In this document: piece by piece, positions 1-64,000 of the stretch | Layout: every line of letters starts with the position of its first letter | How positions within the stretch are numbered: position 1 is the stretch's first letter | Assembly (NCBI GenBank): GCA_031835245.2 | Contig: JAVKOQ020000071.1 | Span: forward strand, 124,001 to 188,000 | Direction: 5' to 3' | Length of the DNA: 64,000 bases | Origin: Balamuthia mandrillaris | Taxonomy: Eukaryota | Notes under the pieces: model-generated | What the model saw: the letters and a program-made list of their open reading frames with translations, nothing else | Told to the model about the DNA's origin: nothing | Database searches by the model: none | Program-made: the position numbers and the translations under genes

Positions 1-87
1 GAGAAAGAGAAAAACAAAAAAAAGATCAGAGGAATGAACAAAAGGGGATACAAAAACAGAGAACGCAAATGAAGAAGAGAAACGAAC

Positions 88-565
88 CAGCATCATCGCA
101 AACGCGAATGTCGCACTTCTCGCCGGTCCAACCAGCCTCGCACTCACAGAAGTCAGTGCCGATGCAGTTGCCGTGGCCGGTACACCAGTTGACGCCAAAA
201 CAGGTCTTCTCGACGCTTCTCAGCAGCAGCTTGCCGCCGTTCTCGATCTTCAGATTGTGGCCGGCGCCGAGCCTGACCTGGGAGACGTGGCGCTGGTCAT
301 CAATGACGGAGGATGATGCGCTGGCCAGGTTGAAGGGATCAATGTCCAGTCCCACGAGGGAGGTCACGTCGGGGGCCGCGGGGGGTCTGGTGTCAGGGAA
401 AACCCAGTTATCTGTCGTACTCCAGTCCCCGCCCGCTCCCGCGGAGCTCGACCAGTAGATGTCACGGGCGCACTCTGCGGGGGCTCCCTGAGCGCTCACC
501 TCCAACATCACTGCCATCATCACCGTAGCTATGAGAGCTACGAAAACGCTGTTTCGAGAGGTCAT
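88..565 (-). CDS. Secreted/cell-surface EGF-like domain protein, first exon only (gene continues off the left edge of the window)
   Basis: ATG at 565, hydrophobic signal-peptide-like start (MTSRNSVFVALIATVMMAVMLEVSAQ), EGF-like Cys pattern CFGVNWCTGHGNCIGTDFCECEAGWTGEKC. The ORF then runs into a pyrimidine-rich intron near 88. Confidence 0.7.
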
Positions 566-1366
566 TTTTTTTTGTGTTGTGGCTTCTTTCGCTTGTTATT
601 ATCTTCAACGCTCTTTCGGTTACGACGTTTGTGCCGCAGACAGGATCCGGCAAAGATGTGAAGCAGGAGGGAGCGGGGAGGGGGAGAGAAATAGGATAGA
701 GAACAACTCTTGATCAGAATCACTGAAACCTCTTCAACACTTTGGGATTGAGGGAACAAGAAACACGATCAAAAACATTAAGCGGAAACAACTACCTCGA
801 AGAGCCTTCCTCCAAAAAGCTATGCCCGTCTCTGGGTTCCTTCAAGCTTTTCTTTTTTTTGGCTTCTTCTGAACCCACAGAGGAGGTGCGCCTTTTTTTT
901 ATCCAACCAACAACTGGGGATGAACTATAAAAGCTGCAACTAATTTAGAATTCTAAGTTTTAAAACAAATTTTAATATTTTTGATTGGGAAGTCAAGCTT
1001 TATTTTTTTCATTGGGGATTTTCTTTTTTGTTGGTTTTGTTCACTAGTTGTCTTTTGGTGGAGCTCAACTGTCGCCTGTGCCCCTTCTCTTCCTGCTATT
1101 TTAGACGTCTTTTTCTCTTCTCCAAGGAACAAAATAGGAAAATACGAAAAGGCACGAACCAATAGCTTAAACTCCGTTTATAAGTATGGTAACCATTGGT
1201 AGAAATTACGGCTTCCGGCGGGCCAAGTCGACACGAAGATTTTCTTGCTGAAATTTCGTGTGGATTATTACGTCAGCATATGTTAAATTTTTGATTTTGA
1301 AAAAGTTAAAAAATTAAATTTCGTCAAAAAGAAAAAAGAAAGAGAAGTTTTGTTGTTGTTGGAGAG

Positions 1367-2989
1367 ATGCAACAACAGCAGCAACCAGGTAGCGGTGTTG
1401 CTGCTGCTGCAGCGCCATCCTCCCAAACCTCCGCCAGCGCGCCGCTGCACCACGCCAACACTTACTACGCATCGGGTAGCAGCAGCGGCAGCGGCAGCAA
1501 CCAACATCATCAAAATCAAGGCCTGCATCATCATGCTCATCAACAGCACTACACGCAAGCTTCTACTACGACGCCACCGCCGCCGTACTATCCTTCACCC
1601 GCTTTTACGGCTGCTCGTCCAGTGGCGCCTGGAGGTCACACGCACTCCTACTCCTCCTCCGCTCCCCCTTCGCTCCCTCACATCCAACGCCCGCAAAACG
1701 GCTCGCCGGCTCACACGCCATCCTCATCAACGCCCGTGCATCGTGTCACCACCGCCCCAACCACTGGGATTACCGCCGATATGAGCAACACGAGCGATCC
1801 AACGAGAGCTTCCACCAGTGCACCCTCTTCTACTTCTTCTTTGCCGTACTACCCAACAACGACCACCTTCTCGCCCTCTCCTATTCCGTTTTACGCTCCT
1901 TCTCCTTCTCCTTCTTCGTCTTCTTCAAATGCTAAACAACCATCTGCAATGGATGTGGTAACGCCTTCCGCTGCCGTTAGGACAACCCACTCGGCCTCTC
2001 ATTCGCATCCCTCTCGCTCTGCCTCTCCTTACCCAACAGTTTCACCCGCTGTAACGCCACCCCATCGAAGCCCTTCGCTTCCTCCGACAAAGCCACAAAC
2101 CCCGCAACAAACTCCGCAACAACAAACCATGTACAAAGAAAATGAACAGTACTGTCTCCCTTCTCTTCTTTTCTCTACTTCTTGCTTCTTCTTTCTGCTT
2201 CTCTTTCTTCTTCATTGTTCTTTGTCCTTTGTTATTACCTCTCTCGTTCGCTCGCTCTTATTTCTCACTGTAACTACTCAAATAGAATCGCGCGGTTAAA
2301 CGCAGAACGCCAAAAAGCACTCCAGCCTGACTACCTCACTCCTTTTGCCAATCTTCAAGATGCCTTGCTCCGGCTGTCGGCCTATCACGTCCTAGACATC
2401 CCTCTTCCTGACTCCATTTCGTCCGAAGAACGTGCGTCTCAACCCTTTCTTTCTTGCTTATCGTTTCTTTCGTTCTTGCTTGCTTGTCATTTCTTTCTTT
2501 CTTGTCGTTGCTTTCTTTCTTTCTTTCTTTCCTTGACGACATTAATTGTTTCTTTCTTATTCCTTTGTTTGTGGTGATTAAAAAAAACAAGTGGAAAAAG
2601 GACGACAAAAAGCAGTGATGGAAGCAGGCGTCAGAGTGGCCAAAGTGCAGGAAGGTCTTCTGGCGGAAGTGCAACAGCGAATGCACTTTCCTCTCCCGGA
2701 GGACACTTTGCTGTGCAACAAGCTGCTCTACTATGACGAGGCACGAGAGCACGAGCACATGCGCGCTCGCCATCAACTTTACCAACAGCAACAACAAACA
2801 CAGCAGCCGCAACAGCAGCAGCAGCGGTTGAGCCAACCTTCTTCCGCGCCAACCACAACAACACAACAGCAGCCAACTGCTGCTCTGCCTGTTATCATGC
2901 CACCACCATCACAGCCACAACCACAGCAGCCACAACGGCCGTCTTCTCTTCCTCCTCCCTCTTCTGTAGCGACCACATCCTCGAATTGA
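1367..2989 (+). CDS. Low-complexity Q/P/S-rich protein with a GLTSCR1 (BICRA-like) C-terminal domain, about 3 exons
   Basis: KALQPDYLTPFANLQDALLRLSAYHV resembles the GLTSCR1 domain motif PDY.TPF....DA..RL..YHV. Flanked by Q/H/P/S-rich ORFs 1367.. and ..2989. Introns at about 2150-2285 and 2432-2591. Confidence 0.65.
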
Positions 2990-3112
2990 AAAGATTAAAA
3001 AAAAAAAACAGAGAGGCTTCGCCACTCGTTTTTTTGGTAAGGTGCTACAGTTGTTGTTGAGAGACGGAGAAAAGAGAGAGTGCTGAGTGACTTGGAGGCA
3101 TTGAGTGGATCA

Positions 3113-4317
3113 TTATTCCGCCTTTTCTTCTTCCTTCTTCTCCTTTTCTTCCTTCTTCTCCTTTTCTTCCTTCTTCTCCTCATTCTCTTCCTTGTTCTCC
3201 TTCTTCTTCTCCTTCTTCTTCTTCTCCTTCTTCTCCCCCTTCTCCTCCTTCTCCTCGTCCTTCTCCTTGTCGTCCTTCTTTTCTCCCTGCTTTTTCTCCT
3301 CCTTCGTTTTGCCTTCCTTCTTTGTCTTCTCTTTCTTTGGCTTCTTCTCTTTCTTCGTCTTCTCCTCTCCTTTCTTTCCTTCCTCCTCTTCCGCATCGCT
3401 CGTCTCCTCCACAGTGTACTCTTCTGGAATTTTCTCTTCTGAAGCAGAAGACGAAGACACAGAGGCAGATGCAGAAGAAGCAATAGCACTGCGCATGCTC
3501 ACCATGAGATCTTTGCCCAATTGAACAGCATTCTTCAGCGCGGCAGTCCATTGATCCGCCTCTTCCTCTGAAGCGGCGCTCAGCAGGAGGTTCTGACGGC
3601 CTTCCAACTTGATGGTGAAGGGGCGCGACGCTTCTTTGTCCACCAAAGGACCCGTAGAGACTTCGAAGGAGTTCAGCTCGAAACCATCCTTCGGATCTTC
3701 CTGAAAACGCAAGCCAAGTTCAATTTTTTTTAAAAAAAAGACAACGGTTGAAAGGTAAAAGAGTATAGGGGACAAAGAGGAAGGAGAATGCATACGTTTT
3801 TAGCGTCCAACAAGAACAAAACGTTTTTGTGGATAATACAAAACTTTTTCTGCCATTTCTTGGGAGATATCGCTTTGCTCAGCCATCCCGATAACTGTTG
3901 TTGCCAAAATAACCAAGTCAGAAATAACCCGTCATAAAGGAGAACGAAGCTATAAAAGAAAAAGAAAAAAGGGGAGAAGAAAGAAACCTCTTCTGATCCT
4001 TCAAGGCTTGCAACCCATTGCTTTTCCTTGTCATCGCCCTCCTTTTCAGTCTTATCAGAGGACGCAGCAGCAACAGGACTAATGGCAGCACGAATGGCGC
4101 TCATCCAAACTTGCATCTCCTCCTCGTTGGCGGCCTGCAAGTAAAACACGCGAGCGCGCTTGGGGTGAGTGATGCTGAAACAGTGCTCACGATTGAGCTC
4201 GGTGGAAGGCTCCACGGAGCAGCCAACCAAAGCCACAAATCCTTTCTTCACAGCAATTTTCTAAAGAATAACAGAGAAATGTTAAAAGAGAAAAACAACG
4301 AAACGAGGCGAGGCGAG

Positions 4318-4370
<53 letters not shown>

Positions 4371-5748
4371 ACATCATTGGACTTGTAGTAATGCAGAATG
4401 TTGGGTTGCAGCACAAAGAAGCGACGAGTCCAACTCTTGCGAGAACCACCGCGCTTGGTGAGAAAACCACATTTCAAGGCGTCAGAAGCGCCGACAGTGC
4501 CACGAGTAAGGCGAGACTTGGCAGACTTGTCTTGAACCTTCTTTTCTTCTTTAGAGTCACCTTGGGAGGCTTCCTCTTTCTTCGTGTTTTTATCTTCTTT
4601 CGTGGACTTGGCGTCTTTTTCTTCCTTCGCTTCTACGGTTTTGTCCGCTTTTTCTCCTTCTTTCTCTTCTTTCTCTTCCTCCTTCTTCTCTTCTGTCTTC
4701 TCTTCTTTCTCTTCTTCTTTCTTAGTAGACTTCCTGTCCTTGTCTTTGTTTGTTCCCTCTGAAGTGGTTCCTTTCTTCTTTTCCAAACGTTCCCGTATCT
4801 TACGGACTTCCTCTTCTCTCTTCTTCTTTTCCTCTTCCTTCTTCTTTTCTTCCTCTGAAAGCTCTTTGGGTGGTTCAGGTGCTTGTTCCTCTCCCTCCTG
4901 TTCCTCATCATCAGAGCTTTCCGAGTCGTCTTCGCTGCGTGGGCTAGGCATTTCAGTGGGAGGAATTCCTTGAGAGTTCTTGCGACCAGAGTCCTTGAGG
5001 GCATCCACTTCGGCCTTGATGGAGTTCAACCACTCCTGCAGCTCCTCTTCACTTCTTGCAAACAAGAAATAGGTACGTCTATGGTGAAGATAAGCGGGCT
5101 TGTTTAGAAAATACTCTACCAAAGAAAAAAGCAAATAAGAAGAGGAAAGAGGAAAGGATAGCACCTTTGAGGATGGAAGATGCGGAAGCAGAACTTCTTC
5201 TTCTTTTCATTGTCTACCTCAGCAGTGCAGCCGTCCAAAGCGATGACACCACGAGGGTGAGCATCCCTCAAGTTTTTGTAGTAAAAGAGACTACCGTCGT
5301 GCAGGACACACCATCTCTTCTTCCAAGTTTGACGATTTCCTATTTATCGGCAAACAAATAAAATGTTAAGCTATGATCGATTGGGATAGAGAGAGAAGAG
5401 GCGAGAGGAGAGCAAAGCTAGGAAGAACAGTACCTCCACACTGGCGAGGCAGTCGACAAAGATTGAGCAATAACCAGCAGATGTTGATGGAAGGACGAAT
5501 CAATCGACCAGCGAAAGGAAAAGGAAAAAAAAAAAAAGAAGAAAGCAGAGGCAGAGCGAGAGAGGAAGAGCAAAAAGAGAAGAACAGTGGCTGGCTTACC
5601 TTGGTCAGAAAACCTTGCGCCCTACACTTTTCGCCTAATTCAGTCGCGCCGGGCTGATTGGTTTTTTTTTGTTAACAAAAAAAAAGGTAGAGCTGAGCAT
5701 AGTTGAAAGCAAAAACAAAAACGCACATACCAAGTGTTGCAAGCTCAT
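3113..5748 (-). CDS. Triple pleckstrin-homology (PH) domain protein with E/K-rich linkers
   Basis: Three PH signatures: GFLTKCGGNRQTWKKRWCVL (assembled through a 7-nt microexon), GFLTKRGGSRKSWTRRFFVL...AANEEEMQVWMSAI, and GWLSKAISPKKWQKKFCII...ASEEEADQWTAAL. Proposed ATG at 5748 (MSLQHL|PGATELGEK). Confidence 0.8.
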
Positions 5749-6070
5749 GTTTCTTTGTGCGTGCGTTCGGATGGATGGATGGATGAATAATGGAAGTGGT
5801 TCGCTACGGGCTTCAACTTCCGCTGCACTTGGTTCCTGTTCTTTCTTCGCTACCTTTTTTTTTTTGGTTTGAAATATAATAAAACCGGAGGTGGACACTT
5901 TCGGCAGAGAGGCAAGTATGGCAGGAGAAATTGCCTTGATCGGGAACAGATCTTGATGGGAGAGAGAAGGGGAGTATTCGAGGGTTCCGATGGCTAATTT
6001 TGTGCGGATACTCTGTGATCTGTCCGGGTGTGCCGTTACCTGGCAGAGACCTGGAGCGGCTCGTGTCGTC

Positions 6071-9000
6071 ATGAACCCATGGTGCCCCTTGGGCGAAGAG
6101 GCGACTTTTGTTCGCTTCCAAACTTTCTCTTTCCTCAGGCCTTTATATAGTAACCTCAAAAAAAAAAAAGAAGTGGTCCTGCGGTGCCGCTTGTGCAGCA
6201 GCTGGTACTGCCATGAAGGCACAAGCAGCAAGAGGTATGGTGGTGTTTCCATTGCCCAAGATGCGTTCTTCTGACTCTTATAGCACTCTAAAGGTGAGTT
6301 GGAAGAACGGCTTTCCACAGTGGTGAACAGACATGTATCGAGAAGCGTAAGGCTGGAGGTGCTTGGCGCCATAGCGAAACTTGTAAACTCTGAGAGCTTT
6401 CAGTTTCCTTCTGACCTCGCACAGTTTTTCCAAAGGTTCTCAGCATGATCCCTTTCTTGTTTGTATTTTCGTGTCTTACACTCTCCTTCAAACAGTCTGG
6501 GAGAGCTCCTGTTACATCCTTCTCAAACGCTTAGAGCTTGCACCCTGCGAGTAATTCGCTATTCTCTCAACAGACATCCCGATAAGACCGCCTTCCTGAC
6601 CCAACTCATCACCTCCAACGTTGGTTTCCTGATTGCGAGGTAGCGCTCTTCTTTTTTCTAACCCTTCTCTTTCTCCTGTCTCATTTCTGTTATTCGTCGC
6701 TTGAATGGACTTCGTTGAAACCAAAAAAGGTCGATGGAACGCGAGGAGGAACTTACTCAGGAAAGGGTGGAAGCTTTCAAGTTGGCGCGAGCATTCATAG
6801 GCTTGGACTGTTCCATCTTTCCTCGAAGCATCGTTGCCGCGGTCATCGCCATCGCCGAGACGCATCGTGATGCCTTTTGTAAAGCCTCTTTGGAGCTGCT
6901 CATTGAAATAGGTATCATCTGCATCCAGTCGGTTTCATCCTTTTTTCTTCTCACTTCAACAATAGCGATGACAAACCCCAAGTTGACCGCCTACTGTGGA
7001 GGGTTCGCAACGTTGGTGACGGCTAGTTTCGATCCGCACCACCAGTCCTACCAGCCTCACATACTGGCCGCCCTCCTCAACATCCTCAACGATGAGTCCA
7101 CCCGCGCCTTCCTCCGGACAGACTGTGAGTTGCAGGTATCTCCAGTTCCTCCACCGTTCTGTCGCTTCCTGTGGTCCCCTCCTACTCACAAAACATAACA
7201 AAACATACAGAGCATTGTATCGTTGCTGACAAACAATGATGCAGACGAACCACCAAACAGAGACCGTTGCGCAGCGGCCACTAGGGCCATCTTCAGCATG
7301 CTAAAAAGCTGGAGCGGGCTCATCTCCTTCGCCTCGGACGCCACCGCCTTGACCTCCATCGTGCAGTGCTTGCTCTCCTCCCACCTCCTCATCCAGGAGC
7401 TAGTCCTGGACTCCTTCTTCCAACTCCTCTTCGTTCCCAACTTTGAAACAACCAACAACACCAACGGCAACAGCAGCGGGAATGTCGATTCTTCCAATGC
7501 GGCTGCTGCCAACTCCGCAACCAAAGCAAGCAACACCAACCATCCAAACCCAAACAACAACAACAATAACAACAACATAAGCAACAACGCACCAACTACC
7601 CTTCGAAGACACATGGCTCCCTCCAAAGACGCTCGGGTGGCTGACTTTGGCATTGGAGGCGAGCTCTCCCTGCCGAGCAGGACCTACGGCGAGAGGTGGA
7701 ACCTCAAGGACAACTTTTTGGCCGCCCTCCTGAGCCTCTTCATCGCCAAGGGTTTGGTTGAGGCGTTGGTCTTCCTGGCCATGCGGGTGGAGAAGGATCA
7801 CCCTCAGCTGTCCCTGAAGGCCACCGTCCTGCTGGGTGAGATCTTGCATATGTCCAACCAGCTGTTGCCGCCCTCTCAGTGCGCCCGACTTCAGGTATAT
7901 CAGCTATACCTGTCTTTTGTTCCTCTCCCACGTTTCACTTTCTCGTTCCTTCCTCTGCTTTCTTCTCCTCTCTGTGTTGTTTAATTCCAACCACGTCATT
8001 GAGAAGTAATAATAACTAACACTTGCCGCAACACACACGACCCCAGACTCTCCCCAACTTGATATCATGCTCGGTGTCGAGGGCGGTTCATCCGAGCATG
8101 CGGTCCAATGCCAGCACCATGGTCAGCAACCTTCATCAGTTCTCCCACAACCGGGAGACCAGCAATCACTATGACTTTCACCTGAGCTTGATCGTTACCG
8201 GGGCCAACAAGTGGAGAAGGAGGAAAGGCATGGACAAGAACTTGGACCGCATCGATGACGTGAAGCGGAAGATCGACTGGAGCATGGATGAGAACCAACT
8301 CACGGCCAAGCTGAAGCAGACACAAGTACTTCTTTTTCTACTTCTATTGTTCTCTGCTGTTATGAGCTGCTCTCTTCTTTATTCGATCTCTGTTCTCTCT
8401 TTCTTCTCTCTCTCGCTCTCTCTCTTCTTCCCTTTAGTCTTTCTTCTCTGCTTATTGACATACAAAAAGGTGTTAACGACAAAGGACTATACGAGATGGG
8501 ACTGGGACGTCATAACAGAAGCCTTAGAAGGGCCGTTACGCAACCCTGCCCACCTCAACTACGCCCTCCACACCAAGTTCATCAAGCGCATCATCTCGTT
8601 CCTGCAACCCACTTCAAACAAGTTTGCCAGCATACCGTGCTCTCCGGTTTGTACTTTTCCATGTGAACAGCCTTCACTTCTTCTTCTTTTCTTACTTTCG
8701 GTCTCTCGTCCTCTTCCTTTTTGTTGATGCCCATAGGAGGCTATCAAGTATGTGAGGGCCGCTTGTCAGTTGATGGAACTATTGCTCTCTACCGAGGAAG
8801 GCACGACCTTCCTCTCCGAGAGTCGGTTGATATCTCACATTTCCGATCTTCTGAAGGCTGAAGTGGATGGAGTAAGCTTTCCTATGCTCTCCTTTTTTGT
8901 TTTCAGACATTCTGATAAGTTTTTCTCTTGTTGTTCGCAAAAGAATGGAGGAGCATCCACTCCATCCGCTTCTTCCGGTTTCTCTTCGTCTTCTTCTTTC

Positions 9001-12000
9001 TCTTCGTCCTCTTCCAAAAGGCAAATAGACATCAGGCCAGAGAATGTTCATAAGACTTTGGTGAGGGAGTACTTCACCCTGTTGGGAACGTTGAGCAGGT
9101 AAGTGAAATTTCGTTTTTCTGTTTTATTTCCCGAATTACAACACGACCCCTGTGGGTTCCTTCGGAGTTTTCACGGTCCGTGACACCAAATGCTTGGTTG
9201 TCGGGCACCAAGGTCTACATTCGTTCGGAGGCCTGGACCAGCAAGACTTGCACCTGGTGCCTCCATGTGACTCACGAACAGAAGCAACACAACCAGCGTG
9301 AGCGAATCTTCGAGTGCGGACGCAGGGACTGTGGGATACGACTGGATCGAGATATAAATGGAGCTCGCAACATACTCCTTAGGAGCCTCTGTTGCGGCGT
9401 TGCCCGATGGAGCCATATGGGGGCGTGCTGATGGGAAAGTGGATGGGCGCTTCTGTAGCCCTCTAGCCCACCCCATCACCGCGTCTTCGCAAGAACTTTC
9501 ATTTGTGAGTTTACTCACTTGTGTGATTTTTAATCCATCAGCTATCCCGCCGGCAATGACGTGCTGAAGAAGGCCAAAGTTTTTGCTCATCTGGGAGCCT
9601 TGTTGAGTCTTCAGGGTCGCGATGACCTTCCGTTCCTCATTCTTTCCTGTCTAGACTACAACCTGTACTTCCATCTTCTTGCTCCTTGCTCCATTTCATT
9701 CCTCTTATGTTAACTTCTTTCTGCACAGAGCGGGCTATTCCAGAGTGTTGTTGCAAAAGTCTCTTTCCTCGTCCTCCAAAGTGGTTCGATACATGGCCAC
9801 CAGGCATATGCGCGTCCTGTTGAGAGCCGGTGTTGCGAACTTCTCTGCGTGGGGCATAGAGTTCCTTGTCACTCAAGTTATATTTATTCATTCTTCATTC
9901 TGTCCTCCTTTTTCTCCTTGGCTCTCTTCTTGTTCCCGCTTCTCTTTCATCATCCGCATTCTTTTGAGACAAACGAACCAACCTTCTATTCTTTTATCTT
10001 TCTTTGTTGCTATAGCTGGCCGACAGCAACAAGCGAGTCAAGGAGCTGGCGTTAAGCATCCTGGATGAAGCCTGCGACGAGGACGAATGTCTCGAGTCCC
10101 TCATTTCCAAGAAGCCCCGTTCCCTGCTGGATATGGGGGCAGAGGGCAAGTCCCTCGTCCTTCGCTTTCTCTCCAGAGAGCAGGGCCTGCAGGTAAGTGA
10201 AATTTCGTTTTTCTGTTTTATTTCCCGAATTACAACACGACCCCTGTGGGTTCCTTCGGAGTTTTCACGGTCCGTGACACCAAATGCTTGGTTGTCGGGG
10301 CCGTGTGGAAACTATTTAAGCAACCGCTCCGTTCTTTCCAGTCGTATCCCACAGTCCCTACATGTCACAAACCACCACCATTGACGCTACCACTACCATT
10401 ACCCCACGACTCAGAGAACCCACCGAAGATCTGCACTACATCACCCCCACGAAGCTGATCAAACGCTATGGCGTCTCCCTCAGCGGGCTGGCCAAGTGGC
10501 ACACGGAGGGCAAGGTGGCGGCCCTCCGCACCCCAAGCGGGCACCGCCGCTACGCGGCAGAGCACGTTAGAGAGCTTCTTGGCCTCCCCGCCGCGGTCCC
10601 AGAACCCGAGGCCACCGAAAAGATCAAGGCCATCTACTGTCGAGTCTCCAGTCACAGACAACGAGAGCACCTCAAGCATCAAGTTGAGCGTATGCGAGAA
10701 GCCTACCCGAGGCACAAGGTCTACAGCGACATCAGCTCGGGCATCAACTGGAAGCGCAAGGACTTTGTCGCCCTTCTGGAGCGAGTCCTTGCTGGACATG
10801 TCGAGGAGGTTGTGGTTGCCCACCGAGACCGCCTCTGTCGGATCGCCTACAAGCTCATCGAGCACATCTTCCGTAGGTGCGGAACCCGTCTCCTGGTGCA
10901 CCGTCCGGACGACGAGGACGACGATGAGGCTGAACCAAGCAACGTCCTCGCCGAGGACCTCCTCTCCCTCGTTACCGTCTTTGTCTGTAGACACCACGGT
11001 CAAAGATGATATACAGCTGGCCAAGGAGGCAGCTCGAGCACGTCAAAGAGGCCAAGGCAAACCAAAAAGGGCGACAGAGGAGGATCCAAACGACGACGAA
11101 GAGGAGGAGGAAGATCCGACGCTGTTCAAGACGAGAAAGATACGTCTGAGGCCCACCAAGGAACAAGCCCGGATCCTCAACCACTGGTTCGGAGGGGCGA
11201 GGAAAGTCTGGAACACCACTCTTCGAGACTGCAAGACAACGGAGAAAGAAGAAGAGGAGGAAAAGAAGAGGAGTAGAGTGGCGTGGAAGCTGAGTCGGAT
11301 GCAGGGCGTCTGCGTGGTTAAACCTAGAATCATATTCGATTACTTGGAAGACGTCCCCTACTCCATCAAGCACGAGGCGGTAAAGCAGCTCCACGGCAAT
11401 TACCTCACCTGCTGGACGCTCAAGAAGCAGGGTCATATCCGACGCTTCTCCATCAAGTACAAGCGCAAAAAGGACCACCGCACCGAGTCCATCAAGATCC
11501 TTGGACATTACGTCCACTGGTGGAAGGGCTTCATCTACCCCAACGAGCTCCACGTGAACGAGCGTTGGAAAGAAGCCAATGAAACCCGCAAGAGGACACC
11601 CAGACGACGGCGGTTGCCGAATCCCCACGTTAAGCACATAGACCCCATGTTCGACCCTGTAGCGTATGCTTTAGAAGGCCTGGAGTTGGACGACAAGGGC
11701 CGACTGAGACGAACCTGCACACTGCACAAGGACAAGCGTCAACATTTTTGGCTCTGCGTGCCGATCCCGATCCAACATCATGAACGGGCTCCTGATAACC
11801 AAGGGAGCATCGTGGCCTTGGATCCAGGGGTTCGCACCTTTCTGTGTGGATATAGTCCTACCGAGAGAACGGTGAGGGAGTTTGGACGCAACGACTTTGG
11901 TCGCATCTGGCGCCTCGGAAAGCATGCCGACGCCCTGCAGTCCAAAATCGACCGCTCCCCACCGAGCCGCCGCAAGAGAAAACTTCGCGCTCTGCTCAAA

Positions 12001-13813
12001 CTGAGAAAGAGGGTCACCAACCTGGTCGATGACTTTCACCGCAAGACGGCCCTCTTCCTGTGCCGCCGCTACGACCACATCATCATCCCTCCCTTTGGTG
12101 TGAAGGGCATTACGGCCACCCGAGGGAGGCGACGGAGGAAGATCGGCAAAAAGACCGCCAGGATGCTCTATTCCTGGGGACATTACCGATTCCGCCAGTG
12201 GTTGCTGCACAAGGCGAGGGAATGGGGCACCAAGGTCTACATTCGTTCGGAGGCCTGGACCAGCAAGACTTGCACCTGGTGCCTCCATGTGACTCACGAA
12301 CAGAAGCAACACAACCGGCGTGAGCGAATCTTCGAGTGCGGACGCAGGGACTGTGGGATACGACTGGATCGAGATATAAATGGAGCTCGCAACATACTCC
12401 TTAGGAGCCTCTGTTGCGGCGTTGCCCGATGGAGCCATATGGGGGCGTGCTGATGGGAAAGTGGATGGGCGCTTCTGTAGCCCTCTAGCCCACCCCATCA
12501 CCGCGTCTTCGCAAGAACTTTCATTTGTGAGTTTACTCACTTGTGTGATTTTTAATCCATCAGTACCTCCAAGAAACAGGCTTCGTCGACTCGGAGCTGG
12601 AGCTGTGGAGACAAACGGAGAGCCAGAACTATGTCATGGACATCGAGAAAGCCTTGGACCATACCTTTTCGGATGCCAAGCGAGTGGTCTCGCAGGGCCA
12701 GAAGAAAGGAGTGGTGAACCCTCCTCCCCATTTCTATGGAGAACTGGCCAGAACGGAGCCCGGCTGCTCCGTCTTGAGGGAATCCGGTCACATTCCCTCC
12801 ATGGTGCGGCGCCTGCAGAGCGGACAGGGCTCCTCCCTTTCTTCTCGCGCCATTCTTTGGGCATTGGTACTTGTCTTTCTTGCTATGTTGTCGTTTCTTT
12901 CTTACATTCTCATCTTCTTTGTCTGCTCGCATGAACACAAGGGACACATCGGCTCCTCAAAGACAGGGTTGAAGTTGTTGGAGGAGGAAAAGGCGGTAAA
13001 CTTGATGGTGAACCTTGCCGAAACGAGTCCTTGCCTTTCCATTCGTGGGTACGTCATTCACTTTCTACGAAAGCACTCGTTCAGGTTCTTGTGTGTTGTT
13101 AACACTATTGTTTTATTTTTTTAAAAAAACCAGCACGTGTTTCAATATAATGGGCCTTTTGACGAGAACGGAGGAAGGACGAGGCTTGTTGGCCGCTTTG
13201 GGGTGGGAGAGTCCCGCTTCCCTAAAGCCCAACGTTTGTGTGCCTCGCGACCCGCAAGCTAGCGGGTTCTTCAAGGTTTCTTCTCTTCTTCTTCTTCTTG
13301 TTCTTCTTGTTCTTCTTCTTCTTCTTCTACTTCTTCTTTCTTCCCTCTCCTCTGACAACACAACCACAAAAGCTTCAACAGTGCCAGTACCAAGGCTCAT
13401 GGCCACAAACAAACCCCAAAGTCCCTTCTCTCCTTCTCACTTCCAGCCCCCACAAGAGCAAGAACAAAGGACAAGAAGAAGAAGAAGGCGCAACCACCGA
13501 ACGAAGCAACGAGATCCAGGTGGCGGTGGCCAACCTCGTCAACTACATCACCTGCGACAAGGCTCTGGCAAGCTTGGAGCGCATCAAGGCCAACGATACC
13601 GGCGTTCTGAAGGATCCTCGGACGCGCAGCTTCATGCTGAACATGTTGGAGAGCTACAAGTATCGCTTGAAGCTGCGGCGCTTCATCTACAGTTTGATGG
13701 AAGAGGTGGATGAGGAGGGCGGCGGCGGAGGAGGCAAGTGGGATGGCGCCTTTTGTAAGGATTTACCTCCGGCTCAACCGCGTAGATTCACTTGGCTCGC
13801 AGCTAGAAAGTAG
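6071..13813 (+). CDS. RICTOR: Rictor / Pianissimo (TORC2 subunit), multi-exon, carrying two transposon-introns; start codon uncertain
   Basis: Rictor-type motifs: EERVEAFKLARAFI, KATVLLGEILHMSNQLLP, VLTTKDYTRWDWDVI, EYFTLLGTLS, RDDL...LDY, VRYMATRHMRVLLR, LVLRFLS...GLQYL, PPHFYGELARTEPGC, LWAL(G)HIGSS...G, SPCLSIRGTCF. Stop TAG at 13811-13813. Confidence 0.9.
9099..9541 (+). mobile_element. Non-autonomous 443-bp internal-deletion derivative of the IS607/Fanzor element, forming a phase-2 GT-AG intron in Rictor
   Basis: First ~107 bp match 10193ff and last 336 bp match 12228-12563 with one SNP (A9295 vs G12317). Ends are GCAG|GTAAGT ... CCATCAG|. Removal gives LLGTLS-S-YPAGNDVLKKAKVF...RDDLPFLILSCLDY in frame. 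Confidence 0.95.
10337..10359. repeat. Left arm of a perfect 23-bp internal inverted repeat (right arm 12346-12368)
   Basis: TCCAGTCGTATCCCACAGTCCCT is the exact reverse complement of AGGGACTGTGGGATACGACTGGA in the 3' end of the Fanzor CDS. Confidence 0.95.
10362..11009 (+). CDS. tnpA: IS607-family serine recombinase/transposase TnpA
   Basis: N-terminal MerR-like winged HTH (YGVSLSGLAKWHTEGKVAALRTPSGHRRY) ahead of the catalytic domain: AIYCRVSS (catalytic Ser codon about 10647), DISSGINWKR, VVAHRDRLCR, EDLLSLVTVF. HTH-first order is characteristic of IS607. Intronless. Confidence 0.95.
   Translation: MSQTTTIDATTTITPRLREPTEDLHYITPTKLIKRYGVSLSGLAKWHTEGKVAALRTPSGHRRYAAEHVRELLGLPAAVPEPEATEKIKAIYCRVSSHRQREHLKHQVERMREAYPRHKVYSDISSGINWKRKDFVALLERVLAGHVEEVVVAHRDRLCRIAYKLIEHIFRRCGTRLLVHRPDDEDDDEAEPSNVLAEDLLSLVTVFVCRHHGQR
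10468..12453 (+). CDS. tnpB: Fanzor2 / TnpB-like RNA-guided endonuclease; start may be ATG 10468, 10798 or 10924
   Basis: KTRKIRLRPTKEQARILNHWFGGARKVWN (TnpB N-terminal HTH), RuvC-I IVALDPGVRTF, IIIPPF at the canonical RuvC-II position with the relocated Glu in SEAWTSKTC, zinc finger CTWC...CGRRDC, RuvC-III LDRDINGARNI. Uninterrupted ORF. Confidence 0.93.
   Translation: MASPSAGWPSGTRRARWRPSAPQAGTAATRQSTLESFLASPPRSQNPRPPKRSRPSTVESPVTDNESTSSIKLSVCEKPTRGTRSTATSARASTGSARTLSPFWSESLLDMSRRLWLPTETASVGSPTSSSSTSSVGAEPVSWCTVRTTRTTMRLNQATSSPRTSSPSLPSLSVDTTVKDDIQLAKEAARARQRGQGKPKRATEEDPNDDEEEEEDPTLFKTRKIRLRPTKEQARILNHWFGGARKVWNTTLRDCKTTEKEEEEEKKRSRVAWKLSRMQGVCVVKPRIIFDYLEDVPYSIKHEAVKQLHGNYLTCWTLKKQGHIRRFSIKYKRKKDHRTESIKILGHYVHWWKGFIYPNELHVNERWKEANETRKRTPRRRRLPNPHVKHIDPMFDPVAYALEGLELDDKGRLRRTCTLHKDKRQHFWLCVPIPIQHHERAPDNQGSIVALDPGVRTFLCGYSPTERTVREFGRNDFGRIWRLGKHADALQSKIDRSPPSRRKRKLRALLKLRKRVTNLVDDFHRKTALFLCRRYDHIIIPPFGVKGITATRGRRRRKIGKKTARMLYSWGHYRFRQWLLHKAREWGTKVYIRSEAWTSKTCTWCLHVTHEQKQHNRRERIFECGRRDCGIRLDRDINGARNILLRSLCCGVARWSHMGAC
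12400..12583 (+). ncRNA. Predicted omegaRNA: scaffold in the element right end, guide from the flanking Rictor exon (TACCTCCAAGAAACAGGCTT); 5' boundary unknown
   Basis: Position follows known TnpB/Fanzor biology. Visible pairings: TGATGGG 12451-57 with CCCATCA 12494-500; GAAAGT 12457-62 with ACTTTC 12517-22; TCTT-cgc-AAGA; GTGAG-ttta-CTCAC. No expression data. Confidence 0.55.
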
Positions 13814-13953
13814 GCAAAAGAGAAGAAGGGAAGGGAAGAATAAAGTAGGCCTTGTAGGTTTTGTAGTCAGTATATTAGTTTCTTCTTCGAAGAAGGAAGA
13901 AGGAAGAAAAAGGAGAAAAAAGGGGTTCAAATTTTCTGGAAGTGGCTGCGGGT

Positions 13954-15169
13954 CTACTGTTTGGTGAGGTATCGTTGAAGGCTGTTGGCAAGAACGGAGC
14001 TGCGGAAGGAAAGACCTTTGGTCTTCTCTATTACTTGTTGATGTCTTTTTGTGTGTTTGTTTTATTGTTATTGTTAAAAAAATGAGAAAAAGAAAGTACG
14101 AGATTAAAAAAAAAAAGAAAGGAGTAGGTACACGCTGGGGTATTGGGAGCCCATGACAATCTGGTTGGAGGCAGAGTCGATCTTGGCATCGAGGCGGGCA
14201 TTACGAATCATGTTAACGATCCAACGCTCGGCAGCTTCTTGGTCCATGTTCAATTTCTCAGCCAACATTCTGGATTATTTTTCCACAGAAAGTCAGTTTG
14301 TGTAAATAACAAAAAAAACTGAACACGGACAAAGAAAGGAAAGCAGAAGTCATACCCAAGGTCAATGCGTTGATGAATGCGACAATAGGTCTCAAAGATC
14401 AGGAGACGTGCATTCTCAATAAACTCCGCCCTGCAAGACACCAAGAAAAAGTCATTCAGGAGGACGTCCTCGCACTGACGCAACTTTTGCTGAGCACCAT
14501 CAAAGTCGAATTTCACATAGAGATCCTCCACAAACTCCGTGATGGGATCTTTGTAGGTGTAGCTCTCCTGTTGGATGACATCGACGAGCTCCTTTAACAC
14601 GCCGCGCTTCCTTCGGTTGGTGATAACGGCAGTGGTGAGGTAGCGCAGAACGTGGGGGCAAGTCATCTGGATGGTATTAAGATACTTCTCGTTGAAGAAG
14701 AGGTCGATGATGCCGGTTCGTCCATTAGCAGAGTTGAAGAAGACAAAGAGACTCCAGTGCAGCAGCCAAGTGCGTTGTTGCAATCGCATCAGTGGAGATT
14801 TGAAGGTCTAGTTTATTTTGGGAGATAAGAATTTGTCGTATCGCAAAAGAAGAAGATAAAGCAGAGATTTTAAGACTATACCTTTGTTTCAATAGCTTCC
14901 TTCAAAACTTTGAGGTCCTCGTTGGCCTCATTCCAGTTTTGTTTGAGGATCTCAGCAGCCAGCTTACCCCAAAGAGCGCTAAAGTTCTTCTCGGGATCGG
15001 AGCTGAGACTCCTGAAATGGGACAAGTAGAGTGCTGCTCCGGAGTAGTTACCGCACTCGTATTGGAACTTGGCGTGGTCGTAGAGAGCTTCCAAAGCATT
15101 CGCTTGTATCTGTTCGAAATAAGGGTAATTGATTTTTTAGCACTGGAGCGAACGGAGGAAAGAAGATAG

Positions 15170-15221
<52 letters not shown>

Positions 15222-15906
15222 CGAAAGAAAAGCATGGAGAGAAGAGGAAGTAAAGAGAAGCAAAGAAACAGAGAAGAGCGAAAGAATTGAGGGAAAAAAA
15301 GGGTGCAAATACGTTATATTGTTTCTGGAGGTAACTCCAGTTGAAGAGCTTTTCCTCTTGAAGGCGTTGCACGAGGGCGGCATCGTCCAAAAGGTTTCGG
15401 AGAGGAGCGCACTTGGCATCCAACTCTCTCAAACGAGCAACAACGGTTTCTCTTTTCTTCTTCATTTCTGTTGTACGTTTATCATTATTTTTGGGGATTT
15501 GCGAATGAGCAAAAAGGACAGCAAAACAAAAAGAGAGGAGAAGGGAGAGAACCTTGTGGCGGCTCTGTTTGGTGCAACTTTTGGTAAATGTCCATCGCAA
15601 AGTCAACCATGTTTGTGTTGGAGAGAAGTTGGAGCTGTCCAGCGAACAAGTCTTGCTCAGAGTAGACCTAACATGAAAAATTAAATAAATGAATAAAATA
15701 CAAGCGAATCTATCTTAACACCACACTACACAAATTGTTTTTTAAAAAACACACAAATCTGTGAAGAAAGAGACGACACTGACGAAGAAGCATAAGGAAG
15801 GAAGGAAAAAGATCACCTGCTTCGCTTTCAAAAATTCCAACAAGGGGAAAACCAAGTGACGGTCCAGATGAGCACCAATCGTTTGCGTAAGGTCGTATTG
15901 CGCCAT
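13954..15906 (-). CDS. EIF3E: Eukaryotic translation initiation factor 3 subunit E (INT6)
   Basis: [99 protein letters not shown]. Stop at 13954-13956. Confidence 0.97.
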
Positions 15907-16119
15907 TTTATGAGAGCTCTTCAAAAAAAAAATTATTGAAAACAAAAAGTTGATGACGGAGAAAGACCACACCAGCTGCCGAGAGAAGAAAAACGATCCA
16001 AACAGAAGATCAGTGAGCGCCCCCCTTTTTTTTCTTTCTTTTCCTTCTTCTTTCCTCTATTTTTTTATTTCTTTTTTTTGAGGACAATATTTGCACGAGG
16101 GGCATTATTGTCTACAATA

Positions 16120-16205
16120 AATATGACGTGGAAATTCTGTGGACGTTTCAGGACGTCACGAAAATTCCAGCTTGGGATGACATCAGCAAGTTTTCCCGCC
16201 AAAAA
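16120..16205. promoter_or_regulatory. Candidate bidirectional promoter elements between eIF3e and Miro (TGACGT-type boxes, E2F-like TTTCCCGC)
   Basis: ATGACGTGG at 16123, GACGTCAC near 16152 and TTTCCCGC at 16192 within a 540-bp divergent intergenic region. ATGACGTGG recurs at 37621 next to CCAAT. Confidence 0.3.
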
Positions 16206-16445
16206 GGGCCCATCGCTTTAGTGGCAAAAAAAAAAAAACAAGGGGGACGTAAAGCGAGGAGAGAGCTCGGTGGATAGCGGTCGACCTTCGCCTTCTAGCT
16301 GTGAACCAGATCTTTTTTTTTTTGTGCTTTGCTGCCTGCTTGCCTTTGGGAAAGCGAACCTTTTTTTAATTTGTCTCGCGCAACATCAGATATCTTTTTT
16401 TTTTAGAAAAAAAAGGGGAGGGGTGTACCGCTGCTCTGCTTCGCT

Positions 16446-18691
16446 ATGAAGTCACAAGTGACTATCGTTCTTGTGGGTGACGGTACGGGTTTTTTTTTTG
16501 GGTTTGTTTTACCGATTTTTCGTTTTGTGAGCTGATGTGTTCTGGATCGTGATCCTGCAGAGGGTTCCGGAAAGACTTCCCTCATTTCTACGTTGTTATC
16601 GGAAAGCTTTCAGGAAGGAGTACTGTATCACCTCATCTTTATGCTCTCTTTTTTTGTTTTTAGACTTATCGGAAGGCCTCTCCCTCTCTTCTCCTCTTTG
16701 CAAACGAAAGTTGCCCCGAGTCATTCCTCAAGTGACCATACCGCCAACAGCTTCTCCTGAGAAAGTTGCCACTCACATTGTAGACACTCCATGTTCGTCT
16801 CTCTCTCTCTCTCTCTCTTTCTTGTATGCTGATACAAAAAAATCAAAAGCTCATCCCGCAGGAAAAGAAGTGCTAAAGCAAGCGGTGCAAGCGGCAGATA
16901 TCATATGTCTCGTTTATGACGTGCAAAGACAGGAAGAGGCCATGGAGGGCATGCGTAGCCGTTGGTTGCCCGCTCTGCGTGACATGCTGGCCCAGAGCAG
17001 CACTACCACGGCTCCTAGACCAAGGGTGGATACCTCTTTCTTCTTGTTCTTCTTGTTCTTCTTCTTCTTCTTCTTCTTCTTCTTCTTCTTCTTCTTCTTC
17101 TTCTTCTTCTTCTTCTTCTTCTTCTTCTTCTTCTTCTTCTGCTTCTTCTGCTTCTTCCTTCTATCCTCCTTCTTCCTTCCCCCTTTGCCTCTTTGTCATC
17201 TCACGTCCTATTCTCTATCTCTTATGTTTCTTTCAGACACCGATAATGTTGGTCGGCAACAAGATAGACTTGAGAGGACAGATGGTGCAAAACTTGGAGT
17301 TGGAGCGACAAATGACGCCTCTTATGGAGGAGTTTAAGGAAGTGGAGATGTGCATCGAATGCTCTGCCAAAGCCAACTTGAACATCAACGAAACGTTTTA
17401 CTTTGCCACACAATTGGTTCTCTATCCTACTGCTCCTGTTTATGACTCCACCAACAAGGTAAGGAAAACTCCTCGTCTTGCTTCTGCTCTGCTTCTCTTC
17501 CTCCATTTCTTTAGACCCTAGACCCTAAGAATCATTACCGTATTATCAGAGGATGAAGGACGAATGTGTGGCTGCCCTTAGGCGTATATTTAAGCTCAGC
17601 GACAAGGACAAAGACGGTGTACTCAACGACCTCGAGTTGAACCAATTCCAAGCTCGTTGTTTCGGAGCACCTTTGCAGCCGGAAGAGTTGGAAGGAGTGA
17701 AAAATGTGGTTCGGGAGAATATCGGCGATGGGATTACTTCGGATGGCTTGACTTGTGTTGGATTTCTCTTTCTTCAGCACTTCTTCATCCAACAAGGATT
17801 GTTGGGCACAACATGGTATTCTTTCTTATTGTTCTTCTTTCTCTCTACCTCTTATAACTTTGCATGGGTTAATAACAAACAGGACTGTACTTCGCACATT
17901 CGGCTATGATAATTCGCTTTCTCTTCGGTCTTCGTTTCTTTCTCCAGAGTAACTTCTTCTGTTTCTTCTTCTGTTTCTTCTTGTTCTTGTTCTTGTTTAA
18001 CAAAAAAAAAAAGAGTTCCCTGGAGCGAAGATGAGACGTGCATGTTGACTCACAAAGGCTACACGTTCTTTGCCAACATGTTTGAGCGCAGCGATCTGGA
18101 CAAGGATGGGGCGTTGAACAAGGCGGAGCTGAAGGACGTCTTCGCCACGTGCCCCAACAGCGCAATGCCTTCTCAATGGGCTGCTAACCACTTTCCAACG
18201 GAGACCACACACACCGATAGCAACGGAAATGTCACTCTTCAAGGCTGGTTGGCTCAATGGAGGTAAGCTCCTTCTCCTTCTCCCCCTCTTCCTCTCTTCT
18301 GATCCGTGGTGTTTTTCTTCAAGTATGACAACTTTGTTGGACTTTCGGACTACGTTACGATACTTGGCGTTGATGGGTTATGAGGACGACCTCATTCATG
18401 CGGTATGCCCCGTTGCTCATGCATCCTCCTTGCAGCACGATTGTCCTCGTACCCTGCGTGGCTTGGTCCTTGGTGCTCCGAGTTCTGGAAAGGTCTCATA
18501 CTCTTCCTCTCTCCTTTCTCCTTTTCTTCTCCTTATTATCGTTATGCTTTTACCAAAGTCTACATTCTTGGAGCGGTATCTGGGCAAGAGTTGCACCACA
18601 GCAACGCCGCAAGTGGCCAAGATGGTCGTGAATCAAGTTGATGGAAACCAAGTTCCTTCAAGCAGCAGCATTTATTTAGTGGTACTTCGCC

Positions 18692-18738
<47 letters not shown>

Positions 18739-19390
18739 GATATTAGTTGCCAAAACTCTTTAAAACACGCAAAAAGTTGGAAGAAGTCAACAACGCAGAC
18801 GAGGAACAGGCAGCATTAGAAAGGTTAAAACAACAAAACACTGGTAAACTCGGCCAGCAACATCACTACGACGTGGTCTGCTTCTTCTTTAACGGCAGCG
18901 GCAGCATAAAGAGGAGTGGAGACGATCCATCACAGCCACAAACGCTATTTGCTCTTCATCAACGCGTACTAGCAGGTTGCGCTGCCGCTGCCATTCCTTG
19001 CCTTCACTTTATCACCGATGTCTCTTCTTCGCCATCAAGCTCAGGAGAAGAAATAAGAAGCCGCTTTGAAGAGAGGCAGCTGCGTTATCTTCCTCCTCCT
19101 ATTCCTTTATCCTTGAGGCATGATTCTTTAGATCAAGTATTTCTTCAAGTTGCCAACGAAGCTCTCAACAGGTATCTCTCTTTTTCTTATTCTTTCTTAT
19201 TCTTTCTTATTCTTCATTCGAATAACTTTTTGTTATAAAAACCAATAGAAAAACTTCCGTGTATGTACCAAAAGCAGCAAGCAGTTTGCGGTGGGGCGTG
19301 ATAGCTGCTGGTGGAGTGGTCGTGGCGGCCATTGTTGCAGCTGCCTATGCTTGGCGTTCTCATTCTGCTTCTCCCAAATCTTCTTCTTGA
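16446..19390 (+). CDS. RHOT1: Mitochondrial Rho GTPase Miro/Gem1
   Basis: GTPase 1 (IVLVGD.GSGKTSLI; PIMLVGNKIDLR; EVEMCIECSAK), EF-hands (ALRRIFKLSDKDKDGVLNDLELNQFQARCF; DLDKDGALNKAEL), TLQGWLAQW, degenerate GTPase 2 (VLGAPSSGKST), C-terminal TM anchor (WGVIAAGGVVVAAIVAAAYAW). Stop at 19388-19390. Confidence 0.93.
17038..17159 (+). repeat. (TTC)n trinucleotide microsatellite in a Miro intron
   Basis: Near-perfect TTC run; explains spurious poly-F and poly-S ORFs. Confidence 0.95.
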
Positions 19391-19442
<52 letters not shown>

Positions 19443-19541
19443 TCTCCTTTCTTTCTTGTTCTACTTTGGAAGAAGAACAAAGCACAAGAAACAAATAAAG
19501 AGTTACGTACAAAAATGAAGCGGTTTTTTATAATCTTTTGT

Positions 19542-20479
19542 TCAAAAGTTTTCCTTGTGATAGTAAAACTTGGTGGAGCTCTTCTTTGTGTACTTGCGGC
19601 AGGACTTATATAACATTTTCGACATAACGCGAGGTCCACAGAAGAACACACCAATACCTATTTTGCATAACAAAAAGAAGTTGTTAATAAGAAGGAAAAA
19701 GAAGAGAGAGAGAGAGAGAAGATGAAGGTAAGAGTAGACCAAAAAGAAAAAAAGAAAAAAAAAAGAAAAAGAGGATAAGTTACGATCGTTAGGATGGTTT
19801 TGAGTCTTGTCCTCAAAGATGGCGTTGAGGTCGGGACGACCGTAATGCGTTCCGGCCATAAGGCCGGTAAAAGGATCCCTGCCGTCGTCCTCTTCCTCCT
19901 CCTCCTCGGCAATCAACTCCTTGGCAGCCTTTGTGTTCCGCACTGAAGTGAGGTAGGCGTGGATCTCCAAAAAGTTGTTGATGTTCTCCGCTTCCAAAGC
20001 TACAGGATACAAGGAACCAAAGTTAGTAAATGATGGAGAAAAGAGAACGAGAGAAGCAGAAAACGAGAGGGGAGAGGAAAAACAGGCAATAAGGGAAACA
20101 TACCGCTCAGCAGCTCGAAAAACCATTCAAAAGCATTCTTATCCCTCGTGACCCAGTAAAAATACACTTTAGTAATGGGCATGTCCACCGACCCAGTCTC
20201 CAGCTGTGCTTCAATGCGATAGCGGATGGTCTTGAGGATAGAGGCGAAGGGAGTTACTCCGATGCCAGCAGCGAAGAGCATCACGGTCTGGAACTTGAAG
20301 ATGTCCTCGGAGGCCGCTCCGAAGGGGCCGTCAATGCGTAGGATAGGATCGCCGTTGACGGCGGTAAGCATGTTCTCGCAAACAACTCCCAGTTGTTTTT
20401 CCGGATTGAGCAACTTGGCCAACTTTCCTGTCCAATCTCCCACCACCTATTTGTTGTGTTTAGAAAGAGAAAGCAGAAA

Positions 20480-20519
<40 letters not shown>

Positions 20520-21490
20520 TACTCGAATGTGAACGCTGACGAAATCTTCCTCTGGAGCAGAGCTGATAGTGAAAGGATGCCACTCGTGCGGTGCAATGTA
20601 TGGACAGTTGAGGAAGAGGTATTGGCCTGGCTTGTACCTGAACTTGGATTTCTTCATTTGGAGCTCTATTACTTTGGATGGATGTTGAATGGCCTGTTTA
20701 TCATAATATTAGATAACATTTTAGAGAGAAGAAGCCAGAAACCGCTAGGTACCATCAAAAGAACGGTAGATTGATGACCACGCAAGATCCGGACCATCCT
20801 TTCTACGAGATACGCAACAGCAGGACCAAGCACCCAAGCCCAAAAGGTGGGTGGCTCGAGGATCTCACCGGCGCCATGAGCGCACAACAAACCGTAGAAT
20901 ATGATGAACAGGTGGTGAGTGAACCAGAAGGCCTCAAAGTTCGGCCTTCTCACACTCTCCACCGCTGACGAGTACATCAAAATCATGCAAAAGACCACAA
21001 TATGTCCTGAAAAACAGAGAGGTAAGATGACAATGAGAGAGAGAGAGAGAGAGAGAGAACAGAACAAACCTGTAATGCCAGCAATGGTAGTCCAGGCAAA
21101 GTCCCAGGTGGTGGGCATTTCGCCATCAGGTTCGAGGTCGCTGTACCATGCCGTCAGGTCTCCGCGCGACTCGGGATCTTCGATATCCCAATGCTCCAAC
21201 GTGTTGAAGTTCATGTAATGCGATGTACTTGAGAAAGGCATTAGTACATCGAAGAAGAAGAAAGAAGAACGAAGATGGAGAAAGACAGAAGAAACGGAGA
21301 AGAGAGAAGCAATACATGTGGACTGCTGACAAAAAGGCGATGAACCAAGCTATGTTCTTGTGGAAGACGATAGCTTTGTCAACCGGAAGATACGTCCCAA
21401 TCCATGTACCCCTTATCCTGTTGTTTCGTTATTGTTATTTTTTTTATTTTAACAGAAAGCAAAGAGAGAGAGAAGAAGAAGAGAGGAGAG

Positions 21491-21570
<80 letters not shown>

Positions 21571-21620
21571 AGGGAGGAAGAGAGGAAGAGAGGAGAGAGA
21601 GACGAAGGGAGGAAGAGAAG

Positions 21621-21653
<33 letters not shown>

Positions 21654-22073
21654 CAAAGAAAGGATTGACAGAGAGGTTAGCAGAGAAGAGAATAGTTACC
21701 AAGACAAAAAGTTACGAAGAACAGGAATAAGAATGATGGCACAGTTGAGTTTTAGGGCAGCAGCGCTGCAACGAGCTCCGATAAGCCCCCAGCTCAACAC
21801 TTTAAATACTTCATCGTCCACCACATAATAATCTGTTTCGCGTGGTGGTGGTTATTATTTTCAGGAGTTACAAAGCCAAATTACCTCAGCAACACGAGTC
21901 AAGAAACAGAGCGTACGTATAAATCGTTCGAGAATAACTGCAATGTTGGCAAGCACGTAGAGAAGAATAAATATGGCTTTGGGTCCTTCGTTGATCCAGT
22001 AGGTCTGAACGTCTTTACATGTTAGGAACCGAACCTTTGGGATTGACTTTATACAATGGAGAACGTTTCCCAT
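19542..22073 (-). CDS. noxA: NADPH oxidase catalytic subunit (gp91phox/NoxA-like)
   Basis: [22 protein letters not shown] (haem His), [12 protein letters not shown]...[15 protein letters not shown] (FAD), [30 protein letters not shown], terminal YYHKENF. No N-terminal EF-hands seen. Confidence 0.93.
21463..21653. repeat. Long imperfect (AG)n microsatellite in a Nox intron
   Basis: Interrupted AG-dinucleotide runs, i.e. (CT)n on the coding strand. Confidence 0.9.
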
Positions 22074-22527
22074 TTTTTGTTTTCTCGAAGAAGAAGAAGA
22101 AAAAAGAAAACGTGTGAACTCCTTCCCCTTCCCCTTCCTTCCTTCTTTCCTTTCAGTCCTTTTGTTCTTTTTGGGTTGGTTTTATTTTAATGACTTGGTG
22201 GGTCACCAAGGATAGAAACGAGCCACTAGACAAGACTTCCGTCCTTGGAAAGAGTCAAAAAAATGAGGAGTAACCTGAATTACATACACGAGTTACCACT
22301 TATAATGATTATGAGTATTATCAGCGCTCTTATATTTATTGGGGCGAAAACCTCATTCTGCGCAGTTTTACTTCGTTCTCTTTCTTCCTGTTTTTTGATT
22401 TCTGATTGGACGAGTGATCAACAACTTTGAATTTTTATTGGTCCGGAAATTTCAATTGCAATTATCTGATATTGGATTGGTGGATAAATAATAAAAAAAA
22501 GAAAAGAATGACGGAGGAGGGGCATTG

Positions 22528-23130
22528 CTAAGAGGAAAGCTCCGCCACTTTCTTCGCAAAGAGCTCAGCAGCTCTCTCCCAGACGGCTGCCATGGGGTCT
22601 TCCGCCTCTCGGCCCTTCTCCACCCAATGCGGCAGAGCCAACAGGCTGGACAGCAGATCATCCGAGAAGTTGATGCTGCTCTCCTTCGGCACCAGCGTAG
22701 GGAGGTGATCAATCGCCACAACGTCCAACAAAGGAGATGAGGAGGAGGAGGAAGAAGCGCCTTTGCTTGGCAGCACGCGAAGAATGGGTTCGACCAGAGT
22801 GGTCTGGTCGTTGTAGATGGGCAGCGGGTTGTTGGGATTGGTGTAGTCGCAGGAGACGTCCACCACCACCGAGAGCTGTCTCGTGCCCTTCTCCTCTTCT
22901 TGCTGAATGAGGTCCATGGTGAGGAAAGGAGGTATCTTGCCCATCAGGTAGATGCAGTTCACAAAGATGTCGCACTGGAGGATCTGTGGGAAGGGGCCAC
23001 CGGCGGCCGTCTCCTCCATGTCCCAGAGAACACGCTCTCCGATGTAGTTCTTCACCTGGTCCAAAAAGTAGATAGCTCCTCCTCCACATCTTCCTTTTTT
23101 TGTTTCTTTCATTAGGAACAAGAGAGAGGA

Positions 23131-23194
<64 letters not shown>

Positions 23195-24162
23195 AGAGAA
23201 AGAGAAAGAGAAAGAGAAAGAGAAAGAGAAAGAGAAAGAGAAAGAGAAAGAGAAAGAGAAAGAGAAAGAGAAAGAGAAAGAGAACAAAAGAAGGAAGAGA
23301 GAAGGAAGGGATAGAAACGAAAGAATAGGAATGAGGATAAAACCTTTGGCACCCATGATCATGACGCGCGGCCGCTTACCGGCAACCTTCTCAGCTGCTT
23401 GCAGGGCATTCCCAACTGTCTCAGCCAATGCCTCGATGCTGCTGGCCGGTTGCAAGGCTTTCATTGGCTCCTCTCCGTGCAACTGTTGGTGAGCCCATGC
23501 CAGCCTTTTTGACGCAGAAGAAGAAAGTGACAACGGAAGAAAGATTAGTAGAAGAACAACAAAGAAGCCTAGAGGGAGAGAGATAGAAACAGGAATGAAG
23601 AAAGAAACAGGAATGAGGCATGGAGAAAGAAGAAAGGATGAGAAGTGCAGAAGAAAGATATAAGAGTAGCAGAAGGAAAGAAGACAACAGAAAAAAGCAC
23701 AGAGAGAGAAGCGTACAAGCCAACAGCACAACCCGCCAAACCAGCAGCTCGTCCAAAGGCAGCCACGCGCCTGCCCTTGTCATCCACCAGGAACTCCAGG
23801 TCCAGCAGGAGACCCGAGCCCTTCACGAACCGGGCCAAGACGTCCCGCCAGCCCGTCTGGTTCTTGAAGCAGTGCGCAAAGTAAATGTGTCGGTGAGGGA
23901 GGGGGGAGTCGTCCCCTTCCGGCAATTCCTTTACGCCAAAGATGAGGCGGGAAAGGGGGGCCTCCCGCCAGCTGCCCGCCTCGACCAGGGTGCAGCCGGC
24001 CTCCTCGTAGTCTCCGTCGGGGAAGGCCCTGTCGGGGCTGCGCTCCACAAAGATGCGGAAGAGGCCGCTGTCGAGGAGCTTCTTGGCGTTGAGGGGGGTG
24101 AGCGGGGTTCTCCTCTCGTTGAGCTTGGTTTCGGCTCTTACGTGCAATTCTACCACTACCAT
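22528..24162 (-). CDS. LYS1: Saccharopine dehydrogenase [NAD+, L-lysine-forming]
   Basis: LHVRAETKLNERRTPLTP; IFGVKELP; HIYFAHCFKNQTGW; LLDLEFLVDDKGRRVAAFG; MGAKGRCG.GA; WDMEETAAGGPF; DIFVNCIYL; VVDVSCD; AIDHLPTLVPKESS..FS. Two introns. Confidence 0.93.
23135..23283. repeat. Compound microsatellite: (AG)n followed by (AGAAAG)n, in a LYS1 intron
   Basis: Read directly from the sequence. Confidence 0.95.
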
Positions 24163-24751
24163 TTTTTTTTTGTTTTGCGGGTTGGTTTTTTATGTCGTGA
24201 GAGAGAGAGCGAGCGACAAAGAAGAAAGCGTGTGGAAGCGAATGATTATTTTTTTAAAAAAAGAGAGAGAGAGAGGAAAAGGGAGGAGCGGGTTCTCCTT
24301 TTGCCTCGTTTCACTTTTTTCTTTCTTTTCTTTCTTTTGCTACCTTAATTTCAGTCGACGAATAATTTCTCCTACCTTAAATTCCATCGCATCCGTCCCT
24401 GCTGTGGAAAACGTCCGTCTCTTTTGGTTGATTTTGGCTAGACATAATTTCTTCATGTTCAGGAAAGAGCAATGTCGACAATAAATCTAAAATAGTTGTC
24501 GACAAAATTTTTAGAGGAAAGCAAAAATAAAAAGAAAGAAAGACGCAAGAGTGGGCTTGGAGCACACTCGACCCAACCTCTCTCTTGCTCCATCTCTCTC
24601 TCTTTTTGTGAAGTGTATGTATCACGTTGTTTATTTATTTCCTTGCGTTGCACACCGTCTTTGTGATGATCATGTTAAAAAACCCAATCTTTTGCTCACT
24701 TCAAATATCTTGAAAATAGAGAGAGAGAGAAAGAGACTGGGCGTTTTTGGG

Positions 24752-27700
24752 ATGTCGGACGAGGAAGATGTGCTCGGTTTTATGGAGATAGCGGAGATCA
24801 GAAGTACCGCCTCTGCGCGCAAGCGAAACACCTCTCCTTCTGCTTCTTCTCCGTCTTCTTCTTCGTCTCCGTCTTCTTCTTGCTCTTCTTCCTCTACTTC
24901 TCGGTCTTCTTCTTCTCGTTCTTCTTATTCTTCTTCACTTTACTCTTCCCTTTCGTCGTCGGCCTCTTCGAGTTCAGCTGTGCAACCCACAAAACACGTA
25001 ATACTCTACGAAGACGACGATGACTTTCTCGGCGGACCCGATCAACCCTCCTCCTCCTCTTCTTCATCTTCGTCGTTGTCGTCATCTAAAAAACGCTCTC
25101 CAAAACCTTCTAACCATAACCACAACGACCCCGACTACTCGGACGACGTCATATTTCTCTCTGCTGCTTCGTCCTCCTCCTCTTCCTCAAGCAAAAACCA
25201 ACATAGAAAGACTTCTCCTCCATCTTCTCTATCTAAAGAGCAATCGAAGACAACAACCCGGAATAAGAAAATAAAAGAAGAAGCAGAAAAAACAGCAACG
25301 CCCAAAACGACGAAACAAAGAGCCTCCCTTTCTTCCAGGAAGAGAAGGCTTGGAGAGAACAACAGCTCAACAGCAGCAACCGACAAGAAACGAAGGACTT
25401 CGCCATCCTCAACTTCAAGCACGAAAAGAAAAAGTGTGAAACGTTCAGCGGCACCCTTGAGAGAGGGAGAAGTGATCATTTCCGAAGAGGAGGAAGAAGG
25501 AGAGGAGGAAGGAGTCGCGGAAGAAGTACACAAGAAGGCGGAAGTGGTGGATGTGGACTTTGCCGTTCAACGGCGGAGGCTACGCTTTGGCAGAATGTCA
25601 AGCTCTACTGACATTTCCTCTGGTACCATTTTCATTTGCTTGTTTGCGCGATTGTATGTGTGTGTGTATGTGGTGTGTGGTGTGTATGTTTTAGGGTTAT
25701 TGTTTTTTTTTTTTTTTGCGTCATGCTGATATCGTCAACGTAAAGACAGCACATCGACAACCAACAAACGAAGAACAAACTCAAGAGAGGCTTCATCATC
25801 TCCATCCTCCAGTCCTCTAATCACCACCAGAACGGAACGGTTGTGGGTTGACAAATACGCCCCTCGCTCTGAGGCTGAGCTGGCTCTCTATGGCCCTAAA
25901 GTTTCTGTCGTAAGGGAGTGGTTACAACGCAGCCTTCATGACTTGCGCAAAGGCCGCCCTCAAATATCCTTTCTTCATTCCTTGCTCTTGCCTCCCTTTC
26001 CTCTTTCCTCTCTTTTCTTCCCTCCTTTCTCTTGTTTTTCTTTCGTTCTGGCGGCAGCCTTGACTTCTACATGATGAGATAACGCTGCAAAGTTGTTGTG
26101 TCTAACGGGACCGTCTGGTGGTGGCAAGACAGCTCTCGTTCGGGTATTGGCGGATGAACTTCAGTGTCCACTCATGGAATGGACGAATCCAACCTCTTGT
26201 AAATGGAGTAATGCTGAAAGTAAGTTTATTTCTTTTGTTCTCTTTTAGTATTTATTTATCTTTGACACGTTCGTAGATAGATTATCGGTGAGTTACACAC
26301 CTGCTCTCGAAGAGTTTCGGCGGTTCATGTTACGCAGCGAACGTTATCCATCTTTGATCACACCTTTTCCAACCTCATCGCACTCTTCTATTCCACTTTT
26401 TACTACCACCTCCTCTTCCTCTTCTTCCACAAATTCCAAGAACAGCTCCACCAGAAAAGGCAAGCAGAAACCCAACAACTCTCTAACACTCGGGTCCTTT
26501 CCTCACCACAACAACCATAACACAAAACCACAACTCTCTGGAGAGAAGATAATTCTTTTAGAAGATCTCCCTATGTTAGATAGAGAGGAATGGATCGCTG
26601 AGTTTCGTAACATCCTCCGTGACTATATCGCTCAAGGCCGGTATCCCTTGGTCTTGATCCTTAGCGACGACTCTTTGGGCAACTCTTCTTTGCGACGGCT
26701 GCTCTCCACTGACATTCTGGAAGGACCTCAAGTGGCTCAAGTCAAATGTCCGGCCATCGCTCCCACCAAGTTGACCAAAGTGTTGCGACAAATATTGGCA
26801 GCGGAATACGGACCGGAACATATACTGCCTCCTTCAACCCTTTCCTCGTTGGCGGAGAGCAGTGGTGGTGATCTTCGGCATGCCATCAATGCTCTTCAAT
26901 TCTTTTGCACAAAGAAGGGGCCTGTCTTTGCTCCAAAGTTGGAACAGCCACAGAAAAAGAGAGGTCAAAAAGCAAAAGCGAAAACAAAGTTGGACATTCT
27001 TGTGAATGGGGAAGTGGAGGAAGCACCGAGTGGACCTTCTGCTTTTATCGGAGAGTTAAGGTATTGGTTAATGTTATTGTTTGTTGTTTGTTTTTTAAGG
27101 TTTTGTTTTGGAAGAGTGCTGTTTTCTTATGAATCTCTCTCTCTCTCTCCTCTCTTGGTACAGTCGGATAGGCAGCAGAGACATCTCTCTATCACTATTT
27201 CACGCGCTTGGCAAAATCTTATTTAACAAACGTTCGTTCAAACTCTTTTTTTTTTCTCTCAACCAGGCCTAATATGTTTTTTTTTTTCAAAAAACTAGGG
27301 ATACGAGCATTAACAGAGGAAGACAAGCAACGAGAAAGAAACATTCGTGGTCCCATTGTAGAACCAGACCACCCTTTCTACCGCGCTCCTCCGGAGAATT
27401 GCTGCGAGGACGTTCTCTCTCATGTACCCGCGGAAGCTCGCCTCTTCAACGACTTTCTTCACGAGAACTACGTTCCTTTTTTCCAAGAGACAGATGATTT
27501 GGCGCTCAGCGCTGCCTATCTGTCCGATGCCGAGTTGTTGAGCTCCGATTGGCGAGACTTAGCGGTCTTAGAAGGCTATGCCGCTTCAATCGGCTCTCGC
27601 GGCATTATGTACAGCAACACATGTCCTCCTCCACAACGAGGCTTTCAACCATTGTACAAACCGCATCAGATGCAGGCCCGCATTACGCTTCGAGACAATC

Positions 27701-28477
27701 TTGCCGAATGTCGCCAGTTGTTCACGCCTAATTCTTCTTCTTCATCTACTTATTTTCGTTCTGCTCCTTCCTCTGCATCATCGTTAAGTTTGTCTCGTGC
27801 TTCGTCGTCTTATTCTTCAGCTATCTCCACTTCTCCTTCCGGTTTGCTTTGTTCTCTACTTTTCCATTCTGTAGTTCTCTCCCTTATCGCGCTACTAACG
27901 TTACACTCTATTTTCATTACATCAAAGGAGGGTCGGTTCCTTTTCGGACGGAGGAAAGAAGCCTTCCTCTGGTGACGGAGGTATTGCCCTATCTTCACCG
28001 GATTCGCAGCAACTGCCCACGTGCTCCTTCCGCCCCGTATCGTCGCTCTTATCCTTCACGCTCTGCTTTGCCTTCTTACTATCAACACCAGTATACGCCA
28101 CCTTTCTTGACCCATGGTACCTTCTTCTTTTCTTTCCCCCTTTTCTTTCTTGCGTTCTCTTTTAATCTTTCATTCTAATACCACTTTTTTTTGACAAATA
28201 AACAGCACAAGAAAAGCTGTTGAGTTCGTTGTGCAGTTACTCCCGCACCCACTCCCTTCCTCACTCGGAGCACTTGGACCAAAACGAAGGCGTCACGGCT
28301 CCACAAGAAGAAAACGAAACGCCGATGCAAAACGAAGAGTCCAAAGCCGAGGAGGCAGAAGAAGAAGCACAAGAGCAAGAACAAGATGAAGCAACCTTCA
28401 AGATCCCAAAACCTCAACACCCAAACGAATATTCCTCCGCCGAAGCTCTGTTGGAGGACGACATCACCGACTTTTAA
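24752..28477 (+). CDS. RAD17: Checkpoint clamp loader Rad17 (AAA+) with a long S-rich N-terminus
   Basis: LWVDKYAPRSEAELAL...KVSVVREWL; Walker A LTGPSGGGKTALVRVLA; EWTNP; IILLEDLP; SGGDLRHAINALQF; RDISLSLFHALGKIL; FLHENY; AAYLSDAE. Confidence 0.88.
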
Positions 28478-28695
28478 ACTTTAAAAAAAAACGAGTCCAA
28501 ACGACGTTGTCGACAGGAATGTGTCGCTTCGCAAAGGAACAACAATTGCCTTTTTTCGGGACTACTATATACATTAAACTCAAACAAACAAAAAAAACAA
28601 GTGGAGGAGGGTGGAGCACAACAGAAACCAACAACAAAACAAAAAAGAAAACATACAAAGCAGCGAAAAAGAACAAACAAACAAACGTGGGTTCG

Positions 28696-30070
28696 ATGAT
28701 GACCACACCAACCACCATCACGTCCCCGCGAAAATCTTCTTCTCCTGAAACTCTCGGCCTACGAAGAGACTCCATAGGAGGAAACCGCGGGAACATCTCC
28801 CCGGACAAAGATGAGAACAGACGAAGACCCCTTTCGGCGAGAGAGACCTCTTCTCCACTGAAGAGGGACACGAGGCCGGTGACAGCGGGCTTCAATCGTA
28901 GATCTTCCGCCTCCGACTTGTCCGCCATCGACAGCGACAGCGGAATGGCGGTAGAAGGGGAAGGCACTTTGCCCCCTCCTTCTTTCTCATCTCCTTCATT
29001 GAGTTCGTTTCCTTCTTCCACTTCTTTGATGGACTATAGCCAGCCACCCACTTCTCCACGCGGTTTCAACAGAAACGCGAGAGACAAACAACAGTCACAG
29101 CTACAAATTTCATCTTCCCCCTCAGGATGGGTACGAAGCGTTCCCAAAGATGAGTGGAAGTGGAAAGCGGAGGTGGAGGAGCGTCGACGCAAGATGACTG
29201 AGAAAGAGTTGGAAGATACCAGGAGACAACTGGCTAACTTGATAGCCTCACTCGACGAGCCGTTCAAATCAGATGCCAATGCCACCACCAACAACAACAG
29301 CACCAACTCTTCGGGTGGAGCAGAAAGGGGGTCAGTGCTGTCTCTTTCCAGTGGAGGTCTTCCTGGCTTTGCTGAGGTTCCAACGTTCATAAAGCAAGAC
29401 CGGGGAAACATGGCGGCAGCAGGCTCTCAGTTTGGCATGGTGATAGCGGAGTTGGATGCGATGAACGCCTCTGGGCCGTTCAGCCTCTCCGCTTTGGAGG
29501 ACAAATTGGAGGTGGATGGCTATGGCATGGAATCAGAGGAAGGAGGGAGTGGCGCTCTTATTCAGGATGCTGCGAGCTCAGCGGAACAGATGGAACGGTT
29601 TGGGCATGTGCATGAGTTTAATGAAGAGGCAGAGACAAACCTTCGCTTTGATGAGAGTGGAGTGAGCGCCGCTTCGCTGACAAAGTTGGTGGAAATGATC
29701 ACACTGCCCACTAAACATGGTTTCTCTTCTTTCGCCCTCTTCACCTTTTCTATCTGTCTTCTCCACTTTCTTCTACCAGCTTTTCTAACATGTTCTCCCC
29801 ACTTGAAGACCATAACTTGGTGATGGCTTTCTTTATTACATGTCGTTCGTTCACCACGCCGCGAGTAGTGCTAGAGAAACTAATTCTTAGGTTATTCTTT
29901 TTTGTTCCCTTTTCTTGCGGAGTAAACGAAACGCCAATTGACCTTAAACATATAGATATGCGGCACCTCCGCCACGCACAGGTACATGGGAAGAAAAAGA
30001 TCGGTTTACTAAAGAGCAACAACCGGTAATTCGACTTCGTGTCTGTAACGCATTGCGGTACCATGCCCGA

Positions 30071-30117
<47 letters not shown>

Positions 30118-31858
30118 TTCTCCTCTTATTGAATTGTTGGACAATAGTCATTGGATAGAAAAGCATGAGTATGGTATGTTCGCTCTTCCTTTCTGTTATT
30201 TCTCCCTCCTCCAAAAATAGGAAGTTATTCTTAAGTTAGATGGAAAAACCTTATATCTGGATAAACAAAATAGACTTTGAGAATAAAGTTCTTCGAAAGA
30301 GGTTCCTGTGGTTCGCCCAAAACGTTGTAGAGCAGGAAAAGATGAGAGACATGCTTGCCAAAGCATTTGACAAAGCCATCCAAAAACTGAACAGAACCTA
30401 CGACAAATTACAGCTCATTGACGAACTCAACTACATCAAACGACGTCAAGAAACGATTGTTGAGGTATGGTTTATGTTCTTATTATTTTCATTTGTTGGT
30501 TTGTTCCAGAAACAAACAGAAAACTATTGCAGAAACTTAAAACATTCGAAGAAGAGCCACTGTCGAACCCTCGTGAAACCAACGCCCCCAGGCCCATGCT
30601 ACCCAAGAACTTCCAAGCGAGAGAAAGGTTTTTGTTGGACTGGCACCCCACGGAGATTGCTAGGCAGATCACCCTCATCGAATTGTACATTCTTTGTTAT
30701 CTTCTTCATTGCTTCGACTTTCTTTACTCATTCTTTTCTTACGTGGTAAATCAACAACAGTGATTTGTTTCAGCGGATACAACCGAAAGAATTCTTGAAT
30801 CAAAGTTGGAACAAGCAAGGCAGAGAAGACAAGGCGCCTGGTATATGTGCCCTGATAGATAGGTTTAACGAGGTACCCACTCCACTACCTCCACTCATCG
30901 TCATCGTATTGAACTAAAAAGCTCCTTATTTTTGTTGCAGATGAGCATGCTGATGGCAACTTCCATTCTGTTGTTAGAAGATTTGGACGACAGACGAGCA
31001 ATGCTCAAGAAATGGATACTAGTTGCTGAGGTTCATTCTCCCTTTTCTCGAACGAACTTTTCTCGTTTTCAACTGGACTCAACTTTTAATCACAGGAATG
31101 TTTTACTATGAATAACTTTAATGCATTGATGGAAGTCGTGTCGGGGCTGAACGCTCCTTCATTGACAAGGCTGTCTCGAACGTGGGATGCGCTATCCTCA
31201 AAAACTAAAGATAAGTTTCGCGAGCTGACGTTGGTTACCGCCACTGAGAAAAACTTCAAAACCTTGCGAGAGCGTGTGGCTAGCGCTCCTCCTCCAAAGC
31301 TGCCTTATATTGGCACCGCTTTAGCTGACCTCACCTTCATTGAAGAAGGTGCCCTCCTCTTCTTCCTTTCTCACTAGCAACTTTATTGTTAAATATTCAC
31401 ATGCGTGAACAGGCAACCCAGACTACACAGAAGAGGGGCTCATCAACTTTGCAAAGCGGCAGGTAAGTGAAATTTCGTTTTTCTGTTTTATTTCCCGAAT
31501 TACAACACGACCCCTGTGGGTTCCTTCGGAGTTTTCACGGTCCGTGACACCAAATGCTTGGTTGTCGGGGCTGTGTGGAAACTTTCATTTGTGAGTTTAC
31601 TCACTTGTGTGATTTTTAATCCATCAGCTGCTGACAACTGTGATAGTGCACATGCAAACCTACCAACAACAGCGATACAACTACATGGCTGTACCGCCAC
31701 TCAAAACCTACTTGTTGACGCATCCACTGCTGCCAGCCGAAGAATGTTATGAGCGCTCGTTGCGGTTGGAGCCCAGAAGAGTCACTGTACGAGCCAGTGA
31801 AGGCAGAAAATCCAGCGTCAATCGCAAGGGCTCAGTTCAGAATGTTCTTTCCTCGTAA
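28696..31858 (+). CDS. Ras guanine-nucleotide exchange factor (REM + CDC25 domains), carrying a mini transposon-intron
   Basis: AASLTKLVE; FFITCRSFTTP; WHPTEIARQITLIE; IQPKEFLNQSW; MNNFNALMEVVSGL; PYIGTALADLTFIEEGNPD...LINFAKRQ|LL; YERSLRLEPR. Confidence 0.9.
31463..31627 (+). mobile_element. 165-bp miniature non-coding derivative of the IS607/Fanzor element, forming a phase-0 GT-AG intron in RasGEF
   Basis: 121 bp of left end (one SNP vs 10193-10313) joined at AACT microhomology to 44 bp of right end (12520-12563). Ends are GCAG|GTAAGT...CCATCAG|. Removal gives GLINFAKRQ|LLTTVIVHMQTYQQQRY. Confidence 0.95.
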
Positions 31859-31943
31859 GATGTATTCATCACTGATACGAACAGAAGCGAGGAGAAGAGA
31901 GGAGAGAAGAGAGGTCGTAGGAAGAAAGAGTGATATCATTGTG

Positions 31944-33018
31944 TTAATGTTCCACTTCCTTGTCCTTGTTATTAGGAACGTCCACTCTTTTGATCACAAA
32001 TTCATCTCTCGTCATGTTTTCCTCCTCTTTCTCCTCCTCATCTTCCTTCACCTTCTCCTTAAGCTTTCCTTCTCCCTCGTCGCTTTCCTCTTTTGAAGAA
32101 GGATTTCGTGGCAGTCCAAGCGCTGCACGCAGAGCTTTCACCAGATAGAGGTTGGTGTCCTGATTGAGTACAGTGGCGTCCTCTACTTTGATTCTATTCT
32201 CGGTGTCGTTGTGTTGCGAGCAGTGCAAGTAGGAACGCCATGGGTGGCGCTTCATGTCCACAGGAGAAAAGTCTCCAGTGACATCGATGGCTACCACTCT
32301 TCCTTCGCTCAACTCTATGAACGCTTCCAATACTGCCATCACTACCGCAAGTGCAAAAAGAGATGTTAGGCATGTACGGTTGGGCAGAGGGAGGGAGATA
32401 AACCTTCTCTTCGGAAGAAACGGCCCGAATTCCAGTTTTGCAGAGTATGTGAACGGAGCATGCAATCCTTGTCAAGAGTAATGTAAAGAGGGTATTGCCG
32501 AAGCACTTGTGCATAGGGAGCTAACAACTCTTTCATTCGGTCTTTGCTGCAGCCCACTCTTATATCCTCTAGCACTGGCGCATGATCCACTTTGTCCCAT
32601 TTTGATCCAGCAAATTTTTCTGTTGCTGGAAACATTCTATGGAGACAGAAGAAAAATGAACAACGAGATTGCCAGCCAACAACAGAAATGGAGCAGAGAC
32701 AAAGATGGGCAGGAAAAAGTACTTGATCTTTCCAGAAAGAAGGTCGTTCCAAGGTGTCGTCCGCATGCAAAAGTCATCCTCAAACTCACCAGAAGCTCCT
32801 CCTATATGAAATGCTTGTTGTACTGTTGGAAGGCTGCAAGCGCTATTGTTCAAAATAAACAACCACCACAAACATCAGTTTCATTCGACAAGAGAGAGAG
32901 AACGGGGGAGGAAAAACTCAACTGATTGAACCAACATCCACAGTGGAGACCAGGATAGTATTTGAGGTAGTCTGGATGGTTGTCTAACAGCAGCTTCACA
33001 AAAAGGTAAGCAGGGAGA

Positions 33019-33063
<45 letters not shown>

Positions 33064-33736
33064 GTGAGACGAGAAACAAGAAGAAAACTGACAAAGGAAA
33101 CGACAACAAAGAAAGATGATGAACGGCAAAGCACACCAGGTTAAAAGGTTCACGAATGCGTCTAATGAGGGCAAGCGACAAGTGATGAAAGTCGTTAGAG
33201 CCATAGAAAGTAATGGAAGGGCCGTGCTCGTTGCTATCCACCGTACCAAACGCCTTATTGAGCTCTCGCTCAAAGCCCCAAAAGTCTCGGAAGGAGCAGT
33301 CCATCCGCAGCGGCACGCACCACTCCTTCAGGTGCAGCACCTTGGGCTTAAACTCCTCGATGAACTGCTTCTGCAGGAGCAGAGCGTCATCCAAGTTGAT
33401 CACGCGAATGTGCAAGTCCCAGCCTTCCGGTCTCCTCCTTTTCCTTGTCTTCTCCTCACTCTCCTCCTCCTCTTGTTGTCCAGAGAGAAGAAGGAGCTTG
33501 TCCCGGTGGGCGCGTGATCTTTGGCGGAGGAGAGCCTCCTGCGGGGAGTAGCCCTCCAGCCGCTCCAACGCCAAGTAGTTGTGGCGGGCGTAGAGCAAGT
33601 AGAGAGCGCCGCCGCAGAGGGCCACCGCGCCCGCTGCCCCCGTGCCCCTCAGCAGCTTACGGAGGGTATCCCCATGCAGCGGGGCGAAGGGCCAGCCGCC
33701 CATCACCGCCACCACCCCCACCATTTGTTCCGTCAT
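31944..33736 (-). CDS. Arginase/deacetylase-fold family protein of unknown function with an N-terminal hydrophobic segment
   Basis: ITFYGSNDFHHLSLALIRR; LLLDNHPDY; LHCGCWFN; LYITLDKDC...QNWNSG; VVAIDVTGD. These resemble ureohydrolase-like metal-binding motifs. Confidence 0.65.
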
Positions 33737-34317
33737 CTTTTCTTTTCTTTTCTTTTATTTATTTCTTTTCTTTTCTTTTCTTTTCTTTTCTTTATTTTCT
33801 TTTATTTATTTATTTATTTTGTTTTATTATATTTTTAATCGATTAAAATTGTATTAACTGGTGCACCACAGGTGATGATAGGAAGGTGAAGGGAGGAGGA
33901 GGAAACAGAAGGAAGAACAAAAGAAGAGCTGTGCCAGGCGGCCCCTTTTGTCTCCCGAGCTCAAAGCCACGAGAGAGCACAAGTTAAAAAAAGGGGGGGG
34001 GACCAGAGTGGCGGAGATGCGCACCGAGGGCAAACAACAAAACTGTTGCTTGCCGCTTGCGTGCATCGCGCATTCGATGTGGCATATGTTCTTACCAACA
34101 AGCCACTATGACTTGATGGCCTTTTTATATGCACAGAAAGAGAAGAGCAAGGAGAAAGAGGGAAGAGAACCAAGAGAGGAGGAAAGAGGGGAGGGGAGAG
34201 AGAAAGGGGAGAAGAGAAGAGACGTATCCAATAGGGGCTTGTTCTATAATTACGATTTTGAATAACAGAGAAAAAATGCATCACCTTTTTACGTTTTGGT
34301 AGTTCATTGAAGCTTGC

Positions 34318-37239
34318 TTACTTCTTGCCAAGGAAGAACTTGTTGATAAGGAAGATGGTCATGTTGACGTCCAGAGTGACCTGCTCGAGCTCGAGGTACT
34401 CCACGCCGTTGTAATGCCTCTCGAGGAGGTCGTCCAATTCGAGGGTCATCTTCTCCACAGAGATGCCAGCAATCTTGGCCACAATGTCAAACATGCCGAC
34501 CTCCTCCGAGGAGATGATAAACTGGGTCTTCTTCCTGCTGATGGCAGGCACCTCTGAGTCCACGATGACGCCCTTCTTAGCGAGATCCTTGTAGCTAAAC
34601 TTGAAGGGACCTACGATGGTCTTGTCGTCGGCGCCCTTCTTCTTCTTCTTCTTGGCCTTCTTGGGCTGGTAGTGCTTCTCGCGGCATTGCTGAAGAACCT
34701 CCTGGTATTGCGCGATCTGGTCGTTCACGTAGGCCTGATGCTTCCTCAGGTTGGCAAGGGTGGCGGTCAGCCTCTCAATCTCTCTCTTTTGTTGCTCGCG
34801 GATGGCGGCTCTGTTGGCAACCTCCAGCGAGATGTCATGCACAAAGCTCTCGTAGCGATCGCTTTTAGAGAGACGGCCCTCCTTCTCCAGCTTGGCGATG
34901 TTCTCCAGGATCTTGTTGATTTGGTTGGAGAGTTGCTTGTTGTTGGTCTCGCCGGCGAAGCGAATGCCAGACTCCAACACGTCCGTAAGGTGCAGGCGGT
35001 GAATGGAGGTCTCGATGGGGATGGTTCGCAGCACGGGAATGATTAACTCCTTCGTCTCGGCGTACATCCTCTCCACCTCGTCCTCCTCTTCCACCTCCAC
35101 CTTGAAGCGGTTAGAGGTGAGAGTCAGCTGTATTTCGCGGTCGTCAAGGTCATCTATCTCTGGGGGAGCCTCTCCGAGATCCTTTAGAATGACGCGAAGG
35201 TCGTCGTCCTTGTCGGGGGCGAGAGAGTCCAAGTTGTCCAGCAAGAGGTTGTGCACAGAGGAGATTTCATGGAGCGAGATTTGAATGAGGGGCTTGGTCT
35301 TTTGGGTCAGCTCCATGTACTTGTTGACCTGCAAGTAGTCCTCAGGCTCGTCTACCTTGACCAAAGAGTTGAAGTAGTGCTCCACTACGGGCTTGTTCTT
35401 CTCGATGAAGCTGTTCAGGGGCATCATGTACTTCTCTTGCTTGTTGAACAGACGGAAATTGAACAAATTCTGCAATACCTTGCCGACCACTACCAAGTTC
35501 TTACGCACGACAGGATCCAGCTCGCTGTCAACGACGTTGTAGGCGTCGGGGGTCACAATCGCAAGATTGATAAATCTATAGTACACAAAGTAACCGGTAA
35601 CCTTCAACACCTGATCATTGTCCAGTGCCTCACCAAAGCGTTCCTATTTTAAAACATAAACAAACGGGGTTAGCGGCATAATGACTGAAGAGTGAAGACG
35701 TAGGAGCAGGATAAGAACGTACGATGGACAAATTTTTGATTTGTTTACAAATCCAACGAATACCGTATGGCAAGTTGCCCATGGAGTTAATGACACCATC
35801 GAGGAAGACTTGGCAAATATCTCTGAGGGCGGTGAGTCTTTGCTTCATGATGGTCTTGACTTGCTGATTGGCCATTGCCTTCTCCTCTGGGATATTCCTC
35901 TCCAAGCTACTCTTTTCACCGGTACGAATCTCCATCTCGTTGATCATGTTTTGGTAGATCTAACAGTGGGGAGATAGTGTAAGTAACCTGCAAACAAGTG
36001 GAAAGCAAAGGTAAAGGGTAGAATAGGATTACGCACCAACAAGGGGTGAAGCTCGAGGTTAAGATCAGCCTTCTCCATGACCGTCTTCAAGAGAGGGCCA
36101 AGAGTGGTTTTGAGGTACTCCAGACCGAGTTTCCTACGGTTGTAGGTGATAACCATCTTGGGTACTACTGTGTTGGCCTTCAAGAAGTCGGAAAGGGCCT
36201 TGATGTTACTGATTTCGTTTTTAATGGCAAGCTGGAAGAGCTTGAGAATAAGGAACTCTTCTCTGGGCGAGAAGGCGTCTCCGTAAAGGGTAAGGATGGT
36301 TGTGTCCAAGAATGAGTCCATCTGCTCGGGCTGAACGCGGTAGACGCACTTAGCGAGGTATCGTGGTTCAGTCTGCAACAGATAGAACAGTTCCTGGTAG
36401 TATTCCAGCTTTCGCGGGTCTTTTTTGAGGTCGAACACCTCCCTTTCTTCTCCTTCCTGTCCCTTCTTCTTTTTCTTCTTCTTTTTCTCCATTCCCTCCA
36501 AGACATCCTATTGGTGTTGTTGGGATAACAATAAAATGGTAAGCAAGTCGAGAGAGCAAGGAAGAACAAAGAGTACAAGTGTCTCTGAAGTAAACTAACC
36601 ATAAGCGTTGTCCGGTTCTTGATCAACAGACCAATCCTCTTGTCCAACTTCTGAAGGTCTCTGTCGAGCACGTGGTTCCTACGGATTTCGATAACCAGTT
36701 GCCTCTTCAACTCTTGAATCTCTGTAATTTGCAAGAGAGGGAGAAGAGGTTACGGTAGGTTCACCGATAAAATCTCACAACAAACAAAAAAAAGTACCAG
36801 AGATCCAGTCGCCATCTTCTCCTTCAGGTTGGGACTGAAGCACCTCTTGGATTTCGGTAACGCTGAGCTTGCCTCTTCGCTTTCTGTCCTCGTTCTTCTC
36901 CGTTCTCCACAGTTCAAGAGCCTTCTGTTCCTTGAGGAACTTCCAGCGAACCATCTTGGCCAACAACACTCTTGCCTCCAGCAAAAGCAGCTGACAGTCG
37001 GTCTGTTTGGCGAGGAGAGCGGCCTCGGGGTCTGCCTCCCAGTCGACCACAGAGGTCTGCACGATGGCCTCCGCAGGGACTGGAGGAGCCACGGGCTTTG
37101 AGGCCGAGGCAGAGGAGGAGCCTCCAGAGGACTTCTTTTCCTTTTCCTTTCCATGCTCTGCCTTTCGCTTCCCAGAAGCGGTAGCGGAATCCTTACCGCT
37201 CCTGGATTTTGAGCTCTTGCTCTTACTTGGGGCACTCAT
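34318..37239 (-). CDS. IQGAP-related RasGAP protein (GRD + RasGAP_C; Dictyostelium GAPA/DGAP1-like)
   Basis: LDKRIGLLIKNR; YQELFYLLQTEPRYLA; LYGDAFSPREEFL; LPYGIRWICKQ; YYRFINLAIVTPD; RKNLVVVGKVLQNL; GPFKFSYKDLAKKGVI; LDDLLE; VNMTIFLINKFF. Confidence 0.9.
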
Positions 37240-37681
37240 GTTATCACTGTGCGTTTGCAGGAATCAAAGGTCGTATCCTGTTTTTTTTTTTTGTAACAGA
37301 AAAACAAAAAAAACAAATAAATAAGCGATCTACGTTTAAAAAAAACAACAACCACACATCACCAATCTAGAGAAAGAAAAGAGAGAAGGAAATCACATTC
37401 TAACGTACCAAAAAAAAAAACAACGATCAATCCCCACTCCCTGCACCACCAGTGGCCGCTAATTTATTTATTTTTTCACCGGCGAAACTCTTGCGCGCAG
37501 CGCCGCCTACTCTCCTCTTCCCCCTTTTTTTTTGGGCTTGTCGACAATCTTCTAAAAAAAGAAATTATGACCCTAATATGTCGGGCACCTAAAACCCCGA
37601 ACTCCAATCATAAGACAGCCATGACGTGGACCAATCAAAGCAATTTATGAGGCAATTAAGTTTAGCATGAGGGGTAATTTT

Positions 37682-40334
37682 TTAGGACTCGGATAATTCG
37701 CCCAAGAGATTGGAGAAAGGGCCGGGGAGGCCCTGCTGCGCGTCGATCGACTCCAGCAGGTTCTTCACGAGGTTAAAGTCCACGTCCACGGGGCGCAAGC
37801 TTTCTTCCGAATCAGCGGACCCGCCTCCTGTTTCACCCGCATCGAGGACTTTCTCAAAGTCCTCTGCCAGCTTGGTTTGCCGCAATTCCTCGTCCATTTG
37901 AGCCATGAACTGTCGCGTACTGAAGTTGGTGTCTTCCGTTTCTTCTTCGGAAGCTTCTTCATCCTCTTCGCCCAGTGCAAAGAAATCTTCCGGCTCTTCG
38001 TCCGAGCTCTCCCCATAGTCCATGTTGGTAGCTTCTACATCCAGCGCCTTTTGCATAACATCTATAAACTTGCCATAGTCCAGGTCAAATTCTTTGTCCA
38101 CCTCGGTGAGGTCTGTTGGAAACTCGGCTCCTTCGTAGTCCGAAATATGTTGCACGAACGATTTCATTCCGCCGACTACGCGTTGCAAAGACTCAAGATC
38201 CAACGCCTTGCCCTTGTCCCCTTTTGTTGCAGTTTGTTTCCGTCCTTGTACATCCTTCTCCAACTTCATCTCCTCTTCTCTCTGTTTGGCCCGTCTAAGT
38301 CTTTTCTTCTCTTCGTAGTCTTCCAATTCTTGTTGCTTCTTTTTAAGCAGTTGGTCGACTTCCTCTGGTGTCACGCGCATCCAAGAAGTATCGTCATCAT
38401 CAGTGAGTTCAGAGGTGAACGTGGCTGCAAAAGAAGTTCGCTTCCCTTCTTTATCAACATCCATTAAGGTATACTCTACTCGGGAGAGCAACTCGTGCAG
38501 CCGTACCACCGGGCCGTGTACCTCTTCCTCCAAGCTCTCGCCAGTTTCTAACTCCTCGTCAAAGTTTTGGTCTCCTTCGCCAAACTTGATCTCTAGAAAC
38601 TTTTGTTTGGCCACTTCTTCTCGGGCTCGATACCCCTTAGAACCTGGAAGTTGATCTTGAAAATAGTTAAGTTTTTCTAAGCTTTGTTTGTATGTCTTCC
38701 AATCTTTATCCGAAGAAAAAGGATAAGCCTGGTTGTGTGGAAAACATGTTAGCTTCATACATGTCAAGAACTTCACCTTTAAAAGAGTACAGTTCAACCA
38801 ACCTTAATTTCGGGAAGTTCTTGTGTCGTATTGTCTTTCACTCTATTTCTTTTCTCTGAGTGATACAGCATTTCAAATCCACATGCCTGGACATGGTAAA
38901 ACCACATTAGAACAACGTTCATTTAGATAGCAGAGAGATTAGGATGAGGGATAAAGGAATGAGCGTAGTATTCGTACCACTTTCATACCAAGCTCTATGG
39001 CAGCGTAATCTGGATGTGTTTCAGGAGGCAGCTGGAAACACTTAGGCGGAAAGAACTGTTGGGAGGTTACCTGAGCGTATAGACATTTTGTGAAGCGGAC
39101 CATTGTCATAATGTAGCCTTTGCCACGACAGCTCCTATCTGGCTGAATGCTAGAGACTTGTTTCTTTGTAACATAATCTCCCACTATGTTGCCGCAGACT
39201 CGCTCCATCTTGGAGCTCACAAACATGTCGTCCATGTCGCGATAGTAAAATGCTCTAACGATCGGGGCTATCAGCTGCGGGCATTGACGCAACAACAGAG
39301 CAACCTCCACTGGAACGTAGCATCGAGCTCTATGCACCTCGTGGCATTTTGCTGGATAACTAACAGATAAGATAAGATAAGATAAGAAGGAAATTAACAT
39401 ACCACAGACAGTGGAACCAGTAGCAATATACGTACTCTTCTAATCGCTTAGCTATCACCGCTTGAACTTCAGGACTGGCAACAGTGTTGACGGACAAGGC
39501 AGGATCGCCTATAAGTCTCAATGCCGTTGGTATGCTCTTTAGGATGGTTGGGATGATTGGAAGTTGCGCCGGCGTCTTGGGCAACGGGATTATGTGCAAT
39601 TGACCTCTTCTGATCCACACCTGGTTCCTTAAGTTAAAACCCATGTTTCCAACAATTGACATTGCGAAGAGAAGAAAGAAAGAAACGACAAGAAAGAAAG
39701 AAAGAGAGAAACGACAAGAAACGACAAGAAAGAAGGAAGAGAAGAAAAGTAAGAACAATGCGAATGAAGAAGATTCAAACAGAAGAGAAAAAACAAACAA
39801 ACAAAGAGAAGAGGTTACCCTGTTTTCAGAGTTTTCAGGTTTGAGCCAAGAAGGAATGGTCATGGCTGCTTCGATGAGAAGGAAATAACCATCGTTATCC
39901 ACCACACTGCATTCATATAAAGCCTGGTTGGTTTTGCTACGAAAAAAAAATGAGGCGAGAAAAACAAAAACAAACCTGATGATAGTGTTGGGAAACCGTT
40001 TGGAGACTTCGTAGAGCAGGAACACTATCATCCACTCATCTTCTATGTTGTCTCCAAACTTGGTCCTGCCGTGGAGGTGGGCGACATCTTGAGCGCCCGC
40101 CCCCTTGTGAACGCGCAGATGGAAGGGTTGGTGCTGCCAGATGTGCGCGGCGGTGAAAGGGGAGAGAAAGTCAAGAATCTGGGCGCGCAGGTCCGCCAGC
40201 CGCTGCGTGGAGGGCGCTTCCTCCTCAGGCTCCCAAAGGTAGATGCGGTATTCCACCCAATCCTCCTCCTCCCGCTCTCCTTGAGACCCTCTCCACGTTC
40301 CTCCTTCTTGTGCCCACGGACTTGCTCCGTGCAT
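37682..40334 (-). CDS. ECD: Ecdysoneless / hSGT1-family protein
   Basis: HIWQHQPFHL; HGRTKFGDNIEDEWMIVFLL; DNDGYFLLIEAA..IPSWLKPENSENRVWIR; PQLIAPIVRAFYYRD; FTKCLYAQ; ELGMKVACGFEM; PVDVDFNLVKNLLESI..QQGLPGP.SNLL. Confidence 0.92.
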
Positions 40335-40347
40335 TGTTCGTTTTGTC

Positions 40348-40422
<75 letters not shown>

Positions 40423-40822
40423 CCTCCCCTTTTGCTTTCTCGGCTCTTTTTCCTTTGTTGAATTCCTGAAATACCATTCATACTTTCCGCGCTTCGCGTT
40501 CCTATGATTTTTTGCATGGTTGGCATTCCGAGATCCAAAAAGCCCCAAAAATAAGCAATTATCGCTGCTGCTGCGCCGAAGAAGGAAGAGAGCGACACAA
40601 GCGGCCGTGTGCCCCAAAGCCCTGCGCTACGAGGAGGTTCAGCGGGGCCGTTGTTCCTCCTCCTCCTCGTCTTTGTTCGCGTTTTTTCATTCCTCGTGAC
40701 GCTGCGACGCATTGTCCAGGTTTGAAAGTCACCACAGCAGCAACATAGGCCTTTTTTTTTTGTAAAAACCGCACGGCTATTTGTGGTGTGCTTCGTTCTG
40801 CTGGCTCTACCTCTTCTTTGGG

Positions 40823-43800
40823 ATGGCATCTCACCTGAAACGACTCAAAGGTTCCATCAACAAGGGAACCAAAGAGGGGAGCTCCCCTTCCTCCTCCTCC
40901 AAACCCAATCCTCCCTCCACTGACAAGGTAAGCAACCAAGGAATAATTACAATCGGCTGTTACTTTTTTTTTCCTCTTCTTCGTTTTTTAATCGACTATT
41001 TTTTTCTCTTTAAAAAAACCTAATCAAATAGGTGCGTTTGAAGTGCTACTACAACGGAGAGATTACAGTCTTGGTGGTGGGGTTGGACATAAAGTATGCT
41101 TCCCTCAGGAAAAAAATCCAAGACACGTTTGGCAGGGGAGTCATCATCTACCAATACGAGGACCACGAGGGAGACAGGGTCACCGTTCACTCCAAGCAGG
41201 ACATCAAGGAGGCTTTTGGCATTTATGAGCGGCTGCTAGTCAAGCGAGGCAAGAAGCAGGGCTACGAGCCCTACTTGAAGGTCTTTCTGGCCCAGCGTAA
41301 CGGCACCGCGCCAGCTCTTTCTTCCTCTTCCCTAGCCTCCTCTTCCTCCTCCTCTTCCTCTACTGCTCAGCAACAAAGTACACCGGCAAACCCAACCGCA
41401 CCTTCTTCGTTATACTCTTCTAGCCACAGTAACAACATTTCCGAAAAGCGCCTCTCTTCTGACTTTGTTGCCAACGATACGGGTTTGGACATTGTCAAGA
41501 CGGGAAGCCCACCCACTCCAACCATGACGGATCATACAAAGAAAAGTAAAAAGGGCAAGGTGCGACGGCTGACCCCTTCGCTATCCAAGGTCAAGGACAA
41601 GGAAAGCGCAAATAGTAACAACAGTTTAGGCAGCAAGTCTCCACAACAGTCAAGAAGCAGCAAATTGCCAAAGAGGAAGAAGTCCTCTCTCACCAAACAA
41701 AAGCCCAGACTTACTGTACAAACGGACTTTTCTGTCTACGGGGAAGGGAGCCAAGACAGTCTGGCAGCCCAATTAGGAAGAGCGGACTGGGAATCGGACC
41801 CAAAGATTCTTTCTCGGAACTACACGCCTTCCAAGTCCGCTCTGCGAACTCCTCCTTTCCTCGAGGCCAGTGACTTTCCTTCTGGAGAGTTTGTTGTGCC
41901 AGCAGATCACAGCCACCGCCTTTCTCCCCCCTCAATTTCTTCCTCCTCTCCTTCATCCCTGTTTCCACCCTCTCCGGCCTTGCGGCAATCCTCTCAACCA
42001 CCCGCTTTGTCCTCTCCCGACAGCCATCTTCCTCCAACCCTCTTTCCAGTAACTGTAAACACCATCTCCGCAGACACTTTACTAACCGATCTGCACGTTG
42101 TTGAGCCACCGCCCCTTACCGCCCCTACCAGCCATCTTCCTAGTCTGTACCTGCCCTCTCCACCTCTCTCTGGCCCCTCTTCTTACAACCAAAGTTCTGT
42201 GTTAGTACCTCCATCTCCTTCTTCTCCTCGATTATCCTTGTCCAAAAAGAACAGACGAGCAAACCCAGACCCACCGCCATTGAATTCTCCTACCAGCCAC
42301 CTGCCCTCTCGAGCCCTCTCTCCATCTTCTTTATCGGAAATGCTGCTTTTCACCTCGGCTCCAGATACATTGCCACCGAAAGAAGAGGAAGCTGCTCTTC
42401 CCCCGATTCACACCCCAACACATCTGTCTGAAGCTGAAGACAGCGAGACCGCTGATGCTAACGGCCATTATCACAACTACGAAAGCACGGATGAGTACGA
42501 GGAAGAAGATGAGAGTGACTATACTGGAGAAAGCGAAGAGGAGGAAGGTAACGATGACGAAGACATTGATGAGGATGAAGTTGAGGATAAAGATGAAGAG
42601 GAGGAGGAGGAGGAGGGAAAAGATTCTCCCCCTGATTCTGATTCTGAGTATGAAGATGAACGCGCATTACTTCGCTCAAAACCCTCTATTCGCCGAAAGA
42701 ACTCCAAAAACAGAAAAAGTTCAAGGCTAAAAGGGAAACCTCTACAACAGCACTCCGGAGGTAATGGTCTACGGAAAAACACAACTACAAATTCAAGTCT
42801 CCAGAGATTACGGACGTCCTCTTCGGACGACCCGCTCTACCAACTTCAGCAAGCCGCAGTGCAGCGAGTGGCACCTTGTGATTGGTCCAAGGTTCGGTGG
42901 CAAAGAGGACCGTTGATCGCGCGCGGAGGATTCGGTGATGTATATATGGGATTTAAGGATGGCCAGTTCTTTGCCATCAAACAGATCGAACTGCAGCGTG
43001 CTGACGGGAAGTTCCTGGCCGCCATCCAACAAGAAATAGAAGTGATGAAGACCTTGAATCATCCGAACATTGTTAGGTACTTGGGCACATTGCAGCAAGA
43101 CAAGTTCATGAACATATTCCTGGAGTATGTAGCTTTTTATTCTCCATTCTTTCTTTGTGTTTATGCTTACTTTAAAATAGATTCATTCCGGGAGGCTCGT
43201 TACAAACCCTCATCTCCCGATTTGGTGCCTTGAATGAACGCACCATACGTATTTACACTCGTCAAGTTTTACTTGGCTTGGCTTACCTGCATGACAACAA
43301 CATTGTTCACAGAGGTAGCATTCCTTTTTTCTTTTTTTCTTTTTTTTTTTTCGCATTAATTGCTTCTTCCCACTAAAACGTATGTGTACATCAGATATTA
43401 AAGGTGCAAACATATTGGTTGATTTGGAGGGTAGAGCCAAACTTGCCGACTTTGGATGCTCAAAGAAGCTGGAAGGAGATCGTTTAGGCATTAACAAAAC
43501 CATTCTAGGAACCCCTTGGTGGATGGCTCCTGAAGTCATACGACAGTCTGGCCATGGCAGGTTAGTTGTTTTCATTTAACGCCATTTGTAAGGAAAAAAA
43601 CTCTAAGACGAACAAATGCCAAAACAAAGTCCTGCTGACATTTGGTCACTTGGATGCACGGTGGTGGAAATGGCAACGTCAAAACCTCCATGGTCTGAGT
43701 GCACCACTGTGGTTGCTGCTTTATGGAAGATTAGCTCCTCCGATAAGTTACCTGAAATACCTTCCAATCTTTCTGACGACGCGAAAAACTTTTTGCAAGC

Positions 43801-45407
43801 CTGCTTTAAGAGGTAGTTTGCCCCATTGTCTCTCTCATGAAGTCAAACGCGACTCATTGTTTTATAAAGAAATCCAAATGAGCGGCCCACTGCAAGAGAG
43901 TTGCTGAAACATCCATTCGTATCTGAGAGCGGAAAGTATGCTAACGGGGATCAGACCGAAGATATAGAAGAAACACTACAGGAGGATGGATATCTTTCCT
44001 TGGGCTCCCCACAGCTGCAACGAATTCATTCCATAGCCACATTTTCGAGCTCTTCCATGTTTTCTATACTTCCTAAGGAAATTGCCATGCACATATTTTC
44101 TTTCCTTTCAATGTCTGACATTGACTCCTTGGCACAAGTTTGTTCTCTCTTCCTTTTCTCTCTCTCTCTCTCTCTCTGTTTGACTAAATGATGCTTGGTA
44201 GGTTTGCAAGTATTGGAGCTTGTTGGTAACGGAATTGTGGCAAAGCAAGTGTGTTGCCCGTTTTGTCAACATAGGAAACAATTTAGGGGAGGCTGGAGAT
44301 GGTTCACCACGTCAAAAGAACTGGCGCAGAATGTTCCTCCAAGGCAACGCCGAACTGCATCGATGGGAGCAGCTACAAATCCCGGCTCAAACCCTGAAAG
44401 CCCACGCCAAAACCGTCTACACTCTGCAATTTATTGACTCCAAGCGATTCCTCAGCGGCAGTGATGATCGCAAGCTCAAAGTTTGGCATCTGGAGAAGGT
44501 GGCTTCCACGAACAGAGCCCGTTCCATCAAAGGCCATTCGCAAGGCATCTATTGCATAGCAATCAGCAAGACCACCAAGGCCTCTCGTTCCCGGATCATC
44601 TTCACGGGCAGCTCTGACAAGAGCATTAGATTGTGGGATGCTCACAAGTACAAACACCTCAAAACGTGGAGCGGGGCACACGACTGGGCAATAACTAGCC
44701 TCCAGCACCAAACCTCAGGAAGCAGAGCTCTGGTTTCCTGTTCTCTGGACACCACCATCAAGCTCTGGGACATTGATAGCGGGACCGTCATTCAGAGCCT
44801 TCGTGGCCACAAGAAAGGTATTTATTGCTGCAGGGTATCACCCAGCAACAGCAACATCCTAGCCACTGGCAGTGTGGACGAGACCGTTCGCCTCTGGGAT
44901 CTGCGGGTGGGCAGCAGTGGCAGTGGCAGTGGAAGTGATTCTTCTTCTTCCGCAGAGAATGACAAGTGCGTTCGCAAGTTTGTGGGACATGCGGATGAGG
45001 TCACCACCCTCTTGTTGGAACGCGGTGCGGACGGGTCCGAGGAACGTCTCATCAGCGGCTCCGGCGATTGTACGATACGATTCTGGGATATGGGCAGCGG
45101 GCGGAGCTGGCGCACGCTGGGTTCTGTCCAGCACAGCCCGGCAAGTCCACCAACAGTCCCTCAAGAGCCCGCCAACCCCAACCAGCATAGTCACTGGGTG
45201 TGGTGCTTGGGGATGGTGGGCGAGCATCTGTGGAGCGGCTCTCAGGACACCACCATCAAGTGCTGGGATGTCAACACGGGGGAATGTTTGAAGACCCTCT
45301 CCGGCCACAAGGGCACTGTCTTTTCCTTGCAGGCCAGCAAAGGGGTGCTCCTCTCGGGCAGCAAGGACCACACCATCAAGATTTGGCGTTTGCCTTCTCC
45401 CGAATAA
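40823..45407 (+). CDS. MAP kinase kinase kinase with N-terminal PB1 and C-terminal F-box + WD40 repeats (Dictyostelium MEKK-alpha/MkkA-like)
   Basis: PB1 ([10 protein letters not shown]...[11 protein letters not shown]); STE11-type kinase ([49 protein letters not shown]); F-box ([14 protein letters not shown]); about 7 GH...WD repeats to stop at 45407. Confidence 0.9.
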
Positions 45408-46653
45408 ATGAGAGTAAACTGAACCCTAAAACCGAGCAAAGAGTTGTTGAGACAGGCCTTCTTTGCGAGTCAGAAGAGTTTGGAGGGGATTTATGCTTGC
45501 TCTACGGGGAGGCACCCGAAAGGATAGCGGAACGCATTTCTTGGTCCTGGTCGTCAAGCTACATCCCCAGTTTTCTTGGCATTCCAACAAAAGGTGCTCG
45601 CAGTGAGGTAAATTGATGGTTTAAATGAATGAAAGGCCCCCCAAAATAAAAACAAAAATTAAATGAACGTAGCTGGTCGTAGATGAGCGCACAGGTTTTG
45701 GGTGAAGCAATAAAGAGGGAGGGGAGCAAAGAAAGAAAGAAGAAACCCAACAAAACTATTTGTTAATTTAGCTTTTCTTGCAAAAGGAACAGCAGAGAGC
45801 AAATCAAAAAAAAAAAGCGCAAGAGGAGGCGGAAGAGAGAGGAAAAGCAAAACAGGGTAGAAAGAGAGAGAGAGAGAGCAAATAATCCAACGGAAGCGAT
45901 CCAAAGGACCTTGGACGCTACCCCTTTTTGCTTTCTTGAGCGCTACCTTTTTTTTTTTGATCTTCTTCTTTCCGCTCCAACCATTCATTGCGAAGCGAAA
46001 AACACAACCGCTTTTTTTTTCCCTTTACAACAAAACAAAAAAATATAAAGGAAGGAAAAAAAAAATAACCGTCCTCCCCTTCCCATTCACAAACGGACAA
46101 CGGAACTACAACTGTTACTGTAGTAGCGACAGACAACCAATACTACCAACGTATGACTTCATACTCCCCTCCTCCTCCCCCTCCTCCTTCCCTCCTGTTC
46201 GTTCATTCTGCTGCGCACACAAACAAACAAACAAACAAATATTACTAACAACAGGGACATTTTTCGGATTGATCCAATCGATTGCAAGTTTGCTACGCGA
46301 ATACCTTCTACGCAACCACCTCTTTTTTTGTTGGTTCTGATGACGGATCAAGGAGAGATGGGCAAGTGGAAAAGCTATTCTGTTCCTCCACCTCCTCTGG
46401 ACACTGTTTGTTCCTTTGGAGAGGAAGCCAACGACCCTAGCGATGGGTGGACGTCTTCCTGGCTCTGGAACGGCCTGATGCACTGCCTCTTCATGCTGAC
46501 TTTCCTGCTCTCCTTCCTCTTCTTGGATGCGGAGGATTTTCACTCGGTGGCGTGGCTTGACCCCAAGAGAAGAAAGGAGGTGGAGAGGGAAAGGGAAAGG
46601 GGTGTGGTGGCTGCTCTGGTCAACAACAGCAACGAGGCGGCGGGTCAAGAGCA

Positions 46654-49600
46654 ATGCGAAAAGGAGAGGGGAAGGAGAGAGCAGATGAAGCAAAAACAGG
46701 GAGACAGCAGCAGGGAGCCAAGCATAGATGCTCTCAAGAAAGGATCCGCTCCCAAGAGAAAAAGAAGGAGGGAAGGAGGCAAAGAGGCTCCTTCTCATCT
46801 CCACGGCCATCACTCTCCTTCTCATGCTGTGCCTCGTCGACGCTACCACCGTTATTCCTCTACTTCTTCCTATTTCCTCTTCTCTGCATTCTCTCTTTCT
46901 TCCTTCCTTTGGTTCTGCCTTCTGTTGTGTACCATAACCCTCTCCCTCACCCCTTCCACTCCCTCTTTCTTCGTCCTGCCTTCCACTCTCTCTTCCTTGT
47001 TCTTCCTGGCACCTTTGTCTAGCTCCGCCACCCAACAACATTACCCTGTTATGGCCGCGCCAGTGCTTCTAGCCAACGCACAGCAAGTTGAGCCACCAAC
47101 TGACCTGCCTTCGGGTCCTCAACACCTGAATCAAGTCAACCTCCTGTGGTGGGGTTCGTGTTTTCTTTCTTGGTCCATTGTTGGAGGAAGTGTGATCCAT
47201 CAGTTCTTTCCAGATCTTTGATCTTTACCACTCACTCACTTTCGCTCTTTCTTTTGAGCAGAACCAGATTCAGAAAAAGAGGCACCAGCAACAGCACCTA
47301 GCGCTGCTGACTTTCACCAGGGTTTCTTTGACCACTTTGTACACAGTGAAGAGTTTGGGGAACCCTTACCCCAAAGCGGCGTACGGAAGATCACTCATGT
47401 TGCGGCGAGCCATCGCAGCGCAGATCTTTATGAGTTTGTTCCGGAGAGGTACTTGCTCACTTTTCTTTTGCACGATGATAACTCTCTTGTTTAGTCATCT
47501 GCTTCTCCACTTGCTCACTCAAATTTGTTATACAGTCGACGAGTGGTGAGAAGAGGGGAAGCGGTAGGAGGGACGGATACTGGTACACAATACCCAAATA
47601 CTCATTTTCAAGTGGCGATCATACCCCCTTTCTTGGATTTCAAAGAGCGGTAAGAAGCTATCCAGCAGTGCTTTTAACGTTCAAACTATTTCTCACTCTG
47701 CTTATTTTTTCATTTTTCGTTATGCTCAGACCGGTTTGCATGCCTGCGGTCGAGTCGATCAGTATAATCAATACTTCTGAAAGAGACGGCTTACATCTCT
47801 TTTCTATAGCGTCAGAGAGCGTTCATTTCCATTCTTCTTATTTCAAACAATCGGTTCGTCCCACTACCATCACAATTCATTGATAACTTTGAGTCTGTTT
47901 GCTCAACCACGTTGTGTTTGTGTATTCAACATAGGTCATTCCTCCTTTGGGAAATACAACAGTGAGCATTGTTTTTCTTCCTCGGACAGTTGGAGTTGTA
48001 GAAAACGACATAATCCTTCAAAGCAGCGTGGGCAACGTGGCTTATAGGGTTCTCTCTTCTTACTGTCCACTTTTTCTCTCCACTCAAACGAGTTAGCTTA
48101 CCCGTTGTTATTGCTGATAGGTTTATGGACAAGGAGTTCAAAATCCCTACAAGTTGCAACCCTTCGTTGGAGTTAAGGTTCCTGCAGACGTGACCTACAG
48201 TCCTCCTATTGAGATGTACAACCCCAACGACGAGCCCCTTCAGATCAAGGAGGTTTTTACCAGTGGAGGCTTTCTACACCTTACTCTTCCAAAAGGAGAA
48301 GATCCTCACACTATTTGGGTAACGTTTTATTTTTCAATTTTTTTGTTTTTACTTTTGCGCCATGTTTTCTAAATGAGACGCTCTTGATTTCTGATTTGCA
48401 GACCATTCAGCCTCATACCAAAAAACCTATTGTTAAGCTGGCATTTGTGTCACAGCAACCCGGCAAGTATACAGGCTATGTGAACATAAAAACGGACCAG
48501 GACAACATGATTCTTCACGTGGACGTTCTGGTGGTAAAAGGGGGGTTGCATCGTACACCGGAAGAACTGGACTTCGCAACTTTGACGTCAACATCGGATC
48601 AGCGACAAACCTCTCTAGTGCTGCTCAATTCTGGAGATTCGCCAGTCCAGGTATCAGAAATTTTCCCACTCACTCCAGACCCTCATCTGCAAGTTGACTT
48701 TACTCGCACTGTGATACCTCCTGCATCGGTAAATATCTTTGTTTGCATCTACTGTCTCATTTTCTTTTGTACTCAATCTATTTTTCCCAAACAGGAGAAA
48801 CAAATTGCTACTTTCACATATTCTGGAAGAAACGAAGGCCAATTTACTGGAAAGGTTTATTATTATTTTTTTCATCCTCCCTTCCAAGCTCACATTTCCC
48901 AACCGGTATAGTTGTTGCTGAGGACAAACGACACCAATCCTGCAAATGCACGGATGGAAATTCCATACAAAGCACGAGTGTTGCACGGGTAAGCTTATCA
49001 TTGCTTGTCACAACTGTTCATTAATTTTTCACTCTACTTAATGCTCATCCTTGTTCTTGTTGTCGCAGCTCTTTGGGCTACCATCCCCTAAATACAACAT
49101 TTAGTGTTGGGAAGCCTCCGTTTGAGCCGGTAGTACAAAGCTTAGTCTTTACAAATAAGTTCAGCGTGCCTTTGGTTTTCTATTCTGCAGAAATAGAAGA
49201 TCCAAATTTCGAGGTCGTGAACTTTCGCCCTGGCACTACTGCTCAACCCGGGGCATCATGGGTACTTTATAATTGTTTACTATCGTCAAAACTGTAGCCC
49301 GTTTTTTACCATATTTTTCTTTGATTATTAGCCTCCTGTGACTATCTCATTTTTGGCAAACAGCACGGACATGATGTATTCCACTGAATTAGCGCTTTCA
49401 ACCAACGCCTCAGTAATACGGATTCCGCTTTATTGCTATCATGGCCGCTTAACTTACTCCGTCACTGATGCTTCCGATCCCGAGATCCTATCCAATGACA
49501 AGGTATTTTGCTTGTTTGGTCTCTTTCCTTTTTTTTTTCGGCTATCAACTCACCGCATTTTTCAATGTGTAGATCGATTTCGGAATGCTAGGAGTGAATG

Positions 49601-52600
49601 AGATTCGCAGTAGAAGCTTTAATCTGACGAATCCCAATCCTGTTCGCGTTGCGATCTACTCACTTCACACGGATATAGATGGCTTGCTGATTAAACTGGA
49701 TAGTGTATGGAATAGCAATGGCTATGCTATGCATACGGGGTCGGGTCGAGGAGAGATTTCTAACTCGCGGCCTACCCTGAACAACAATCCAAGGTTCGTA
49801 TGCTCTTCTCACTTCTCACTCTTGGGGATTTCGTCTCATTCTCTACCACAGCAAACAAGAGCAACCATTCCTTGTGCTTGAGCCAGGGAACAGTGCTATT
49901 TTTACAGCTGAACTCTCTAGTTCGAGGTACGTTTTTTAGCTAGTGGTGATATTGAACAGACAAATACGTGTTGGTTTTGTTAATATGTTTGTGTTTTAGG
50001 GAGGAACAAAAAACAGGCTCTATCCTTGTAAAGACCCCCTACGAAAACCTTTCCATCCCAGTAAACTTCCACAGCGTTCAAGGAAGTCTAACTATTACCC
50101 CTCCGCTCATTCGCTACGATCAACCCGCTTTTCCCGGTCGCGTGCTGAACAAGACGATAAGCGCCAAAAGCACTTATGGGTAAGAGAAATTTTCTTTCTT
50201 TGGGTTACCTTCTCCCTACAATTATATGTATTTTTAACGACTCTCTTGTATTTTTTATTTATTTATTTATTTTTTTTTCGGAAACAAATTTTCCAGTCGA
50301 GCGATCCAAATTTTATCCGTCACAACGTCCGATCCGCGGTTGGTGCCTATACTAACGCATAACACACTGGAGCCAAACACCAAGGTGGAGATAGGCTACA
50401 TTCTGTTTGATCCCTCGAAGGTGCCAGCAGAAGACAACTACCTGTCCGAACTTGATACATCTGCACAAACGGAGCTTTCGAAATTTAGGGAACCTTTAAA
50501 TCGTCAGGATTTGCAGGCCCTTCAGCGGAGAGAGCAGATATGGAAGCGGCTAACAGAAAATGAGGAAGCGAGCAACGGTATCGTGGAGGTTAGGGGCAGT
50601 CTTACTGTAAATACCGATGTTATTATGGGCTATACCCTGGCTATCCGCGCTCAACTCGTTAAGCCATCTGTAGTAACCACTCCAACTATTGATTTTTCCT
50701 TGACTCAGGTACGTTTTGGCTACCTCTGTCTTCTTGTTTCCGCATTCTGTACAGGTTCTCATTTCTTATTTCGAAATAGGTGGGATTTGCTGCGCAGCAT
50801 AACATTGGGCTCGTTAACCCTTCCGATCATCCTTTACATGTTCAGCTACTCCCCCTTCCAGAGCAAAATCCTGGGACGAGTTTAGAAGAAGGTGAAGAGG
50901 ACGAGACACTAATGCCAGTGTCTCCCACTGCGTCTTCCTTCTATCTTCCTCCCGCTGCATTAGAGGAGCGGATCGTGCCACCTCATACAGTAATCGACCT
51001 TGGTCCCATCTTTTTCAATCCACTCAACTTGGAGAAGATGAACGTGACCCTCTATGTTAAAAACAATCTCACCATTGTGGATAACATTCTGCTAATTGGA
51101 GAGGGTGGGAGCGGGCGCCTTCAGTTCTTTGAAGAACGTAAAGGAGAACTTGACGAGCTGCTGTTCGCTCTCGATCGGTCCCTTCTTAGTCACTGCACTT
51201 CTAATGGTAACCTCCTTTTCACTTTTTTTTTCAAATCACCTCGACTGACATTTTCGTTTTGCTTCGGTTTCCAGACCCCTCCGTTTTTGAGAGAAAGGAA
51301 GTTAAGGTAACAAAGAAATTCGTAGCAACAAACGTTGGCAATCTTCCACTTGATATCGAGTCCATTGGGATACAAGGCTATAAATGGTTGGTTGTGTATT
51401 ATCACTATATTCGATATCATTGAGCGCCAATTCTAATACTTCATTTATTCTCTGCTAGTCGTGGTTATGGCTTTGAAGTGCAAGAGTGTGGCAGTCGTTC
51501 TCTGAAGCCAGGCGAGCAACTGGAGTTAACGATCACTTTCCGACCCGACTTTTCTTCTTCGCTGGTGCGGAGGGAGCTTACCGTGGAAACAGTACAAGGA
51601 GACTACACCTTTTCTTTGGTGGCCACGTTGCCTTATGACCTTTTGCCACTTTGTGTGGATTCTCAACCTCACACGCAGCTGGAAGAAACCATCAAGAACA
51701 CTGTCAAGGGCTTTATGGTGATCATGTTCGTCATCATGTCCGTCATCATCATCAAGGAGTACTTTCCTCCCGAAGCCAACAAGCAGTTTTCCATATCTGC
51801 CAAGTTTGCTTACGACAACGGGGAATCCTCTCTGCCTACCTCCAATACCTTCTCTTCCTCACCTTCCATCCTTGCCTCCTCCTTTTCCCACCAACTCTCT
51901 TGCAAACCCCACAACCATTCTCACTATCCTACTCCAAATGCTCACCAATCTACCACTTCTGCTTCTACCTCCCCAGTGACACCCGAATCCTGTGCCACAA
52001 CCGGACCAGGAAAACCGCCCCACAACACGGCGCCCAGTAAAAACAAATCCCAACCAGCCAACAAGAATAACAACTCTTCTGTTACGCTGCGAGAAGATGT
52101 CGAACGCGTGCTAGGATTGGCATCCATCACAGAACTTCCACCGAGCGCAACAAGCCCTTCCAACCCACCCTCTGCCCTTCCTTCTAATACCAGCACCTCC
52201 ACCAAGCCACAACAGCGCAAAAGCAAGCAAGATAACGAGTCCTCAAGCAGGGGTAGTGCTAAGAGCGCTTCTGCTGCTCACTCGGTACCAACCAACGCTG
52301 CTAAAGACGCACCCAACAATACTAAACAACAACCAAGTGCACGAAAAAAGGGAGGTGCAAGCCCTCCTGCTGAAGATAATAAGGCGAGTCCTGATAACGG
52401 TACTGCTCAGCAAGTCACCTTCGACTCTTCGGCAAAATCTCCTTACAGCAGCAATGTACCAGCACCGAAGGCTCAACAGCAACAAACGGAGAAAGCTTTA
52501 GCTGCTGCGCGCCGGACCAGGAGCAAGAGCGATAATCATAAAGGCCCTGTTACGAATCCGCCTGATTCAAAAGCTGCCTCTACTTTCCGCTCACAGAAGG

Positions 52601-55050
52601 ACGTTGCTCTCGATTCTTCTGCTGCTGCTACTGCTACTGCCACAACCGTCAACGGTCACGTTGTCGCTCAAAAAGTAGCCGGAAAGAAGCACAAAAAGCA
52701 GCCACAGCAGCCACAGCAGCTACAACAGCCACAGCCACAACAACACCTTGCCAGTGCTCGCCCAGCTTCCTCAGGATTTGCTCCCGTCCCAATCCTTCAT
52801 CCACCCAAGTCACAAGTAGATGCGGATAGAGAGAAAGAGAGGGAAAGAGCGAAACGAGAAATGGAACGCAGAAAGGAAGAGCAAGTGCAGCAGCTTCATC
52901 AACAGCAGCTTCTTCGCAAGTTGGAGCTTGAAGCCAAGGCTAGGTCTGCCGCCAGCAGTGGCAACAAAGGAAACGCAGCACAAGCAACCCCTCCTTTTGC
53001 TGCCCTTCCTAAGAGCAGCGGCAAACCATCTAAGACAAAGCTACCTTCCAAGCCCTCTGTTGTTCTTCCGCCCTCTCAAGTGCCCCCTGCCAGTGTACGT
53101 GGCGTGAATCTTTCTTCTCAGCACATCATGAAGACACCGACCGCATCATCGGGTCGATCTCACACCCCACCCAATGACACTACCAATTCGTTTGGTAGTA
53201 GCAAGCTTGGAGGACTGCCGGGCCATAAAACTTCTGCCTCGTTTGATCACAAGCCGTCGTCTAGAGGAAAAGATGAAGACAACAGGATCAAAGAGCAGAA
53301 AGAAAAAGGAAGAGAGCTCTTGCGACTAATACAAGGAGGAGCAGGAAACGACGTCAGTCATCACGCTTCCGCCAAGGATGGCCCTGCTCCCTCTTCGTGG
53401 GCCTCTGGTTGCTGGCCAAAGGACGCTCCTACAAAGAGTGCAGAGTCCGGGAGTGGAGTTTGCAAGGATCGAAGAATGCCACAAGGTCTTATGCCTGCAA
53501 CTCCTCTTTCCCATCTCAGTTCGGATGGTTTGCTTCCGACACCATCGCTGCCGTTGATGGGAGGAAATAGGCCAACCGCCACTCTGCCTTCTCCCTCCTC
53601 TCCTGCTGGATTGGGTGTAATGGACACTCTGGGTGATGAGCCACACCAATCCGCACGAAAGCCTAATCATCCTGGAGTCATAGGAAGCAGAAACAGGTCC
53701 AACTCTGGACTTGCTTCTTTCTCCTCCTCTGCTAGCTTCAATAGTAACAACTCTGCTATGTCAGCACCGATCGGCATCATGAAGGAACCAACCACTGCAA
53801 TGAAGTACGGGCGAAGCGCGGCAATCGACAAGTTCAAAAAGGCAGGTGATCGCGAGATAGCCTCCTCTCCGCCGGCAACTCCTATTTGGGATATGTTTGA
53901 TTCTTCCACTCCCAGTCACCATTCCAACAGAGTAGAGCGCAGTGGTTCTTACCATGATCACCATCATTATCACCGTCACGACATCAGCAGAGGAGTATCT
54001 TTGGCAGCTCCAGGAGCAGGAACTGAAACAGGAGGTGGTGCTGGTGGCCTATTTGCTCAGCCACCCACTCGCTCTTACTCTGTTCCACCCGCAACTGACT
54101 CTGTGGAGACACTCCATGATCATGTTTCCAGTTCTTCGCAGTACTCCCATCACAATGCGTTGGCGCTGGGTTGGGGCACCGCTGATTCGCTCTTCTCCCG
54201 CAGCCAGTTTCCTCAGTCAAGCCCTTCCTCCACCTCACCCTCTCCTCCCTCTTCTCCACTGTCCTCTCTCTCGTCGTCAGCCTCCTCCCTGCCACCACTC
54301 GGCTATCAGTCCGGGTCCTGTTCTTCATCGACGTCCGCTTCTATGGGCAGCCTGCCAACCTTCTTCAACAGCGGGGCTGGTGCAGTGGGTTCTCCTCCCA
54401 CCTACTCAGCAGCTTCCTCCTCTGCCTCCCCTGCCACCTCGCCTTCCTCCTACCGTCGCCGCATGACCGACGGAGATGCTTCCTACTTGCCTTCATCCTC
54501 CACCAACATCTCCTCCACTTTGGCGTGCACCGCTGTTACTCGTCCATCCACCTTTTCTCCACCACATCCCCCACCAATCTCCCCTCCGCAGACCAACGCC
54601 CAGCTGCAATCTCCAATGACACAGGAGGGAACTGCGGCATCAGCAGCTGCCCTCCAAATGCCAATGTTGCTGGGCAGTGCCTCTTACGATCTTTTTCAAG
54701 GCTACCACCATCCATTCCCAATGGGCGGAGGCCTTACGCCCTTCTATACGGCTCTTCCCTCCTCTGCCACCAGCGCCTCTGTTTCCACTACCTCTGTCGT
54801 TGCCTCAACAGCCAACAACAATGCTCCGGGCGGCAGTAAGCCTCATTCCCATCAACACCCAGACCCTCATCACCACCACGATGTAGATGAGTTGGTCGAT
54901 TTTGAGCAGCACAGCGACCTTGTCAAGGAGTCGGCTCCCTTCTTCCCGTCGTTCTTCTCGGCGTTCCAACCGCCGCTGCCCGCCCCCTATGCTGACGAAG
55001 AGAATGAAGCTGCTGCTGTGCCTATTTCTTATGAGTTCAAATTCGAGTAG
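46654..55050 (+). CDS. TMEM131: TMEM131-like protein (Ig/PapD-like luminal repeats, one TM helix, long disordered tail); start uncertain
   Basis: PPFLDFKERPVCMP; VHFHSSYF; VFLPRTVG; GQGVQNPYKLQPF; MYNPNDEPLQIKEV; LYVKNNLTI...GEGGSG; ITFRPDFSSSLV..EL; TM segment FMVIMFVIMSVIII; about 1100-aa S/P/Q-rich tail. Confidence 0.82.
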
Positions 55051-55763
55051 TTTTACGGCGGCGCCAAGAGCAGGCCGATCAACGGGACAACCACAGCCCA
55101 TCTAACGGAAAGCTGAAGAGAAGGAAGACGAGGATGAGGGCGAAACCTCCCCTTCCCATAAACATGTTCCTCCTCTCTTAAAAACCACATTTCCCACCCC
55201 ACCGCTACCACCTGATATGGTTATTGTTGGCCCTGTTCCCAATAATAATCCTACTCTCGCTCTCTTCTTTGTCACCAAAAATACTCTCCTATGATCTGAG
55301 TGGTACTAATCCACGCCCAGAGTTGCGACCCGATGTCTTGTGTTTGCATTAGTCTCAGCTGCACAGATTGCTGGGGTAGTAGCACTCATAATATCAGATG
55401 CAAATCCTCAACTGAAGCACCGAGTGCATGCAGCAGCCGAAAGTGGTGCATCTAAAGCAATGAAATCAATCTTATGGCCAGAGCAACCAACAGTTGGTGA
55501 TTCAGAGGAGAACAAGGGTGATAACAAGTCAAGATTAGAGCATTACTGCCACCTGTAAGCTCATTCATGTGAATGATGCTAGTAGTCATACCATGGAACC
55601 ACTTTGCAATGATACATTGCTGCCTCCTCTTCTTCTTTCCTACAACCACCCACCCACCCACCCACCAACCAACTATTTTCCTATCCCATTTTTTTTTCCC
55701 CATTTTAAATCCGCCACAACTACCACCACAACCACCACCACGACAACAACGACAGAGAGCGGA

Positions 55764-56513
55764 ATGAAAACCAACCAACGAGCACAACCACAAGCAACTG
55801 GTGGAGAGGGAGGAGGCAGAGCATCTTCAACGGCGACGCAGCACCAGCAGCCTGCTCTTGCTGCCAGCGGCAGCCGCGCAAAAGGTGTGAAGGTGGACCC
55901 CTCCAGAAAAGTGAAAGAAGAAGAGAGCAGGCGATTGGAAGCTTTGCTTGGGGACTGTGGCAAGGCCATCGACTCCATGCTTGCTCACTCCAAGCAAGAG
56001 GAGGTAACACCTGCGCTCCTCTTTCTTTCGAACTGTTATTGATGGCCTCGCTTGGTAGGTCATCACAAAGGCTGCCAAGTCGTTTGCTCAGTGCGAAAAA
56101 AGTTGCACAAAAACAGAGAGGGTGAGCTGCACCACCGCTTTTCTTTTTTGCTGCTGTGGAGAAAAAGCTCATCTGACACCCTCACTTAGATGCTTCACCA
56201 AATGCAAGCTGACTTGAACCAACTGCGCGCTCAGTACGCTTCTCCCTGCTTCTCTCTGCTCTCCGCATACCTTTCTCTATGTGCCCACTCCGCTTACGTA
56301 ACTGACGGATTTGCGTTTTAACTTTTGGCTGCTGAGCAGTCGGAAACGAGACCTAGCATCAAGGTAGTACATGCTTGTGCCTCTCTCTCTCACCTCTAAA
56401 TGGCGTTTTAATAGCACGGCAAAGGTGCCCAAGCTAGTGGAAAAGTACAAGGAATTGCCTAGCGTCTCAGGAGAGGTTTGGGAGCCCAGCCGTGGGTTCC
56501 AATATTTAAAGTA
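55764..56513 (+). CDS. Small multi-exon hypothetical protein, helical/coiled-coil
   Basis: ATG at 55764 followed by short blocks with GT..AG boundaries (EEESRRLEALLGDCGKAIDSMLAHSKQEE|VITKAAKSFAQCEKSCTKTER|MLHQMQADLNQLRAQ). Family not recognised; last exon frame uncertain. Confidence 0.45.
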
Positions 56514-56674
56514 GGACCCCAATGCCTACTCGACTCTGTACAGTCAGGTTGCAAGCTCCCACAGATGCTATGCGTTTCACTCTTTATTTATAACGTTGTT
56601 GTGGAATCACAACTGGCGATGTGCACCACAACCAAGTTGCTCTCAATGTCTCGAGTTGAGGGTTGGGCAGTGGC

Positions 56675-59534
56675 TTAACTCTTCTGCAAAAGAGGTGCAG
56701 GATGCTTGATAGTGACCTTTGCCACGATGCAGATGGAGCCCGTGATGCTTTGTCTGTAACGCTCACGAGGGAGAGGACCCACCATTTCTTCGCCGGGGTA
56801 GAGAGGCAGCACAACTTTGAGGTATCCCTGCTTGAACCGTTGACCCATCTTTCGCAATCGCTTTTGCTGTGCGCATTGCCAGTTGGCTGTTCTCTCGCTG
56901 CTTTTGAGTTGTTTGCGCCTTCGTTGGGTTTCTGGGCTGCTTTCGCTACCACCGCCGTCACTTTGTACCTGCTGCATACCATTACCAGTGGAATGACGAG
57001 GTTCCTGGAAGCGAGGAGAGGCCTCGAAGCTGGTGAGGCTGTGAGAGCGCTGTAGGAATGGTGGAGAGGAAGGATAAGCCGTCTGTGATTTTTGCGCCCC
57101 TTCCACATTATGAGGGAAGAACAGAGCTGGTTGAGAATGAGGATGTTCTTCCTTATCTTCCGTTCCAATTGCCACTGTACTCCTTGTCCTCGGCCGTGCT
57201 TGTTGTTGTCGTTGTAGTAATGGTGACAGTGGCGGCGATGGTGACGACGTGGGAGAGGATGCTGTAACAGAAGAAGGATCAAAGCTCAGAGATCTTTTTC
57301 TACGAACAACACCCTTTGGGGTGCCACTGAGTTCAGAATGTTCGTTTGTTTCGTCCTCTGATGAGGATTGCGTCGACAATAGTATTGACGATGATAGAGA
57401 TGATGATGAAGAAGACGACGATGGCACGACCGGGAGGGTCTTTGTCGTTGTAGAGTAGGTTGATGGATTGGTGTTTGAACGGGATGTTACTGATTTGTTA
57501 TGCTCTTTGTCCACAGCTTCCGTTTCATGATCCTGGTTATCGTGGCCCTGGGAAAGCGGATTCTCTGTCTGCTGCTGCTCCAATTGGTCGAGGTAATGCT
57601 TTTTGAACATGGAATGAAGGATATAAAGGCAAGCCGGATTTAGCTCCACCCTACCAAGAAAGTCATCGTGGCTGAAGGTATCGTGGTCGTAGAGGCTGAT
57701 CTTGAGGTTGGTGAACAGCTCAGCTTCAAAAGTGTGATGCAAAATGTGGTCTGGCTGTTGGAACAACTTGGTAATGAGGTCTCTTCCGTGCTTCCATTTG
57801 TGTCGTCGCTGGTTATATTTCTGAGCGGCCAGCCGCGAATAACGCCAAACTGGATGTTGGGAGTTCTTCTGGATGCATGACTTCCACAGAACCTTTTGGT
57901 GCTTTTTGGGAGTCTCGTCCCAATCCCATTGCTGTATCTTGATGTAGGGATCGCTCTTAGTACCCAAGTCCTTGGATGCAATGTTGAAGGCCTGCACTTT
58001 GTACAAATGGATCACACACTTTATACCTTTTAACTGTTGTTTTCTTCGCATCTCTTGCTCTTTTCTCCGCAGTTCATCCTCTTGCTCAAAGTGTAGACGC
58101 AGCCGCTCCAGTTCCACCTGCTCAGGGCGGTAGCCCTGATATTCTTGCTGCCTCACCCACTTGCACTCCATATCCTCTCCCTGCTTTCCTCCCTTTCTGC
58201 CGGAACGGCTCTCCAGCGCCGTTTCACGAAGTTCAAGTGTTCTTCTTCTCTCTCTCATCTGAGAAAGCCGATACTGTTGCTCCTCTTCCGTTGTGCTGGA
58301 GTGGTCCCTTCCGTTTTGTGGCTCCTTCATCCTTCGTTTCATTGACTGTAGCATGAGCTCCGCTGTGCTTAACTCATTGTTGACAGTGGCCATTTGTATT
58401 TTGTTCACTGCATGCCTGCTCTCCCTCTTCTTACTGCGCTGAGGCCCCCTTACTTCGTCCTTGCCCGCATCCCCTGTTTCTTGATCCTCCTTGTTGTCCT
58501 TGTTCAGTTTCTTCTTCTTATCACCGTCTTCATAATAAAAGTGGTTGTTCTCCTCCTCCCCTTCTTCATCCACAGCGGGCTGCAGCGAGGCAGTGACCAT
58601 GTCCAACAACTGTTGTTCAAGTTGGAGATAGGAGTCCGTCACGTCCTTCCACACCGTGTGATAGTCAAGACGAGGCATGTGGTCCGAAAAGTGAAAGGCC
58701 AACCCCAGCACTAACCGTTCGTTGGCAATGCGAGCCACTTCTTGGCGGGATTGTGTACTCCAGGGTACTGAGCGAAGGGCCTTGCTCACTGTCTCGAACG
58801 TGGCGGTGTCTGGCAGCTCTCCCCACGCTGCAAACCTATGGTAGGCCTCTCCTTTTTGTTACAACAACCCTCTGTTAGCTAGCTTTCAAAAAAAGAAGAG
58901 GGAGCCACAAGCACAGAACCAGAAGCAGCTTCGTACCCAATACTTCGAGCCCGCCTTGGTTCACGAACTGCAGCTTGATGGGAAGATAGTCGGACCAATC
59001 GCTCCGTCCCACAAAAGCTAAAATGAAGAGACTCGCTGTCTGTGTCAACTTTTTGGAGTAAGGCCATGCCTTCATGCTGTTTCAAAGGAGGAGGAGGAGG
59101 AGAAGAAGAAGCCATGTCAACAACAACAACAACACGGTTCGGAAAGCCGAGAGCAGAAAAGGGGATAGCAGCAAATGAGAGAGCAGCAAAAAGAGGGGAG
59201 GGAGAGCCAGCGGGCGAAACCTTTGAAGGATTGGAAAGGAGACGTTGAAGCGTAGGAAGGTAGAGCCCACAAGGGAACTGGAGGCCTGGTTCCAGCCAAT
59301 GGTGGAGGTGACCCAGCGAGAGAGCTTTTGGATGGCCTGCACCAGCTGATGTATGTGCTGCCTTTGGTGGCGGTCCCTCTCCTCTGGGTCCCATTGCTGG
59401 TGTTGGCTGAGCAGGCCGTGCAGCTCTTTGACCAGCTGCTCCGTGCCCACGCATATGCCCTGCAAAAGCTTGCGGCGGTGTGTCCGTGGTGAGGCGTTGT
59501 GCTCCACGTGGCCCTTGTTCTTGGGGTGAAACAT
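56675..59534 (-). CDS. C2-domain-containing protein; start uncertain
   Basis: 704-codon ORF with a C2 signature (VQAFNIASKDLGTKSDPYIKI...HPVW...LKISLYDHDTFSHDDFLGRVEL) plus two upstream exons. Confidence 0.7.
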
Positions 59535-59777
59535 GCTGTCTTTGCTACTCGTTTGGTGGTGGAGTTGGTGGTGCTGGCGGCTGCTTCAGCGAGTGGCCCA
59601 CCACCATTTCCCCCTCCCCCCCCCCCCCCCCCCCACTTTCACGCGAATTTTCTTTACCTGCCGCTGCTGCTACTCACCACCACCATGCACAATCAAGTTT
59701 TTCCAAATTTCTGGGTAATATGTTACAATAATATTGTATAATATTTTAAAAAAGCTGCCCCACTTGGTGGTGCTTGG

Positions 59778-64000: not shown

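Follow-up and report, generated by a model that had tools for sequence, protein, structure and literature searches.

An IS607-type transposon that encodes TnpA and Fanzor2 and is bounded by splice signals lies within the Rictor gene of Balamuthia mandrillaris. Most likely the spliceosome treats it as an ordinary intron and removes it from Rictor pre-mRNA. The evidence comes from the anatomy of the element, from three sense copies embedded in exons of the window (the whole 64,000-nt stretch of DNA analysed), and from an exact exon–exon joint in one RNA contig. The element likely spreads as a self-propagating spliceosomal intron.

Anatomy, proteins and copies of the element

The full-length element, its host exons and two internally deleted derivatives occupy the following positions of the window.

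9099–9541, + strand: copy 1, internally deleted, 443 nt; element positions 1–107 plus 2033–2371 with 3-nt microhomology; phase-2 intron in Rictor
10016–10192, + strand: Rictor exon upstream of the element, ending in CTGCAG at 10192
10190–10192, + strand: exon-side CAG; a 2-bp crossover is predicted at its AG, the putative target dinucleotide, and GCAG is the predicted transposon-adjacent motif for Fanzor2
10193–12563, + strand: full-length IS607-type element (copy 2), 2,371 nt, forming an entire phase-0 intron in Rictor
10193–10361, + strand: non-coding left end, with the 5′ splice site GTAAGT at 10193–10198 and the motif GTGAAATTT at 10197–10205
10313–10319, + strand: TATA-like TATTTAA in the left end
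10337–10359, + strand: left arm of a 23-nt inverted repeat, in the left end
10362–11009, + strand: tnpA, an IS607-type serine recombinase of 215 aa; HTH at the N-terminus, catalytic domain at the C-terminus
10924–12453, + strand: Fanzor2 (TnpB-like RNA-guided nuclease) open reading frame, 509 aa, uninterrupted by stops; a tnpB-family gene that follows tnpA in the same orientation
12346–12368, + strand: right arm of the 23-nt inverted repeat, perfectly complementary to 10337–10359; falls within the Fanzor coding sequence
12454–12563, + strand: non-coding right end, a predicted hairpin-rich guide-RNA scaffold with the motifs GTGAGTTT (12527) and GTGATTTTT (12545)
12534–12540, + strand: branch-like TACTCAC in the right end, followed by N16
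12557–12563, + strand: acceptor CCATCAG in the right end
12564–12865, + strand: Rictor exon downstream of the element (exon 2), beginning TACCTCC at 12564
12564–12579, + strand: start of exon 2, the predicted guide-matching flank for a Fanzor2 guide RNA, by the TnpB/Fanzor architecture described in PMC13565253
31463–31627, + strand: copy 3, a mini derivative of 165 nt; element positions 1–121 plus 2324–2371 with 4-nt microhomology; phase-0 intron in a RasGEF-domain gene

The GTAAGT start and TACTCAC-N16-CCATCAG finish recorded in the initial annotation of this DNA are both present, with the G of GTAAGT at 10193 and the last base at 12563. In-silico removal of exactly this interval yields ...LRFLSREQGLQ joined to YLQETGFVDSELELW, with no residue gained or lost, and the exon–exon junction expected after removal is GGCCTGCAG joined to TACCTCCAAG. 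That the element breaks a Rictor coding exon, and that its removal exactly rejoins the protein, had also been proposed there and agrees with the Pfam RasGEF_N_2 (Rictor) profile, which is contiguous across the junction (positions 14–71 in the exon before the element and 72–107 in the exon after). Together with its exonic flank, the 5′ splice site (CAG/GTAAGT, the slash marking the boundary) matches the consensus at 9 of 9 positions, versus 4–7 of 9 for eight native Rictor introns (54–144 nt). Native intron 7136–7210 likewise contains TACTCAC, 22 nt before its AG. The element corrupts gene models; the public one at this locus is a Rictor–TnpA–Fanzor–Rictor chimera.

Neither terminus carries a terminal inverted repeat: the first 170 and last 130 nt have no inverted word in common that reaches 7 nt. 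A comparison of the left and right ends for shared words of at least 7 nt likewise gave none. The sole long inverted repeat is the 23-nt pair, which is subterminal, its arms lying 145 nt and 196 nt inside the left and right ends, respectively; the two arms pair in the minimum-energy fold computed for the entire intron. In IS607-family transposons, TnpA binds short motifs directly repeated in both ends. In the present element the pattern GTGAN{1,2}TTT, defined after inspecting the ends, occurs only at 10197, 12527 and 12545 of its 2,371 nt, always in direct orientation; the window as a whole shows no enrichment (20 occurrences versus 24.9 expected). The right end also contains the hairpin GTGAG-TTTA-CTCAC, and its overall fold is moderate (z −2.15). 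An Rfam search of 10100–12700 at E ≤ 1, group I models included, returned 0 matches, indicating no self-splicing group I ribozyme in this interval.

Both encoded proteins belong to recognisable families. TnpA (10362–11006) matches the Pfam Resolvase domain over residues 90–214 (E 1.8e-15) and, weakly, a MerR-type HTH over residues 30–64, while its best PDB matches are the IS607-family catalytic domains 3lhf, 3ilx, 6dgc and 6dgb, with the RVSS motif aligned. The nuclease frame overlaps the end of tnpA by 86 nt in another frame and matches HTH_OrfB_IS605 (7e-12), Cas12f1-like_TNB (2.9e-16) and, below the curated cut-off, OrfB_IS605 (1.6e-6). Its best solved relative is the mimivirus Fanzor2 L79 (9b0l_P, E 2.6e-26), the other 11 chains scoring 1e-8 or weaker. 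The catalytic D, E and D align with those of 9b0l_P in the motifs ALDPG, SEAWTSKTC-x2-C (E-x6-C) and DRD; in Fanzor2, as described in PMC13565253, the glutamate of the RuvC D-E-D triad has moved to six residues before the zinc finger. By sequence, Fanzor2 and IS607 TnpB are nearer relatives of the nuclease than other TnpB/Cas12f proteins are, and it adjoins a serine recombinase. The Pfam domains, PDB matches and open 509-aa frame bear out the earlier reading of an IS607 serine recombinase and an intact Fanzor2.

The Fanzor frame has no ATG directly after the tnpA stop, and its sole upstream in-frame ATG is at 10924, which we prefer as an uncertain start codon. Intact, near-identical TnpA–Fanzor proteins are found at no fewer than five loci (four cluster members, five accessions), and the Fanzor protein is 99% identical among loci. 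Searches for close relatives of the Fanzor protein confirmed 0 in metagenome contigs and 0 in viral contigs, and an exact 33-nt left-end pattern gave 0 matches in metagenome contigs. A TnpA–Fanzor fusion through an internal intron, as in NCBI models P0001, P0123 and P0125 (for example 10873–10990, GTAGGT..TGTAG), is not preferred here, no joint being listed at such positions in any of four runs; the fusions in gene models are treated here as predictions.

All three copies in the window lie on the + strand within + strand coding exons, with flanks GCAG/GTAAGT...CATCAG/ and phases 2, 0 and 0, and in each the repeat boundaries coincide with the GT and the AG, leaving no extra intronic sequence. 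Recurrence of the same termini in two further copies goes beyond chance. Identity among the three copies is 99.2–100%, and the right end is kept to its last base in every copy. Copy 1 splits the RICTOR_M domain (profile positions 10–31 before it; positions 35–72 starting at residue 3 after it), and the exon upstream of copy 3 carries RasGEF profile positions 82–164. Two derivatives reduced to their ends are still whole introns, which is what marks out an introner family. The Rictor protein P0122, a second one besides that of the window, is colinear with the window only after both 9099–9541 and 10193–12563 are removed. At least four other right-end flanks occur as loose ends in RNA-type runs.

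RNA contigs across the Rictor junction

Evidence for splicing comes from a 401-nt contig (record 1, depth 20.9) from run X11, which aligns to 9680–9876 and 10016–10189 and then continues for 30 nt from 12561. Its joint from 10189 to 12561 (cut +3, GT..AG) skips exactly 2,371 nt, and the contig also skips the adjacent native 139-nt intron. Other X11 contigs skip two more native introns (75 and 85 nt), and it is these GT..AG joints at native introns, rather than the record of the run, that identify X11 as RNA-derived. The exact joint is found in one contig of one run, with a 30-nt downstream anchor, and through this contig copy 2 (10193–12563), alone among the copies, is observed to be spliced from transcripts. 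An RNA check across Rictor, proposed in the initial annotation, thus recovered the exact exon–exon joint in this single X11 contig. For copy 1, whose flanking exons have a depth of 8–12, no joint is listed in X11.

Removal of the element may be partial. A contig from run X13 (12520–12865, 12941–13047 and 13133–13200) joins the last 44 nt of the element to exon 2 with the downstream introns spliced, so that either removal is incomplete or the element drives its own read-through RNA. The suggestion that the element inserts silently is too strong, given that X13 RNA keeps these 44 nt. Raw RNA runs X17 (88 reads) and X18 (101 reads) are uninformative, as nearly all their reads fall on the element at 90–95% likeness, with 0 junction reads and a depth of 0 on exon 2.

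Contig depth in X11 is about 21 before the element versus 78–140 after it, and one contig starts at 10352, downstream of TATTTAA. These observations suggest an element-borne promoter; contig depths and ends are poor evidence, and we do not rely on them.

A proposed mechanism and its alternatives

The initial annotation described an autonomous, nuclease-carrying spliceosomal intron. The TnpA/Fanzor2 unit and the use of the element's own boundaries as splice sites in X11 support this description, whereas mobility, autonomy and guide-RNA function belong to its conjectural part. From the features above we infer the transposition chemistry, the guide RNA, homing and trans-mobilisation. IS607, as described in PMC6188088, has no terminal inverted repeats and makes no target-site duplication, and an identical dinucleotide (GG) is present at the target and at the right end of the element. 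Here there is likewise no target duplication, and AG replaces GG in all three copies. A shared 2-bp crossover without target duplication means that excision by splicing restores the exon exactly.

In the proposed mechanism, excision and insertion would both be carried out by TnpA through a 2-bp crossover, at AG where IS607 uses GG, and without duplicating the target site. The element would accordingly land after (GC)AG and itself end in AG. In the IS607 family these TnpA reactions pass through a circular intermediate. Following sense insertion into a transcribed exon, the flank and left end would together form CAG/GTAAGT, and the right end would provide a branch site, pyrimidine tract and AG, so that splicing would yield an uninterrupted mRNA. 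Fanzor2 may then cleave alleles that lack the element and promote its copying into them, using a putative guide RNA made from the right end and reading through into the downstream exon. Incomplete copying would leave internally deleted derivatives with junction microhomology, which would keep both ends, remain whole introns and be mobilised in trans. Selection would presumably remove antisense or unspliced insertions.

We offer a fuller version of this scheme tentatively, as a possibility to which we give less than even weight. The element could be a eukaryotic IStron counterpart, an autonomous IS607/Fanzor2 transposon whose AG crossover and termini have been turned into spliceosome signals and which makes introns at AG sites in essential genes. 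It would decay from 2,371 to 443, 165 and about 79 nt into ordinary-looking short introns, while exon-derived guides would drive it into intron-free alleles. Splicing, which would discard the guide, and guide-RNA maturation, which would need read-through and hide the branch site in the GUGAG/CUCAC hairpin, would compete on the same RNA. The 23-nt long-range repeat may loop out the genes and help the spliceosome to span a 2.4-kb intron in a genome whose introns are 50–150 nt.

Among the alternatives, the one that fares best accepts the spliced introner and denies Fanzor2 any part in homing. Movement would then depend on TnpA alone, Fanzor2 being a passenger or having some other job, and ordinary replication slippage would give rise to the derivatives. 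We consider this unlikely. It is consistent with the failure to detect a guide RNA (0 Rfam matches and a z of only −2.15), and a second allele, if empty, would have escaped conversion. Against these points, the Fanzor frame is intact with its catalytic motifs here and 99% identical at other loci, every copy retains the right end down to its final base, and RNAs that join the right end to the exon exist. Homing is, moreover, established for bacterial TnpB, as described in PMC13565253.

It is quite improbable, in our estimate, that the insertion is disruptive and breaks this Rictor allele, with splice-like ends that are incidental and an exon–exon contig derived from transcripts of another allele that lacks the element. 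A candidate for such an allele is P0122, a 99%-identical Rictor protein on another contig whose NCBI accession is numbered in the same range as that of P0124, the gene model of the window itself, and the junction is carried by a single contig. The P0122 model is uninterrupted at both junctions, yet reads through two short introns that are spliced in RNA contigs; this model is thus probably an ab initio prediction, from a locus that may be free of the elements. The X11 junction contig ends 30 nt (k − 1) beyond the joint, and record 6 (0 differences) begins at 12561, which fits a graph branch with a coexisting element-to-exon-2 path and ties the joint to the window allele at 12589. Transcripts of a P0122-type allele, which has Ala for Asp at the codon containing 12589, should have delayed this merge, whereas the junction contig joins the window-type path 30 nt past the joint. 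Incidental ends are also difficult to reconcile with three of three copies that lie in exons, in sense, and that all match the donor context at 9 of 9 positions and have a branch-like motif and, precisely where the repeat ends, an AG; and two independent hits in one gene would be unlikely were each a null allele.

Most improbable of all is insertion of the element into ordinary introns that pre-existed at the three positions, with the element riding along in splicing: transposons are common in introns and this one prefers AG, which is present at intron ends, but in all three copies the repeat fills the intron from the first base of GT to the last base of AG, without extra intronic sequence, the 165-nt copy consists of the element ends alone, and the flanks are coding with contiguous domain profiles.

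Relation to IStrons, introners, shintrons and Fanzor elements

No description of an IS607/Fanzor introner was found in the literature searched, in agreement with the initial annotation, which was unaware of any for this combination. The combination is new; the general idea is already in print, in the form of autonomous introners of other transposon classes (PMC12130899) and endonuclease-encoding spliceosomal introns (PMC12768974). The origin and spread of spliceosomal introns is a long-standing question, and the element would add a bacterial-type serine-recombinase class to the introners. That the intron equals the element would follow from the lack of target duplication and from a 2-bp AG crossover that doubles as the splice-site AG, and the size series of derivatives would trace a path from an autonomous transposon to an ordinary short intron. 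If the proposed mechanism holds, the element would be the first natural setting in which to test the role of Fanzor in a cellular eukaryote, namely intron homing with exon-derived guides, and would unite bacterial IStrons, viral shintrons and eukaryotic introners under a single recurring strategy.

Bacterial IStrons combine a group I intron with IS605 or IS607 TnpA/TnpB (PMC4227781, PMC10690162, PMC13565253). According to these accounts they are, like the present element, removed from host RNA, which makes insertion in genes tolerable. In IS607-type IStrons one short sequence (GG or CGG) both precedes the element and forms its end, where the present element has an AG crossover, and the 3′ end of the IStron intron overlaps the guide-RNA region, which predicts the same conflict between splicing and guide production for the present element. 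IStrons differ in relying on a group I ribozyme, whereas this element uses spliceosome signals (GTAAGT, branch and AG) in a eukaryotic nuclear genome. It works like an IStron and is not one (0 Rfam group I matches).

Introners, as described by Gozashti et al. (2022, PMC9860276; 2025, PMC12130899), are likewise near-identical and multi-copy, each copy a whole spliceosomal intron, and both autonomous and deleted non-autonomous copies form introns, with splice sites derived from the element or the target. The introner classes given in these two papers are TIR, LTR, non-LTR, Helitron and Crypton; none of those is of serine-recombinase/IS607 type and none carries an RNA-guided nuclease. Balamuthia appears in PMC9860276 only in the list of surveyed genomes, and is absent from the main text and 12 of the 14 supplement files of PMC12130899.

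Shintrons of mirusviruses (Medvedeva et al. 2025, PMC12768974) share with the element a canonical donor and acceptor, and encode an endonuclease proposed to promote intron spread through cleavage of intron-free copies. As described there, their nucleases are protein-guided (HNH, GIY-YIG, VSR-like and PD-(D/E)XK), in contrast to the RNA-guided nuclease of this element; shintrons also lack a transposase, are confined to specific sites in viral morphogenesis genes and reside in viral rather than cellular genomes. Neither "Fanzor" nor "TnpB" occurs in the text of PMC12768974.

The IS607-type Fanzor2 elements of eukaryotes and giant viruses, mimivirus L79 among them (Bao and Jurka 2013, PMC3627910; Jiang et al. 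2023, PMC10530073), have the same gene pair in the same order of tnpA followed by Fanzor2 and a conserved 3′ non-coding end. The introns discussed in these two accounts lie inside Fanzor genes, and the element itself is not presented as an intron, whereas the termini of the present element are themselves the splice signals and its copies lie in sense within host exons.

Boundaries and copies of the element

The element fills a 2,371-nt interval within Rictor (10193–12563, forward strand). The upstream exon reads ...GGCCTGCAG up to position 10192 and is followed directly by GTAAGT, the first six bases of the element. At the right end, TACTCAC (12534–12540) precedes 16 nt and then CCATCAG, whose last base is 12563, and the Rictor reading resumes at 12564 with TACCTCC. 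These ends agree exactly with the coordinates, the donor and the branch-and-acceptor arrangement proposed in the initial annotation, and its claim that Rictor rejoins without a gap also holds. The insertion lies in phase 0, in silico removal yields ...SREQGLQ/YLQETGF..., and the Pfam RasGEF_N_2 (Rictor) profile covers positions 14–71 in the upstream exon and 72–107 in the downstream exon. Because this profile is contiguous across 10193–12563, no residue is lost to the interruption.

A BLASTN search of the element against the window returned three copies, all on the forward strand and none on the reverse strand.

Copies of the element in the window
9099–9541, forward strand: copy 1, 443 nt; element 1–107 plus 2033–2371, 3-nt microhomology at the deletion junction; 99.7–100% identity to the full copy
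10193–12563, forward strand: copy 2, 2,371 nt; full length, no deletion junction; reference
31463–31627, forward strand: copy 3, 165 nt; element 1–121 plus 2324–2371, 4-nt microhomology at the deletion junction; 99.2–100% identity to the full copy

Each of the three copies is preceded by GCAG, and the repeated span opens with the G of GT and closes with the G of AG; copies 1 and 3 each constitute a whole intron on the sense strand. Copy 1 interrupts Rictor again, in phase 2, with the RICTOR_M profile matched at 10–31 before it and at 35–72 from the third residue after it. Copy 3 lies in phase 0 in a gene with a RasGEF domain, and its removal leaves an open frame through ...INFAKRQ/LLTTVIV.... 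Further forms appear among the RNA-type contigs of sequencing run X11: one of ~79 nt, matching 10193–10226 and 12541–12563, in which 22 unrelated letters separate 34 nt of the left end from 23 nt of the right end, and a high-depth variant at 11553–11713 whose nuclease gene lacks 159 internal nt. Loose contig ends show no fewer than four additional right-end flanks.

We then compared the element with native introns, using P0122, a public protein model of the species that is 99% identical to this Rictor. Its alignment to the window gives eight ordinary introns of 54–144 nt and holds only with 9099–9541 and 10193–12563 also taken as introns. Together with its flank, the element matches CAG/GTAAGT at 9 of 9 positions; the native donors match it at 4–7 of 9, a range that covers these eight introns and leaves out two more known from RNA contigs. 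One native intron (7136–7210) likewise carries TACTCAC, 22 nt before its AG. The G+C content is 39% in native introns and 56% in the element, as in exons. Long (GA)n/(CT)n and GAAA-type microsatellites are numerous across the window, mostly between genes or within introns, and dominate its repeat report (for example 4300–4370, 15160–15220, 21480–21660, 23110–23300 and 40340–40430).

Probable splicing from Rictor RNA, and public gene models

One X11 contig (record 1; 401 nt, depth 20.9) matches 9680–9876 and 10016–10189 and then continues for 30 nt from 12561. It skips 139 nt (GT..AG) and 2,371 nt (GT..AG), the latter cut being shifted by 3 nt because CAG lies on both sides. Further X11 contigs skip the downstream 75-nt and 85-nt introns, so the run, whose record is silent on the point, is derived from RNA. 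Removal of the full-length copy as a spliceosomal intron, as first claimed from the sequence, is thus supported by one RNA contig that skips exactly this interval and by the consistent anatomy of the three copies. The same contig starts inside a 64-nt intron (9665–9728) predicted from P0122; either this intron is retained in it or its removal is not constant.

The joint could instead come from mRNA of an empty allele of the P0122 type. The junction contig continues for exactly 30 nt beyond the joint, and its successor begins at 12561 with 0 differences from the window, a pattern that fits a branch in a graph of 31-letter words at which a path from the element into exon 2, the downstream Rictor exon, is also present. 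These two contig ends tie the joint to the window's own base 12589, and the P0122 codon holding that base specifies Ala for Asp. Judged from contig ends, this linkage argues against an empty-allele origin. A contig from run X13 joins the element's final 44 nt to exon 2 with both downstream introns spliced, so the right-end junction is retained in some RNAs. Two raw RNA read runs (X17 and X18) were uninformative: of their 88 and 101 aligned reads, almost all fell on the element at 90–95% likeness and none on exon 2. For copy 1, no joint was reported among the RNA contigs and reads aligned to Rictor.

In the public annotation, the locus at ~9350–13800 is represented by P0124 (1,224 aa), a Rictor–TnpA–Fanzor–Rictor chimera that starts in copy 1, follows Rictor exons into the left end, passes through TnpA and Fanzor, and returns to Rictor by the right-end acceptor. 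P0122 lies on another contig, has an accession in the NCBI numbering range of P0124, and is named 'Peptidyl-prolyl cis-trans isomerase fkbp11'. It is uninterrupted at both junctions but reads through two short introns that are spliced in the RNA contigs, so it was probably predicted ab initio from a locus lacking the elements. If that locus is element-free, the insertions are polymorphic and precise.

Genes carried by the element and their relatives

The two genes named in the initial annotation, an IS607 serine recombinase and an intact Fanzor2, are both borne out. tnpA (10362–11009) encodes 215 aa with a Pfam Resolvase catalytic domain at residues 90–214 (E 1.8e-15) and a weak match to a MerR-type HTH at residues 30–64. 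Its closest solved structures are IS607-family TnpA catalytic domains (3lhf, 3ilx, 6dgc and 6dgb), with the RVSS motif aligned. The nuclease frame contains Pfam HTH_OrfB_IS605 and Cas12f1-like_TNB domains. Its best solved relative is the mimivirus Fanzor2 L79 (9b0l_P, E 2.6e-26; the other 11 chains score 1e-8 or weaker), with which its DPG, E-x6-Cys and RD motifs align. No ATG lies immediately 3′ of the tnpA stop in the nuclease frame; an in-frame ATG at 10924 opens a 509-aa ORF whose first 86 nt lie within tnpA. A candidate internal intron (10873–10990, GTAGGT...TGTAG, 118 nt) would join TnpA residues 1–170 to the Fanzor frame, compare protein model P0125; other gene models have different TnpA–Fanzor joins, and no joint at 10873–10990 was reported in the RNA contigs or reads.

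NCBI proteins named "Transposase [Balamuthia mandrillaris]" match the nuclease at 99% identity; they form a cluster of four members under five accessions, with TnpA and nuclease parts intact in all. Identity then falls to 74% (same species), 57% (an environmental contig) and ~35% (596 proteins at E<=1e-3 among 8,000 scored candidates). A third subfamily, with a 63% identical nuclease, is represented by gene model P0126, in which it is joined to an unrelated host ORF of 800 aa. P0126 and P0125 have consecutive accessions on a short contig of the species (16,590 nt) away from this locus, where the two subfamilies (nucleases 99% and 63%) occur together.

A perfect 23-nt inverted repeat pairs 10337–10359, just 5′ of the tnpA ATG, with 12346–12368 in the Fanzor zinc-finger/RuvC-III coding region. 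When the whole intron is folded to minimum energy, this repeat is paired, and much of the left 170 nt pairs with element positions 2152–2334. Such pairing could bring donor and acceptor together across 2.4 kb in a short-intron genome, or it could act in tnpA regulation; one or both arms are missing from copies 1 and 3. The hairpin GTGAG-TTTA-CTCAC has the branch-like TACTCAC as one arm, the right end folds moderately better than its shuffles (z -2.15), and Rfam has no match in the element. A TATA-like TATTTAA (10313–10319) lies 43 nt 5′ of the tnpA ATG, and an abundant X11 contig begins at 10352. X11 depth rises from ~30 at the left end to >400 over the genes, and from ~21 in exon 1 (the upstream exon) to 78–140 from exon 2 onward. 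Contig depths and ends, weak evidence in themselves, hint at an element-borne promoter reading out into the host gene.

Proposed insertion mechanism and comparison with known systems

In the part of PMC6188088 that treats IS607, the element has a GG target and a GG end, with no target duplication or terminal inverted repeats, which is consistent with a crossover at 2 bp shared by target and element; passages of PMC13565253 place IS607-type IStrons after GG, ending in CGG. All three copies here have an IS607-like geometry with AG instead, and the two element ends share no inverted word of >=7 nt. The crossover AG would both close the upstream exon and serve as the acceptor AG, while GTAAGT and the branch region would come from the element. 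With no duplication at insertion, splicing would therefore restore the original message. By analogy with established TnpB and Fanzor behaviour, in so far as passages of PMC13565253 describe it, Fanzor2 may promote homing with a guide taken from downstream exon sequence and the (GC)AG flank as its motif; we infer homing and a guide RNA for this element on that footing, and its mobility is likewise putative. Microhomology at the deletion junctions is compatible with incomplete copying during repair.

The first reading of the sequence knew of no description of this combination, and literature searches found none either: no publication was found that combines "Fanzor" with "introner", and "introner" was absent among the matches listed for TnpB, IS607, serine recombinase and OrfB. 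Where excerpts of the Fanzor and IS607 literature treat introns, these are introns inside Fanzor genes or group I IStrons. Neither "intron" nor "splic" occurs in the text of PMC10711439 or PMC3627910, and in PMC10432273 "intron" is absent and "splic" is matched just once, in the reference list. Balamuthia is named by Gozashti et al. 2022 (PMC9860276) solely in the list of surveyed genomes. In the portions of Gozashti et al. 2025 (PMC12130899) that concern origins, introner sources are TIR, LTR, non-LTR, Helitron and Crypton elements; introners are mostly non-autonomous, some families have autonomous copies, and ~72% are unclassified. Twelve of its 14 supplementary files contain no Balamuthia, IS607, Fanzor or TnpB. 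The shintrons of Medvedeva et al. 2025 (PMC12768974) are, in the sections that define them, mirusvirus spliceosomal introns with HNH, GIY-YIG, VSR-like or PD-(D/E)XK endonucleases; the paper does not mention "Fanzor", "TnpB", "transposase" or "recombinase", and "shintron" and "spliceosomal homing intron" are absent among the matches listed for Fanzor and TnpB. By kind the element is an IS607/Fanzor2 transposon and by behaviour an introner; it functions similarly to an IStron, yet is not an IStron.

Follow-up and report, generated by a model that had tools for sequence, protein, structure and literature searches.

The origin of new spliceosomal introns is an old open question, to which introners are the best current answer. 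In introner families (Gozashti et al. 2022, PMC9860276; Gozashti et al. 2025, PMC12130899), near-identical introns occur in unrelated genes, the splice sites lie at the ends of the element, most copies are short and nonautonomous, and presence or absence varies by strain. The available sections of these papers report TIR, LTR, non-LTR, Helitron, and Crypton classes and leave about 72% of the families unclassified, most of them without a known autonomous partner (PMC12130899); no serine-recombinase/IS607 element, RNA-guided nuclease, or amoebozoan is reported in those sections. A second relevant system is that of the bacterial IS607 IStrons (e.g., of Clostridium botulinum; Zedaveinyte et al., 10.1101/2023.11.20.567912). 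According to the available part of that report, these encode a serine TnpA and TnpB in one orientation, have no inverted repeats, insert without duplication, excise with a scarless donor joint, depend on a strict two-base core in a four-base target (TGGG, which is also the TAM), home by means of TnpB, and are removed in their entirety from host RNA as an intron by a self-splicing group I ribozyme. The IS607 crossover takes place at matching GG dinucleotides of the ends and the target (available parts of PMC10711439 and 10.1101/2023.11.20.567912).

IS607-type elements with a Fanzor2 nuclease have been described from eukaryotes and giant viruses (Bao & Jurka 2013, PMC3627910; Yoon et al. 2023, PMC10711439; mimivirus L79, PDB code 9b0l), with Amoebozoa and amoeba viruses as known hosts (PMC3627910, PMC10711439). 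The word "intron" occurs 0 times in the main texts of PMC3627910 and PMC10711439, and splice-site ends, residence in exons, and intron behavior are undescribed there. Finally, shintrons, a group of spliceosomal homing introns from mirusviruses (Medvedeva et al. 2025, PMC12768974), carry a nuclease gene that is thought to aid their spread; as presented in the available text of that paper, they are viral, use protein-guided HNH, GIY-YIG, VSR-like, or PD-(D/E)XK nucleases, and have no transposase, and Fanzor and TnpB are named 0 times in that text. Among the papers listed by our literature searches, none links introners with IS607, TnpB, or Fanzor and none treats introners or Fanzor in Balamuthia; those consulted on Fanzor and spliceosomal introns describe no element of the kind presented below.

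We analyzed a window of 64 kb (the whole stretch of DNA under study) from the cellular genome of Balamuthia mandrillaris. It contains three insertions, which probably represent a full-length copy and two internally deleted derivatives of a B. mandrillaris IS607-family transposon that has splice signals at its ends and is likely spliced as introns. Gene content, common ends, the lack of a duplication, the (G)CAG left flank, exact empty sites, and reading frames that close over the sites are the demonstrated components of this reading; the features concerned are collected in Table 1. An earlier note on this DNA had described three exonic, sense-strand, frame-restoring insertions after GCAG, and its positions and flanks proved to be correct. 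It was silent on the IS607/Fanzor identity, on the lengths of 443, 2371, and 165 bp, and on the two genes in the long copy.

Table 1. Features of the insertions and of the full-length element, in window coordinates
Feature	Coordinates	Strand	Description
Copy A	9099..9541	+	443 bp, nonautonomous derivative; phase-2 intron in a Rictor-like gene, within the RICTOR_M domain
Copy B	10193..12563	+	2371 bp, full-length IS607-type element; phase-0 intron in the Rictor-like gene, within the RasGEF_N_2 domain
Copy C	31463..31627	+	165 bp, derivative; phase-0 intron in a second (RasGEF) gene, at the end of the RasGEF domain
Target motif (GCAG) to the left of copy A	9095..9098	+	CAG recurs at the right end of the element
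Target motif (GCAG) to the left of copy B	10189..10192	+	
Target motif (GCAG) to the left of copy C	31459..31462	+	
Left end common to all three copies	10193..10299	+	Opens with 5' splice site GTAAGT
Right end common to all three copies	12516..12563	+	GTGAGTTTACTCAC palindrome, branch-like TACTCAC (12534-12540), pyrimidine-rich tract, terminal CAG
23-nt perfect inverted repeat, left arm	10337..10359	+	3 nt upstream of the tnpA ATG
23-nt inverted repeat, right arm	12346..12368	+	Within the sequence coding for the Fanzor zinc finger/RuvC-III; copy A has it as well (9324-9346)
tnpA	10362..11009	+	215-aa serine recombinase; N-terminal MerR-type HTH and C-terminal catalytic domain
Fanzor2/TnpB frame	10999..12456	+	Putative start codon; conserved core from ~11119; stop at 12454-12456; open back to 10459

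The 5' motif of the element is found at 9099, 10193, and 31463, and its 3' motif ends at 9541, 12563, and 31627, in all cases on the plus strand, with 0 matches of these end motifs in 100 shuffles. Every copy is preceded by GCAG, starts with GTAAGT, and terminates in CAG; the left flanks are ttgaGCAG, gcctGCAG, and agcgGCAG, and the right flanks are CTATCC, TACCTC, and CTGCTG, for copies A, B, and C, respectively. Relative to copy B, there is 1 mismatch in 443 positions in copy A and 1 in 165 in copy C, which agrees with the figure of about one SNP per copy given previously, and identity among the copies is at least 99.2%. Copy A joins element bases 1-107 to the last 339 with a 3-nt overlap at the joint, and copy C joins bases 1-121 to the last 48 with a 4-nt overlap; at the sequence level, both are internal-deletion derivatives of a copy B-type element. 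Comparison of the window with itself revealed no other repeat families. The annotated proteins P0121 and P0122 run uninterrupted through all three sites and read over them with the intron phases 2, 0, and 0, in two genes, that the earlier note had assigned, and the Pfam RICTOR_M and RasGEF_N_2 domains are unbroken over sites A and B, respectively. With three copies in two genes, the family presents the hallmark of an introner, namely, two or more introns that are nearly identical although they occupy unrelated genes of the same genome.

To judge from its coding content, copy B is an IS607-family transposon with a serine-recombinase TnpA and a Fanzor2/TnpB nuclease. Its TnpA matches the Pfam domains Resolvase (2e-15; residues 90-214) and MerR (residues 30-64) and the NCBIfam model NF033518, an equivalog for IS607 family transposases (145.6 bits, above the cut-off of 110, over profile positions 3-182 of 187), and its top PDB matches are TnpA catalytic domains belonging to the IS607 family. 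The second product matches HTH_OrfB_IS605, OrfB_IS605, and Cas12f1-like_TNB in Pfam and guided_TnpB in NCBIfam (146.4 bits against a cut-off of 100), and its top PDB match is mimivirus L79 (9b0l_P). In the available part of PMC10711439, the fingerprint of Fanzor2 comprises a RuvC-I DPG, an alternative Glu that precedes the first CxxC by six residues, a zinc finger, and a RuvC-III Asp (DRD). This fingerprint is complete in copy B (ALDPGVRTF; SEAWTSKTCTWC; CTWC..CGRRDC; LDRDINGARNI), which places a Fanzor2 in an IS607-type element of a eukaryote. The tnpB gene follows tnpA on the same strand, as is typical of IS607, and 52 of the 79 viral loci with a relative have the tnpA-then-Fanzor order; gene pair, order, and fingerprint are those of the known eukaryotic and giant-virus elements, for which PMC3627910 and PMC10711439 describe neither splice-site ends nor residence in exons.

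Several candidate gene models were discarded. The Fanzor frame is open across tnpA (from ATG 10468), which we did not count as evidence because it is also open in 3391 of 20000 synonymous shuffles, and we also set aside ATG 10924 as a Fanzor start, as other copies have ACG there. The NCBI fusion model P0001, with a predicted intron at 10944-11019, finds no backing in contigs of two public runs, which are unspliced through its 5' side (X13) and its 3' side (X11). Copy B has lost 14 CpGs relative to other copies and differs from P0001 at no fewer than 11 residues; it is thus slightly decayed, with uncertain activity of its own. Neither the 32-nt right end nor the Fanzor protein had a match among metagenome contigs, and neither end motif had one among viral contigs.

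The ends of the element follow the IS607 pattern in that terminal inverted repeats and a target-site duplication are both lacking, and the left and right ends share no 7-mer or longer in either orientation. In place of the canonical GG crossover core, the junctions share CAG (AG or CA), which is followed by C, T, and C at the right junctions of copies A, B, and C, respectively; the recombination core would thus be a variant in which the matching-core principle is retained and the bases are changed. Elsewhere in the window the frequency of GCAG is 0.005 per position; finding it in 3 of 3 cases would then have a chance of ~1e-7, and still of only ~3e-4 when an AG core is taken as given. The earlier note had called for a look at GCAG in a larger set of copies: among the other left-junction contigs listed, at least five have GCAG, at least three have CAG only, and none of those listed has less. 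To judge from these flanks, CAG seems to be required, with the G at -4 only favored. As to the sense and exonic bias, for which purging of antisense insertions and strand-specific targeting had both been offered, the two are not separable with three copies; since an asymmetric AG core would set the orientation by the strand of the target AG, strand-specific targeting is unnecessary as an explanation.

Classical models of intron transposition exist, and one could accordingly consider colonization at the RNA level, by reverse splicing and reverse transcription, instead of a DNA recombinase. Nothing specific supports this, and the element has a gene for an IS607 transposase that looks intact but none for a reverse transcriptase, its derivatives are DNA-style internal deletions with microhomology, and a CAG core common to both junctions fits serine recombination. 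We therefore hold an RNA-level origin to be very improbable and retain insertion by the IS607 recombinase.

We then compared contigs of public runs with copies A and B, to which these comparisons extend; the run kinds given here (DNA type, RNA type, or undecided) are automatic guesses. Empty site A, in which 9095 continues into 9539 with three shared bases (CAG), is present in runs X15, X7, and X2, and the joint that lacks copy B, in which 10189 continues into 12561, again with CAG shared, is present in a DNA contig of X15, as empty site B, and in an RNA-type contig of X11. X15 is a divergent strain (host exons 1.5-3% diverged) whose DNA contigs lack copies A and B exactly, and since these contigs extend 5 nt into adjacent ordinary introns, they are not mRNA. 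In X7, a 961-nt contig of undecided kind carries empty site A with 0 mismatches, and in the DNA-type run X2 the empty site A joint, at a depth of 28.8, coexists with filled-junction contigs at a depth of 56-58. Copies A and B are therefore polymorphic in presence and absence between runs, and site A is both filled and empty within X2, so the polymorphism test proposed in the earlier note favors its reading. Should copy A be hemizygous, homing would be inefficient at best. Contigs joining the right end to the left end, as expected of a circle junction, were not seen.

The empty sites would also be obtained if both sites had been filled ancestrally and some strains had lost the element precisely, by TnpA excision or cDNA recombination, with no recent gain. 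Because excision by a serine recombinase is scarless, an empty site by itself does not tell loss from a site that was never filled. However, the copies retain at least 99.2% identity, against a divergence of 1.5-3% for X15 in the host exons, the B-type Fanzor gene is not covered in X15 at 95% identity, and a mobile intron is implied in either direction. We regard loss without recent gain as improbable and favor recent insertion; the near-identity of the copies, together with the exact empty sites A and B, supports the earlier proposal of a recently active intron-generating family.

The RNA data bear on whether the insertions are spliced. One 401-nt RNA-type contig of X11 joins 9876 to 10016 across an ordinary intron and 10189 to 12561 across copy B, and the depth of the joint over copy B (20.9) equals that of the upstream exon, as the two lie in one contig. 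In X13, an RNA-type contig continues from the last 44 nt of copy B into the downstream exon, with the next intron spliced; hence, unspliced or element-initiated RNA exists. A raw RNA run, X17, contributed only 9 reads at ~3% of the run. Given that X2 is of DNA type and holds an empty A allele in the same background, RNA contigs without A or B could stem from an empty allele. This leads to an account in which the insertions are ordinary gene-disrupting transposon copies, tolerated by virtue of an intact empty allele that also supplies the "spliced" RNA, with incidental splice-like ends. The co-occurrence of filled and empty site A in X2 and the retention of the right end of copy B in X13 RNA despite splicing of the next intron are in its favor. 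Against it, the first six bases of the element are the U1 consensus GTAAGT (nearby native introns have GTACTT, GTTATA, and GTGCCC), its last 48 nt combine TACTCAC, which resembles a branch site, with a pyrimidine tract and CAG, and every derivative keeps exactly these ends; furthermore, all three copies are in the sense orientation, the X11 joint across copy B has upstream-exon depth in the same contig, and both annotated proteins span the sites in frame. Simple gene disruption is thus unlikely in our assessment. Because the ends supply a 5' splice site and a branch-site/pyrimidine tract/CAG 3' splice site, a sense exonic copy is likely to be spliced out exactly, and the element is likely removed from mRNA as an intron.

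The life cycle that we propose for this spliced transposon draws on the established behavior of IS607. TnpA would excise the element as a double-stranded circle, and the circle would integrate where a two-base core at its joined ends crosses over with a matching core in the target, here AG (or CA) within CAG rather than the canonical GG, after which the spliceosome would remove the inserted element. With ..CAG coming from the target and GTAAGT...CAG from the element, the intron is exactly as long as the insertion, and its removal leaves the mRNA without a scar; exact restoration of the mRNA follows from the IS607 mechanism, with its two-base core and lack of duplication, and needs no extra assumptions. 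The short derivatives, which keep ~107 nt of the left and 48 nt of the right end, would be mobilized in trans. A predicted guide RNA, reading from the right end into the flanking exon, would direct Fanzor to empty (G)CAG sites with that flank, and repair of the cut from the filled copy would reinstall the element, i.e., homing by analogy with bacterial IS607 IStrons. The fold of the last 294 nt is indistinguishable from that of shuffles (z = -0.42) and gave no guide-RNA signal, nor did the Rfam search described below yield a match to a guide RNA.

A possible, if tentative, extension of this scheme is that the element is a spliceosomal counterpart of the bacterial IStron, in which the ribozyme has been replaced by spliceosomal signals and the core moved to AG, so that sense insertion after (G)CAG yields a clean intron that Fanzor copies into empty alleles. 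Relative to the IStron as presented in the available part of 10.1101/2023.11.20.567912, the B. mandrillaris element shares the serine TnpA and TnpB in one orientation, the lack of inverted repeats and duplication, the scarless donor joint, the four-base target with a strict two-base core, and, in this case as a likely property, removal of the entire element from host RNA. It differs in that it resides in a eukaryote and bears spliceosomal signals in place of a group I ribozyme (an Rfam search of positions 9000-12700 at E up to 1 matched no family, so no such ribozyme was found), and in that its core is AG/CAG rather than GG/TGGG and its nuclease and transposase activities are predicted from sequence; it would work like an IStron but, having no group I ribozyme, is not a member of that class. 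Because its 3' splice site coincides with the right end, the read-out point of the predicted guide RNA, a conflict between splicing and guide production like that of IStrons, so far as that report describes it, is to be expected. Among introners, it stands apart in that the autonomous-type 2.4-kb copy is itself an intron and there is no duplication to accommodate. With shintrons it shares being a spliceosomal intron with a nuclease gene, and it differs from them in its cellular genome, its RuvC/TnpB-type nuclease, and the presence of a transposase.

Within a single 64-kb window one can read the autonomous element and its enzymes, together with the minimal ends and the target motif, and public runs contain both filled and empty sites. 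The locus joins three fields that have been separate, introners, eukaryotic Fanzor nucleases, and bacterial IStrons, and it makes homing of a spliceosomal intron by an RNA-guided nuclease testable. It also offers, as a resource, a compact Fanzor2, for which a (G)CAG motif is predicted, along with a natural splice-out cassette. If the likely splicing is true, the element provides one concrete route of intron gain; if it is indeed a spliceosomal counterpart of the IStron, it would be the first example of a cellular genome in which an RNA-guided nuclease drives both the gain and the spread of spliceosomal introns.

Alignment and BLAST of B, the full-length element, against the window resolved the two shorter insertions as its ends joined to each other: A consists of the first 107 nt and the last 339 nt of B, with a 3-nt overlap and one mismatch, and C consists of the first 121 nt and the last 48 nt, with a 4-nt overlap and one mismatch. 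By this composition, both shorter copies derive from B by internal deletion and are non-autonomous. Each end motif occurs three times in the window, on the + strand only, and not at all in shuffled sequence, and we found no further repeat families in the window. The left flank is GCAG in all three cases, next to unrelated right flanks (CTATCC in A, TACCTC in B, and CTGCTG in C); with GCAG present at a frequency of 0.005 per position, three of three would arise by chance at ~1e-7, or at ~3e-4 given an AG core. The motif positions and flanks thus bear out the earlier note, which had placed all three insertions after GCAG on the + strand, and the single mismatch of A and of C relative to B agrees with its estimate of about one SNP between copies. 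For further copies, the flank holds in part: among the left-junction contigs shown from public sequencing runs (28 further rows aside), five (X7) match through GCAG and three (two X7, one X1) through CAG only, with none matching over less than CAG, so that CAG is common to all and the full GCAG to only five of the eight.

Features of the insertions and of the genes of the full-length element (window coordinates)
Feature	Position	Strand	Length	Description
A	9099-9541	+	443 bp	Shortened form; bounded by both end motifs
B	10193-12563	+	2371 bp	Full-length element; bounded by both end motifs
C	31463-31627	+	165 bp	Shortened form; bounded by both end motifs
tnpA	10362-11009	+		215-aa protein: MerR-type helix-turn-helix, then resolvase catalytic domain
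Fanzor2/TnpB frame	ends 12456	+		HTH_OrfB_IS605, OrfB_IS605, and Cas12f1-like TNB domains

The gene harboring A and B (6287-13121) matches P0121, a Balamuthia protein of 1029 aa that contains RICTOR_N, RICTOR_M, RasGEF_N_2, and RICTOR_V domains and reads ..TLLGTLSS/YP.. across site A and ..REQGLQ/YLQETG.. across site B (slashes mark the sites); the RICTOR_M and RasGEF_N_2 matches run uninterrupted over both. Its database name, "Peptidyl-prolyl cis-trans isomerase fkbp11," looks like an annotation error, given the four Rictor domains. For the gene harboring C, the counterpart is the RasGEF protein P0122, which reads ..INFAKRQ/LLTTVIV.. across the site. These readings confirm the phases assigned earlier (2, 0, and 0 for A, B, and C, in two genes), and GT-to-AG removal closes the frame in all three, as had been claimed.

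B carries two genes, both in sense orientation, of which tnpA encodes the serine recombinase of the element and the second belongs to the Fanzor2/TnpB family of RNA-guided nucleases. TnpA passes the NCBIfam equivalog "IS607 family transposase" with 145.6 bits against a cut-off of 110, and the relatives of known structure that it matches best are IS607-family TnpA catalytic domains. The Fanzor frame passes "guided_TnpB" (146.4 bits; cut-off, 100); among solved structures, its best match is L79, a TnpB-like protein of mimivirus (9b0l, 2e-26). Portions of Yoon et al. (PMC10711439) give the Fanzor-defining fingerprint as the DPG, an alternative Glu, the zinc finger, and the RuvC-III Asp. Aligned with nine relatives, the frame keeps the RuvC-I DPG in ALDPGVRTF, the Glu located six residues ahead of the first CxxC (SEAWTSKTCTWC), the zinc finger, and, in LDRDINGARNI, the RuvC-III Asp. 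The order tnpA-then-Fanzor recurs in 52 of the 79 viral loci encoding a relative, many of which are giant-virus bins. Based on these profile matches, solved relatives, fingerprint, and gene layout, we classify B as an IS607-type Fanzor2 element. The closest database proteins, both named "Transposase [Balamuthia mandrillaris]," are P0001 (99% identity) and P0002 (74%), followed by relatives at 57% and then about 35% identity. The window copies show 20 differences (9295 and 10440-11769) from the contigs of other copies, of which 17 are CpG transitions, with the CpG lost in the window copy at 14 of these; judged by this comparison, B is slightly decayed. Such CpG loss is the pattern expected if cytosines were methylated and then deaminated.

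No ATG is found in the Fanzor frame downstream of the tnpA stop; in-frame ATGs lie at 10468 and 10798, both within tnpA, and the ATG at 10924 was rejected as a start, being specific to copy B. The openness of the Fanzor frame across tnpA is not significant (open in 3391 of 20000 shuffles). The P0001 model joins TnpA to Fanzor by a predicted 76-nt intron (10944-11019), which we discarded because its borders are crossed unspliced by RNA-type contigs of X13 (10744-10980) and X11 (10998-11487), the DNA or RNA kind of each run being a provisional assignment. In a variant from run X15, 793 nt at 10373-11167 (the bulk of tnpA plus the beginning of the Fanzor frame) are replaced by 27 other letters that keep the tnpA ATG in frame with Fanzor, yielding a transposase-less Fanzor element. 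B further contains a perfect 23-nt inverted repeat whose left arm (10337-10359, 3 nt before the tnpA ATG) pairs with 12346-12368; the right arm lies within the Fanzor coding sequence (..RDCGIRLD..) and is present in A at 9324-9346. In X1 and X2, coverage is twice as deep across the arm, so other copies also carry it. The repeat could loop out ~2 kb, shortening an unusually long intron, or could alternatively regulate tnpA, e.g., by antisense control, or bind protein.

The element starts with GTAAGT. All derivatives retain its last 48 nt, which include TACTCAC (24 nt from the terminus), a pyrimidine-rich tract, and CAG. Four ordinary introns in the vicinity measure 64 to 139 nt; three of them start with GTACTT, GTTATA, and GTGCCC, whereas the first base of the fourth shifts by one position depending on where the joint is placed. 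In X11, a 401-nt contig joins 9876 to 10016, across an ordinary intron, and 10189 to 12561, with no mismatches; as the ordinary intron is also missing, the contig represents RNA from which B is exactly absent. Such RNA could also stem from an empty allele, since one may exist in the same background, as X2 suggests for A. An RNA-type contig of X13 has the last 44 nt of B continuing into the downstream exon, with the next intron removed, so unspliced or element-initiated RNA exists. Taken together, the end design, the sense orientation, and the X11 contig make splicing of the element out of host RNA likely, though not proven. Although B and the 139-nt intron are missing from the X11 contig, which begins at 9680, 49 nt of the 64-nt intron further upstream (9665-9728) are still present; provided that the contig represents a single molecule, removal of the 2.4-kb element preceded that of this small native intron. 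RNA running from B into the exon, as in X13, is also what a right-end guide RNA would need.

We judged presence and absence from public-run contigs over 8700-13000 and 9040-9600. Contigs of X15, a DNA-type run, differ by 1.5-3% from the window and join 9095 to 9539 and 10189 to 12561, with three bases fitting either side at each joint. They extend into the adjacent ordinary introns (to 9881 and from 10011) and hence represent genomic DNA rather than mRNA; the X15 strain is without A and B, exactly. An empty A site is also seen in X7, a run of unassigned kind (961-nt contig, no mismatches), and X1 shows this site in the filled form only. In X2, the empty A site (depth, 28.8) and filled-junction contigs (depth, 56-58) likely occur together, though not securely, the junction contigs having <31 letters on one side. 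This polymorphism between runs, with A and B empty in X15, supports the earlier proposal of an active intron-generating family. At least seven additional internally deleted forms occur in other runs, e.g., fusions of the first 20-34 nt to the last 20-130 nt, and the element ends abut several different right flanks per run. The right tip at 9496-9541 in A is equivalent to 12518-12563 in B. Summed contig depth in four runs, which is not copy number, is 50-200x single copy over the last ~45 nt and 5-15x at the left end; this depth indicates only that the family exceeds three copies and that other subfamilies seem to share the right tip. At 9494 and 9503, contigs pass into the right tip from unrelated sequence upstream.

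In the parts of two accounts of IS607 elements used here (PMC10711439; 10.1101/2023.11.20.567912), these excise as double-stranded circles and integrate by crossover at matching two-base cores, without target duplication, leaving the donor joint free of scars; their target, TGGG, has a strict GG and equals the TnpB TAM, and cleavage of the empty joint by TnpB and its right-end guide RNA drives re-installation. Because CAG is common to both junctions, the core here would be AG or CA, GG being excluded by the right junctions; the four-base GCAG, with an apparently obligatory inner part, would mirror TGGG. The target would supply ..CAG and the element GTAAGT...CAG, creating the consensus exon-intron junction CAG/GTAAGT. 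The intron would then be exactly the inserted DNA, and the frame would therefore be restored at any phase; in contrast to duplication-making introners, such an element would need no adjustment for a duplication. An asymmetric core would set the orientation by the AG-bearing strand, and antisense exonic copies would be lost by selection, which would make strand-specific targeting unnecessary. We infer this scheme of crossover, exact intron, and orientation throughout, with predicted TnpA and Fanzor activities and a predicted guide RNA, for which there was no Rfam match and a fold z of -0.42. In our estimate, the element is very probably an IS607/Fanzor2 transposon with spliceosomal ends; the predicted Fanzor-guided homing of the intron is a bolder reading, less likely than not.

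The portions of PMC12130899 consulted trace introners to TIR, LTR, non-LTR, Helitron, and Crypton elements, with ~72% unclassified, and its searched supplements (all but two files) do not mention Balamuthia, IS607, Fanzor, TnpB, or resolvase; in the portion of the 2022 introner study supplement covered, Balamuthia appears only in the genome table (PMC9860276). Our literature search recovered nothing linking introners with Fanzor, IS607, or Balamuthia, nor Fanzor with Balamuthia; none of the matches listed concerned introners with TnpB, a serine recombinase, or OrfB_IS605, and the covered part of the literature on Fanzor and spliceosomal describes no such element. The word "intron" is missing from the main text of Bao and Jurka (PMC3627910) and of Yoon et al. 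(PMC10711439). Mirusvirus shintrons are spliceosomal introns with protein-guided nucleases, and their description mentions neither Fanzor nor TnpB (PMC12768974). Among working analogues, the bacterial IS607 IStron comes closest; in the part of the account used, its authors briefly point to eukaryotic introners as another meeting point of transposition and splicing (10.1101/2023.11.20.567912); as an Rfam search found no group I ribozyme in it, the present element is not an IStron. We regard the element as a probable introner of a transposon class that, in the literature covered, had not been linked to intron gain, with its autonomous-type copy in place.

Follow-up and report, generated by a model that had tools for sequence, protein, structure and literature searches.

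Among the mobile elements closest to the one described in this work are those of the bacterial IS607 family. In the accessible parts of the relevant papers (PMC6188088, PMC4058570), IS607 is characterised by a GG overlap dinucleotide, a preference for (G)GG targets, the absence of both target-site duplications (TSDs) and terminal inverted repeats (TIRs), and a circle that is thought to be the intermediate; the initial annotation of the locus had drawn on the GG overlap, the circle and the lack of duplication, and this background holds. The TnpB TAM of the family is described, in the portions of the sources at hand, as the insertion motif. IS607-like Fanzor2 elements of eukaryotes and giant viruses, such as ISvMimi, ACa-1 and ACa-2, combine an IS607-type TnpA with Fanzor2 and, in the text available, have neither TIRs nor TSDs (Bao and Jurka 2013, PMC3627910); the Balamuthia element resembles them in all these respects. 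The available sections of four Fanzor papers (PMC3627910, PMC10432273, PMC10530073, PMC10711439) do not describe such an element as being itself a spliced intron: introns are discussed there inside Fanzor genes, or the word is absent (0 occurrences in PMC3627910, PMC10432273 and the bioRxiv version of PMC10711439).

Two other groups of elements are relevant to the problem. Introners are near-identical copies that constitute entire introns in unrelated genes, as reported in the consulted parts of PMC9860276, PMC12130899 and PMC11282704. The classes named there as known are TIR, LTR, non-LTR, Helitron and Crypton (tyrosine recombinase) elements, 72% being unclassified, and no serine recombinase appears among them. 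The terms Balamuthia, IS607, Fanzor and TnpB gave 0 matches in 12 of the 14 supplementary files of PMC12130899; in the literature searched, IS607, Fanzor or serine recombinases were not found tied to introners, and no paper presented a recombination site doubling as a splice site as a route to new introns. IStrons (PMC10690162, PMC4227781, PMC13521648) are a bacterial group I intron fused to an IS605 or IS607 element with TnpB.

The 64-kb stretch of Balamuthia mandrillaris DNA that was analysed as a whole (the window) contains three copies of one element (443, 2371 and 165 nt), all on the + strand. Copy 2 (10193..12563, 2371 nt) is full-length and apparently autonomous. Copy 1 (9099..9541, 443 nt) is an internal-deletion derivative comprising the 107-nt left end and the last 339 nt, that is, the 3' end of tnpB and the right end. 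Copy 3 (31463..31627, 165 nt) consists of 121 nt of the left end and 48 nt of the right end, which overlap by microhomology. Across their common parts the copies are 99.2–100% identical. The left-end word CAGGTAAGTGAAAT has exactly three exact matches in the window (9096, 10190 and 31460), as does the right-end word TAATCCATCAG (9531, 12553 and 31617). A match to the latter at 47193 with one mismatch was taken as chance, and blastn with a word size of 7 revealed no copies in the 64 kb beyond these three. At least five full-length copies are annotated, and contig depth points tentatively to a several-fold abundance of the element relative to its flanks.

Every copy has the layout exon-CAG/GTAAGTGAAAT...TAATCCATCAG/exon, where slashes mark the borders of the element. 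The left-junction CAGs lie at 9096..9098 (the exon end and shared target/core trinucleotide of copy 1), 10190..10192 and 31460..31462, all on the + strand, and positions 10189–10198 read G CAG GTAAGT. CAG precedes GTAAGT in 3/3 window copies and is also terminal in 3/3, so the initial observation of this motif at both junctions of every copy was correct. On the right, CAG is followed by CT, TA and CT in the three copies, which makes the junction repeat 3 nt long; a GG repeat or core is ruled out, the right junctions being AG/C, AG/T and AG/C. With a CAG frequency of 1.5% in the window, the chance of finding it in all three copies is about 3.6e-6, and for AG alone the corresponding value is 4.3e-4. 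Five further left junctions, found in contigs of run X6 with matches starting at 10188 or 10190, also carry CAG, which brings the count to 8/8 among the junctions listed (three in the window and five in X6). All 19 of the listed right-end contig ends of other copies diverge only past ...CATCAG. The idea that integration may take place at any AG is at variance with these junctions, and the target looks like CAG, as judged from sequence.

The left end common to the three copies (10193..10299, +, 107 nt) starts with GTAAGT and, together with the exon CAG, forms CAG/GTAAGT. The common right end (12516..12563, +, 48 nt) is T-rich in part and closes with the CAG acceptor; CTCAC at 12536–12540 is a candidate branch point by its fit to the consensus. 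In copies from two unrelated genes, identity starts at the first G of GTAAGT, extends to the last G of CAG and goes no further. In shorter derivatives from other runs, only 20–34 nt of the left end are left. The only direct 6-mer common to the 107-nt left and 48-nt right ends is GAGTTT, and a search of the ends for repeated TnpA-binding motifs brought nothing clear. Inside the element there is a perfect 23-nt inverted repeat, with its left arm (10337..10359, +) just 5' of the tnpA ATG and its right arm (12346..12368, +) within the 3' part of tnpB; the counterpart of the right arm in copy 1 is at 9324–9346. The duplex has an energy of -47.2 kcal/mol, and 4e-8 such repeats are expected by chance. 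The predicted RNA fold of 12300–12583 is not more stable than those of shuffled sequences (z -0.54), and record 12 of run X13 extends from 12520, in the right end, on into the following exons.

The long copy encodes two proteins. The tnpA gene (10362..11009, +) corresponds to a 215-residue serine recombinase with an N-terminal MerR-type HTH (residues 30–64) and a C-terminal catalytic domain (Pfam Resolvase, 1.8e-15, residues 90–214) with the motif YCRVSSHRQ. It scores 145.6 bits against the equivalog model NF033518 of NCBIfam (IS607 family transposase, cut-off 110), in agreement with the family assignment made initially, and aligns with PDB 3lhf, 3ilx and 6dgc, the catalytic motif being matched in the first two; these solved relatives are IS607-type catalytic domains. 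The closest protein found has 47% identity, and the relatives are nearly all metagenome proteins. The tnpB gene (10924..12453, +), which overlaps the end of tnpA, is predicted to encode a Fanzor2-type RNA-guided nuclease. Its start codon is uncertain: homology begins at about 11014, and 10924 is the first in-frame ATG upstream. TnpB matches Pfam Cas12f1-like_TNB (3.2e-16), HTH_OrfB_IS605 (8.7e-12) and NF040570 (146.2 bits, cut-off 100), and its closest solved relative is the mimivirus TnpB-like protein L79 (PDB 9b0l, 2.6e-26). Its parts (HTH, RuvC and zinc ribbon) fit the Fanzor2/TnpB fold, near giant-virus IS607-type TnpB. On the grounds of homology, the element is established as an IS607-family transposon with TnpA and Fanzor2-type TnpB. 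A metagenome scan gave 0 matches to a left-end 21-mer, a search of metagenome and viral contigs by TnpB alignment gave pattern matches but no relative, and the left-end peptide was not found inside longer proteins, as in mis-annotated insertions, among cluster representatives.

In runs X15 and X6, from two other studies, the DNA contigs contain neither copy 1 nor copy 2; SNPs in their flanks relative to the window show that they come from other strains. At the site of copy 1, position 9095 is joined to 9539 (443 nt skipped), and at that of copy 2, 10189 is joined to 12561 (2371 nt skipped), with three ambiguous letters (CAG) in both cases. Exactly one CAG is thus left at each site, and the single CAG that had initially been reconstructed is now seen on real DNA. 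Record 20 of X6 joins 8457–9095 to 9539–9860 and keeps the host intron 9665–9728; record 21 joins 10022–10189 to 12561–13284 and keeps two host introns. Records 15 and 16 of X15 have identical joints, record 15 also retaining host intron sequence, with just 5 host intron bases in record 16 (the copy 2 site). Since host introns are retained in contigs lacking copies 1 and 2, real empty sites exist. These two copies are recent gains whose sites are empty in relatives. Copy 3 is present in X6, where its left flank is joined to the element.

Copy 2, the only one of the three for which this was seen, is precisely absent from RNA-like contigs. Those of X1 and X11, which carry the alleles of the window, join 10189 to 12561 around it and skip 10190–12560 (+3) with GT..AG borders and a depth equal to that of the upstream exon (18.8 and 20.9); they also skip 3 and 4 host introns, respectively, in the same stretch. 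If the strain were heterozygous, such an exon–exon joint could come from RNA of an empty allele. The evidence from runs consists of contigs, and three raw RNA runs (X19–X21) gave 7, 4 and 0 reads. A backward joint, expected of a circle, was not found in contigs of five runs, which cannot reveal rare forms.

All three copies are in sense orientation in coding exons, and removal of each leads to a gapless match with a conserved domain. Copies 1 and 2 interrupt the same Rictor-like gene, copy 1 in phase 2, splitting a codon, and copy 2 in phase 0; copy 3 lies in phase 0 in a Ras-GEF-like gene. Pfam RICTOR_M is matched at its positions 11–31 before copy 1 and 35–72 after it, with three residues between. 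RasGEF_N_2 is matched at 14–71 before copy 2 and 72–107 after it, in host exons 10016..10192 (+, its start taken from the X11 joint of 9876 to 10016) and 12564..12865 (+, with contig joints of 12865 to 12941). Without copy 3, the product is collinear with PDB 2ije_S: residue 169 is followed by 17 residues and then by residue 187.

In our opinion, these data are best explained, with a probability of roughly 75%, by an IS607-family transposon with a serine-recombinase TnpA and a Fanzor2-type TnpB, whose copies stand in coding exons as CAG/GTAAGT...CAG/ and whose TnpA probably inserts the circle at a CAG of the target, the strands being exchanged within this trinucleotide. The core shared in this way would serve as exon end of the donor and as acceptor AG alike. 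Excision by TnpA would give a circle with a single CAG between the right and left ends, and this circle would integrate at a genomic CAG without duplication. After integration, GTAAGT of the left end would directly follow the core, the right end would bring the branch point and ...CAG, and the spliceosome would take out the whole element, so that the mRNA regains its original form whatever the phase. TnpB is predicted to use a guide RNA read through the right end into the following exon, to cut CAG sites that lack the element and in this way to favour its re-copying.

The initial annotation had proposed that an AG crossover core doubles as the splice acceptor. What stands of this proposal is that the acceptor AG and the end of the donor exon both lie within the repeat; as for the core itself, AG and CA would produce identical sequences, since three bases are shared, and both may be considered. 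It had also been suggested that a shift of the core from GG to AG would be enough to obtain an intron generator. This is too simple: GTAAGT must also stand first in the left end, and acceptor signals are needed in the right one.

Spread at the RNA level is an improbable alternative, in which the excised intron would reverse-splice into other transcripts, be reverse-transcribed and recombine into the genome, the IS607 genes being passengers or relevant to the long copy only. Such a route would also yield exact GT...AG bounds, no duplication, the sense orientation (3/3) and CAG-like exon ends. Empty sites in DNA fit both routes, and the same pattern of genic, sense copies as in the window is expected from RNA-level spread or from selection. 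However, the transposase carried by the element is intact and passes the IS607 equivalog cut-off, a reverse transcriptase is lacking, and every deletion derivative retains the ends that a DNA recombinase requires. In addition, C at position -3 is invariant in 8/8 listed junctions, which is stricter than at host exon ends (AG in 1/5), and the insertion is followed by C, T or A where the ligated-exon consensus has G.

The preference for CAG might also result from survivorship, if TnpA had little or a different sequence preference and only insertions making a strong donor context were tolerated in exons. The minimal target specificity of IS607-family enzymes past the dinucleotide, mentioned in the accessible part of PMC4058570, and the exonic position of all three window copies, where selection is strong, agree with this explanation, which nevertheless seems to us quite unlikely. 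Serine recombinases require a matching 2-bp overlap in both partners; as the junction is CAG and GG is excluded, at least two of the three CAG bases are needed in the target. Moreover, an AG exon end occurs in only one of five neighbouring host introns, and the others are spliced with CT/GT, AA/GT, TG/GT and GG/GT, so selection for CAG should be weak. Host splicing without need for an exon-end AG favours target choice over mere survivorship.

It is very unlikely that CAG is a true 3-bp TSD made in trans by a DDE transposase with a strict choice of CAG and that the element is non-autonomous, although CAG on both sides of the element and a single CAG where it is absent formally correspond to such a duplication and many known introners, according to the part of PMC11282704 consulted, use TSDs as splice sites. 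The full copy has a serine recombinase and no DDE domain, and the trinucleotide does not vary in the 8/8 listed junctions. TIRs are absent too, as initially stated: the only matches between the left end and the reverse-complemented right end are two internal 6-mers, and their tips have none in common. Finally, transposons often sit within introns, but the notion of ordinary old introns later hit by an IS607 element, their ends being host sequence, was rejected as next to impossible, because identity between copies stops exactly at GTAAGT and CAG and the whole unit is missing in other strains.

Like IS607, ISXfa1 and IS1535, the Balamuthia element has tnpB after a tnpA gene whose product, a serine recombinase, bears its HTH at the N-terminus, neither TIRs nor TSDs, and a short identical motif at both junctions that occurs once in the target. 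In contrast to IS607 proper, this motif is CAG instead of GG, a difference within the family that is no bar to membership; the third preferred base gives (G)GG in the bacterial family and (C)AG in Balamuthia. Unlike the bacterial elements, it lives in a eukaryotic host inside coding exons, its left end starts with a consensus 5' splice site and its right end carries acceptor signals. With introners it shares the occurrence of near-identical copies as complete introns in unrelated genes, short non-autonomous derivatives, presence or absence depending on the strain, and splice sites carried by or made at the ends. It differs from them in that the autonomous copy itself sits as an intron, and also in the lack of duplication, most introners using a TSD for one splice site (PMC11282704, as far as its available text goes). 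As in IStrons, a TnpA/TnpB transposon is removed from host RNA, insertions would be phenotypically silent and the right end would have to serve both splicing and guide-RNA formation. Unlike IStrons, the Balamuthia element has no ribozyme (no Rfam family matched 9000–12700 at E up to 1), and its removal would rely on the host spliceosome through GTAAGT...CAG.

A broader interpretation, to which we tentatively give slightly less than an even chance, is that the element represents a spliceosome-dependent eukaryotic counterpart of the bacterial IStron: in this autonomous IS607/Fanzor2 transposon, recombination core and proto-splice site would be one and the same (C)AG. The pairing of transposition and splicing known from IStrons would thereby be extended to the spliceosome, and a Fanzor nuclease would be placed where splicing and guide-RNA formation compete for one junction.

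The origin of new spliceosomal introns is an old open question. The known intron-generating transposons are for the most part small TIR elements with no known mobilising enzyme. In Balamuthia, the autonomous element is available together with the family of its enzyme and with short derivatives, and polymorphic insertions occur in conserved genes of a culturable amoeba. Public annotation treats these elements as coding exons or fusion 'transposases', so gene models of Balamuthia need correction. The chemistry of serine recombination, with its short identical overlap, lack of duplication and precise excision, predicts scarless gain and loss of introns. If the element is indeed a counterpart of IStrons, one enzyme would create introns without scars and delete them, equally without scars, at the DNA level by excision, and the RNA-guided nuclease would direct its homing into alleles that lack it. 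Introns have long been noted to be in excess at ...AG/ exon ends, and such elements could then be responsible for part of this excess, as well as for some introner families among the many that are unclassified.

Three copies of the IS607-type element were found in the window, at 9099-9541 (copy 1, 443 nt), 10193-12563 (copy 2, 2371 nt) and 31463-31627 (copy 3, 165 nt), all on the + strand, where the left-end and right-end words occur three times each and are always paired. Identity between the copies is 99.2-100%. Copies 1 and 3 derive from the long copy by internal deletion, with joints at microhomologies: from the left and right ends, respectively, 107 nt and 339 nt remain in copy 1, and 121 nt and 48 nt in copy 3. 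No further copies were detected in the 64-kb window by sensitive blastn, its remaining repeats being GA/CT microsatellites. Long GA/CT and GAA-type microsatellites are very numerous there in both orientations (3100-3420, 4300-4370, 15150-15220, 21450-21660, 23110-23330, 40320-40450 and others).

CAG stands both before and at the end of each of the three copies, as in G-CAG-GTAAGT at the left junction of copy 2 (10189-10198), with a chance expectation for 3/3 of about 4e-6 from the CAG frequency of the window. The bases 3' of the right CAG are CT, TA and CT in copies 1, 2 and 3, so the repeat comprises three bases; the same bases rule out a GG repeat. Terminal inverted repeats, whose absence had been reported in the initial annotation, were not found at the element ends. 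Copy 2 also contains a perfect 23-nt inverted repeat (arms 10337-10359 and 12346-12368; duplex −47.2 kcal/mol; chance ~4e-8), whose distances to the donor and the acceptor of this 2371-nt copy are 144 nt and 195 nt, respectively. Its right arm is TnpB coding sequence and its left arm is missing from the short copies; pairing of the arms might bring the long intron down to a host-like length, or the putative guide-RNA region could pair with the tnpA leader.

The ORF at 10362-11009 of copy 2 encodes a serine recombinase with a MerR-type HTH at the N-terminus (145.6 bits against a cut-off of 110 in the NCBIfam IS607-transposase equivalog model), and its motif YCRVSSHRQ aligns to the segment around the catalytic serine in solved IS607-type domains. 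An overlapping frame ending at 12453 is TnpB (NF040570, 146.2 bits against a cut-off of 100), the nearest solved relative of which is the mimivirus TnpB-like L79, a Fanzor2. In the interval 10924-11020, the tnpB frame overlaps the final 86 nt of tnpA; no ATG lies near its homology start, and 10924 is the position of the first ATG in frame. RNA families, group I intron in particular, gave no match to the element region.

Judged by domain alignments, conserved coding sequence is broken by all three copies and is restored on their removal. At copy 2, positions 14-71 of Pfam RasGEF_N_2 are encoded in the exon upstream and positions 72-107 in the exon downstream. At copy 1, RICTOR_M positions 11-31 lie upstream and 35-72 downstream, the halves being separated by three residues, namely the split codon and two that follow it. 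Upstream of copy 3, an exon was aligned gap-free with residues 87-169 of PDB 2ije_S (E 2e-15), and the small exon 31413-31462 encodes 17 residues exactly filling 170-186; the exon 3' of the copy starts at residue 187 in an alignment that is weak alone (E 0.29) yet collinear. Insertion phases are 2, 0 and 0 for copies 1, 2 and 3.

Removal of copy 2 from RNA was followed in contigs of two sequencing runs, X1 (listed as "DNA?") and X11 (listed as "RNA?"), both read as RNA because host introns of the stretch with GT..AG ends are skipped in them (three in X1, four in X11). Each run has a contig joining 10189 to 12561 (+3, GT..AG), at depths (18.8 and 20.9) equal to that of the exon upstream in each case. 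Such a joint could derive from an empty second allele; the joint contigs have the window alleles where the empty-site strains differ, and splicing of the 2371-nt element is the preferred reading of the joint. No spliced form of copies 1 and 3 was seen. Three raw RNA runs gave just 7, 4 and 0 reads on the window. Exons after copy 2 (12520-13500) are much deeper than those before it (9545-10189), at ~1100 versus 19 in X1 and 140 versus 21 in X11, and depth in DNA contigs is equal on both sides (64/64; 11.7/11.7). In another run, X13, a 977-nt contig begins 44 nt inside the right end and enters the exon with the downstream introns spliced, the upstream part being uncovered. Transcription probably starts within the element and reads out into the host gene.

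Empty sites were found in run X6, where a 961-nt contig joins 8457-9095 directly to 9539-9860 (copy 1 absent) and retains the host intron 9665-9728, and a 905-nt contig joins 10022-10189 to 12561-13284 (copy 2 absent) and retains the host introns 12866-12940 and 13048-13132. The identical two joints, and no host-intron joint, occur in X15, a run of a separate study; its contig over the copy-1 site retains intron 9665-9728, and that over the copy-2 site, with intron sequence of just five bases, is taken as DNA on the strength of the entire run. Three letters are assignable to either side in each of the four contigs; thus exactly one CAG is left in the empty site, in agreement with the initial annotation, which had noted AG (CAG) at both junctions and once in the reconstructed empty site. 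The flanks carry scattered substitutions relative to the window, and the empty-site contigs therefore come from other strains. Copies 1 and 2 are insertion polymorphisms without duplication or footprint; copy 3 is present in X6, where the element follows directly on its left flank. Contig depth over the element body (10300-12300) is 0-19 in X15 at 95% identity, against 25-64 in the flanks and 374-593 in the right-end bin, and 71-161 in X6 against flanks of ~12. The load of full-length copies seems to differ between strains, depth being only a rough guide.

IS607 elements are described as lacking TIRs and making no TSD, with strand exchange over a GG common to the transposon termini and the target, a preference for (G)GG, a circle as the supposed intermediate and a TnpB whose target motif (TAM) is the same motif (available parts of PMC6188088, PMC4058570 and the bioRxiv version of PMC10711439). 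The present element fits this scheme with CAG replacing GG. A circular form would carry ...CCAT-CAG-GTAAGT... and would integrate at a genomic CAG to give exon-CAG|GTAAGT. The sequence CAG|GTAAGT pairs perfectly with the 5' end of U1, and the element's 3' terminus reads CTCAC...T-rich...CAG|. With three bases in common, an AG core and a CA core are indistinguishable from sequence. Neighbouring host introns begin CT|GTACTT, AA|GTTATA, TG|GTACTT, GG|GTACGT and AG|GTGCCC, and GTAAGT occurs five times on the window's + strand, three of them within the element. Since host donors are mostly without AG, exon-end AG is not needed by the host, which favours target choice over survivorship as the source of CAG.

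Spread at the RNA level by reverse splicing would yield identical boundaries; in our opinion, it is improbable. That CAG is a duplication made by a DDE enzyme is unlikely, as the element has no TIRs and itself encodes a serine recombinase. The copy-to-copy identity and the absence of the whole unit from the DNA of other strains exclude a nested insertion into old introns.

Proteins named "Transposase [Balamuthia mandrillaris]" by NCBI match the TnpB frame at 99% identity, in a cluster of four members on five contigs. One of them, P0242 (1224 residues), represents this locus (window ~9380-13900) as a chimera in which Rictor-like exons are fused with element ORFs. In the others (P0121, P0241 and P0243), TnpA is fused to TnpB via predicted introns, which look like predictor artefacts because they lie at three different places. 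From such gene models it follows that the element is not treated as an intron in public annotation. A second TnpB family of this species (P0122) is 74% identical, differs at the N-terminus and is modelled without a recombinase domain; a metagenome TnpB (P0123) is 57% identical.

In the literature searched, no paper mentions introners alongside IS607, Fanzor or "serine recombinase". IS607 occurs with spliceosom* in three papers; the two listed, a classification review and an IStron preprint, are not relevant, and the third is probably a duplicate of either. Introner sources named in the available part of a 2025 survey are TIR, LTR, non-LTR, Helitron and Crypton elements, with 72% unclassified (PMC12130899); Balamuthia, IS607, Fanzor and TnpB are absent from 12 of its 14 supplementary files. 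The accessible portions of the Fanzor papers (PMC3627910, PMC10432273, PMC10530073, PMC10711439) mention introns only inside Fanzor genes. The closest functional analogue, as far as the partial sources go, is the IStron of bacteria, where a ribozyme takes the role that the spliceosome would have for the element considered here.

Among the contigs listed, five more of X6 lead from unrelated flanks into the left end, the match starting at 10188 (TGCAG) in three and at 10190 (CAG) in two, so that CAG is present at 8/8 left junctions, including the three of the window; 19/19 right-end contig ends diverge only past ...CATCAG. The observation made in the initial annotation is confirmed, and its interpretation of the AG core as a splice site is correct in essence and over-specific in details: "any target AG" is too wide in view of the CAG at these junctions, and a core shift alone is insufficient, as the left end must also begin with GTAAGT. 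CAG is preceded by G at every left junction of the window (9095, 10189, 31459) and at three of the five further junctions, and the element's own right end is T-CAG. The ISXfa1 nuclease cuts GGG and spares CGG (bioRxiv version of PMC10711439, in part); by analogy, the nuclease of the present element may require (G)CAG and hence spare intact T-CAG junctions. Joints such as 10212 to 12509 and 10226 to 12544 belong to yet shorter derivatives, to which the left end contributes 20-34 nt and the right end 20-130 nt. The resulting introns would measure roughly 75-160 nt, near the host mean of 113 nt (bioRxiv 10.1101/2025.02.25.640156, in part).

Follow-up and report, generated by a model that had tools for sequence, protein, structure and literature searches.

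A perfect 23-bp inverted repeat in an IS607/Fanzor introner of Balamuthia mandrillaris and its possible role in splicing

Autonomous, gene-carrying introners are rare, and how host genes survive them is an open question. Most introners are non-autonomous, likely because selection acts against coding introns (PMC12130899). The 64,000-nt stretch of Balamuthia mandrillaris DNA analyzed here (the window) contains a 2.4-kb transposon that forms an intron and carries its own genes. Within it lies a perfect 23-bp inverted repeat, one arm of which sits at the start of the transposase gene and the other in the coding sequence of the nuclease. The question raised by this locus is what the repeat might do for the element or for its host gene.

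The left arm (TCCAGTCGTATCCCACAGTCCCT) is the exact reverse complement of the right arm, with all 23 of 23 positions matching as originally noted (Table 1). The edges of the match are sharp; the flanking bases are non-complementary and add no G-U pairs. A chance match had been called very unlikely, and the shuffling experiments bear this out. The 23-mer had no match in any of 100 dinucleotide shuffles, and an inverted-repeat scan gave the arm pair a score of 23, whereas 100 shuffles reached at most 13 and the same left region set against internal control windows at most 9. The exact repeat is not due to chance. When up to three mismatches were allowed, the 23-mer occurred three times in the window, as the two arms and as a copy of the right arm in a short derivative of the element.

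The spacer between the arms measures 1986 nt, in agreement with the 2 kb or so of coding cargo stated originally. As had also been claimed, the left arm stops 2 nt short of the tnpA ATG at 10362. It occupies the stretch 17–39 nt downstream of a TATA-like TATTTAAG at 10313–10320. The right arm does encode RDCGIRLD beside the RuvC-III Asp: in the Fanzor frame this peptide is followed by RDINGARN, which holds the RuvC-III motif. R454 and D455 of Fanzor, which come directly after the right arm, are invariant across 26 aligned relatives.

Table 1. Positions of the element, its genes, its short derivatives and the arms of the repeat in the window
Feature	Position	Strand	Size or remarks
Full-length IS607-type element, a spliceosomal intron GTAAGT...CATCAG	10193..12563	+	2371 nt
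tnpA, serine recombinase with N-terminal MerR-type HTH	10362..11009	+	215 aa
Fanzor/TnpB open frame	10468..12453	+	661 aa from ATG 10468
Left arm	10337..10359	+	Non-coding, tnpA leader
Right arm	12346..12368	+	Within Fanzor CDS; 195-217 nt upstream of the element's last base; predicted 5' edge of omegaRNA region
Right end	12369..12563	+	Last 85 nt of Fanzor CDS (stop ends 12453), predicted omegaRNA scaffold (by family resemblance), 3' splice site
Short derivative 1	9099..9541	+	443-nt intron; the intron's left-end 107 nt joined to the element's last 339 nt
Right-arm copy in short derivative 1	9324..9346	+	Derivative has no left arm
Short derivative 2	31463..31627	+	165-nt intron; left-end 121 nt joined to last 48 nt; no arm

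TnpA matched the Pfam Resolvase family over residues 90–214 (1.8e-15), and residues 30–64 gave MerR matches under the curated cut-off (21.9 vs 28.2 bits). The Fanzor frame overlaps tnpA in the +1 frame, and its TnpB-homologous part begins near 11011. It matched Cas12f1-like_TNB (2.9e-16) and HTH_OrfB_IS605 (7.2e-12), with OrfB_IS605 slightly under the cut-off. Homologues of Fanzor numbered 596; the gene lies on the same strand as tnpA and downstream of it. P0002 represents a Fanzor lineage of 74% identity. The best protein match of the element was from B. mandrillaris. No inverted repeat above shuffle level was found at the outer ends of the element, and in three of three copies CAG is present at the left flank and at the element end, in place of a target-site duplication. 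Bacterial IS607 members use GG as the core (PMC6188088). The serine TnpA with a MerR-type HTH, the downstream TnpB/Fanzor gene, the lack of terminal inverted repeats and the common core identify the element as a member of the IS607 family.

All three copies in the window start GCAG/GTAAGTG and finish CCATCAG/, the slash marking the intron boundary. The GCAG at 10189–10192 is common to them, and the repeat unit starts at 10189, ahead of the intron proper. The host ORFs run on continuously when each of the three copies is removed, and the full-length element lies within a coding exon in sense orientation. In a contig of run X11, 10189 is followed directly by 12561 (GT..AG), with the element removed precisely. 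The same contig also lacks the flanking introns near 9877–10015 and 12868–12941, and it therefore represents spliced RNA. Splicing of the element as an intron, as originally proposed, is thus supported both by the restored ORF and by this joint. The element is an introner: it is multi-copy, its boundaries are the GT and AG of introns in coding exons, and it is removed from RNA. Both short derivatives were correctly said to lack the left arm; with GCAG included, the copy at 9095–9541 has the right arm only and that at 31459–31627 has neither.

The joined form was also seen in X1, X7 and X15, runs of unrecorded type, in which it could represent an empty site rather than splicing. Many different flanks surround the element copies in X7 and X15, and further lineages of the element were seen in X13 and X15. 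The raw RNA runs X19, X20 and X21 contributed 6, 4 and 0 reads on the sequence, too few for a test.

Folding of the 2375-nt RNA from 10189 to 12563 (intron plus GCAG) placed the helix between the arms in the minimum-energy structure. The pair probabilities were 0.935–1.0 and the duplex energy was −47.2 kcal/mol, in a thermodynamic calculation that, for an RNA of 2.4 kb, takes no account of folding during transcription or of bound proteins. Between the arms lie tnpA and the bulk of Fanzor, as far as the predicted guide-RNA region. The distance from the 5' splice site to the left arm is 144 nt and that from the right arm to the 3' splice site is 195 nt. Their sum of 339 nt corresponds to the effective intron of about 340 nt put forward originally. 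The genome had also been described as short-introned, and the mean length of Balamuthia introns is indeed 113 nt (10.1101/2025.02.25.640156). Efficient splicing of yeast RPS17B needs a segment close to the 5' splice site to pair with one close to the branch point (PMC2536676). Introner-like elements of fungi exceed ordinary introns in length and are predicted to fold into stable structures (PMC3609843).

In the favored reading, the arms would pair in the host pre-mRNA to form the predicted 23-bp helix, which would close the cargo into a loop. The working distance between the splice sites would then drop from 2371 to 339 nt. Closing of the loop would probably help the spliceosome to join the element's own GT and AG, and the improved efficiency or fidelity of splicing could make an autonomous, gene-carrying copy tolerable within genes. 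In host-derived transcripts the helix would, in addition, extend over the leader before the tnpA AUG. With arms near both splice sites and predicted to pair, the repeat has the geometry of a splice-assisting intron helix, and the splicing role proposed originally is plausible. That loop-out of the cargo aids splicing is held tentatively, with a probability of about three in ten. If it does, the locus would show how a 2.4-kb transposon passes as an intron amid introns of ~100 nt.

Against a splicing role, the left arm does not adjoin the 5' splice site, which is 144 nt away, but the tnpA AUG, a position that splicing does not require. A perfect, sharp-edged match in a family diverged by ~1% would also be expected from a recent templated inverted duplication. 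The positions of the arms would suit translational repression of tnpA, or a role at the 5' end of the omegaRNA, roughly as well as splicing.

RNA from the right arm might pair with the leader of the tnpA/Fanzor mRNA, block ribosome loading and so damp both TnpA and Fanzor, either in cis or in trans via processed omegaRNA or RNA of derivatives like 9099–9541. The left arm is essentially the 5' leader, from about 24 nt after the TATA-like sequence to 2 nt before the AUG, and this leader is predicted to be locally unpaired (mean 0.70–0.84). The duplex would have an energy of −40.1 kcal/mol for an RNA starting at 10340 and of −28.6 for one starting at 10345. On the side of the right arm, the omegaRNA of ApmFz2 measures 247 nt, its scaffold occupying −205..0 (PMC11832414); by this measure the arm (−217..−195) falls where the 5' edge of the omegaRNA is expected. 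TnpB makes omegaRNA by processing its own mRNA (PMC10278001). The RNA-like contigs of X11 cover the element only from 10352 on, with no loose end at 10352 and with 10203–10351 uncovered; X7 and X15, both DNA-like, do extend over the left end. This coverage, which agrees with occlusion of the leader, hints faintly at a start of the element's own transcripts within or close to the left arm. The full helix would then be found mostly in host read-through RNA. Nevertheless, an RNA start at 10352 itself would leave only 8 nt to pair (−13.5 kcal/mol), and in omegaRNA-only folds the right arm is partly paired, with a mean unpaired probability of 0.33–0.57. We know of no eukaryotic precedent for such antisense control of a transposase leader, and this explanation is considered rather unlikely. 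A coupling of transposase leader and guide RNA, if it exists, would constitute the first regulatory link between a Fanzor omegaRNA and its transposase. A more elaborate scheme, judged unlikely, makes the left arm an 'anti-guide'. It would capture the 5' edge of the guide RNA in host pre-mRNA, leaving the right end free for the spliceosome and the element a silent intron. In element-internal transcripts, with the left arm missing or short, the 3' region would fold into omegaRNA and arm Fanzor, and its free 5' tail could mask the tnpA leader. The repeat might also be a neutral relic, a 23-nt piece of Fanzor CDS of which a template switch during replication or repair left an inverted copy in the tnpA leader, perfect only as the family is young and without function. 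This is doubtful but possible. It fits the exact match, the abrupt ends and the lack of G-U pairs and of ragged flanks. Of the two arms, the left must be the derived one, since the right belongs to ordinary conserved coding sequence. The copies differ by only ~1% (22 differences are listed in X11, and protein P0001 is 99% identical), so that the perfect match carries little information. The repeat is also absent from distant relatives: 0 of 90 distant IS607 relatives had a significant repeat at the homologous place (codons 446–453), which indicates that it is not a family-wide need. DNA of relatives was taken from 80 loci in a metagenome scan and 79 loci in a viral scan, at 25–45% protein identity. 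Against a relic, however, both arms lie on functional borders, the left between a TATA-like box and the tnpA AUG and the right where the guide RNA is predicted to begin. Weakly in the same direction, diverged tnpA-lineage contigs from three runs shared 16 differences in 10373–10536 and none in 10303–10372, among the 40 best-supported of the 703 differences between copies. None of these 40 fell in 12345–12507.

At the DNA level, the arms could be a version of the IS607 subterminal inverted repeat, bound by TnpA for synapsis or acting as an operator at the tnpA start. Four of the 90 relatives (L074, L075, L097 and L101) have a repeat exceeding all shuffles. The left arm lies 25–73 nt upstream of the tnpA start in L074, L097 and L101, a place similar to that found here; in L075 it is just within tnpA, at +7 to +19. 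Nevertheless, the right arm in these four relatives lies 157–328 nt downstream of codon 446, and in L074, L097 and L101 (254–328 nt downstream) it falls in the non-coding right end, where it consists of 9–10-bp repeated motifs, whereas the right arm of the present element is within the CDS. Moreover, the arm has no dyad symmetry, none of its sub-motifs is found again in the element, derivatives that may never have moved lack one or both arms, and the outer ends show no further inverted repeat beyond chance. The pair is not a classical IS607 subterminal repeat, in which the right arm is non-coding and carries repeated TnpA motifs, and its use as a TnpA site pair is improbable. A highly improbable alternative is an invertible segment, in which the serine recombinase would flip the 1986-bp cargo between the arms and switch expression in the manner of Hin/hix. 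A serine recombinase gene does lie between the 23-bp inverted sites, and hix sites are 26 bp. However, invertase sites are dyad-symmetric and the arm is not. X11 has the intron as its sole listed joint, and none lies at the arms among the 15 joints listed of 43 in the other runs. To our knowledge, the IS607 TnpA is a transposase and is not known as an invertase. With no dyad symmetry and no opposite-strand arm joint among the joints listed, the repeat does not have the features of a Hin/hix switch.

The loop-out favored here has a close likeness in the 'zipper' helices of long yeast introns (RPS17B/RP51B; PMC2536676), where complementary segments after the 5' splice site and before the branch point/3' splice site shorten the effective intron. 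In contrast to these, the present helix closes off two transposon protein genes, is perfect over 23 bp and spans 2 kb, and its role in splicing is predicted. Introners (PMC9860276, PMC12130899, PMC3609843) are likewise multi-copy, lie in coding exons and supply GT and AG from their ends, but the present element is autonomous and of IS607/Fanzor type. Among the papers searched, none linked introners with IS607 or Fanzor elements, and PMC12130899 makes no mention of 'IS607', 'TnpB' or 'serine'.

IStrons, which combine a group I intron with an IS607/IS605 element carrying TnpB, resemble the present element in having tnpA, tnpB and a guide RNA, in being also an intron and in holding the cargo within the intron fold (PMC10690162). 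In IStrons, splicing and guide-RNA formation compete over the same 3' end (PMC10690162). They are bacterial self-splicing ribozymes, whereas the present intron is spliceosomal and the single 23-bp helix is the only long-range pairing seen. If the left arm does act as an anti-guide, the locus would be a spliceosomal counterpart of this conflict between intron and guide RNA, with one 23-bp switch in an autonomous IS607/Fanzor introner. Whether through splicing or through the guide RNA, the 23 bp would offer a compact and easily mutated handle on an RNA-guided nuclease, transposition and splicing in one transcript.

The subterminal inverted repeats of IS607 (PMC6188088) also relate the region upstream of tnpA to the 3' part of the element, in a serine-TnpA element with MerR-HTH and no terminal inverted repeats. 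In the classical form the right arm is an imperfect, non-coding sequence close to the right terminus, built of short repeated motifs; here it is a perfect match within the Fanzor CDS, 195 nt short of the end. The repeat can further be compared with the fold-back inhibition and the RNA-IN/RNA-OUT pair of bacterial IS10. RNA-OUT, made from a dedicated antisense promoter, binds the transposase mRNA at its 5' end, and the complementarity runs right up to the start codon. The left arm likewise reaches the transposase start region, where comparable control would be hypothetical.

An exact 23-mer scan of viral contigs gave no matches. The translated region upstream of and at the tnpA start, used as a query, found one protein, P0121, which starts at the same Met and covers no arm. 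An Rfam search of 10100–12700 with E up to 1 gave no matches, and the fold of 12300–12580 alone was not distinctive (z-score −0.73). The right arm was considered as a partner in an omegaRNA pseudoknot and dropped; its 4-bp CUGG/UCAG pairing is weaker than candidates outside it, such as the 7-bp 12450–12456/12557–12563. It was also dropped as a self-target of Fanzor; its flank is unlike the CAG beside the element's insertion sites. A contig start at 12355 was rejected as an RNA end and represents a graph branch with a loose-end contig. The A>G changes in X11 were rejected as RNA editing; those at 10440 and 10443 match amino acids of the annotated genomic copy P0001.

The perfect 23-bp inverted repeat proposed to link the tnpA leader with the end of the Fanzor coding sequence was recovered: 10337–10359 (left arm) and 12346–12368 (right arm) are exact reverse complements at 23 of 23 positions, lie 1986 nt apart and lose complementarity abruptly at either side. 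That the match is unlikely by chance was also borne out. With up to three mismatches, the 23-mer occurs at three sites in the 64-kb window (the two arms plus a further right-arm copy, 9324–9346), and no match was found in 100 dinucleotide shuffles. An ungapped scan scored the arm pair at 23, against maxima of 13 in 100 shuffles and 9 in internal control windows. As originally predicted, 2 nt separate the end of the left arm from the tnpA ATG at 10362, and the right arm codes RDCGIRLD, which is followed by RDINGARN; R454 and D455 are invariant across an alignment of 26 relatives.

The gene pair is an IS607-type tnpA with a TnpB/Fanzor gene. The top protein match, 99% identical, is a Balamuthia mandrillaris protein annotated as a transposase; another lineage within that species shows 74% protein identity. 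The Fanzor frame is open from the ATG at 10468, the second AUG after that of tnpA, and overlaps tnpA by 540 nt in the +1 frame. Its AUG has a strong context (G at −3 and +4), whereas T occupies both positions at the tnpA AUG. This arrangement suggests that the Fanzor AUG is reached by leaky scanning. In the public annotation (P0001, 672 aa), TnpA and Fanzor are instead one fused product, joined by removal of a predicted 73-nt intron, 10944–11016, for which no support was found among the X11 (RNA-like run) contigs listed.

Coding features of the element and their domain matches
Feature	Coordinates	Matches
tnpA ORF	10362–11009	Resolvase (1.8e-15); weak MerR-HTH matches at the N-terminus
Fanzor/TnpB frame	ends 12453	Cas12f1-like_TNB, HTH_OrfB_IS605, OrfB_IS605

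A BLAST search of the window with the element as query identified a single full-length copy plus two with internal deletions, 9095–9541 and 31459–31627. All three start with GCAG/GTAAGTG and end with CCATCAG/ (slash, intron boundary), and the host ORF becomes continuous across coding exons once 10193–12563, 9099–9541 or 31463–31627 is taken out. An X11 contig joins 10189 to 12561 (GT..AG, cut +3). The neighboring introns (~9877–10015 and ~12868–12941) are also gone at its loose ends, so the contig represents spliced RNA. The same joint in runs X1, X7 and X15, of unrecorded library type, reflects either spliced RNA or an empty site. Since its ends are splice sites, its removal restores the ORFs and the X11 joint is precise, the element is an autonomous intron-generating transposon. 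Among the papers searched, none links introners to IS607 or Fanzor elements; the terms 'IS607', 'TnpB' and 'serine' are absent from an introner survey (PMC12130899), as is 'intron' from a study of Fanzor origins (PMC10711439). Contigs of X7 and X15 (both DNA-like) run straight across the insertion site (10100–12700): the element is missing, and each flank extends for at least 90 nt. These may represent an empty allele of other strains and thus a polymorphic insertion.

The arms lie 144 nt from the 5' splice site and 195 nt from the 3' splice site, and the loop between them holds all of tnpA and the Fanzor coding sequence as far as codon 445 of its TnpB-homologous portion. In the ViennaRNA minimum-energy fold of 10189–12563 (2375 nt), all 23 pairs are predicted to form with probabilities of 0.935–1.0; the arm–arm duplex energy is −47.2 kcal/mol. 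Pairing in the pre-mRNA would loop out the coding cargo and leave an effective intron of 339 nt, in agreement with the ~340 nt anticipated, and may thereby aid splicing. The mean Balamuthia intron is reported to be 113 nt (10.1101/2025.02.25.640156), about 21-fold shorter than the element. Precedents for this reading are reported in yeast (PMC2536676) and fungal introner-like elements (PMC3609843). This splicing role, the main proposal of the original prediction, is plausible and slightly favored, with a probability of about 0.3. Of the readings compared, it draws on the largest number of demonstrated steps: the element is an intron, it is removed precisely, the genome's introns are short, and the arms enclose the cargo.

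A neutral templated inverted duplication, which is possible if doubtful, would account for the perfection and sharp edges of the repeat in a family diverged by ~1%. Occlusion of the tnpA leader, or antisense pairing with the guide RNA, is rather unlikely. It best accounts for the left arm abutting the AUG and for the position of the right arm, −217 to −195 from the element's last base. Mimivirus Fanzor2 is reported to bind a 247-nt omegaRNA with its scaffold at −205 to 0 (PMC11832414), and by analogy the right arm is expected at the omegaRNA 5' edge. Leader occlusion or antisense pairing hinges on the transcription start, the duplex weakening from −40.1 kcal/mol (start 10340) to −13.5 kcal/mol (start 10352).

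A DNA-level pair of TnpA sites is less supported and improbable, and Hin-like inversion, also less supported, is very improbable. In IS607 relatives, the tnpA leader (−150 to +20) was compared with the region from −150 to +350 relative to the right-arm-homologous codon. A tnpA match was present in 60 of 80 fetched metagenome loci, and 44 passed the filters (tnpA match from residue 45 or earlier, tnpB match reaching residue 455, at least 100 nt upstream), as did 46 of 79 viral loci (n = 90). A repeat above shuffles at the right-arm codon was seen in 0 of 90. Four loci (L074, L075, L097 and L101) had a repeat exceeding all shuffles, with right arms 157–328 nt downstream of that codon; in all but L075 the arms are runs of 9–10-bp motifs, as in the classical IS607 end repeat. 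Within the amoeba element, no recurrence of arm sub-motifs was found, and the arm has no dyad symmetry. Together with the 0 of 90, this indicates that the repeat is specific to its lineage and unlike a classical array of TnpA sites in appearance. Because the relatives are only 25–45% identical, the comparison is uninformative on conservation within the amoeba lineage.

L074, L071, L097 and L101 carry left and right subterminal inverted repeats of 10-bp TATCCGTTT-like units and are good examples of classical IS607 end architecture. The outer ends of the amoeba element showed no common repeat beyond chance. They contain the perfect palindromes TCACGGTCCGTGA (left end, 10265–10277) and GTGAGTTTACTCAC (right end, 12527–12540), with GTGA/TCAC half-sites common to both; judged by sequence, these are candidate TnpA or hairpin sites.

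All read hints rest on contigs and are hence weak. In X11, cover of the element begins at 10352 (a 215-nt contig with no loose end), with 10203–10351 uncovered, and in X1 left-end cover is 22–80 versus ~400–2300 in the body. These drops, with a TATA-like TATTTAAG at 10313–10320, suggest an internal promoter or start inside the left arm or a short distance 5' of it. In X7 and X15, left-end cover is at or above body level. X11 depth is 140 for the downstream host-exon contig (12561–12867) versus ~18–21 for both the spliced joint and the upstream exon (10016–10189). Contig depth is a poor measure, but transcripts that initiate in the element and read past its right end into host exons, as required for guide-RNA formation, would fit these values.

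Contigs of a diverged tnpA lineage cross the left arm in X13 (10254–10540), X15 (10299–10568) and X1 (10303 or earlier to 10443), and its amino-acid changes agree with the database protein P0121. Among the best-supported 40 of 703 differences, the three runs have 16 in common in 10373–10536 and none in 10303–10372, a count that leaves room for run-private arm changes among the other 663. Of the same 40, eight fall in 12102–12344 and none in 12345–12507. In X7 and X15, depth over the terminal ~115 nt of the element (12449–12563) is ~8 times that of the left end and 8–40 times that of the body. At 12419, 12459, 12516 and 12525 the element is joined to a wide variety of sequences, which implies that right-end-only or diverged relatives are numerous.

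In bacterial IStrons, splicing is reportedly repressed by omegaRNA structure and TnpB binding, the two fates being mutually exclusive (PMC10690162). In the amoeba element, CTGATGG at the Fanzor stop-codon region (12450–12456) is complementary to CCATCAG, its last 7 nt (12557–12563), which include the 3' splice site. If paired, the two could form a stem of the omegaRNA and so mask the splice acceptor.

Follow-up and report, generated by a model that had tools for sequence, protein, structure and literature searches.

How can a complete transposon lie within the coding sequence of a gene and leave the mRNA of that gene unchanged, and does the programmable nuclease that it carries help to keep it there? 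This question is raised by a locus of Balamuthia mandrillaris (assembly GCA_031835245.2, contig JAVKOQ020000071.1, positions 124,001-188,000, forward strand; these 64,000 nt are the whole stretch of DNA that was analyzed and are called the window here), where a complete IS607-type transposon with a serine-recombinase TnpA and a Fanzor2 sits inside the RICTOR gene (Table 1). The question bears on the kinds of mobile element that give rise to new spliceosomal introns and on how such introns are kept. In Jiang et al. (PMC10530073), the role of Fanzor for the elements that carry it in eukaryotes is stated to be one that "remains unknown", and a transposon that makes up an entire intron while carrying a programmable nuclease provides a concrete system in which to address this role.

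A complete transposon as an intron of RICTOR

We found that the element is removed by splicing with an unchanged mRNA, as established on the full-length copy (copy 2). Contigs of two RNA-like runs, X11 and X1, contain a joint from 10189 to 12561 that skips 2371 bases between GT and AG (cut at +3); the X11 contig is 401 nt long and lacks the ordinary intron 9877-10015 as well, the X1 contig is 237 nt long, and in a third run, X5, letters of the upstream exon were seen as a loose end before 12561. The RNA-like contigs join the exons exactly as GCAG/TACCTCC (slashes mark boundaries), and the encoded protein is colinear across this joint: the exon 10016-10192 covers positions 14-71 of Pfam PF14663 and the exon from 12564 covers positions 72-107, and on human RICTOR the upstream exon aligns with residues 736-790 plus 2 further residues and the downstream exon begins at 793. 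As the joined exons are exactly colinear with the RICTOR profile (contiguous at 71/72), GCAG belongs to the exon, and its assignment to the element is ruled out. An earlier note on this DNA had read the element as a spliceosomal intron, a reading that the joint in the contigs and the RICTOR colinearity now bear out. X1 and X5 were rejected as DNA runs, with the ordinary intron 12867-12941 present there in spliced form at exon depth (X1 additionally contains it unspliced, at lower depth). The raw RNA-seq runs X19 and X20 had 9 and 4 reads placed, respectively, with nothing usable on the element. The deposited gene model P0124 takes the element for coding sequence in fusion with RICTOR, implying that the gene annotation of this pathogen is affected at every site of this element family.

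Table 1. Positions of the element, its parts, its deleted copies and the adjoining exon motifs in the window
Feature	Position	Strand	Basis
Copy 1: 443-bp internally deleted derivative, phase-2 intron in the RICTOR gene of copy 2	9099..9541	+	repeat comparison
GCAG: end of the RICTOR exon upstream; candidate target motif/TAM	10189..10192	+	sequence
Copy 2: full-length IS607-type element as the whole intron, phase 0, sense in RICTOR, 2,371 bp	10193..12563	+	repeat comparison, joint in contigs, exon colinearity
GTAAGT: 5' splice site on the left end of the element (10193 begins GTAAGTG)	10193..10198	+	sequence
TATTTAA: TATA-like, 43 nt before the tnpA start codon; candidate internal promoter	10313..10319	+	sequence
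Perfect 23-nt inverted repeat, left arm	10337..10359	+	repeat search, E 2e-5
tnpA: IS607-family serine recombinase, 215 aa; N-terminal MerR-like HTH and resolvase catalytic domain	10362..11009	+	NF033518, PF00239, PDB
Fanzor2 (TnpB-family) ORF, 509 aa	10924..12453	+	NF040570, 9b0l, 25 homologs
23-nt inverted repeat, right arm, within the Fanzor ORF	12346..12368	+	repeat search
Structured non-coding right end, candidate omega-RNA scaffold	12440..12563	+	fold prediction
Terminal 48-nt module: branch-like TACTCAC (12534-12540), U-rich tract, 3' splice site ..CCATCAG	12516..12563	+	sequence, copy comparison
TCAG: final four bases of the element; one base (-4) apart from the GCAG of the left flank	12560..12563	+	sequence
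Start of the downstream exon (18 nt), TACCTCCAAGAAACAGGC; predicted guide template and target in the empty allele	12564..12581	+	sequence
Copy 3: 165-bp derivative, phase-0 intron in a RasGEF-domain gene	31463..31627	+	repeat comparison

Because the ends of the element are splice signals, it is removed from the mRNA like an ordinary intron, and because element and intron boundaries coincide, the spliced sequence is also the sequence that excision would leave behind. The left-end GTAAGT occurs nine times in the window on both strands, three of these in copies of the element. At the right end, the A of the branch-like TACTCAC sits 24 nt from the element end, and even the 165-bp copy retains the terminal 48-nt module; the runs contain further element families, which have only the last 44-48 nt in common with this element (loose ends at 12516/12520). 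Comparing the first with the last 125 nt of the element, we found no common 7-mer, direct or inverted, and hence no terminal inverted repeats. Target-site duplications were likewise absent, the flanks of the three window copies being without likeness except for a CAG before the left end that is identical to the 3 nt with which the element ends. Positions 9000-13000 gave 0 matches at E ≤1 to group I introns or any other Rfam family, and the run contigs contained no backward-going joint of the kind expected from a circle junction. Scanned for the 24-nt right end, metagenomes gave 0 matches, and 0 of 435 pattern matches to the Fanzor protein in viral contigs were confirmed.

Both proteins of the element are readily assigned. 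TnpA scored 145.6 bits against NCBIfam NF033518 (cut-off 110; positions 3-182 of 187 covered), with a MerR-type HTH at residues 29-63 and a Resolvase domain at 89-213 (Pfam PF00239), and it matches the IS607-type catalytic domains of 3lhf/3ilx/6dgc (E 2e-17). Its gene and the Fanzor2 ORF lie on one strand, the 3' end of the former overlapping the latter by 86 nt. Fanzor2 scored 146.2 bits against NF040570 (guided TnpB; cut-off 100), and its best solved relative is the mimivirus Fanzor2 (PDB 9b0l, E 2.6e-26; ~30% identity in the aligned part), with whose triad D324/E467/D501 its catalytic residues D300/E443/D484 align. Measured against the Fanzor2 expression of PMC10711439 (DPG in RuvC-I, an alternative E six residues before the zinc finger, and RD(D) in RuvC-III), the protein has DPG at 300-302, E443 in ExxxxxxCxxC, and D484; the strict expression is not matched only because the second pair of its zinc cysteines (C450, C453, C472, and C477) is Cx4C and not CxxC, a spacing common to its two closest relatives. 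Among 25 homologs the catalytic residues are invariant and the zinc cysteines invariant or nearly so, and every residue that is invariant in them is kept by the window Fanzor2, whose ORF is open. The catalytic and zinc motifs are intact. Relative to other copies, the window copy carries 15 CpG-type decay changes and 10-11 amino-acid changes.

Copies, flanks, and the candidate target motif

The three window copies are 99-100% identical, have identical ends, and all lie in sense in coding exons, at three positions in two genes, with intron phases of 2, 0, and 0 for copies 1, 2, and 3. Copy 1 joins the left 107 nt to the right 339 nt across a GGG microhomology (flanks GAGCAG/ and /CTATCC; GCAG at 9095-9098); the exon downstream of it matches Pfam RICTOR_M, and a comparison of exon colinearity with solved structures gave no RICTOR match for either short exon. 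In copy 3, the left 121 nt meet the right 48 nt across an AACT microhomology (flanks CGGCAG/ and /CTGCTG; GCAG at 31459-31462), the exon upstream (31207-31347) matching Pfam RasGEF positions 117-164 of 181 and the exon downstream having no meaningful Pfam match. The run contigs show further flanks of this element beyond the window copies, and at least five full-length loci are annotated in B. mandrillaris, several full-length copies being 99% identical. Searching proteins with the translation of the left end, for gene models that enter other copies, gave none at E ≤0.001.

The insertion in RICTOR appears not to be shared by all strains. In X7, a DNA-like run of another strain, the unitig across the right end and the exon (see below) is absent and a single-copy contig runs 168 letters upstream of 12561 in non-element sequence; the insertion site is probably empty in the strain of this run. 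As the insertion is probably absent there, it would not be fixed. X7 further gave a summed depth of ~230x single copy over the last 20-50 nt of the element versus ~11x over the 3' part of Fanzor; by these rough figures, short derivatives are the majority of copies. The 165-bp copy 3 is without nearly all of the putative scaffold.

That transposons often sit in introns could suggest an older, ordinary intron that was entered later by a transposon, with ends that match by accident. We consider this very improbable, as none of the three copies has intron sequence beyond the repeat at either end, as the copies occupy three positions in two phases and two genes, and as another strain probably has an empty site.

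CAG precedes the element in all four known left flanks, three in the window and one on an X1 contig (..GGTCAA/CAG/GTAAGT); a loose end in X5, AACAG/GTAAGT, may be the same locus as this last flank. The read-supported ordinary introns nearby do not follow CAG (0 of 3; their exons end in CCT, CAA, and TTG). With all four left flanks matching the right end in (C)AG, and not in GG, the shared CAG (or AG) is likely the recombination core. This match, as predicted by a shared core and absent from the ordinary introns, also speaks against a spread through RNA, in which the excised intron would reverse-splice into transcripts and be copied back into DNA with the IS607 genes as passengers. Such a route could explain why element and intron boundaries agree in 3/3 copies and why no target-site duplication is seen, but an intact IS607 TnpA yields the same scar-less, duplication-free product, the element encodes no reverse transcriptase, and the microhomology junctions of the deletion derivatives are typical of DNA-level events. 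We regard a spread through RNA as improbable.

The earlier note had also set an empty site reading GCAG before the exon against a filled allele that presents TCAG before the same exon. We could confirm these letters at 10189-10192 and 12560-12563, and the empty form is more than conceptual, given the joint in the contigs of X11 and X1. Of its proposed target motif, however, the G at -4 stands in only part of the data: it is found in three of the four known left flanks, and the fourth has A (ACAG, X1 contig), a flank that rules out a strict GCAG target. G precedes CAG in the window with a background frequency of 0.32, three or more of four being expected by chance at p ~0.10, and the G at -4 alone is therefore not significant.

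Candidate right-end RNA and the predicted homing

The candidate scaffold at the right end folds with -44.6 kcal/mol (z -3.19, with 0 of 200 shuffles as good, for one sequence) into a long hairpin (12441-12510), a GUGAG..CUCAC hairpin, and a single-stranded tail; for the longer stretch 12330-12563, the fold was not significant (z -1.03). This right end continues unspliced into the exon on a unitig (12534-12590) that we found in all three RNA-like runs (X1, X11, and X5, from three studies), whose 57 nt (30 + 27 letters) are below our bridge rule of 31 + 31. In contig depth, a poor measure, the junction unitig reached 460-492 versus 13-21 for the spliced joint, and the downstream exon 140-618 versus 14-21 for the upstream exon. 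The exons downstream of the element are spliced GT..AG on the + strand, and no excess of downstream-exon depth was seen after copy 1, whose interior is lost. Summed contig depth climbs between 10240 and 10400 (X1, X11), and the TATA-like TATTTAA, the candidate internal promoter, is deleted in copies 1 and 3.

The depth of the downstream-exon contigs, 7-40x that of the upstream exon (X1, X11), could also reflect an insertion that is kept mainly for its use by the host, with the internal promoter giving abundant 5'-truncated RICTOR transcripts of regulatory role and the nuclease being irrelevant. Contig depth being a poor measure, the insertion being probably absent in another strain and hence not fixed, and the same element family being found in unrelated genes, we think such a host use improbable too.

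Upon checking the structural preconditions of the homing model, we found all of them present. We lean, with restrained confidence, toward a spliced-intron transposon whose Fanzor is predicted to load an RNA made of right end and exon, to cut GCAG/TACCTCC.., and to spare TCAG/TACCTCC... In this model, TnpA would recombine at the shared (C)AG core, as IS607 elements do at GG. Transcripts from the host promoter would contain the 5' splice site and be spliced, whereas transcripts started inside the element, without a 5' splice site, would keep scaffold and exon joined and could thereby provide the guide RNA. The predicted guide template, TACCTCCAAGAAACAGGC, is unique within the window at a tolerance of up to 3 mismatches. 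Recognizing a TAM of about [G/A]CAG, Fanzor would cut empty sites, whose repair from the filled copy would result in homing or retention, and the filled allele would escape cutting by reading TCAG at the exon junction. An escape by one base would follow the same arrangement as in the Clostridium botulinum IS607 IStron, as described in PMC10690162. The earlier note had added to its proposal a resistance to precise intron loss, which could logically arise only for as long as the cell contains a further filled copy with an identical flank. Guide, target, and protecting base, all of them predicted, can be read from the sequence, and the public data contain filled and probably empty alleles, with the miniature derivatives amounting to many natural guides.

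The length of the TAM matters for this discrimination. ApmFz2, described in PMC11832414 as reading a 3-nt TAM and the only solved Fanzor2, would not reach -4, and a 3-nt CAG TAM would not separate filled from empty sites. The residues of the window Fanzor that align with the TAM-reading R194/H215 of ApmFz2, in a low-confidence region of the 9b0l alignment, are not conserved, so that no TAM inference can be transferred from the ApmFz2 structure.

A possible but rather unlikely alternative is that the element is an introner only. The GCAG flank would then be a recombinase core or target preference, Fanzor would be blind at -4, non-homing here, or decaying, and the element would persist by transposition and harmless splicing. 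The reported dispensability of TnpB for IS607 transposition (Bao & Jurka, PMC3627910), the lack of G at -4 in one of the four flanks, the predominance of short derivatives by the rough X7 depth, with the 165-bp copy nearly scaffold-less, and the CpG decay in the window copy are all consistent with this alternative. A function of the nuclease is instead suggested by the open Fanzor ORF with its conserved residues, by the 99% identity of several full-length copies, and by a right end that is structured and contiguous with the exon in the RNA-like contigs. Furthermore, in the one IS607 system so tested, TnpB is reported to drive retention and homing (PMC10690162).

Relation to IStrons, giant-virus elements, shintrons, and introners

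Our literature search returned no IS607/Fanzor element described as a spliceosomal intron, and the Balamuthia element combines features of introners, IStrons, and "shintrons". CboIStron of C. botulinum is described as an IS607-family element with TnpA(S) and TnpB that is also a group I intron, with a TnpA target, TGGG, that equals the TnpB TAM, and with a guide-RNA scaffold ending in UCGG (Zedaveinyte et al., PMC10690162). As in CboIStron, a serine-recombinase TnpA is combined with a TnpB-family nuclease, transposon and splice boundaries are the same, the connectivity of the spliced RNA equals the DNA donor joint, and a 4-nt target motif/TAM that ends in the core is one base off the scaffold end, with TGGG and UCGG there and GCAG and UCAG here, where the TAM is predicted. 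With a guide that lies beyond the 3' splice site there and is predicted to do so here, splicing and guide-RNA production are mutually exclusive there and would be so here, a conflict that is probably settled here by two promoters and is ascribed there to TnpB or RNA structure. Unlike CboIStron, however, the Balamuthia element relies on the spliceosome of a eukaryote host (GTAAGT ... TACTCAC ... CAG) and not on a ribozyme, its core is (C)AG and not GG, and its nuclease activity and homing are predictions. With its spliceosomal ends and no Rfam match, it is IStron-like in its working but not an IStron.

More tentatively, we propose the picture of a "spliceosomal IStron": a bacterial-type IS607 transposon with ends turned splice sites that would seed introns across the genes of this amoeba as autonomous and about a hundred miniature copies and would guard its insertions with exon-copied Fanzor guides, transcribed from an internal promoter that lies past the 5' splice site. 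If true, this would be the first spliceosomal intron of a cellular eukaryote to home by RNA guidance, its internal guide promoter would keep splicing and guide production from conflicting, and the IStron idea would be extended from bacterial ribozymes to the eukaryote spliceosome.

The IS607/Fanzor2 elements of amoeba giant viruses and Acanthamoeba (9b0l; PMC10530073, PMC11832414, and PMC3627910) have, as reported there, the same two genes, the rearranged catalytic site, neither terminal inverted repeats nor target duplication, and a conserved non-coding right end. Their TAM, GGG, mirrors the left-boundary sequence, as the predicted TAM would do here; unlike the Balamuthia element, they have a GG core and a 3-nt TAM. 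As to a function as introns, the word "intron" occurs 0 times in the text available for PMC3627910, and that of PMC10530073 speaks only of introns inside Fanzor genes. For the IS607 TnpB of ISXfa1 (Xylella), PMC10711439 describes recombination between matching dinucleotides, so that the base beside the right end is fixed and part of the RNA scaffold; a fixed base next to the right end likewise belongs to the candidate scaffold here, whereas ISXfa1 is bacterial, has a GGG TAM, and is described without intron function.

In Medvedeva et al. (2025, PMC12768974), shintrons are described as spliceosomal homing introns of mirusviruses that apparently have no counterparts in eukaryote genomes. Like them, the Balamuthia element is a GT..AG intron that encodes an endonuclease, the shintron enzyme being thought to cut intron-less alleles. 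It differs in having a recombinase, a cellular eukaryote host, and an RNA-guided nuclease, by which each insertion would gain its own guide.

Introners, transposons that create spliceosomal introns, are assigned to TIR, LTR, non-LTR, Helitron, and Crypton classes in Gozashti et al. (2022, PMC9860276; 2025, PMC12130899), and the main texts and 12 of the 14 supplementary files of these two papers do not mention IS607, serine recombinases, TnpB, or Balamuthia. The Balamuthia element resembles introners in its near-identical introns at unrelated positions, its short non-autonomous copies, its own splice sites, and an mRNA that is unchanged after splicing. Unlike in introners, an autonomous copy with both genes sits here as an intron, and its 2,371 nt exceed the mean of 113 nt, given for introns of the species in a preprint (10.1101/2025.02.25.640156), about 20-fold.

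The element as an intron

We are highly confident in reading copy 2, hereafter the element, as a transposon that serves as an intron, and it is the entire intron rather than a transposon sitting within one. All three copies in the window have identical ends, starting with GTAAGT and finishing with TACTCAC(N17)CCATCAG, and no intron sequence was found beyond the repeat ends at any of them. They lie in sense orientation and interrupt coding exons, twice in the RICTOR gene (phases 2 and 0) and once in a RasGEF-domain gene (phase 0), as judged from Pfam matches and reading of the frame. At the full-length copy, the upstream exon corresponds to positions 14-71 and the downstream exon to positions 72-107 of Pfam PF14663, and the same two exons are contiguous in human RICTOR at residues 792/793. 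Copies 1 and 3 are shortened by loss of the interior, and 3-4 nt of microhomology mark their deletion junctions.

Contigs of public sequencing runs contained the corresponding joint, 10189 to 12561, with 2,371 nt skipped between GT..AG ends. We found it in run X11 (on a 401-nt contig from which the ordinary intron 9877-10015 is likewise missing), in run X1 and, as a loose end, in run X5. Despite their guessed run labels, these three runs are taken to be RNA-derived because the ordinary 75-nt intron 12867-12941 is spliced in X1, X5 and X11 at exon depth (497.8, 618.3 and 140.3); X1 also holds the unspliced form at a lower depth (81). The mean intron of the species measures 113 nt (preprint 10.1101/2025.02.25.640156), about one twentieth of the 2,371 nt of the element. 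X1 further showed a joint at 9845-9982 whose 138 skipped nt are bounded by CT..AC. Read on the minus strand, this is a GT..AG intron that partly coincides with the sense intron 9877-10015, a hint that a spliced antisense transcript crosses RICTOR.

Copies of the element in the window and open reading frames of the full-length copy
Feature	Position	Strand	Description
Copy 1	9099-9541	+	443 bp, ends identical to other copies
Copy 2	10193-12563	+	2,371 bp, ends identical to other copies
Copy 3	31463-31627	+	165 bp, ends identical to other copies
tnpA	10362-11009	+	NCBIfam IS607-family transposase model, 145.6 bits (cut-off 110), almost full length
Fanzor/TnpB-family ORF	10924-12453	+	509 aa; RNA-guided TnpB model, 146.2 bits (cut-off 100)

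In the literature searched, we found no publication that joins Fanzor with introners or Balamuthia with introners, and papers mentioning both Fanzor and spliceosomal describe no such element, as judged by titles and abstracts. The sources named in two introner surveys are TIR, LTR, non-LTR, Helitron and Crypton elements (PMC9860276; PMC12130899); IS607, TnpB and Balamuthia are absent from the main texts of both and from the supplementary files searched for the 2025 paper (12 of 14), and likewise from a viral-vector paper. Shintrons are mirusvirus introns with protein-guided nucleases, for which the authors note no equivalents in eukaryote genomes (PMC12768974). As the literature search returned no such element, we class the Fanzor intron element as a new combination of already known kinds.

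Coding content and sequence changes

The element holds two overlapping ORFs on the same strand. The tnpA product comprises a MerR-type helix-turn-helix followed by a resolvase domain and matches solved IS607-type catalytic domains. For the 509-aa ORF, the best solved relative was the mimivirus Fanzor2 (9b0l, E 2.6e-26). Yoon et al. define two Fanzor fingerprints, DPG and an alternative glutamate (PMC10711439), and both occur here, as DPG at 300-302 and as E443 six residues ahead of CxxC. D300, E443 and D484 line up with the published triad D324/E467/D501 and are invariant among 25 aligned homologs, in which the four zinc cysteines also vary little or not at all. The sole deviation from the published expression is a second cysteine pair spaced Cx4C, which recurs in the two closest relatives.

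Compared with the majority contigs, the full-length copy of the window differs at 15 positions between 10322 and 11667, of which 12 are CpG to CpA and 3 CpG to TpG. This strongly one-strand-biased pattern is a signature of methyl-cytosine deamination. They replace 6 amino acids of TnpA and 4-5 of Fanzor, all outside the invariant columns. The single differences of copy 1 (9296) and copy 3 (about 31572) are of the same CpG type, and the observed/expected CpG ratio is 0.90 within the element, compared with 0.74 for the window.

Deposited proteins that are 99% identical to the element ORFs are named transposases of Balamuthia mandrillaris by their source. Among them, P0124 (1,224 aa) models this same locus (window about 8700-13800), fusing the complete full-length element with RICTOR exons and portions of copy 1 into a single 'transposase'. 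Gene models of other copies are TnpA-Fanzor fusions made via a predicted internal intron at about 10942-11017, for which no supporting joint was seen in the run contigs. Another deposited protein, P0004, is 74% identical and represents a second Fanzor family in the species.

A perfect 23-nt inverted repeat has its left arm (10337-10359) downstream of a TATA-like motif and ahead of the tnpA ATG, and its right arm (12346-12368) within the Fanzor ORF, in the part coding for the zinc finger and RuvC-III; the 165-bp copy has neither arm. Its arms may serve as paired binding sites for TnpA, or may form an RNA duplex that ties the 5' leader to the guide-RNA region.

Transcripts and fold at the right end

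The stretch 12450-12583, singled out by the earlier note, runs from the stop codon of the TnpB-family ORF to 20 nt beyond the repeat boundary. A 57-nt unitig (12534-12590), present in X1, X11 and X5 and hence in three studies, spans the unspliced junction, with 30 nt, the T at 12560 included, in the right end and 27 nt in the exon; it misses the bridge-calling rule by one and four letters. By contig depth, which is a crude measure, this unitig (492, 460 and 460) exceeds the spliced joint (13.4 in X1, 20.9 in X11) by 22-37 times. On the same crude measure, downstream-exon contigs reached 578, 618 and 140 vs 14-21 for upstream exons, and across the RNA-like runs the RICTOR exons at 12564-13000 had 7-40 times the contig depth of those at 9570-10192. 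The abundant RNA is of the plus strand, since the next intron is spliced GT..AG at equal depth, and the depth at the left junction equals that of the upstream exons, so that an unspliced left junction contributes little.

These depths suggest abundant 5'-truncated RICTOR transcripts driven from within the element. A TATTTAA motif lies at 10313-10319, 43 nt ahead of the tnpA ATG, where contig depth climbs, and the run contigs contained no downstream depth excess after copy 1, which is without the interior. An internal promoter would be the simplest reading of the excess. Transcripts from such a promoter would begin downstream of the 5' splice site and hence would not be spliced at the right end, presumably leaving scaffold and exon joined; transcripts from the host promoter would be spliced.

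The 124 nt past the Fanzor stop are predicted to form a long hairpin, a short hairpin and then a single-stranded tail, with an energy of -44.6 kcal/mol (z -3.19) that none of 200 shuffles matched. The right end had no Rfam match, and covariation is absent because all copies are identical. The element closes with CCATCAG (12557-12563), a heptamer that contains the 3' splice site and is the complement of CTGATGG (12450-12456), which spans the Fanzor stop codon; a partner of this kind would turn up by chance within 118 positions with a probability of about 0.7%. This pairing would conceal the 3' splice site and is unused in the minimum-energy fold. In X5, X7 and X11, loose ends show contigs from other sequence families meeting the element solely at its last 44-48 nt (12516-12563), so this terminal splice or recombination module seems to be common to different elements.

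Candidate target motif, probable empty site and proposed homing

From the sequence, the earlier note had proposed a TAM of about GCAG, a guide derived from the exon, and protection of the filled allele by the single base at -4. Its letters were confirmed: GCAG at 10189-10192, GTAAGTG from 10193, TCAG at 12560-12563 and TACCTCCAAGAAACAGGC at 12564-12581, an 18-mer that occurs once in the window. CAG ends the left flank in all four known copies (GAGCAG, CTGCAG and CGGCAG in the window and, on an X1 contig, ..GGTCAACAG); a loose end in X5, AACAG, may be the same locus as this fourth flank. The G at -4, found in 3 of 4 flanks against a background of 0.32, is not significant. The flank with A speaks against a strict GCAG, and all four flanks differ at this position from the T of the filled allele. 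As three read-supported ordinary introns nearby are preceded by CCT, CAA and TTG, CAG is no splicing requirement of this host. It is identical to the final three bases of the element, a match predicted by serine-recombinase crossover at a shared core; the IS607 members studied use GG (PMC10711439; PMC10690162). Right flanks vary between copies (CTATCC, TACCTC, CTGCTG, CTATGC, TTGAGA, TAGAAG, TTACAT and several A-rich ones, merged in the output), as a flank usable as a guide must.

The DNA-like run X7 has the features of DNA from another strain: a 905-nt contig (depth 11.7) retains intron 12867-12941 unspliced and carries 4 substitutions and a 13-nt insertion. The junction unitig 12534-12590 is absent from X7, and its contig over 12561 onward extends 168 letters upstream in sequence that does not match the element; the insertion site is probably empty in this strain.

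In the TnpB pathway, excision leaves the TAM and a guide-matching flank, which TnpB cuts, and repair restores the element. The homing logic of the earlier note agrees with this pathway and has a close IS607 precedent. In the C. botulinum IStron (PMC10690162), the TnpB TAM equals the TnpA target motif TGGG and lies one base apart from the scaffold end UCGG, the donor joint and the spliced RNA share connectivity, and guide production and splicing are mutually exclusive; in the Balamuthia element, GCAG and UCAG would take these places. Some points tell against adopting this model unchanged: the solved Fanzor2 reads three bases only, GGG (PMC11832414), the residues aligned with its TAM-reading R194 and H215 (alignment with 9b0l) are not conserved in the Balamuthia protein, and the window copy carries the 15 CpG-type changes. 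We give the homing mechanism as stated an even chance or somewhat less.

Relative to single copy, summed depth in X7 is about 11-fold over the Fanzor 3' part and rises to about 230-fold over the last 20-50 nt, and loose ends reveal short derivatives of left end plus right end with diverged left ends. By a rough estimate, some ten copies would carry the nuclease, and miniatures would number on the order of a hundred. Microsatellites of the (GA)n/(CT)n and GAA types are also very numerous in the window, on both strands, some of them longer than 100 nt (3100-3420, 4300-4370, 15160-15220, 21450-21660, 23110-23330 and 40320-40450).

Follow-up and report, generated by a model that had tools for sequence, protein, structure and literature searches.

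In IS607-family IStrons (CboIStron; Group B), the 3' strand of the omegaRNA pseudoknot overlaps the 3' splice site, and splicing cuts the guide off from the scaffold, as described in the available sections of two reports (10.1101/2023.11.20.567912; PMC13521648). Introners have been assigned to TIR DNA, LTR, non-LTR, Helitron and Crypton classes (PMC12130899, available portions); IS607, TnpB and Fanzor are absent from its main text and from 12 of its 14 supplements, and no Fanzor-encoding spliceosomal Introner was found in the literature searched. IS607-like Fanzor2 elements, for their part, are not described as introns in the literature checked.

The window analysed here, a stretch of 64,000 nucleotides from Balamuthia mandrillaris (contig JAVKOQ020000071.1), holds three copies of one element, and all features given below lie on its forward strand. 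Copy 2 (10193..12563), a full-length IS607-type element of 2,371 nt, sits in phase 0 in an exon of the host Rictor gene (6284..13813), which has 13 ordinary introns in addition to copies 1 and 2. Copy 1 (9099..9541; 443 nt), also in Rictor, consists of a 107-nt left end and a 339-nt right end including the whole scaffold, and copy 3 (31463..31627; 165 nt), in a RasGEF gene, of a 121-nt left end and the last 48 nt only. The region 12450..12563 is part of the right end of this IS607-type element with a serine recombinase and a Fanzor2. Taken together, the data make it fairly probable that this Fanzor2 element with GT/AG ends is spliced out, that its predicted scaffold buries the bases before the acceptor, and that splicing and guide production are divided among different RNAs and copies.

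The upstream frame (10362..11009) encodes a TnpA with a MerR-like HTH and a serine recombinase domain (Pfam Resolvase, 2.2e-15) and matches the ISC1904, ISC1926 and IS1535 TnpA proteins in the PDB; in copy 2 it ends early, at a stop codon where contigs of X11 and reads of X18 show a different base. The Fanzor2 frame (11005..12453) is open from 10459, without a Met upstream of the HTH, and its top PDB match is 9b0l (2.2e-26). D273-P274-G275, E416 and D457 are intact and invariant in 33 aligned proteins, supplying the DPG, a shifted catalytic E that precedes the zinc finger, and the third D. The nearest named relatives are from B. mandrillaris itself, and those named from elsewhere reach only ~33% identity. 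Judged by the RuvC signature and the HTH plus serine recombinase TnpA upstream, the element appears to fit the IS607-like Fanzor2 group.

All three window copies lie in sense orientation within exons, spread over two genes, and run from GTAAGT to CAG. GCAG (10189..10192 at copy 2) precedes each of them, as well as one further left junction in X11 (a loose end at 10188); this motif, the predicted TAM, doubles as the exonic half of 5' splice site GTAAGT (10193..10198), which forms the left end of the element and opens 1 of 27 hand-placed host introns (open frames support 13 in Rictor and 4 in RasGEF). The right end (12556..12563) consists of UCCAUC and, directly 3' of it, the acceptor AG; no substitution among the listed variants falls in 12551-63, and 16 contigs in X1 and 13 in X15 run out of the element at 12563 into different flanking sequence. 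AG/CAG is common to target and right end, and removal of the element leaves no footprint. TnpA would insert the element at (G)CAG with crossover at the shared AG or CAG, from which the donor would gain its exonic half and the element its acceptor. BLAST of the element against the window gave no end-to-end inverted match, the ends being scanned separately for repeats. Narrow searches of viral and metagenome contigs returned no close Fanzor relatives, the right-end pattern had no match in viral contigs, and nhmmer with either element end found nothing in 79 viral loci; a sigma-70 promoter scan, not applicable to a eukaryotic host, gave no match.

Three sense copies follow GCAG, and their precise removal restores reading frames of the host. 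The ends of the element read as GT and AG splice sites, so its removal as a whole by the spliceosome is likely. Precise removal of copies 1 and 2 yields a 1,172-aa Rictor frame with one terminal stop, and that of copy 3 restores the RasGEF frame, into which its retention brings an in-frame stop. A public B. mandrillaris Rictor protein runs uninterrupted over both insertion sites (948 of 1,009 columns identical). An X11 contig skips exactly 2,371 nt from GT to AG and also a 139-nt GT-AG intron; this joined form was recovered for one of the three copies, in that run (copy 1 is uncovered), and the element-joined junction is likewise present there. The right-end/exon junction of copy 3 also occurs in X11; either splicing is incomplete even for this short copy, or the run contains DNA. 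From the raw RNA runs X17, X18 and X19 came 40, 51 and 1 reads, respectively, most of them 90-95% alike and none joined across the element; these are too few and too divergent for splicing to be seen. Stops persist in the full gene models of RasGEF and the Rad17-like gene.

X11 is RNA-like by guess only and consists of contigs, and its joined form might stem from an empty homolog; none of the holders listed by the search of sequencing runs is registered as RNA. An ordinary IS607-like Fanzor2 transposon with incidental GT/AG ends would then knock out one allele, the spliced-looking RNA coming from the other. Same-sample DNA is absent for X11, a second Rictor protein on record (~96% identical) lacks the insertions, the copy 2 site looks empty in X1 and X15, and the prokaryote-like relative L101 may also end in AG. 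This explanation is nevertheless improbable in our view, as it must accommodate three out of three sense, exonic copies with a consensus donor and two branch-like motifs, and a joined contig that matches the window haplotype (1 difference in 371 exon bases; the X1 allele shows 3 in 111) and, judging from contig breakpoints, runs into a window-type exon contig.

The predicted omegaRNA scaffold spans ~180 nt (12382..12563), with an inferred 5' end, and overlaps the Fanzor C-terminus. The preliminary description had confined it to 110 nt, which appears too short: by homology the scaffold would begin around 12382-12420, with its key strand at 12428-33. In the predicted fold, helix P joins GAUGGA (12428..12433), which homology and folding identify as the likely counterpart of the TnpB/Fanzor2 pseudoknot strand (PK-1), to UCCAUC (12556-61), directly before the acceptor AG; long hairpin B (12441-57/12494-510, inner part 12462-70/12480-87) contains CTGATGG, and terminal hairpin D (12527..12540) pairs GTGAG with CTCAC. 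Folding of 12382-12563 holds these together (probabilities of 0.97 for helix P, 0.99 for the long hairpin and 0.79 for the terminal one). Helix P drops to 0.37-0.69 in some folds with exon flanks, and the whole-element 2.5-kb MFE contains neither helix P nor the CTGATGG helices. The region also folds better than 200 of 200 shuffles (z -3.19). The predicted guide is the start of the Rictor exon (12564..12583), and by homology with the IS607 TnpB and ApmFz2 boundaries the splicing cut would coincide with the scaffold/guide boundary.

The likeliest partner of the terminal CCAUC is GAUGG at 12428-32, upstream of 12450..12563; this pairing matches a covarying helix in relatives as well as the Fanzor2 pseudoknot and coexists with the long hairpin, in which CTGATGG is locked. 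Among seven locus pairs inspected, five have defined ends, and all ten of their loci carry a complement of the -7..-3 pentamer 45-58 nt past the C-terminal Gly codon, pentamer and complement both changing in sequence among them (the ends of L021/L033 being shifted inward by one base); L036/L039, at a contig end, and L023/L024, with another end type and an undefined left end, were left out. The window's complement lies at +46, where MAFFT aligns it, and 3' ends are not aligned across families by MAFFT. With motif and offset range chosen after seeing the data, and the window's own match not independent, 9 of the 46 held-out metagenome loci contain the fixed helix P motif, compared with 1.38 for shuffles (none of 1,000 reaches 9), or 8 of 45 once L125, a duplicate of L078, is discounted; 29 of 40 viral loci and 37 of the 46 metagenome loci lack it. 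GATGG occurs three times (12428, 12452, 12464), as in 0.14% of 5,000 dinucleotide shuffles; the copy at 12428 has the best flank score of the three, yet a negative one (-6.4 vs -11.1 and -17.8), and freeing costs are 6.5 kcal/mol for 12428, 13.5 for 12452 and 10.7 for 12464. Other candidate pseudoknot partners (GUGGAU 12461-66, the apical loop CUG 12475-77 and GAUGG 12464-68) were rejected as not in homologous position. No listed variant falls in 12428..12433. In hairpin B, four variants convert G-U to Watson-Crick pairs, the pair 12448-12503 being seen as U-G, C-G and U-A, and four break the hairpin (T12451C, T12454C, A12500C, G12505A); in hairpin D, A12530G keeps its pair as G-U. Homology and folding point to a pseudoknot helix between an upstream loop and the guide-adjoining bases.

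In the switch proposed on the basis of the preliminary description, CTGATGG would alternate between CCCATCA, leaving the acceptor free, and the terminal CCATCAG, burying it, and would thereby decide between splicing and guide production. The motifs lie where the preliminary description placed them (TACTCAC 12534, GTGAG 12527, CTCAC 12536, CCATCAG 12557, CTGATGG 12450, CCCATCA 12494, GAAAGT 12457, ACTTTC 12517, TTTAAT 12551), and the GTGAG/CTCAC hairpin is again predicted (P 0.50-0.98 over folds). CCCATCA does pair upstream, its partner being TGATGGG (12451-57), one base off, in a helix that extends to 16 pairs (12441-57/12494-510). A GAAAGT/ACTTTC pseudoknot is not confirmed: no nested fold gives its pairing a P above 0.016, RNAfold being unable to score a true pseudoknot, its bases overlap the long hairpin, and T12520C breaks it. 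An IStron-like conflict with the spliceosome at the right end remains likely, while the CTGATGG hairpin switch (P 0.00-0.15 in the full scaffold) is highly improbable. Of 5,000 dinucleotide shuffles, 2.9% contain a 7-nt complement of the terminal 7-mer, and the excess of GATGG copies would suit such a switch. In an RNA starting at 12450 the two pairings are near-isoenergetic (-33.2 vs -33.4 kcal/mol); folds without 12428-33 give CTGATGG/CCATCAG probabilities of 0.52 (12450-12563) and 0.85 (12440-12583, where the copy-2 exon helps), one longer fold (12225-12583) gives 0.28, and A12453G keeps both competing helices as G-U. However, with 12441-49 present and the exon absent, the long hairpin is favoured by 11 kcal/mol over CTGATGG/CCATCAG, which has a probability of 0.00 in the full scaffold, 0.00 with the copy-1 exon and at most 0.15 with the copy-2 exon, its exon extension being specific to copy 2. 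T12451C, a natural variant found commonly, breaks this helix at the acceptor A, uncompensated (summed depth 456/1,255 in X1 and 224/278 in X15), as does T12454C elsewhere in it, and copy 3, without CTGATGG, GAAAGT and CCCATCA, lacks every upstream partner.

Two branch candidates lie in the same region: TACTCAC (12534-40; A12539) within terminal hairpin D, 24 nt from the element end, and TTTAAT (12551..12556; A12555) adjoining helix P, 8 nt from it. Both remain candidates, as the preliminary description had them, with both positions inside the 6-34 nt range of 25 of the 27 host introns.

A conflict between splicing and guide production is likely, since splicing would sever the scaffold from the guide. 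In the arrangement that we favour, a single fold of the last ~180 nt would comprise a 5' stem, helix P and the long and terminal hairpins, and the ~20 exon bases that follow would serve as the guide leading Fanzor to the empty site. The acceptor and the branch region would be masked by this fold or by bound Fanzor; as splicing would also cut the scaffold from the guide, the two fates would be mutually exclusive on one molecule. The conflict appears to be eased by element-internal RNAs and short, splice-only copies, and is probably handled mostly by division of labour: RNAs without the left end would carry genes and guide, host transcripts would splice the element out, and short copies lacking the upstream pseudoknot strand would behave as plain introns. 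In X11, depth is almost nil at the left end, 181-938 over the body, 459.8 at the right-end/exon junction and 20.9 at the spliced junction. Summed DNA contig depth, which is not copy number, is 5-6 times higher at 12530 than at 12503 and at least 20 times higher than at 12390 (X1, X15).

A perfect 23-bp inverted match, a length reached or exceeded in 1 of 300 shuffles, suggests a better candidate switch than the CTGATGG hairpin, by masking internal acceptors. Its 5' arm (10337..10359) spans the internal AGs at 10340-41 and 10353-54 and ends 2 nt before the TnpA ATG; its 3' arm (12346..12368) lies within the Fanzor coding region, immediately upstream of the scaffold, and in X11, X18 and X1 the consensus of loose ends for a second family opens with the 23 letters of this arm. 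The duplex would loop out the 2-kb cargo and hide the internal acceptors, so that the whole element is spliced, whereas in its absence the left-end donor would join CAG 10352-54 and the host promoter would drive TnpA, Fanzor and an intact guide. We regard such a choice of 3' splice site as possible, if on the unlikely side. The flanked duplex has -54 kcal/mol and is present in the whole-element MFE, the X11 body contig has the C of CAG (10352) as its very first base, in the same way that the contig of the downstream exon begins with the C of the terminal CAG, and in our own reading the translation of gene model P0124 looks as though it used the acceptor CAG 10352-54. Against this, no 10192-to-10355 joint is among those listed for Rictor in X11, contigs are unable to show RNA starts, a promoter near 10350 accounts for the same depth, and the 5' arm is not seen in other families. 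A wider proposal, rather doubtful at present, is that of nuclease-gated spliceosomal introns, in which Fanzor on the folded right end and the 23-bp duplex would choose between clean splicing and an internal acceptor expressing transposase, nuclease and guide, the element tuning Rictor and other host genes, driving homing into empty alleles and seeding many short introns by RNA-guided intron gain.

If splicing with division of labour is correct, the element would unite two subjects so far treated separately: IStrons, which are bacterial, spliced by a ribozyme and maintained by TnpB, and Introners, which are eukaryotic and spliceosomal and have few autonomous partners on record. Changing the end dinucleotide of IS607 from GG to AG beside the conserved pseudoknot C would suffice for a YAG acceptor, without a ribozyme, and would offer a compact way for introns to be gained, in which the recombinase is named, the target motif is given and a homing nuclease could spread new introns through a population. 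It also predicts a CAG-type TAM and, for Fanzor engineering, a scaffold reaching further 5' than previously assumed.

Like the IStrons in the available portions of their reports, the Balamuthia element combines a serine-recombinase TnpA with a TnpB-type nuclease, and its ends are the splice sites, with a scarless junction in a joined form whose RNA origin is not fully proven. Unlike them, it resides in a eukaryotic host and has GT-AG ends that need the spliceosome in place of a group I intron that splices itself, no Rfam match being found in the element at E up to 1. The 165-nt copy suffices structurally, without a group I ribozyme. The element ends in CAG after GCAG, whereas IStrons end in CGG after GG (PMC13565253, available portions). 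ApmFz2/ISvMimi, NlovFz2 and Acanthamoeba ACa share with it the DPG and shifted-E RuvC, the serine recombinase neighbour, the lack of detected TIRs and a predicted guide-adjoining pseudoknot, which in ApmFz2 pairs C(-2); these IS607-like Fanzor2 relatives have a G-rich TAM and a GG end, in contrast to GCAG and AG here. As with Introners, near-identical GT-AG elements occur in multiple copies in unrelated genes (three copies in two genes), their removal restores exons, most are non-autonomous derivatives, and their presence varies among strains; unlike Introners, the Balamuthia element carries an RNA-guided nuclease, and its guide scaffold is the acceptor region.

The window is eukaryotic DNA, and the region singled out in the preliminary description forms the terminal 114 nt of an element of 2,371 nt (10193-12563) encoding an HTH and serine recombinase as well as a TnpB-family nuclease. 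The nuclease has an intact triad (DPG, shifted-E, D), its best solved relative being the mimivirus Fanzor2 (9b0l) and its nearest named matches Balamuthia mandrillaris proteins (99% and 74% identity), followed by an unnamed protein (57%); named relatives outside Balamuthia lie near 33%. Around 10940-11130, the Fanzor frame shows no Met ahead of the HTH and is shifted relative to TnpA; public gene models link the two through differing introns, and no such joint is listed in X11, a contig run guessed to be RNA. The right end (12370-12563) is shared with a second family, which resembles the public protein P0004 at its C-terminus and is commoner in X11 than the window type (633 vs 252); further families meet this shared right end at 12419-21, 12516 and 12525 in reads and contigs.

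Copy 1 (9099-9541) and the full element (copy 2), both in Rictor, and copy 3 (31463-31627), in a RasGEF gene, all lie in sense orientation within an exon, follow GCAG, and run from GTAAGT to CCATCAG. Removal of both Rictor copies and 13 ordinary introns gives an open frame of 1,172 aa whose only stop is terminal and which matches a public Rictor protein over both insertion sites (948/1,009 columns), and the RasGEF frame opens when copy 3 is removed and meets a stop when it is retained. Public models of the Rictor gene (6284-13813) are mislabelled, P0124 as a transposase, fused with the element, and P0126 as FKBP11. The neighbouring Rad17-like gene (24753-28478, weak Pfam match) and RasGEF gene (about 28700-31857) are covered by incomplete hand-made models.

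One X11 contig (depth 20.9; the run is RNA by guess) lacks exactly the 2,371 nt from GT to AG as well as a 139-nt GT-AG intron; X11 also contains the element-joined junction. This spliced-looking contig may derive from an empty homolog, and the insertion site looks empty in the DNA contig sets X1 and X15 (where the upstream letters are not displayed); however, it differs from the window exons at only 1 of 371 bases, against 3 of 111 for the X1 allele, a pattern more in line with splicing of the haplotype that bears the element. The reads from the raw RNA runs were too few to bear on this. An X11 Rictor contig starts at 9680, inside a predicted 64-nt intron (9665-9728), suggesting retention or a misplaced boundary. 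Overall, this is probably a genuine Fanzor2-encoding IS607 element that also serves as a spliceosomal intron and has the scaffold of its guide lying over the acceptor.

The preliminary description had CTGATGG (12450-56) switching between CCCATCA (12494-500) and the terminal CCATCAG (12557-63), with an additional GAAAGT/ACTTTC pairing. Every motif is present, but the region chosen was cut too short, leaving out a key strand at 12428-33. On folding, the two CTGATGG pairings are isoenergetic in an RNA starting at 12450, and the CCCATCA hairpin leads by 11 kcal/mol once 12441-49 is included; the terminal pairing returns at 0.85 when the copy-2 exon is added without 12428-33, and stands at 0.28 in one longer fold. 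In the fold of 12382-12563, both it and GAAAGT/ACTTTC have probability 0.00, and the three listed variants on the terminal helix comprise two breaking, one wobble and no compensating change. We consider this specific switch very unlikely.

Comparison with related elements points to another partner for CCAUC, at 12428. From 79 viral loci, seven pairs with a common element and different flanks were obtained, five with usable right ends; in all 10 end-defined loci the -7..-3 pentamer is complemented 45-58 nt past the C-terminal Gly codon, its sequence differing among families with pairing preserved. The window pentamer, CCAUC, has complements at +46 (12428), +70 (the strand proposed previously) and +82, and MAFFT aligns 12428 with the relatives' strand; locus L030, nearly identical in context, has one pair compensated. 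Of 40 non-redundant viral loci, a set that includes the source loci, 11 carry the motif (shuffle mean 1.09, with a maximum of 6 over 500 shuffles); so do 9 of the 46 metagenome loci that were held out, one duplicating a training locus (shuffle mean 1.38, none of 1,000 reaching 9). The resulting helix P (12428-33/12556-61) agrees with the pseudoknot required by IS607 TnpB and with the paired C(-2) of ApmFz2, as described in parts of PMC10711439 and PMC11832414, respectively. In the fold of 12382-12563 it reaches 0.97 and coexists with the long hairpin (12441-57/12494-510; 0.99) and a terminal hairpin (12527-12540; 0.79). By flank score 12428 is top among the candidates yet negative; some flanked folds bring helix P down to 0.37-0.69, and the 2.5-kb MFE structure lacks it. 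At another related locus (L101:2128-2207), a single-copy, prokaryote-like IS607 element has a motif-predicted end of AG instead of GG.

Four runs gave 22 listed variants at 12445-12549; the segments 12419-44, 12461-66, 12534-40 and 12551-63 are free of listed substitutions. Fourteen fall on hairpin B (the long hairpin plus an inner stem, 12462-70/12480-87): four turn G-U into Watson-Crick pairs, five do the reverse and five break a pair (one of them the pair that closes the apical loop, the others pairs of the middle and outer stems), while pair 12448-12503 is found as U-G, C-G and U-A. This pattern, a count rather than a significance test, lends modest backing to hairpin B.

YTNAY is present in 25 of 27 hand-placed host introns, 6-34 nt before the end, and both branch candidates, A12539 in TACTCAC and A12555 in TTTAAT, fit this loose pattern; an identical TACTCAC lies 22 nt before the end of one Rictor intron. 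In the predicted fold the former would sit within the terminal hairpin and the latter would adjoin helix P. X11 depths near 12534-12590 are 459.8 for the right-end/Rictor junction contig, 244.6 for a family-wide feeder contig and 140.3 for the downstream exon contig. It is as if many X11 molecules start, or reverse transcription halts, within 12535-60, where both candidates lie, a point that contigs cannot decide.

Copy 3 retains just the last 48 nt of the right end, and on folding its final 12 bases are 0.85-0.98 unpaired. Summed DNA contig depth at 12390, 12503 and 12530 rises from 614 to 2,501 to 13,158 in X1, where the flank has 44; the X15 values are 49, 790 and 4,595, with a flank of 64, and loose contig ends lie at 12516 and 12525. 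Contig depth does not equal copy number, yet short copies probably dominate. X11 has almost no depth at the left end, 181-938 across the body and 459.8 at the right-end/exon junction, some 22-fold that of the spliced junction, so most junction RNA seems to lack the left end; body RNAs may arise from an internal promoter or from splicing to 10355. The segment 10337-59, spanning two internal AGs right before the TnpA ATG, forms a perfect 23-bp inverted match with 12346-68, which lies 2 kb away and right before the scaffold. Such a duplex would mask the internal acceptors, loop out the cargo and cut the effective intron length to a few hundred bases; introns in this genome average 113 nt, according to part of 10.1101/2025.02.25.640156. 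The duplex is a better candidate for a switch than the hairpin proposed previously.

The literature searched, which includes parts of PMC12130899, PMC9860276, PMC13565253, PMC13521648, PMC3627910, PMC10530073, PMC10432273 and PMC11423790, contained no paper combining Balamuthia, Fanzor and intron, or Fanzor and Introner, and linked IS607 to splicing only in IStron papers and one 2026 review; subscription papers, Repbase and bioRxiv supplements lay outside it. Supplementary files of four papers were covered, with 12 of the 14 belonging to PMC12130899 and all but one belonging to PMC10432273, and in the searched part of the PMC9860276 supplement Balamuthia appears in the assembly table only. A Fanzor2 IS607 element acting as a spliceosomal intron is apparently undescribed so far. 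Compared with IStrons, the element works alike but gives no match to a group I intron, while it fits among Introners, its splicing being shown only indirectly.
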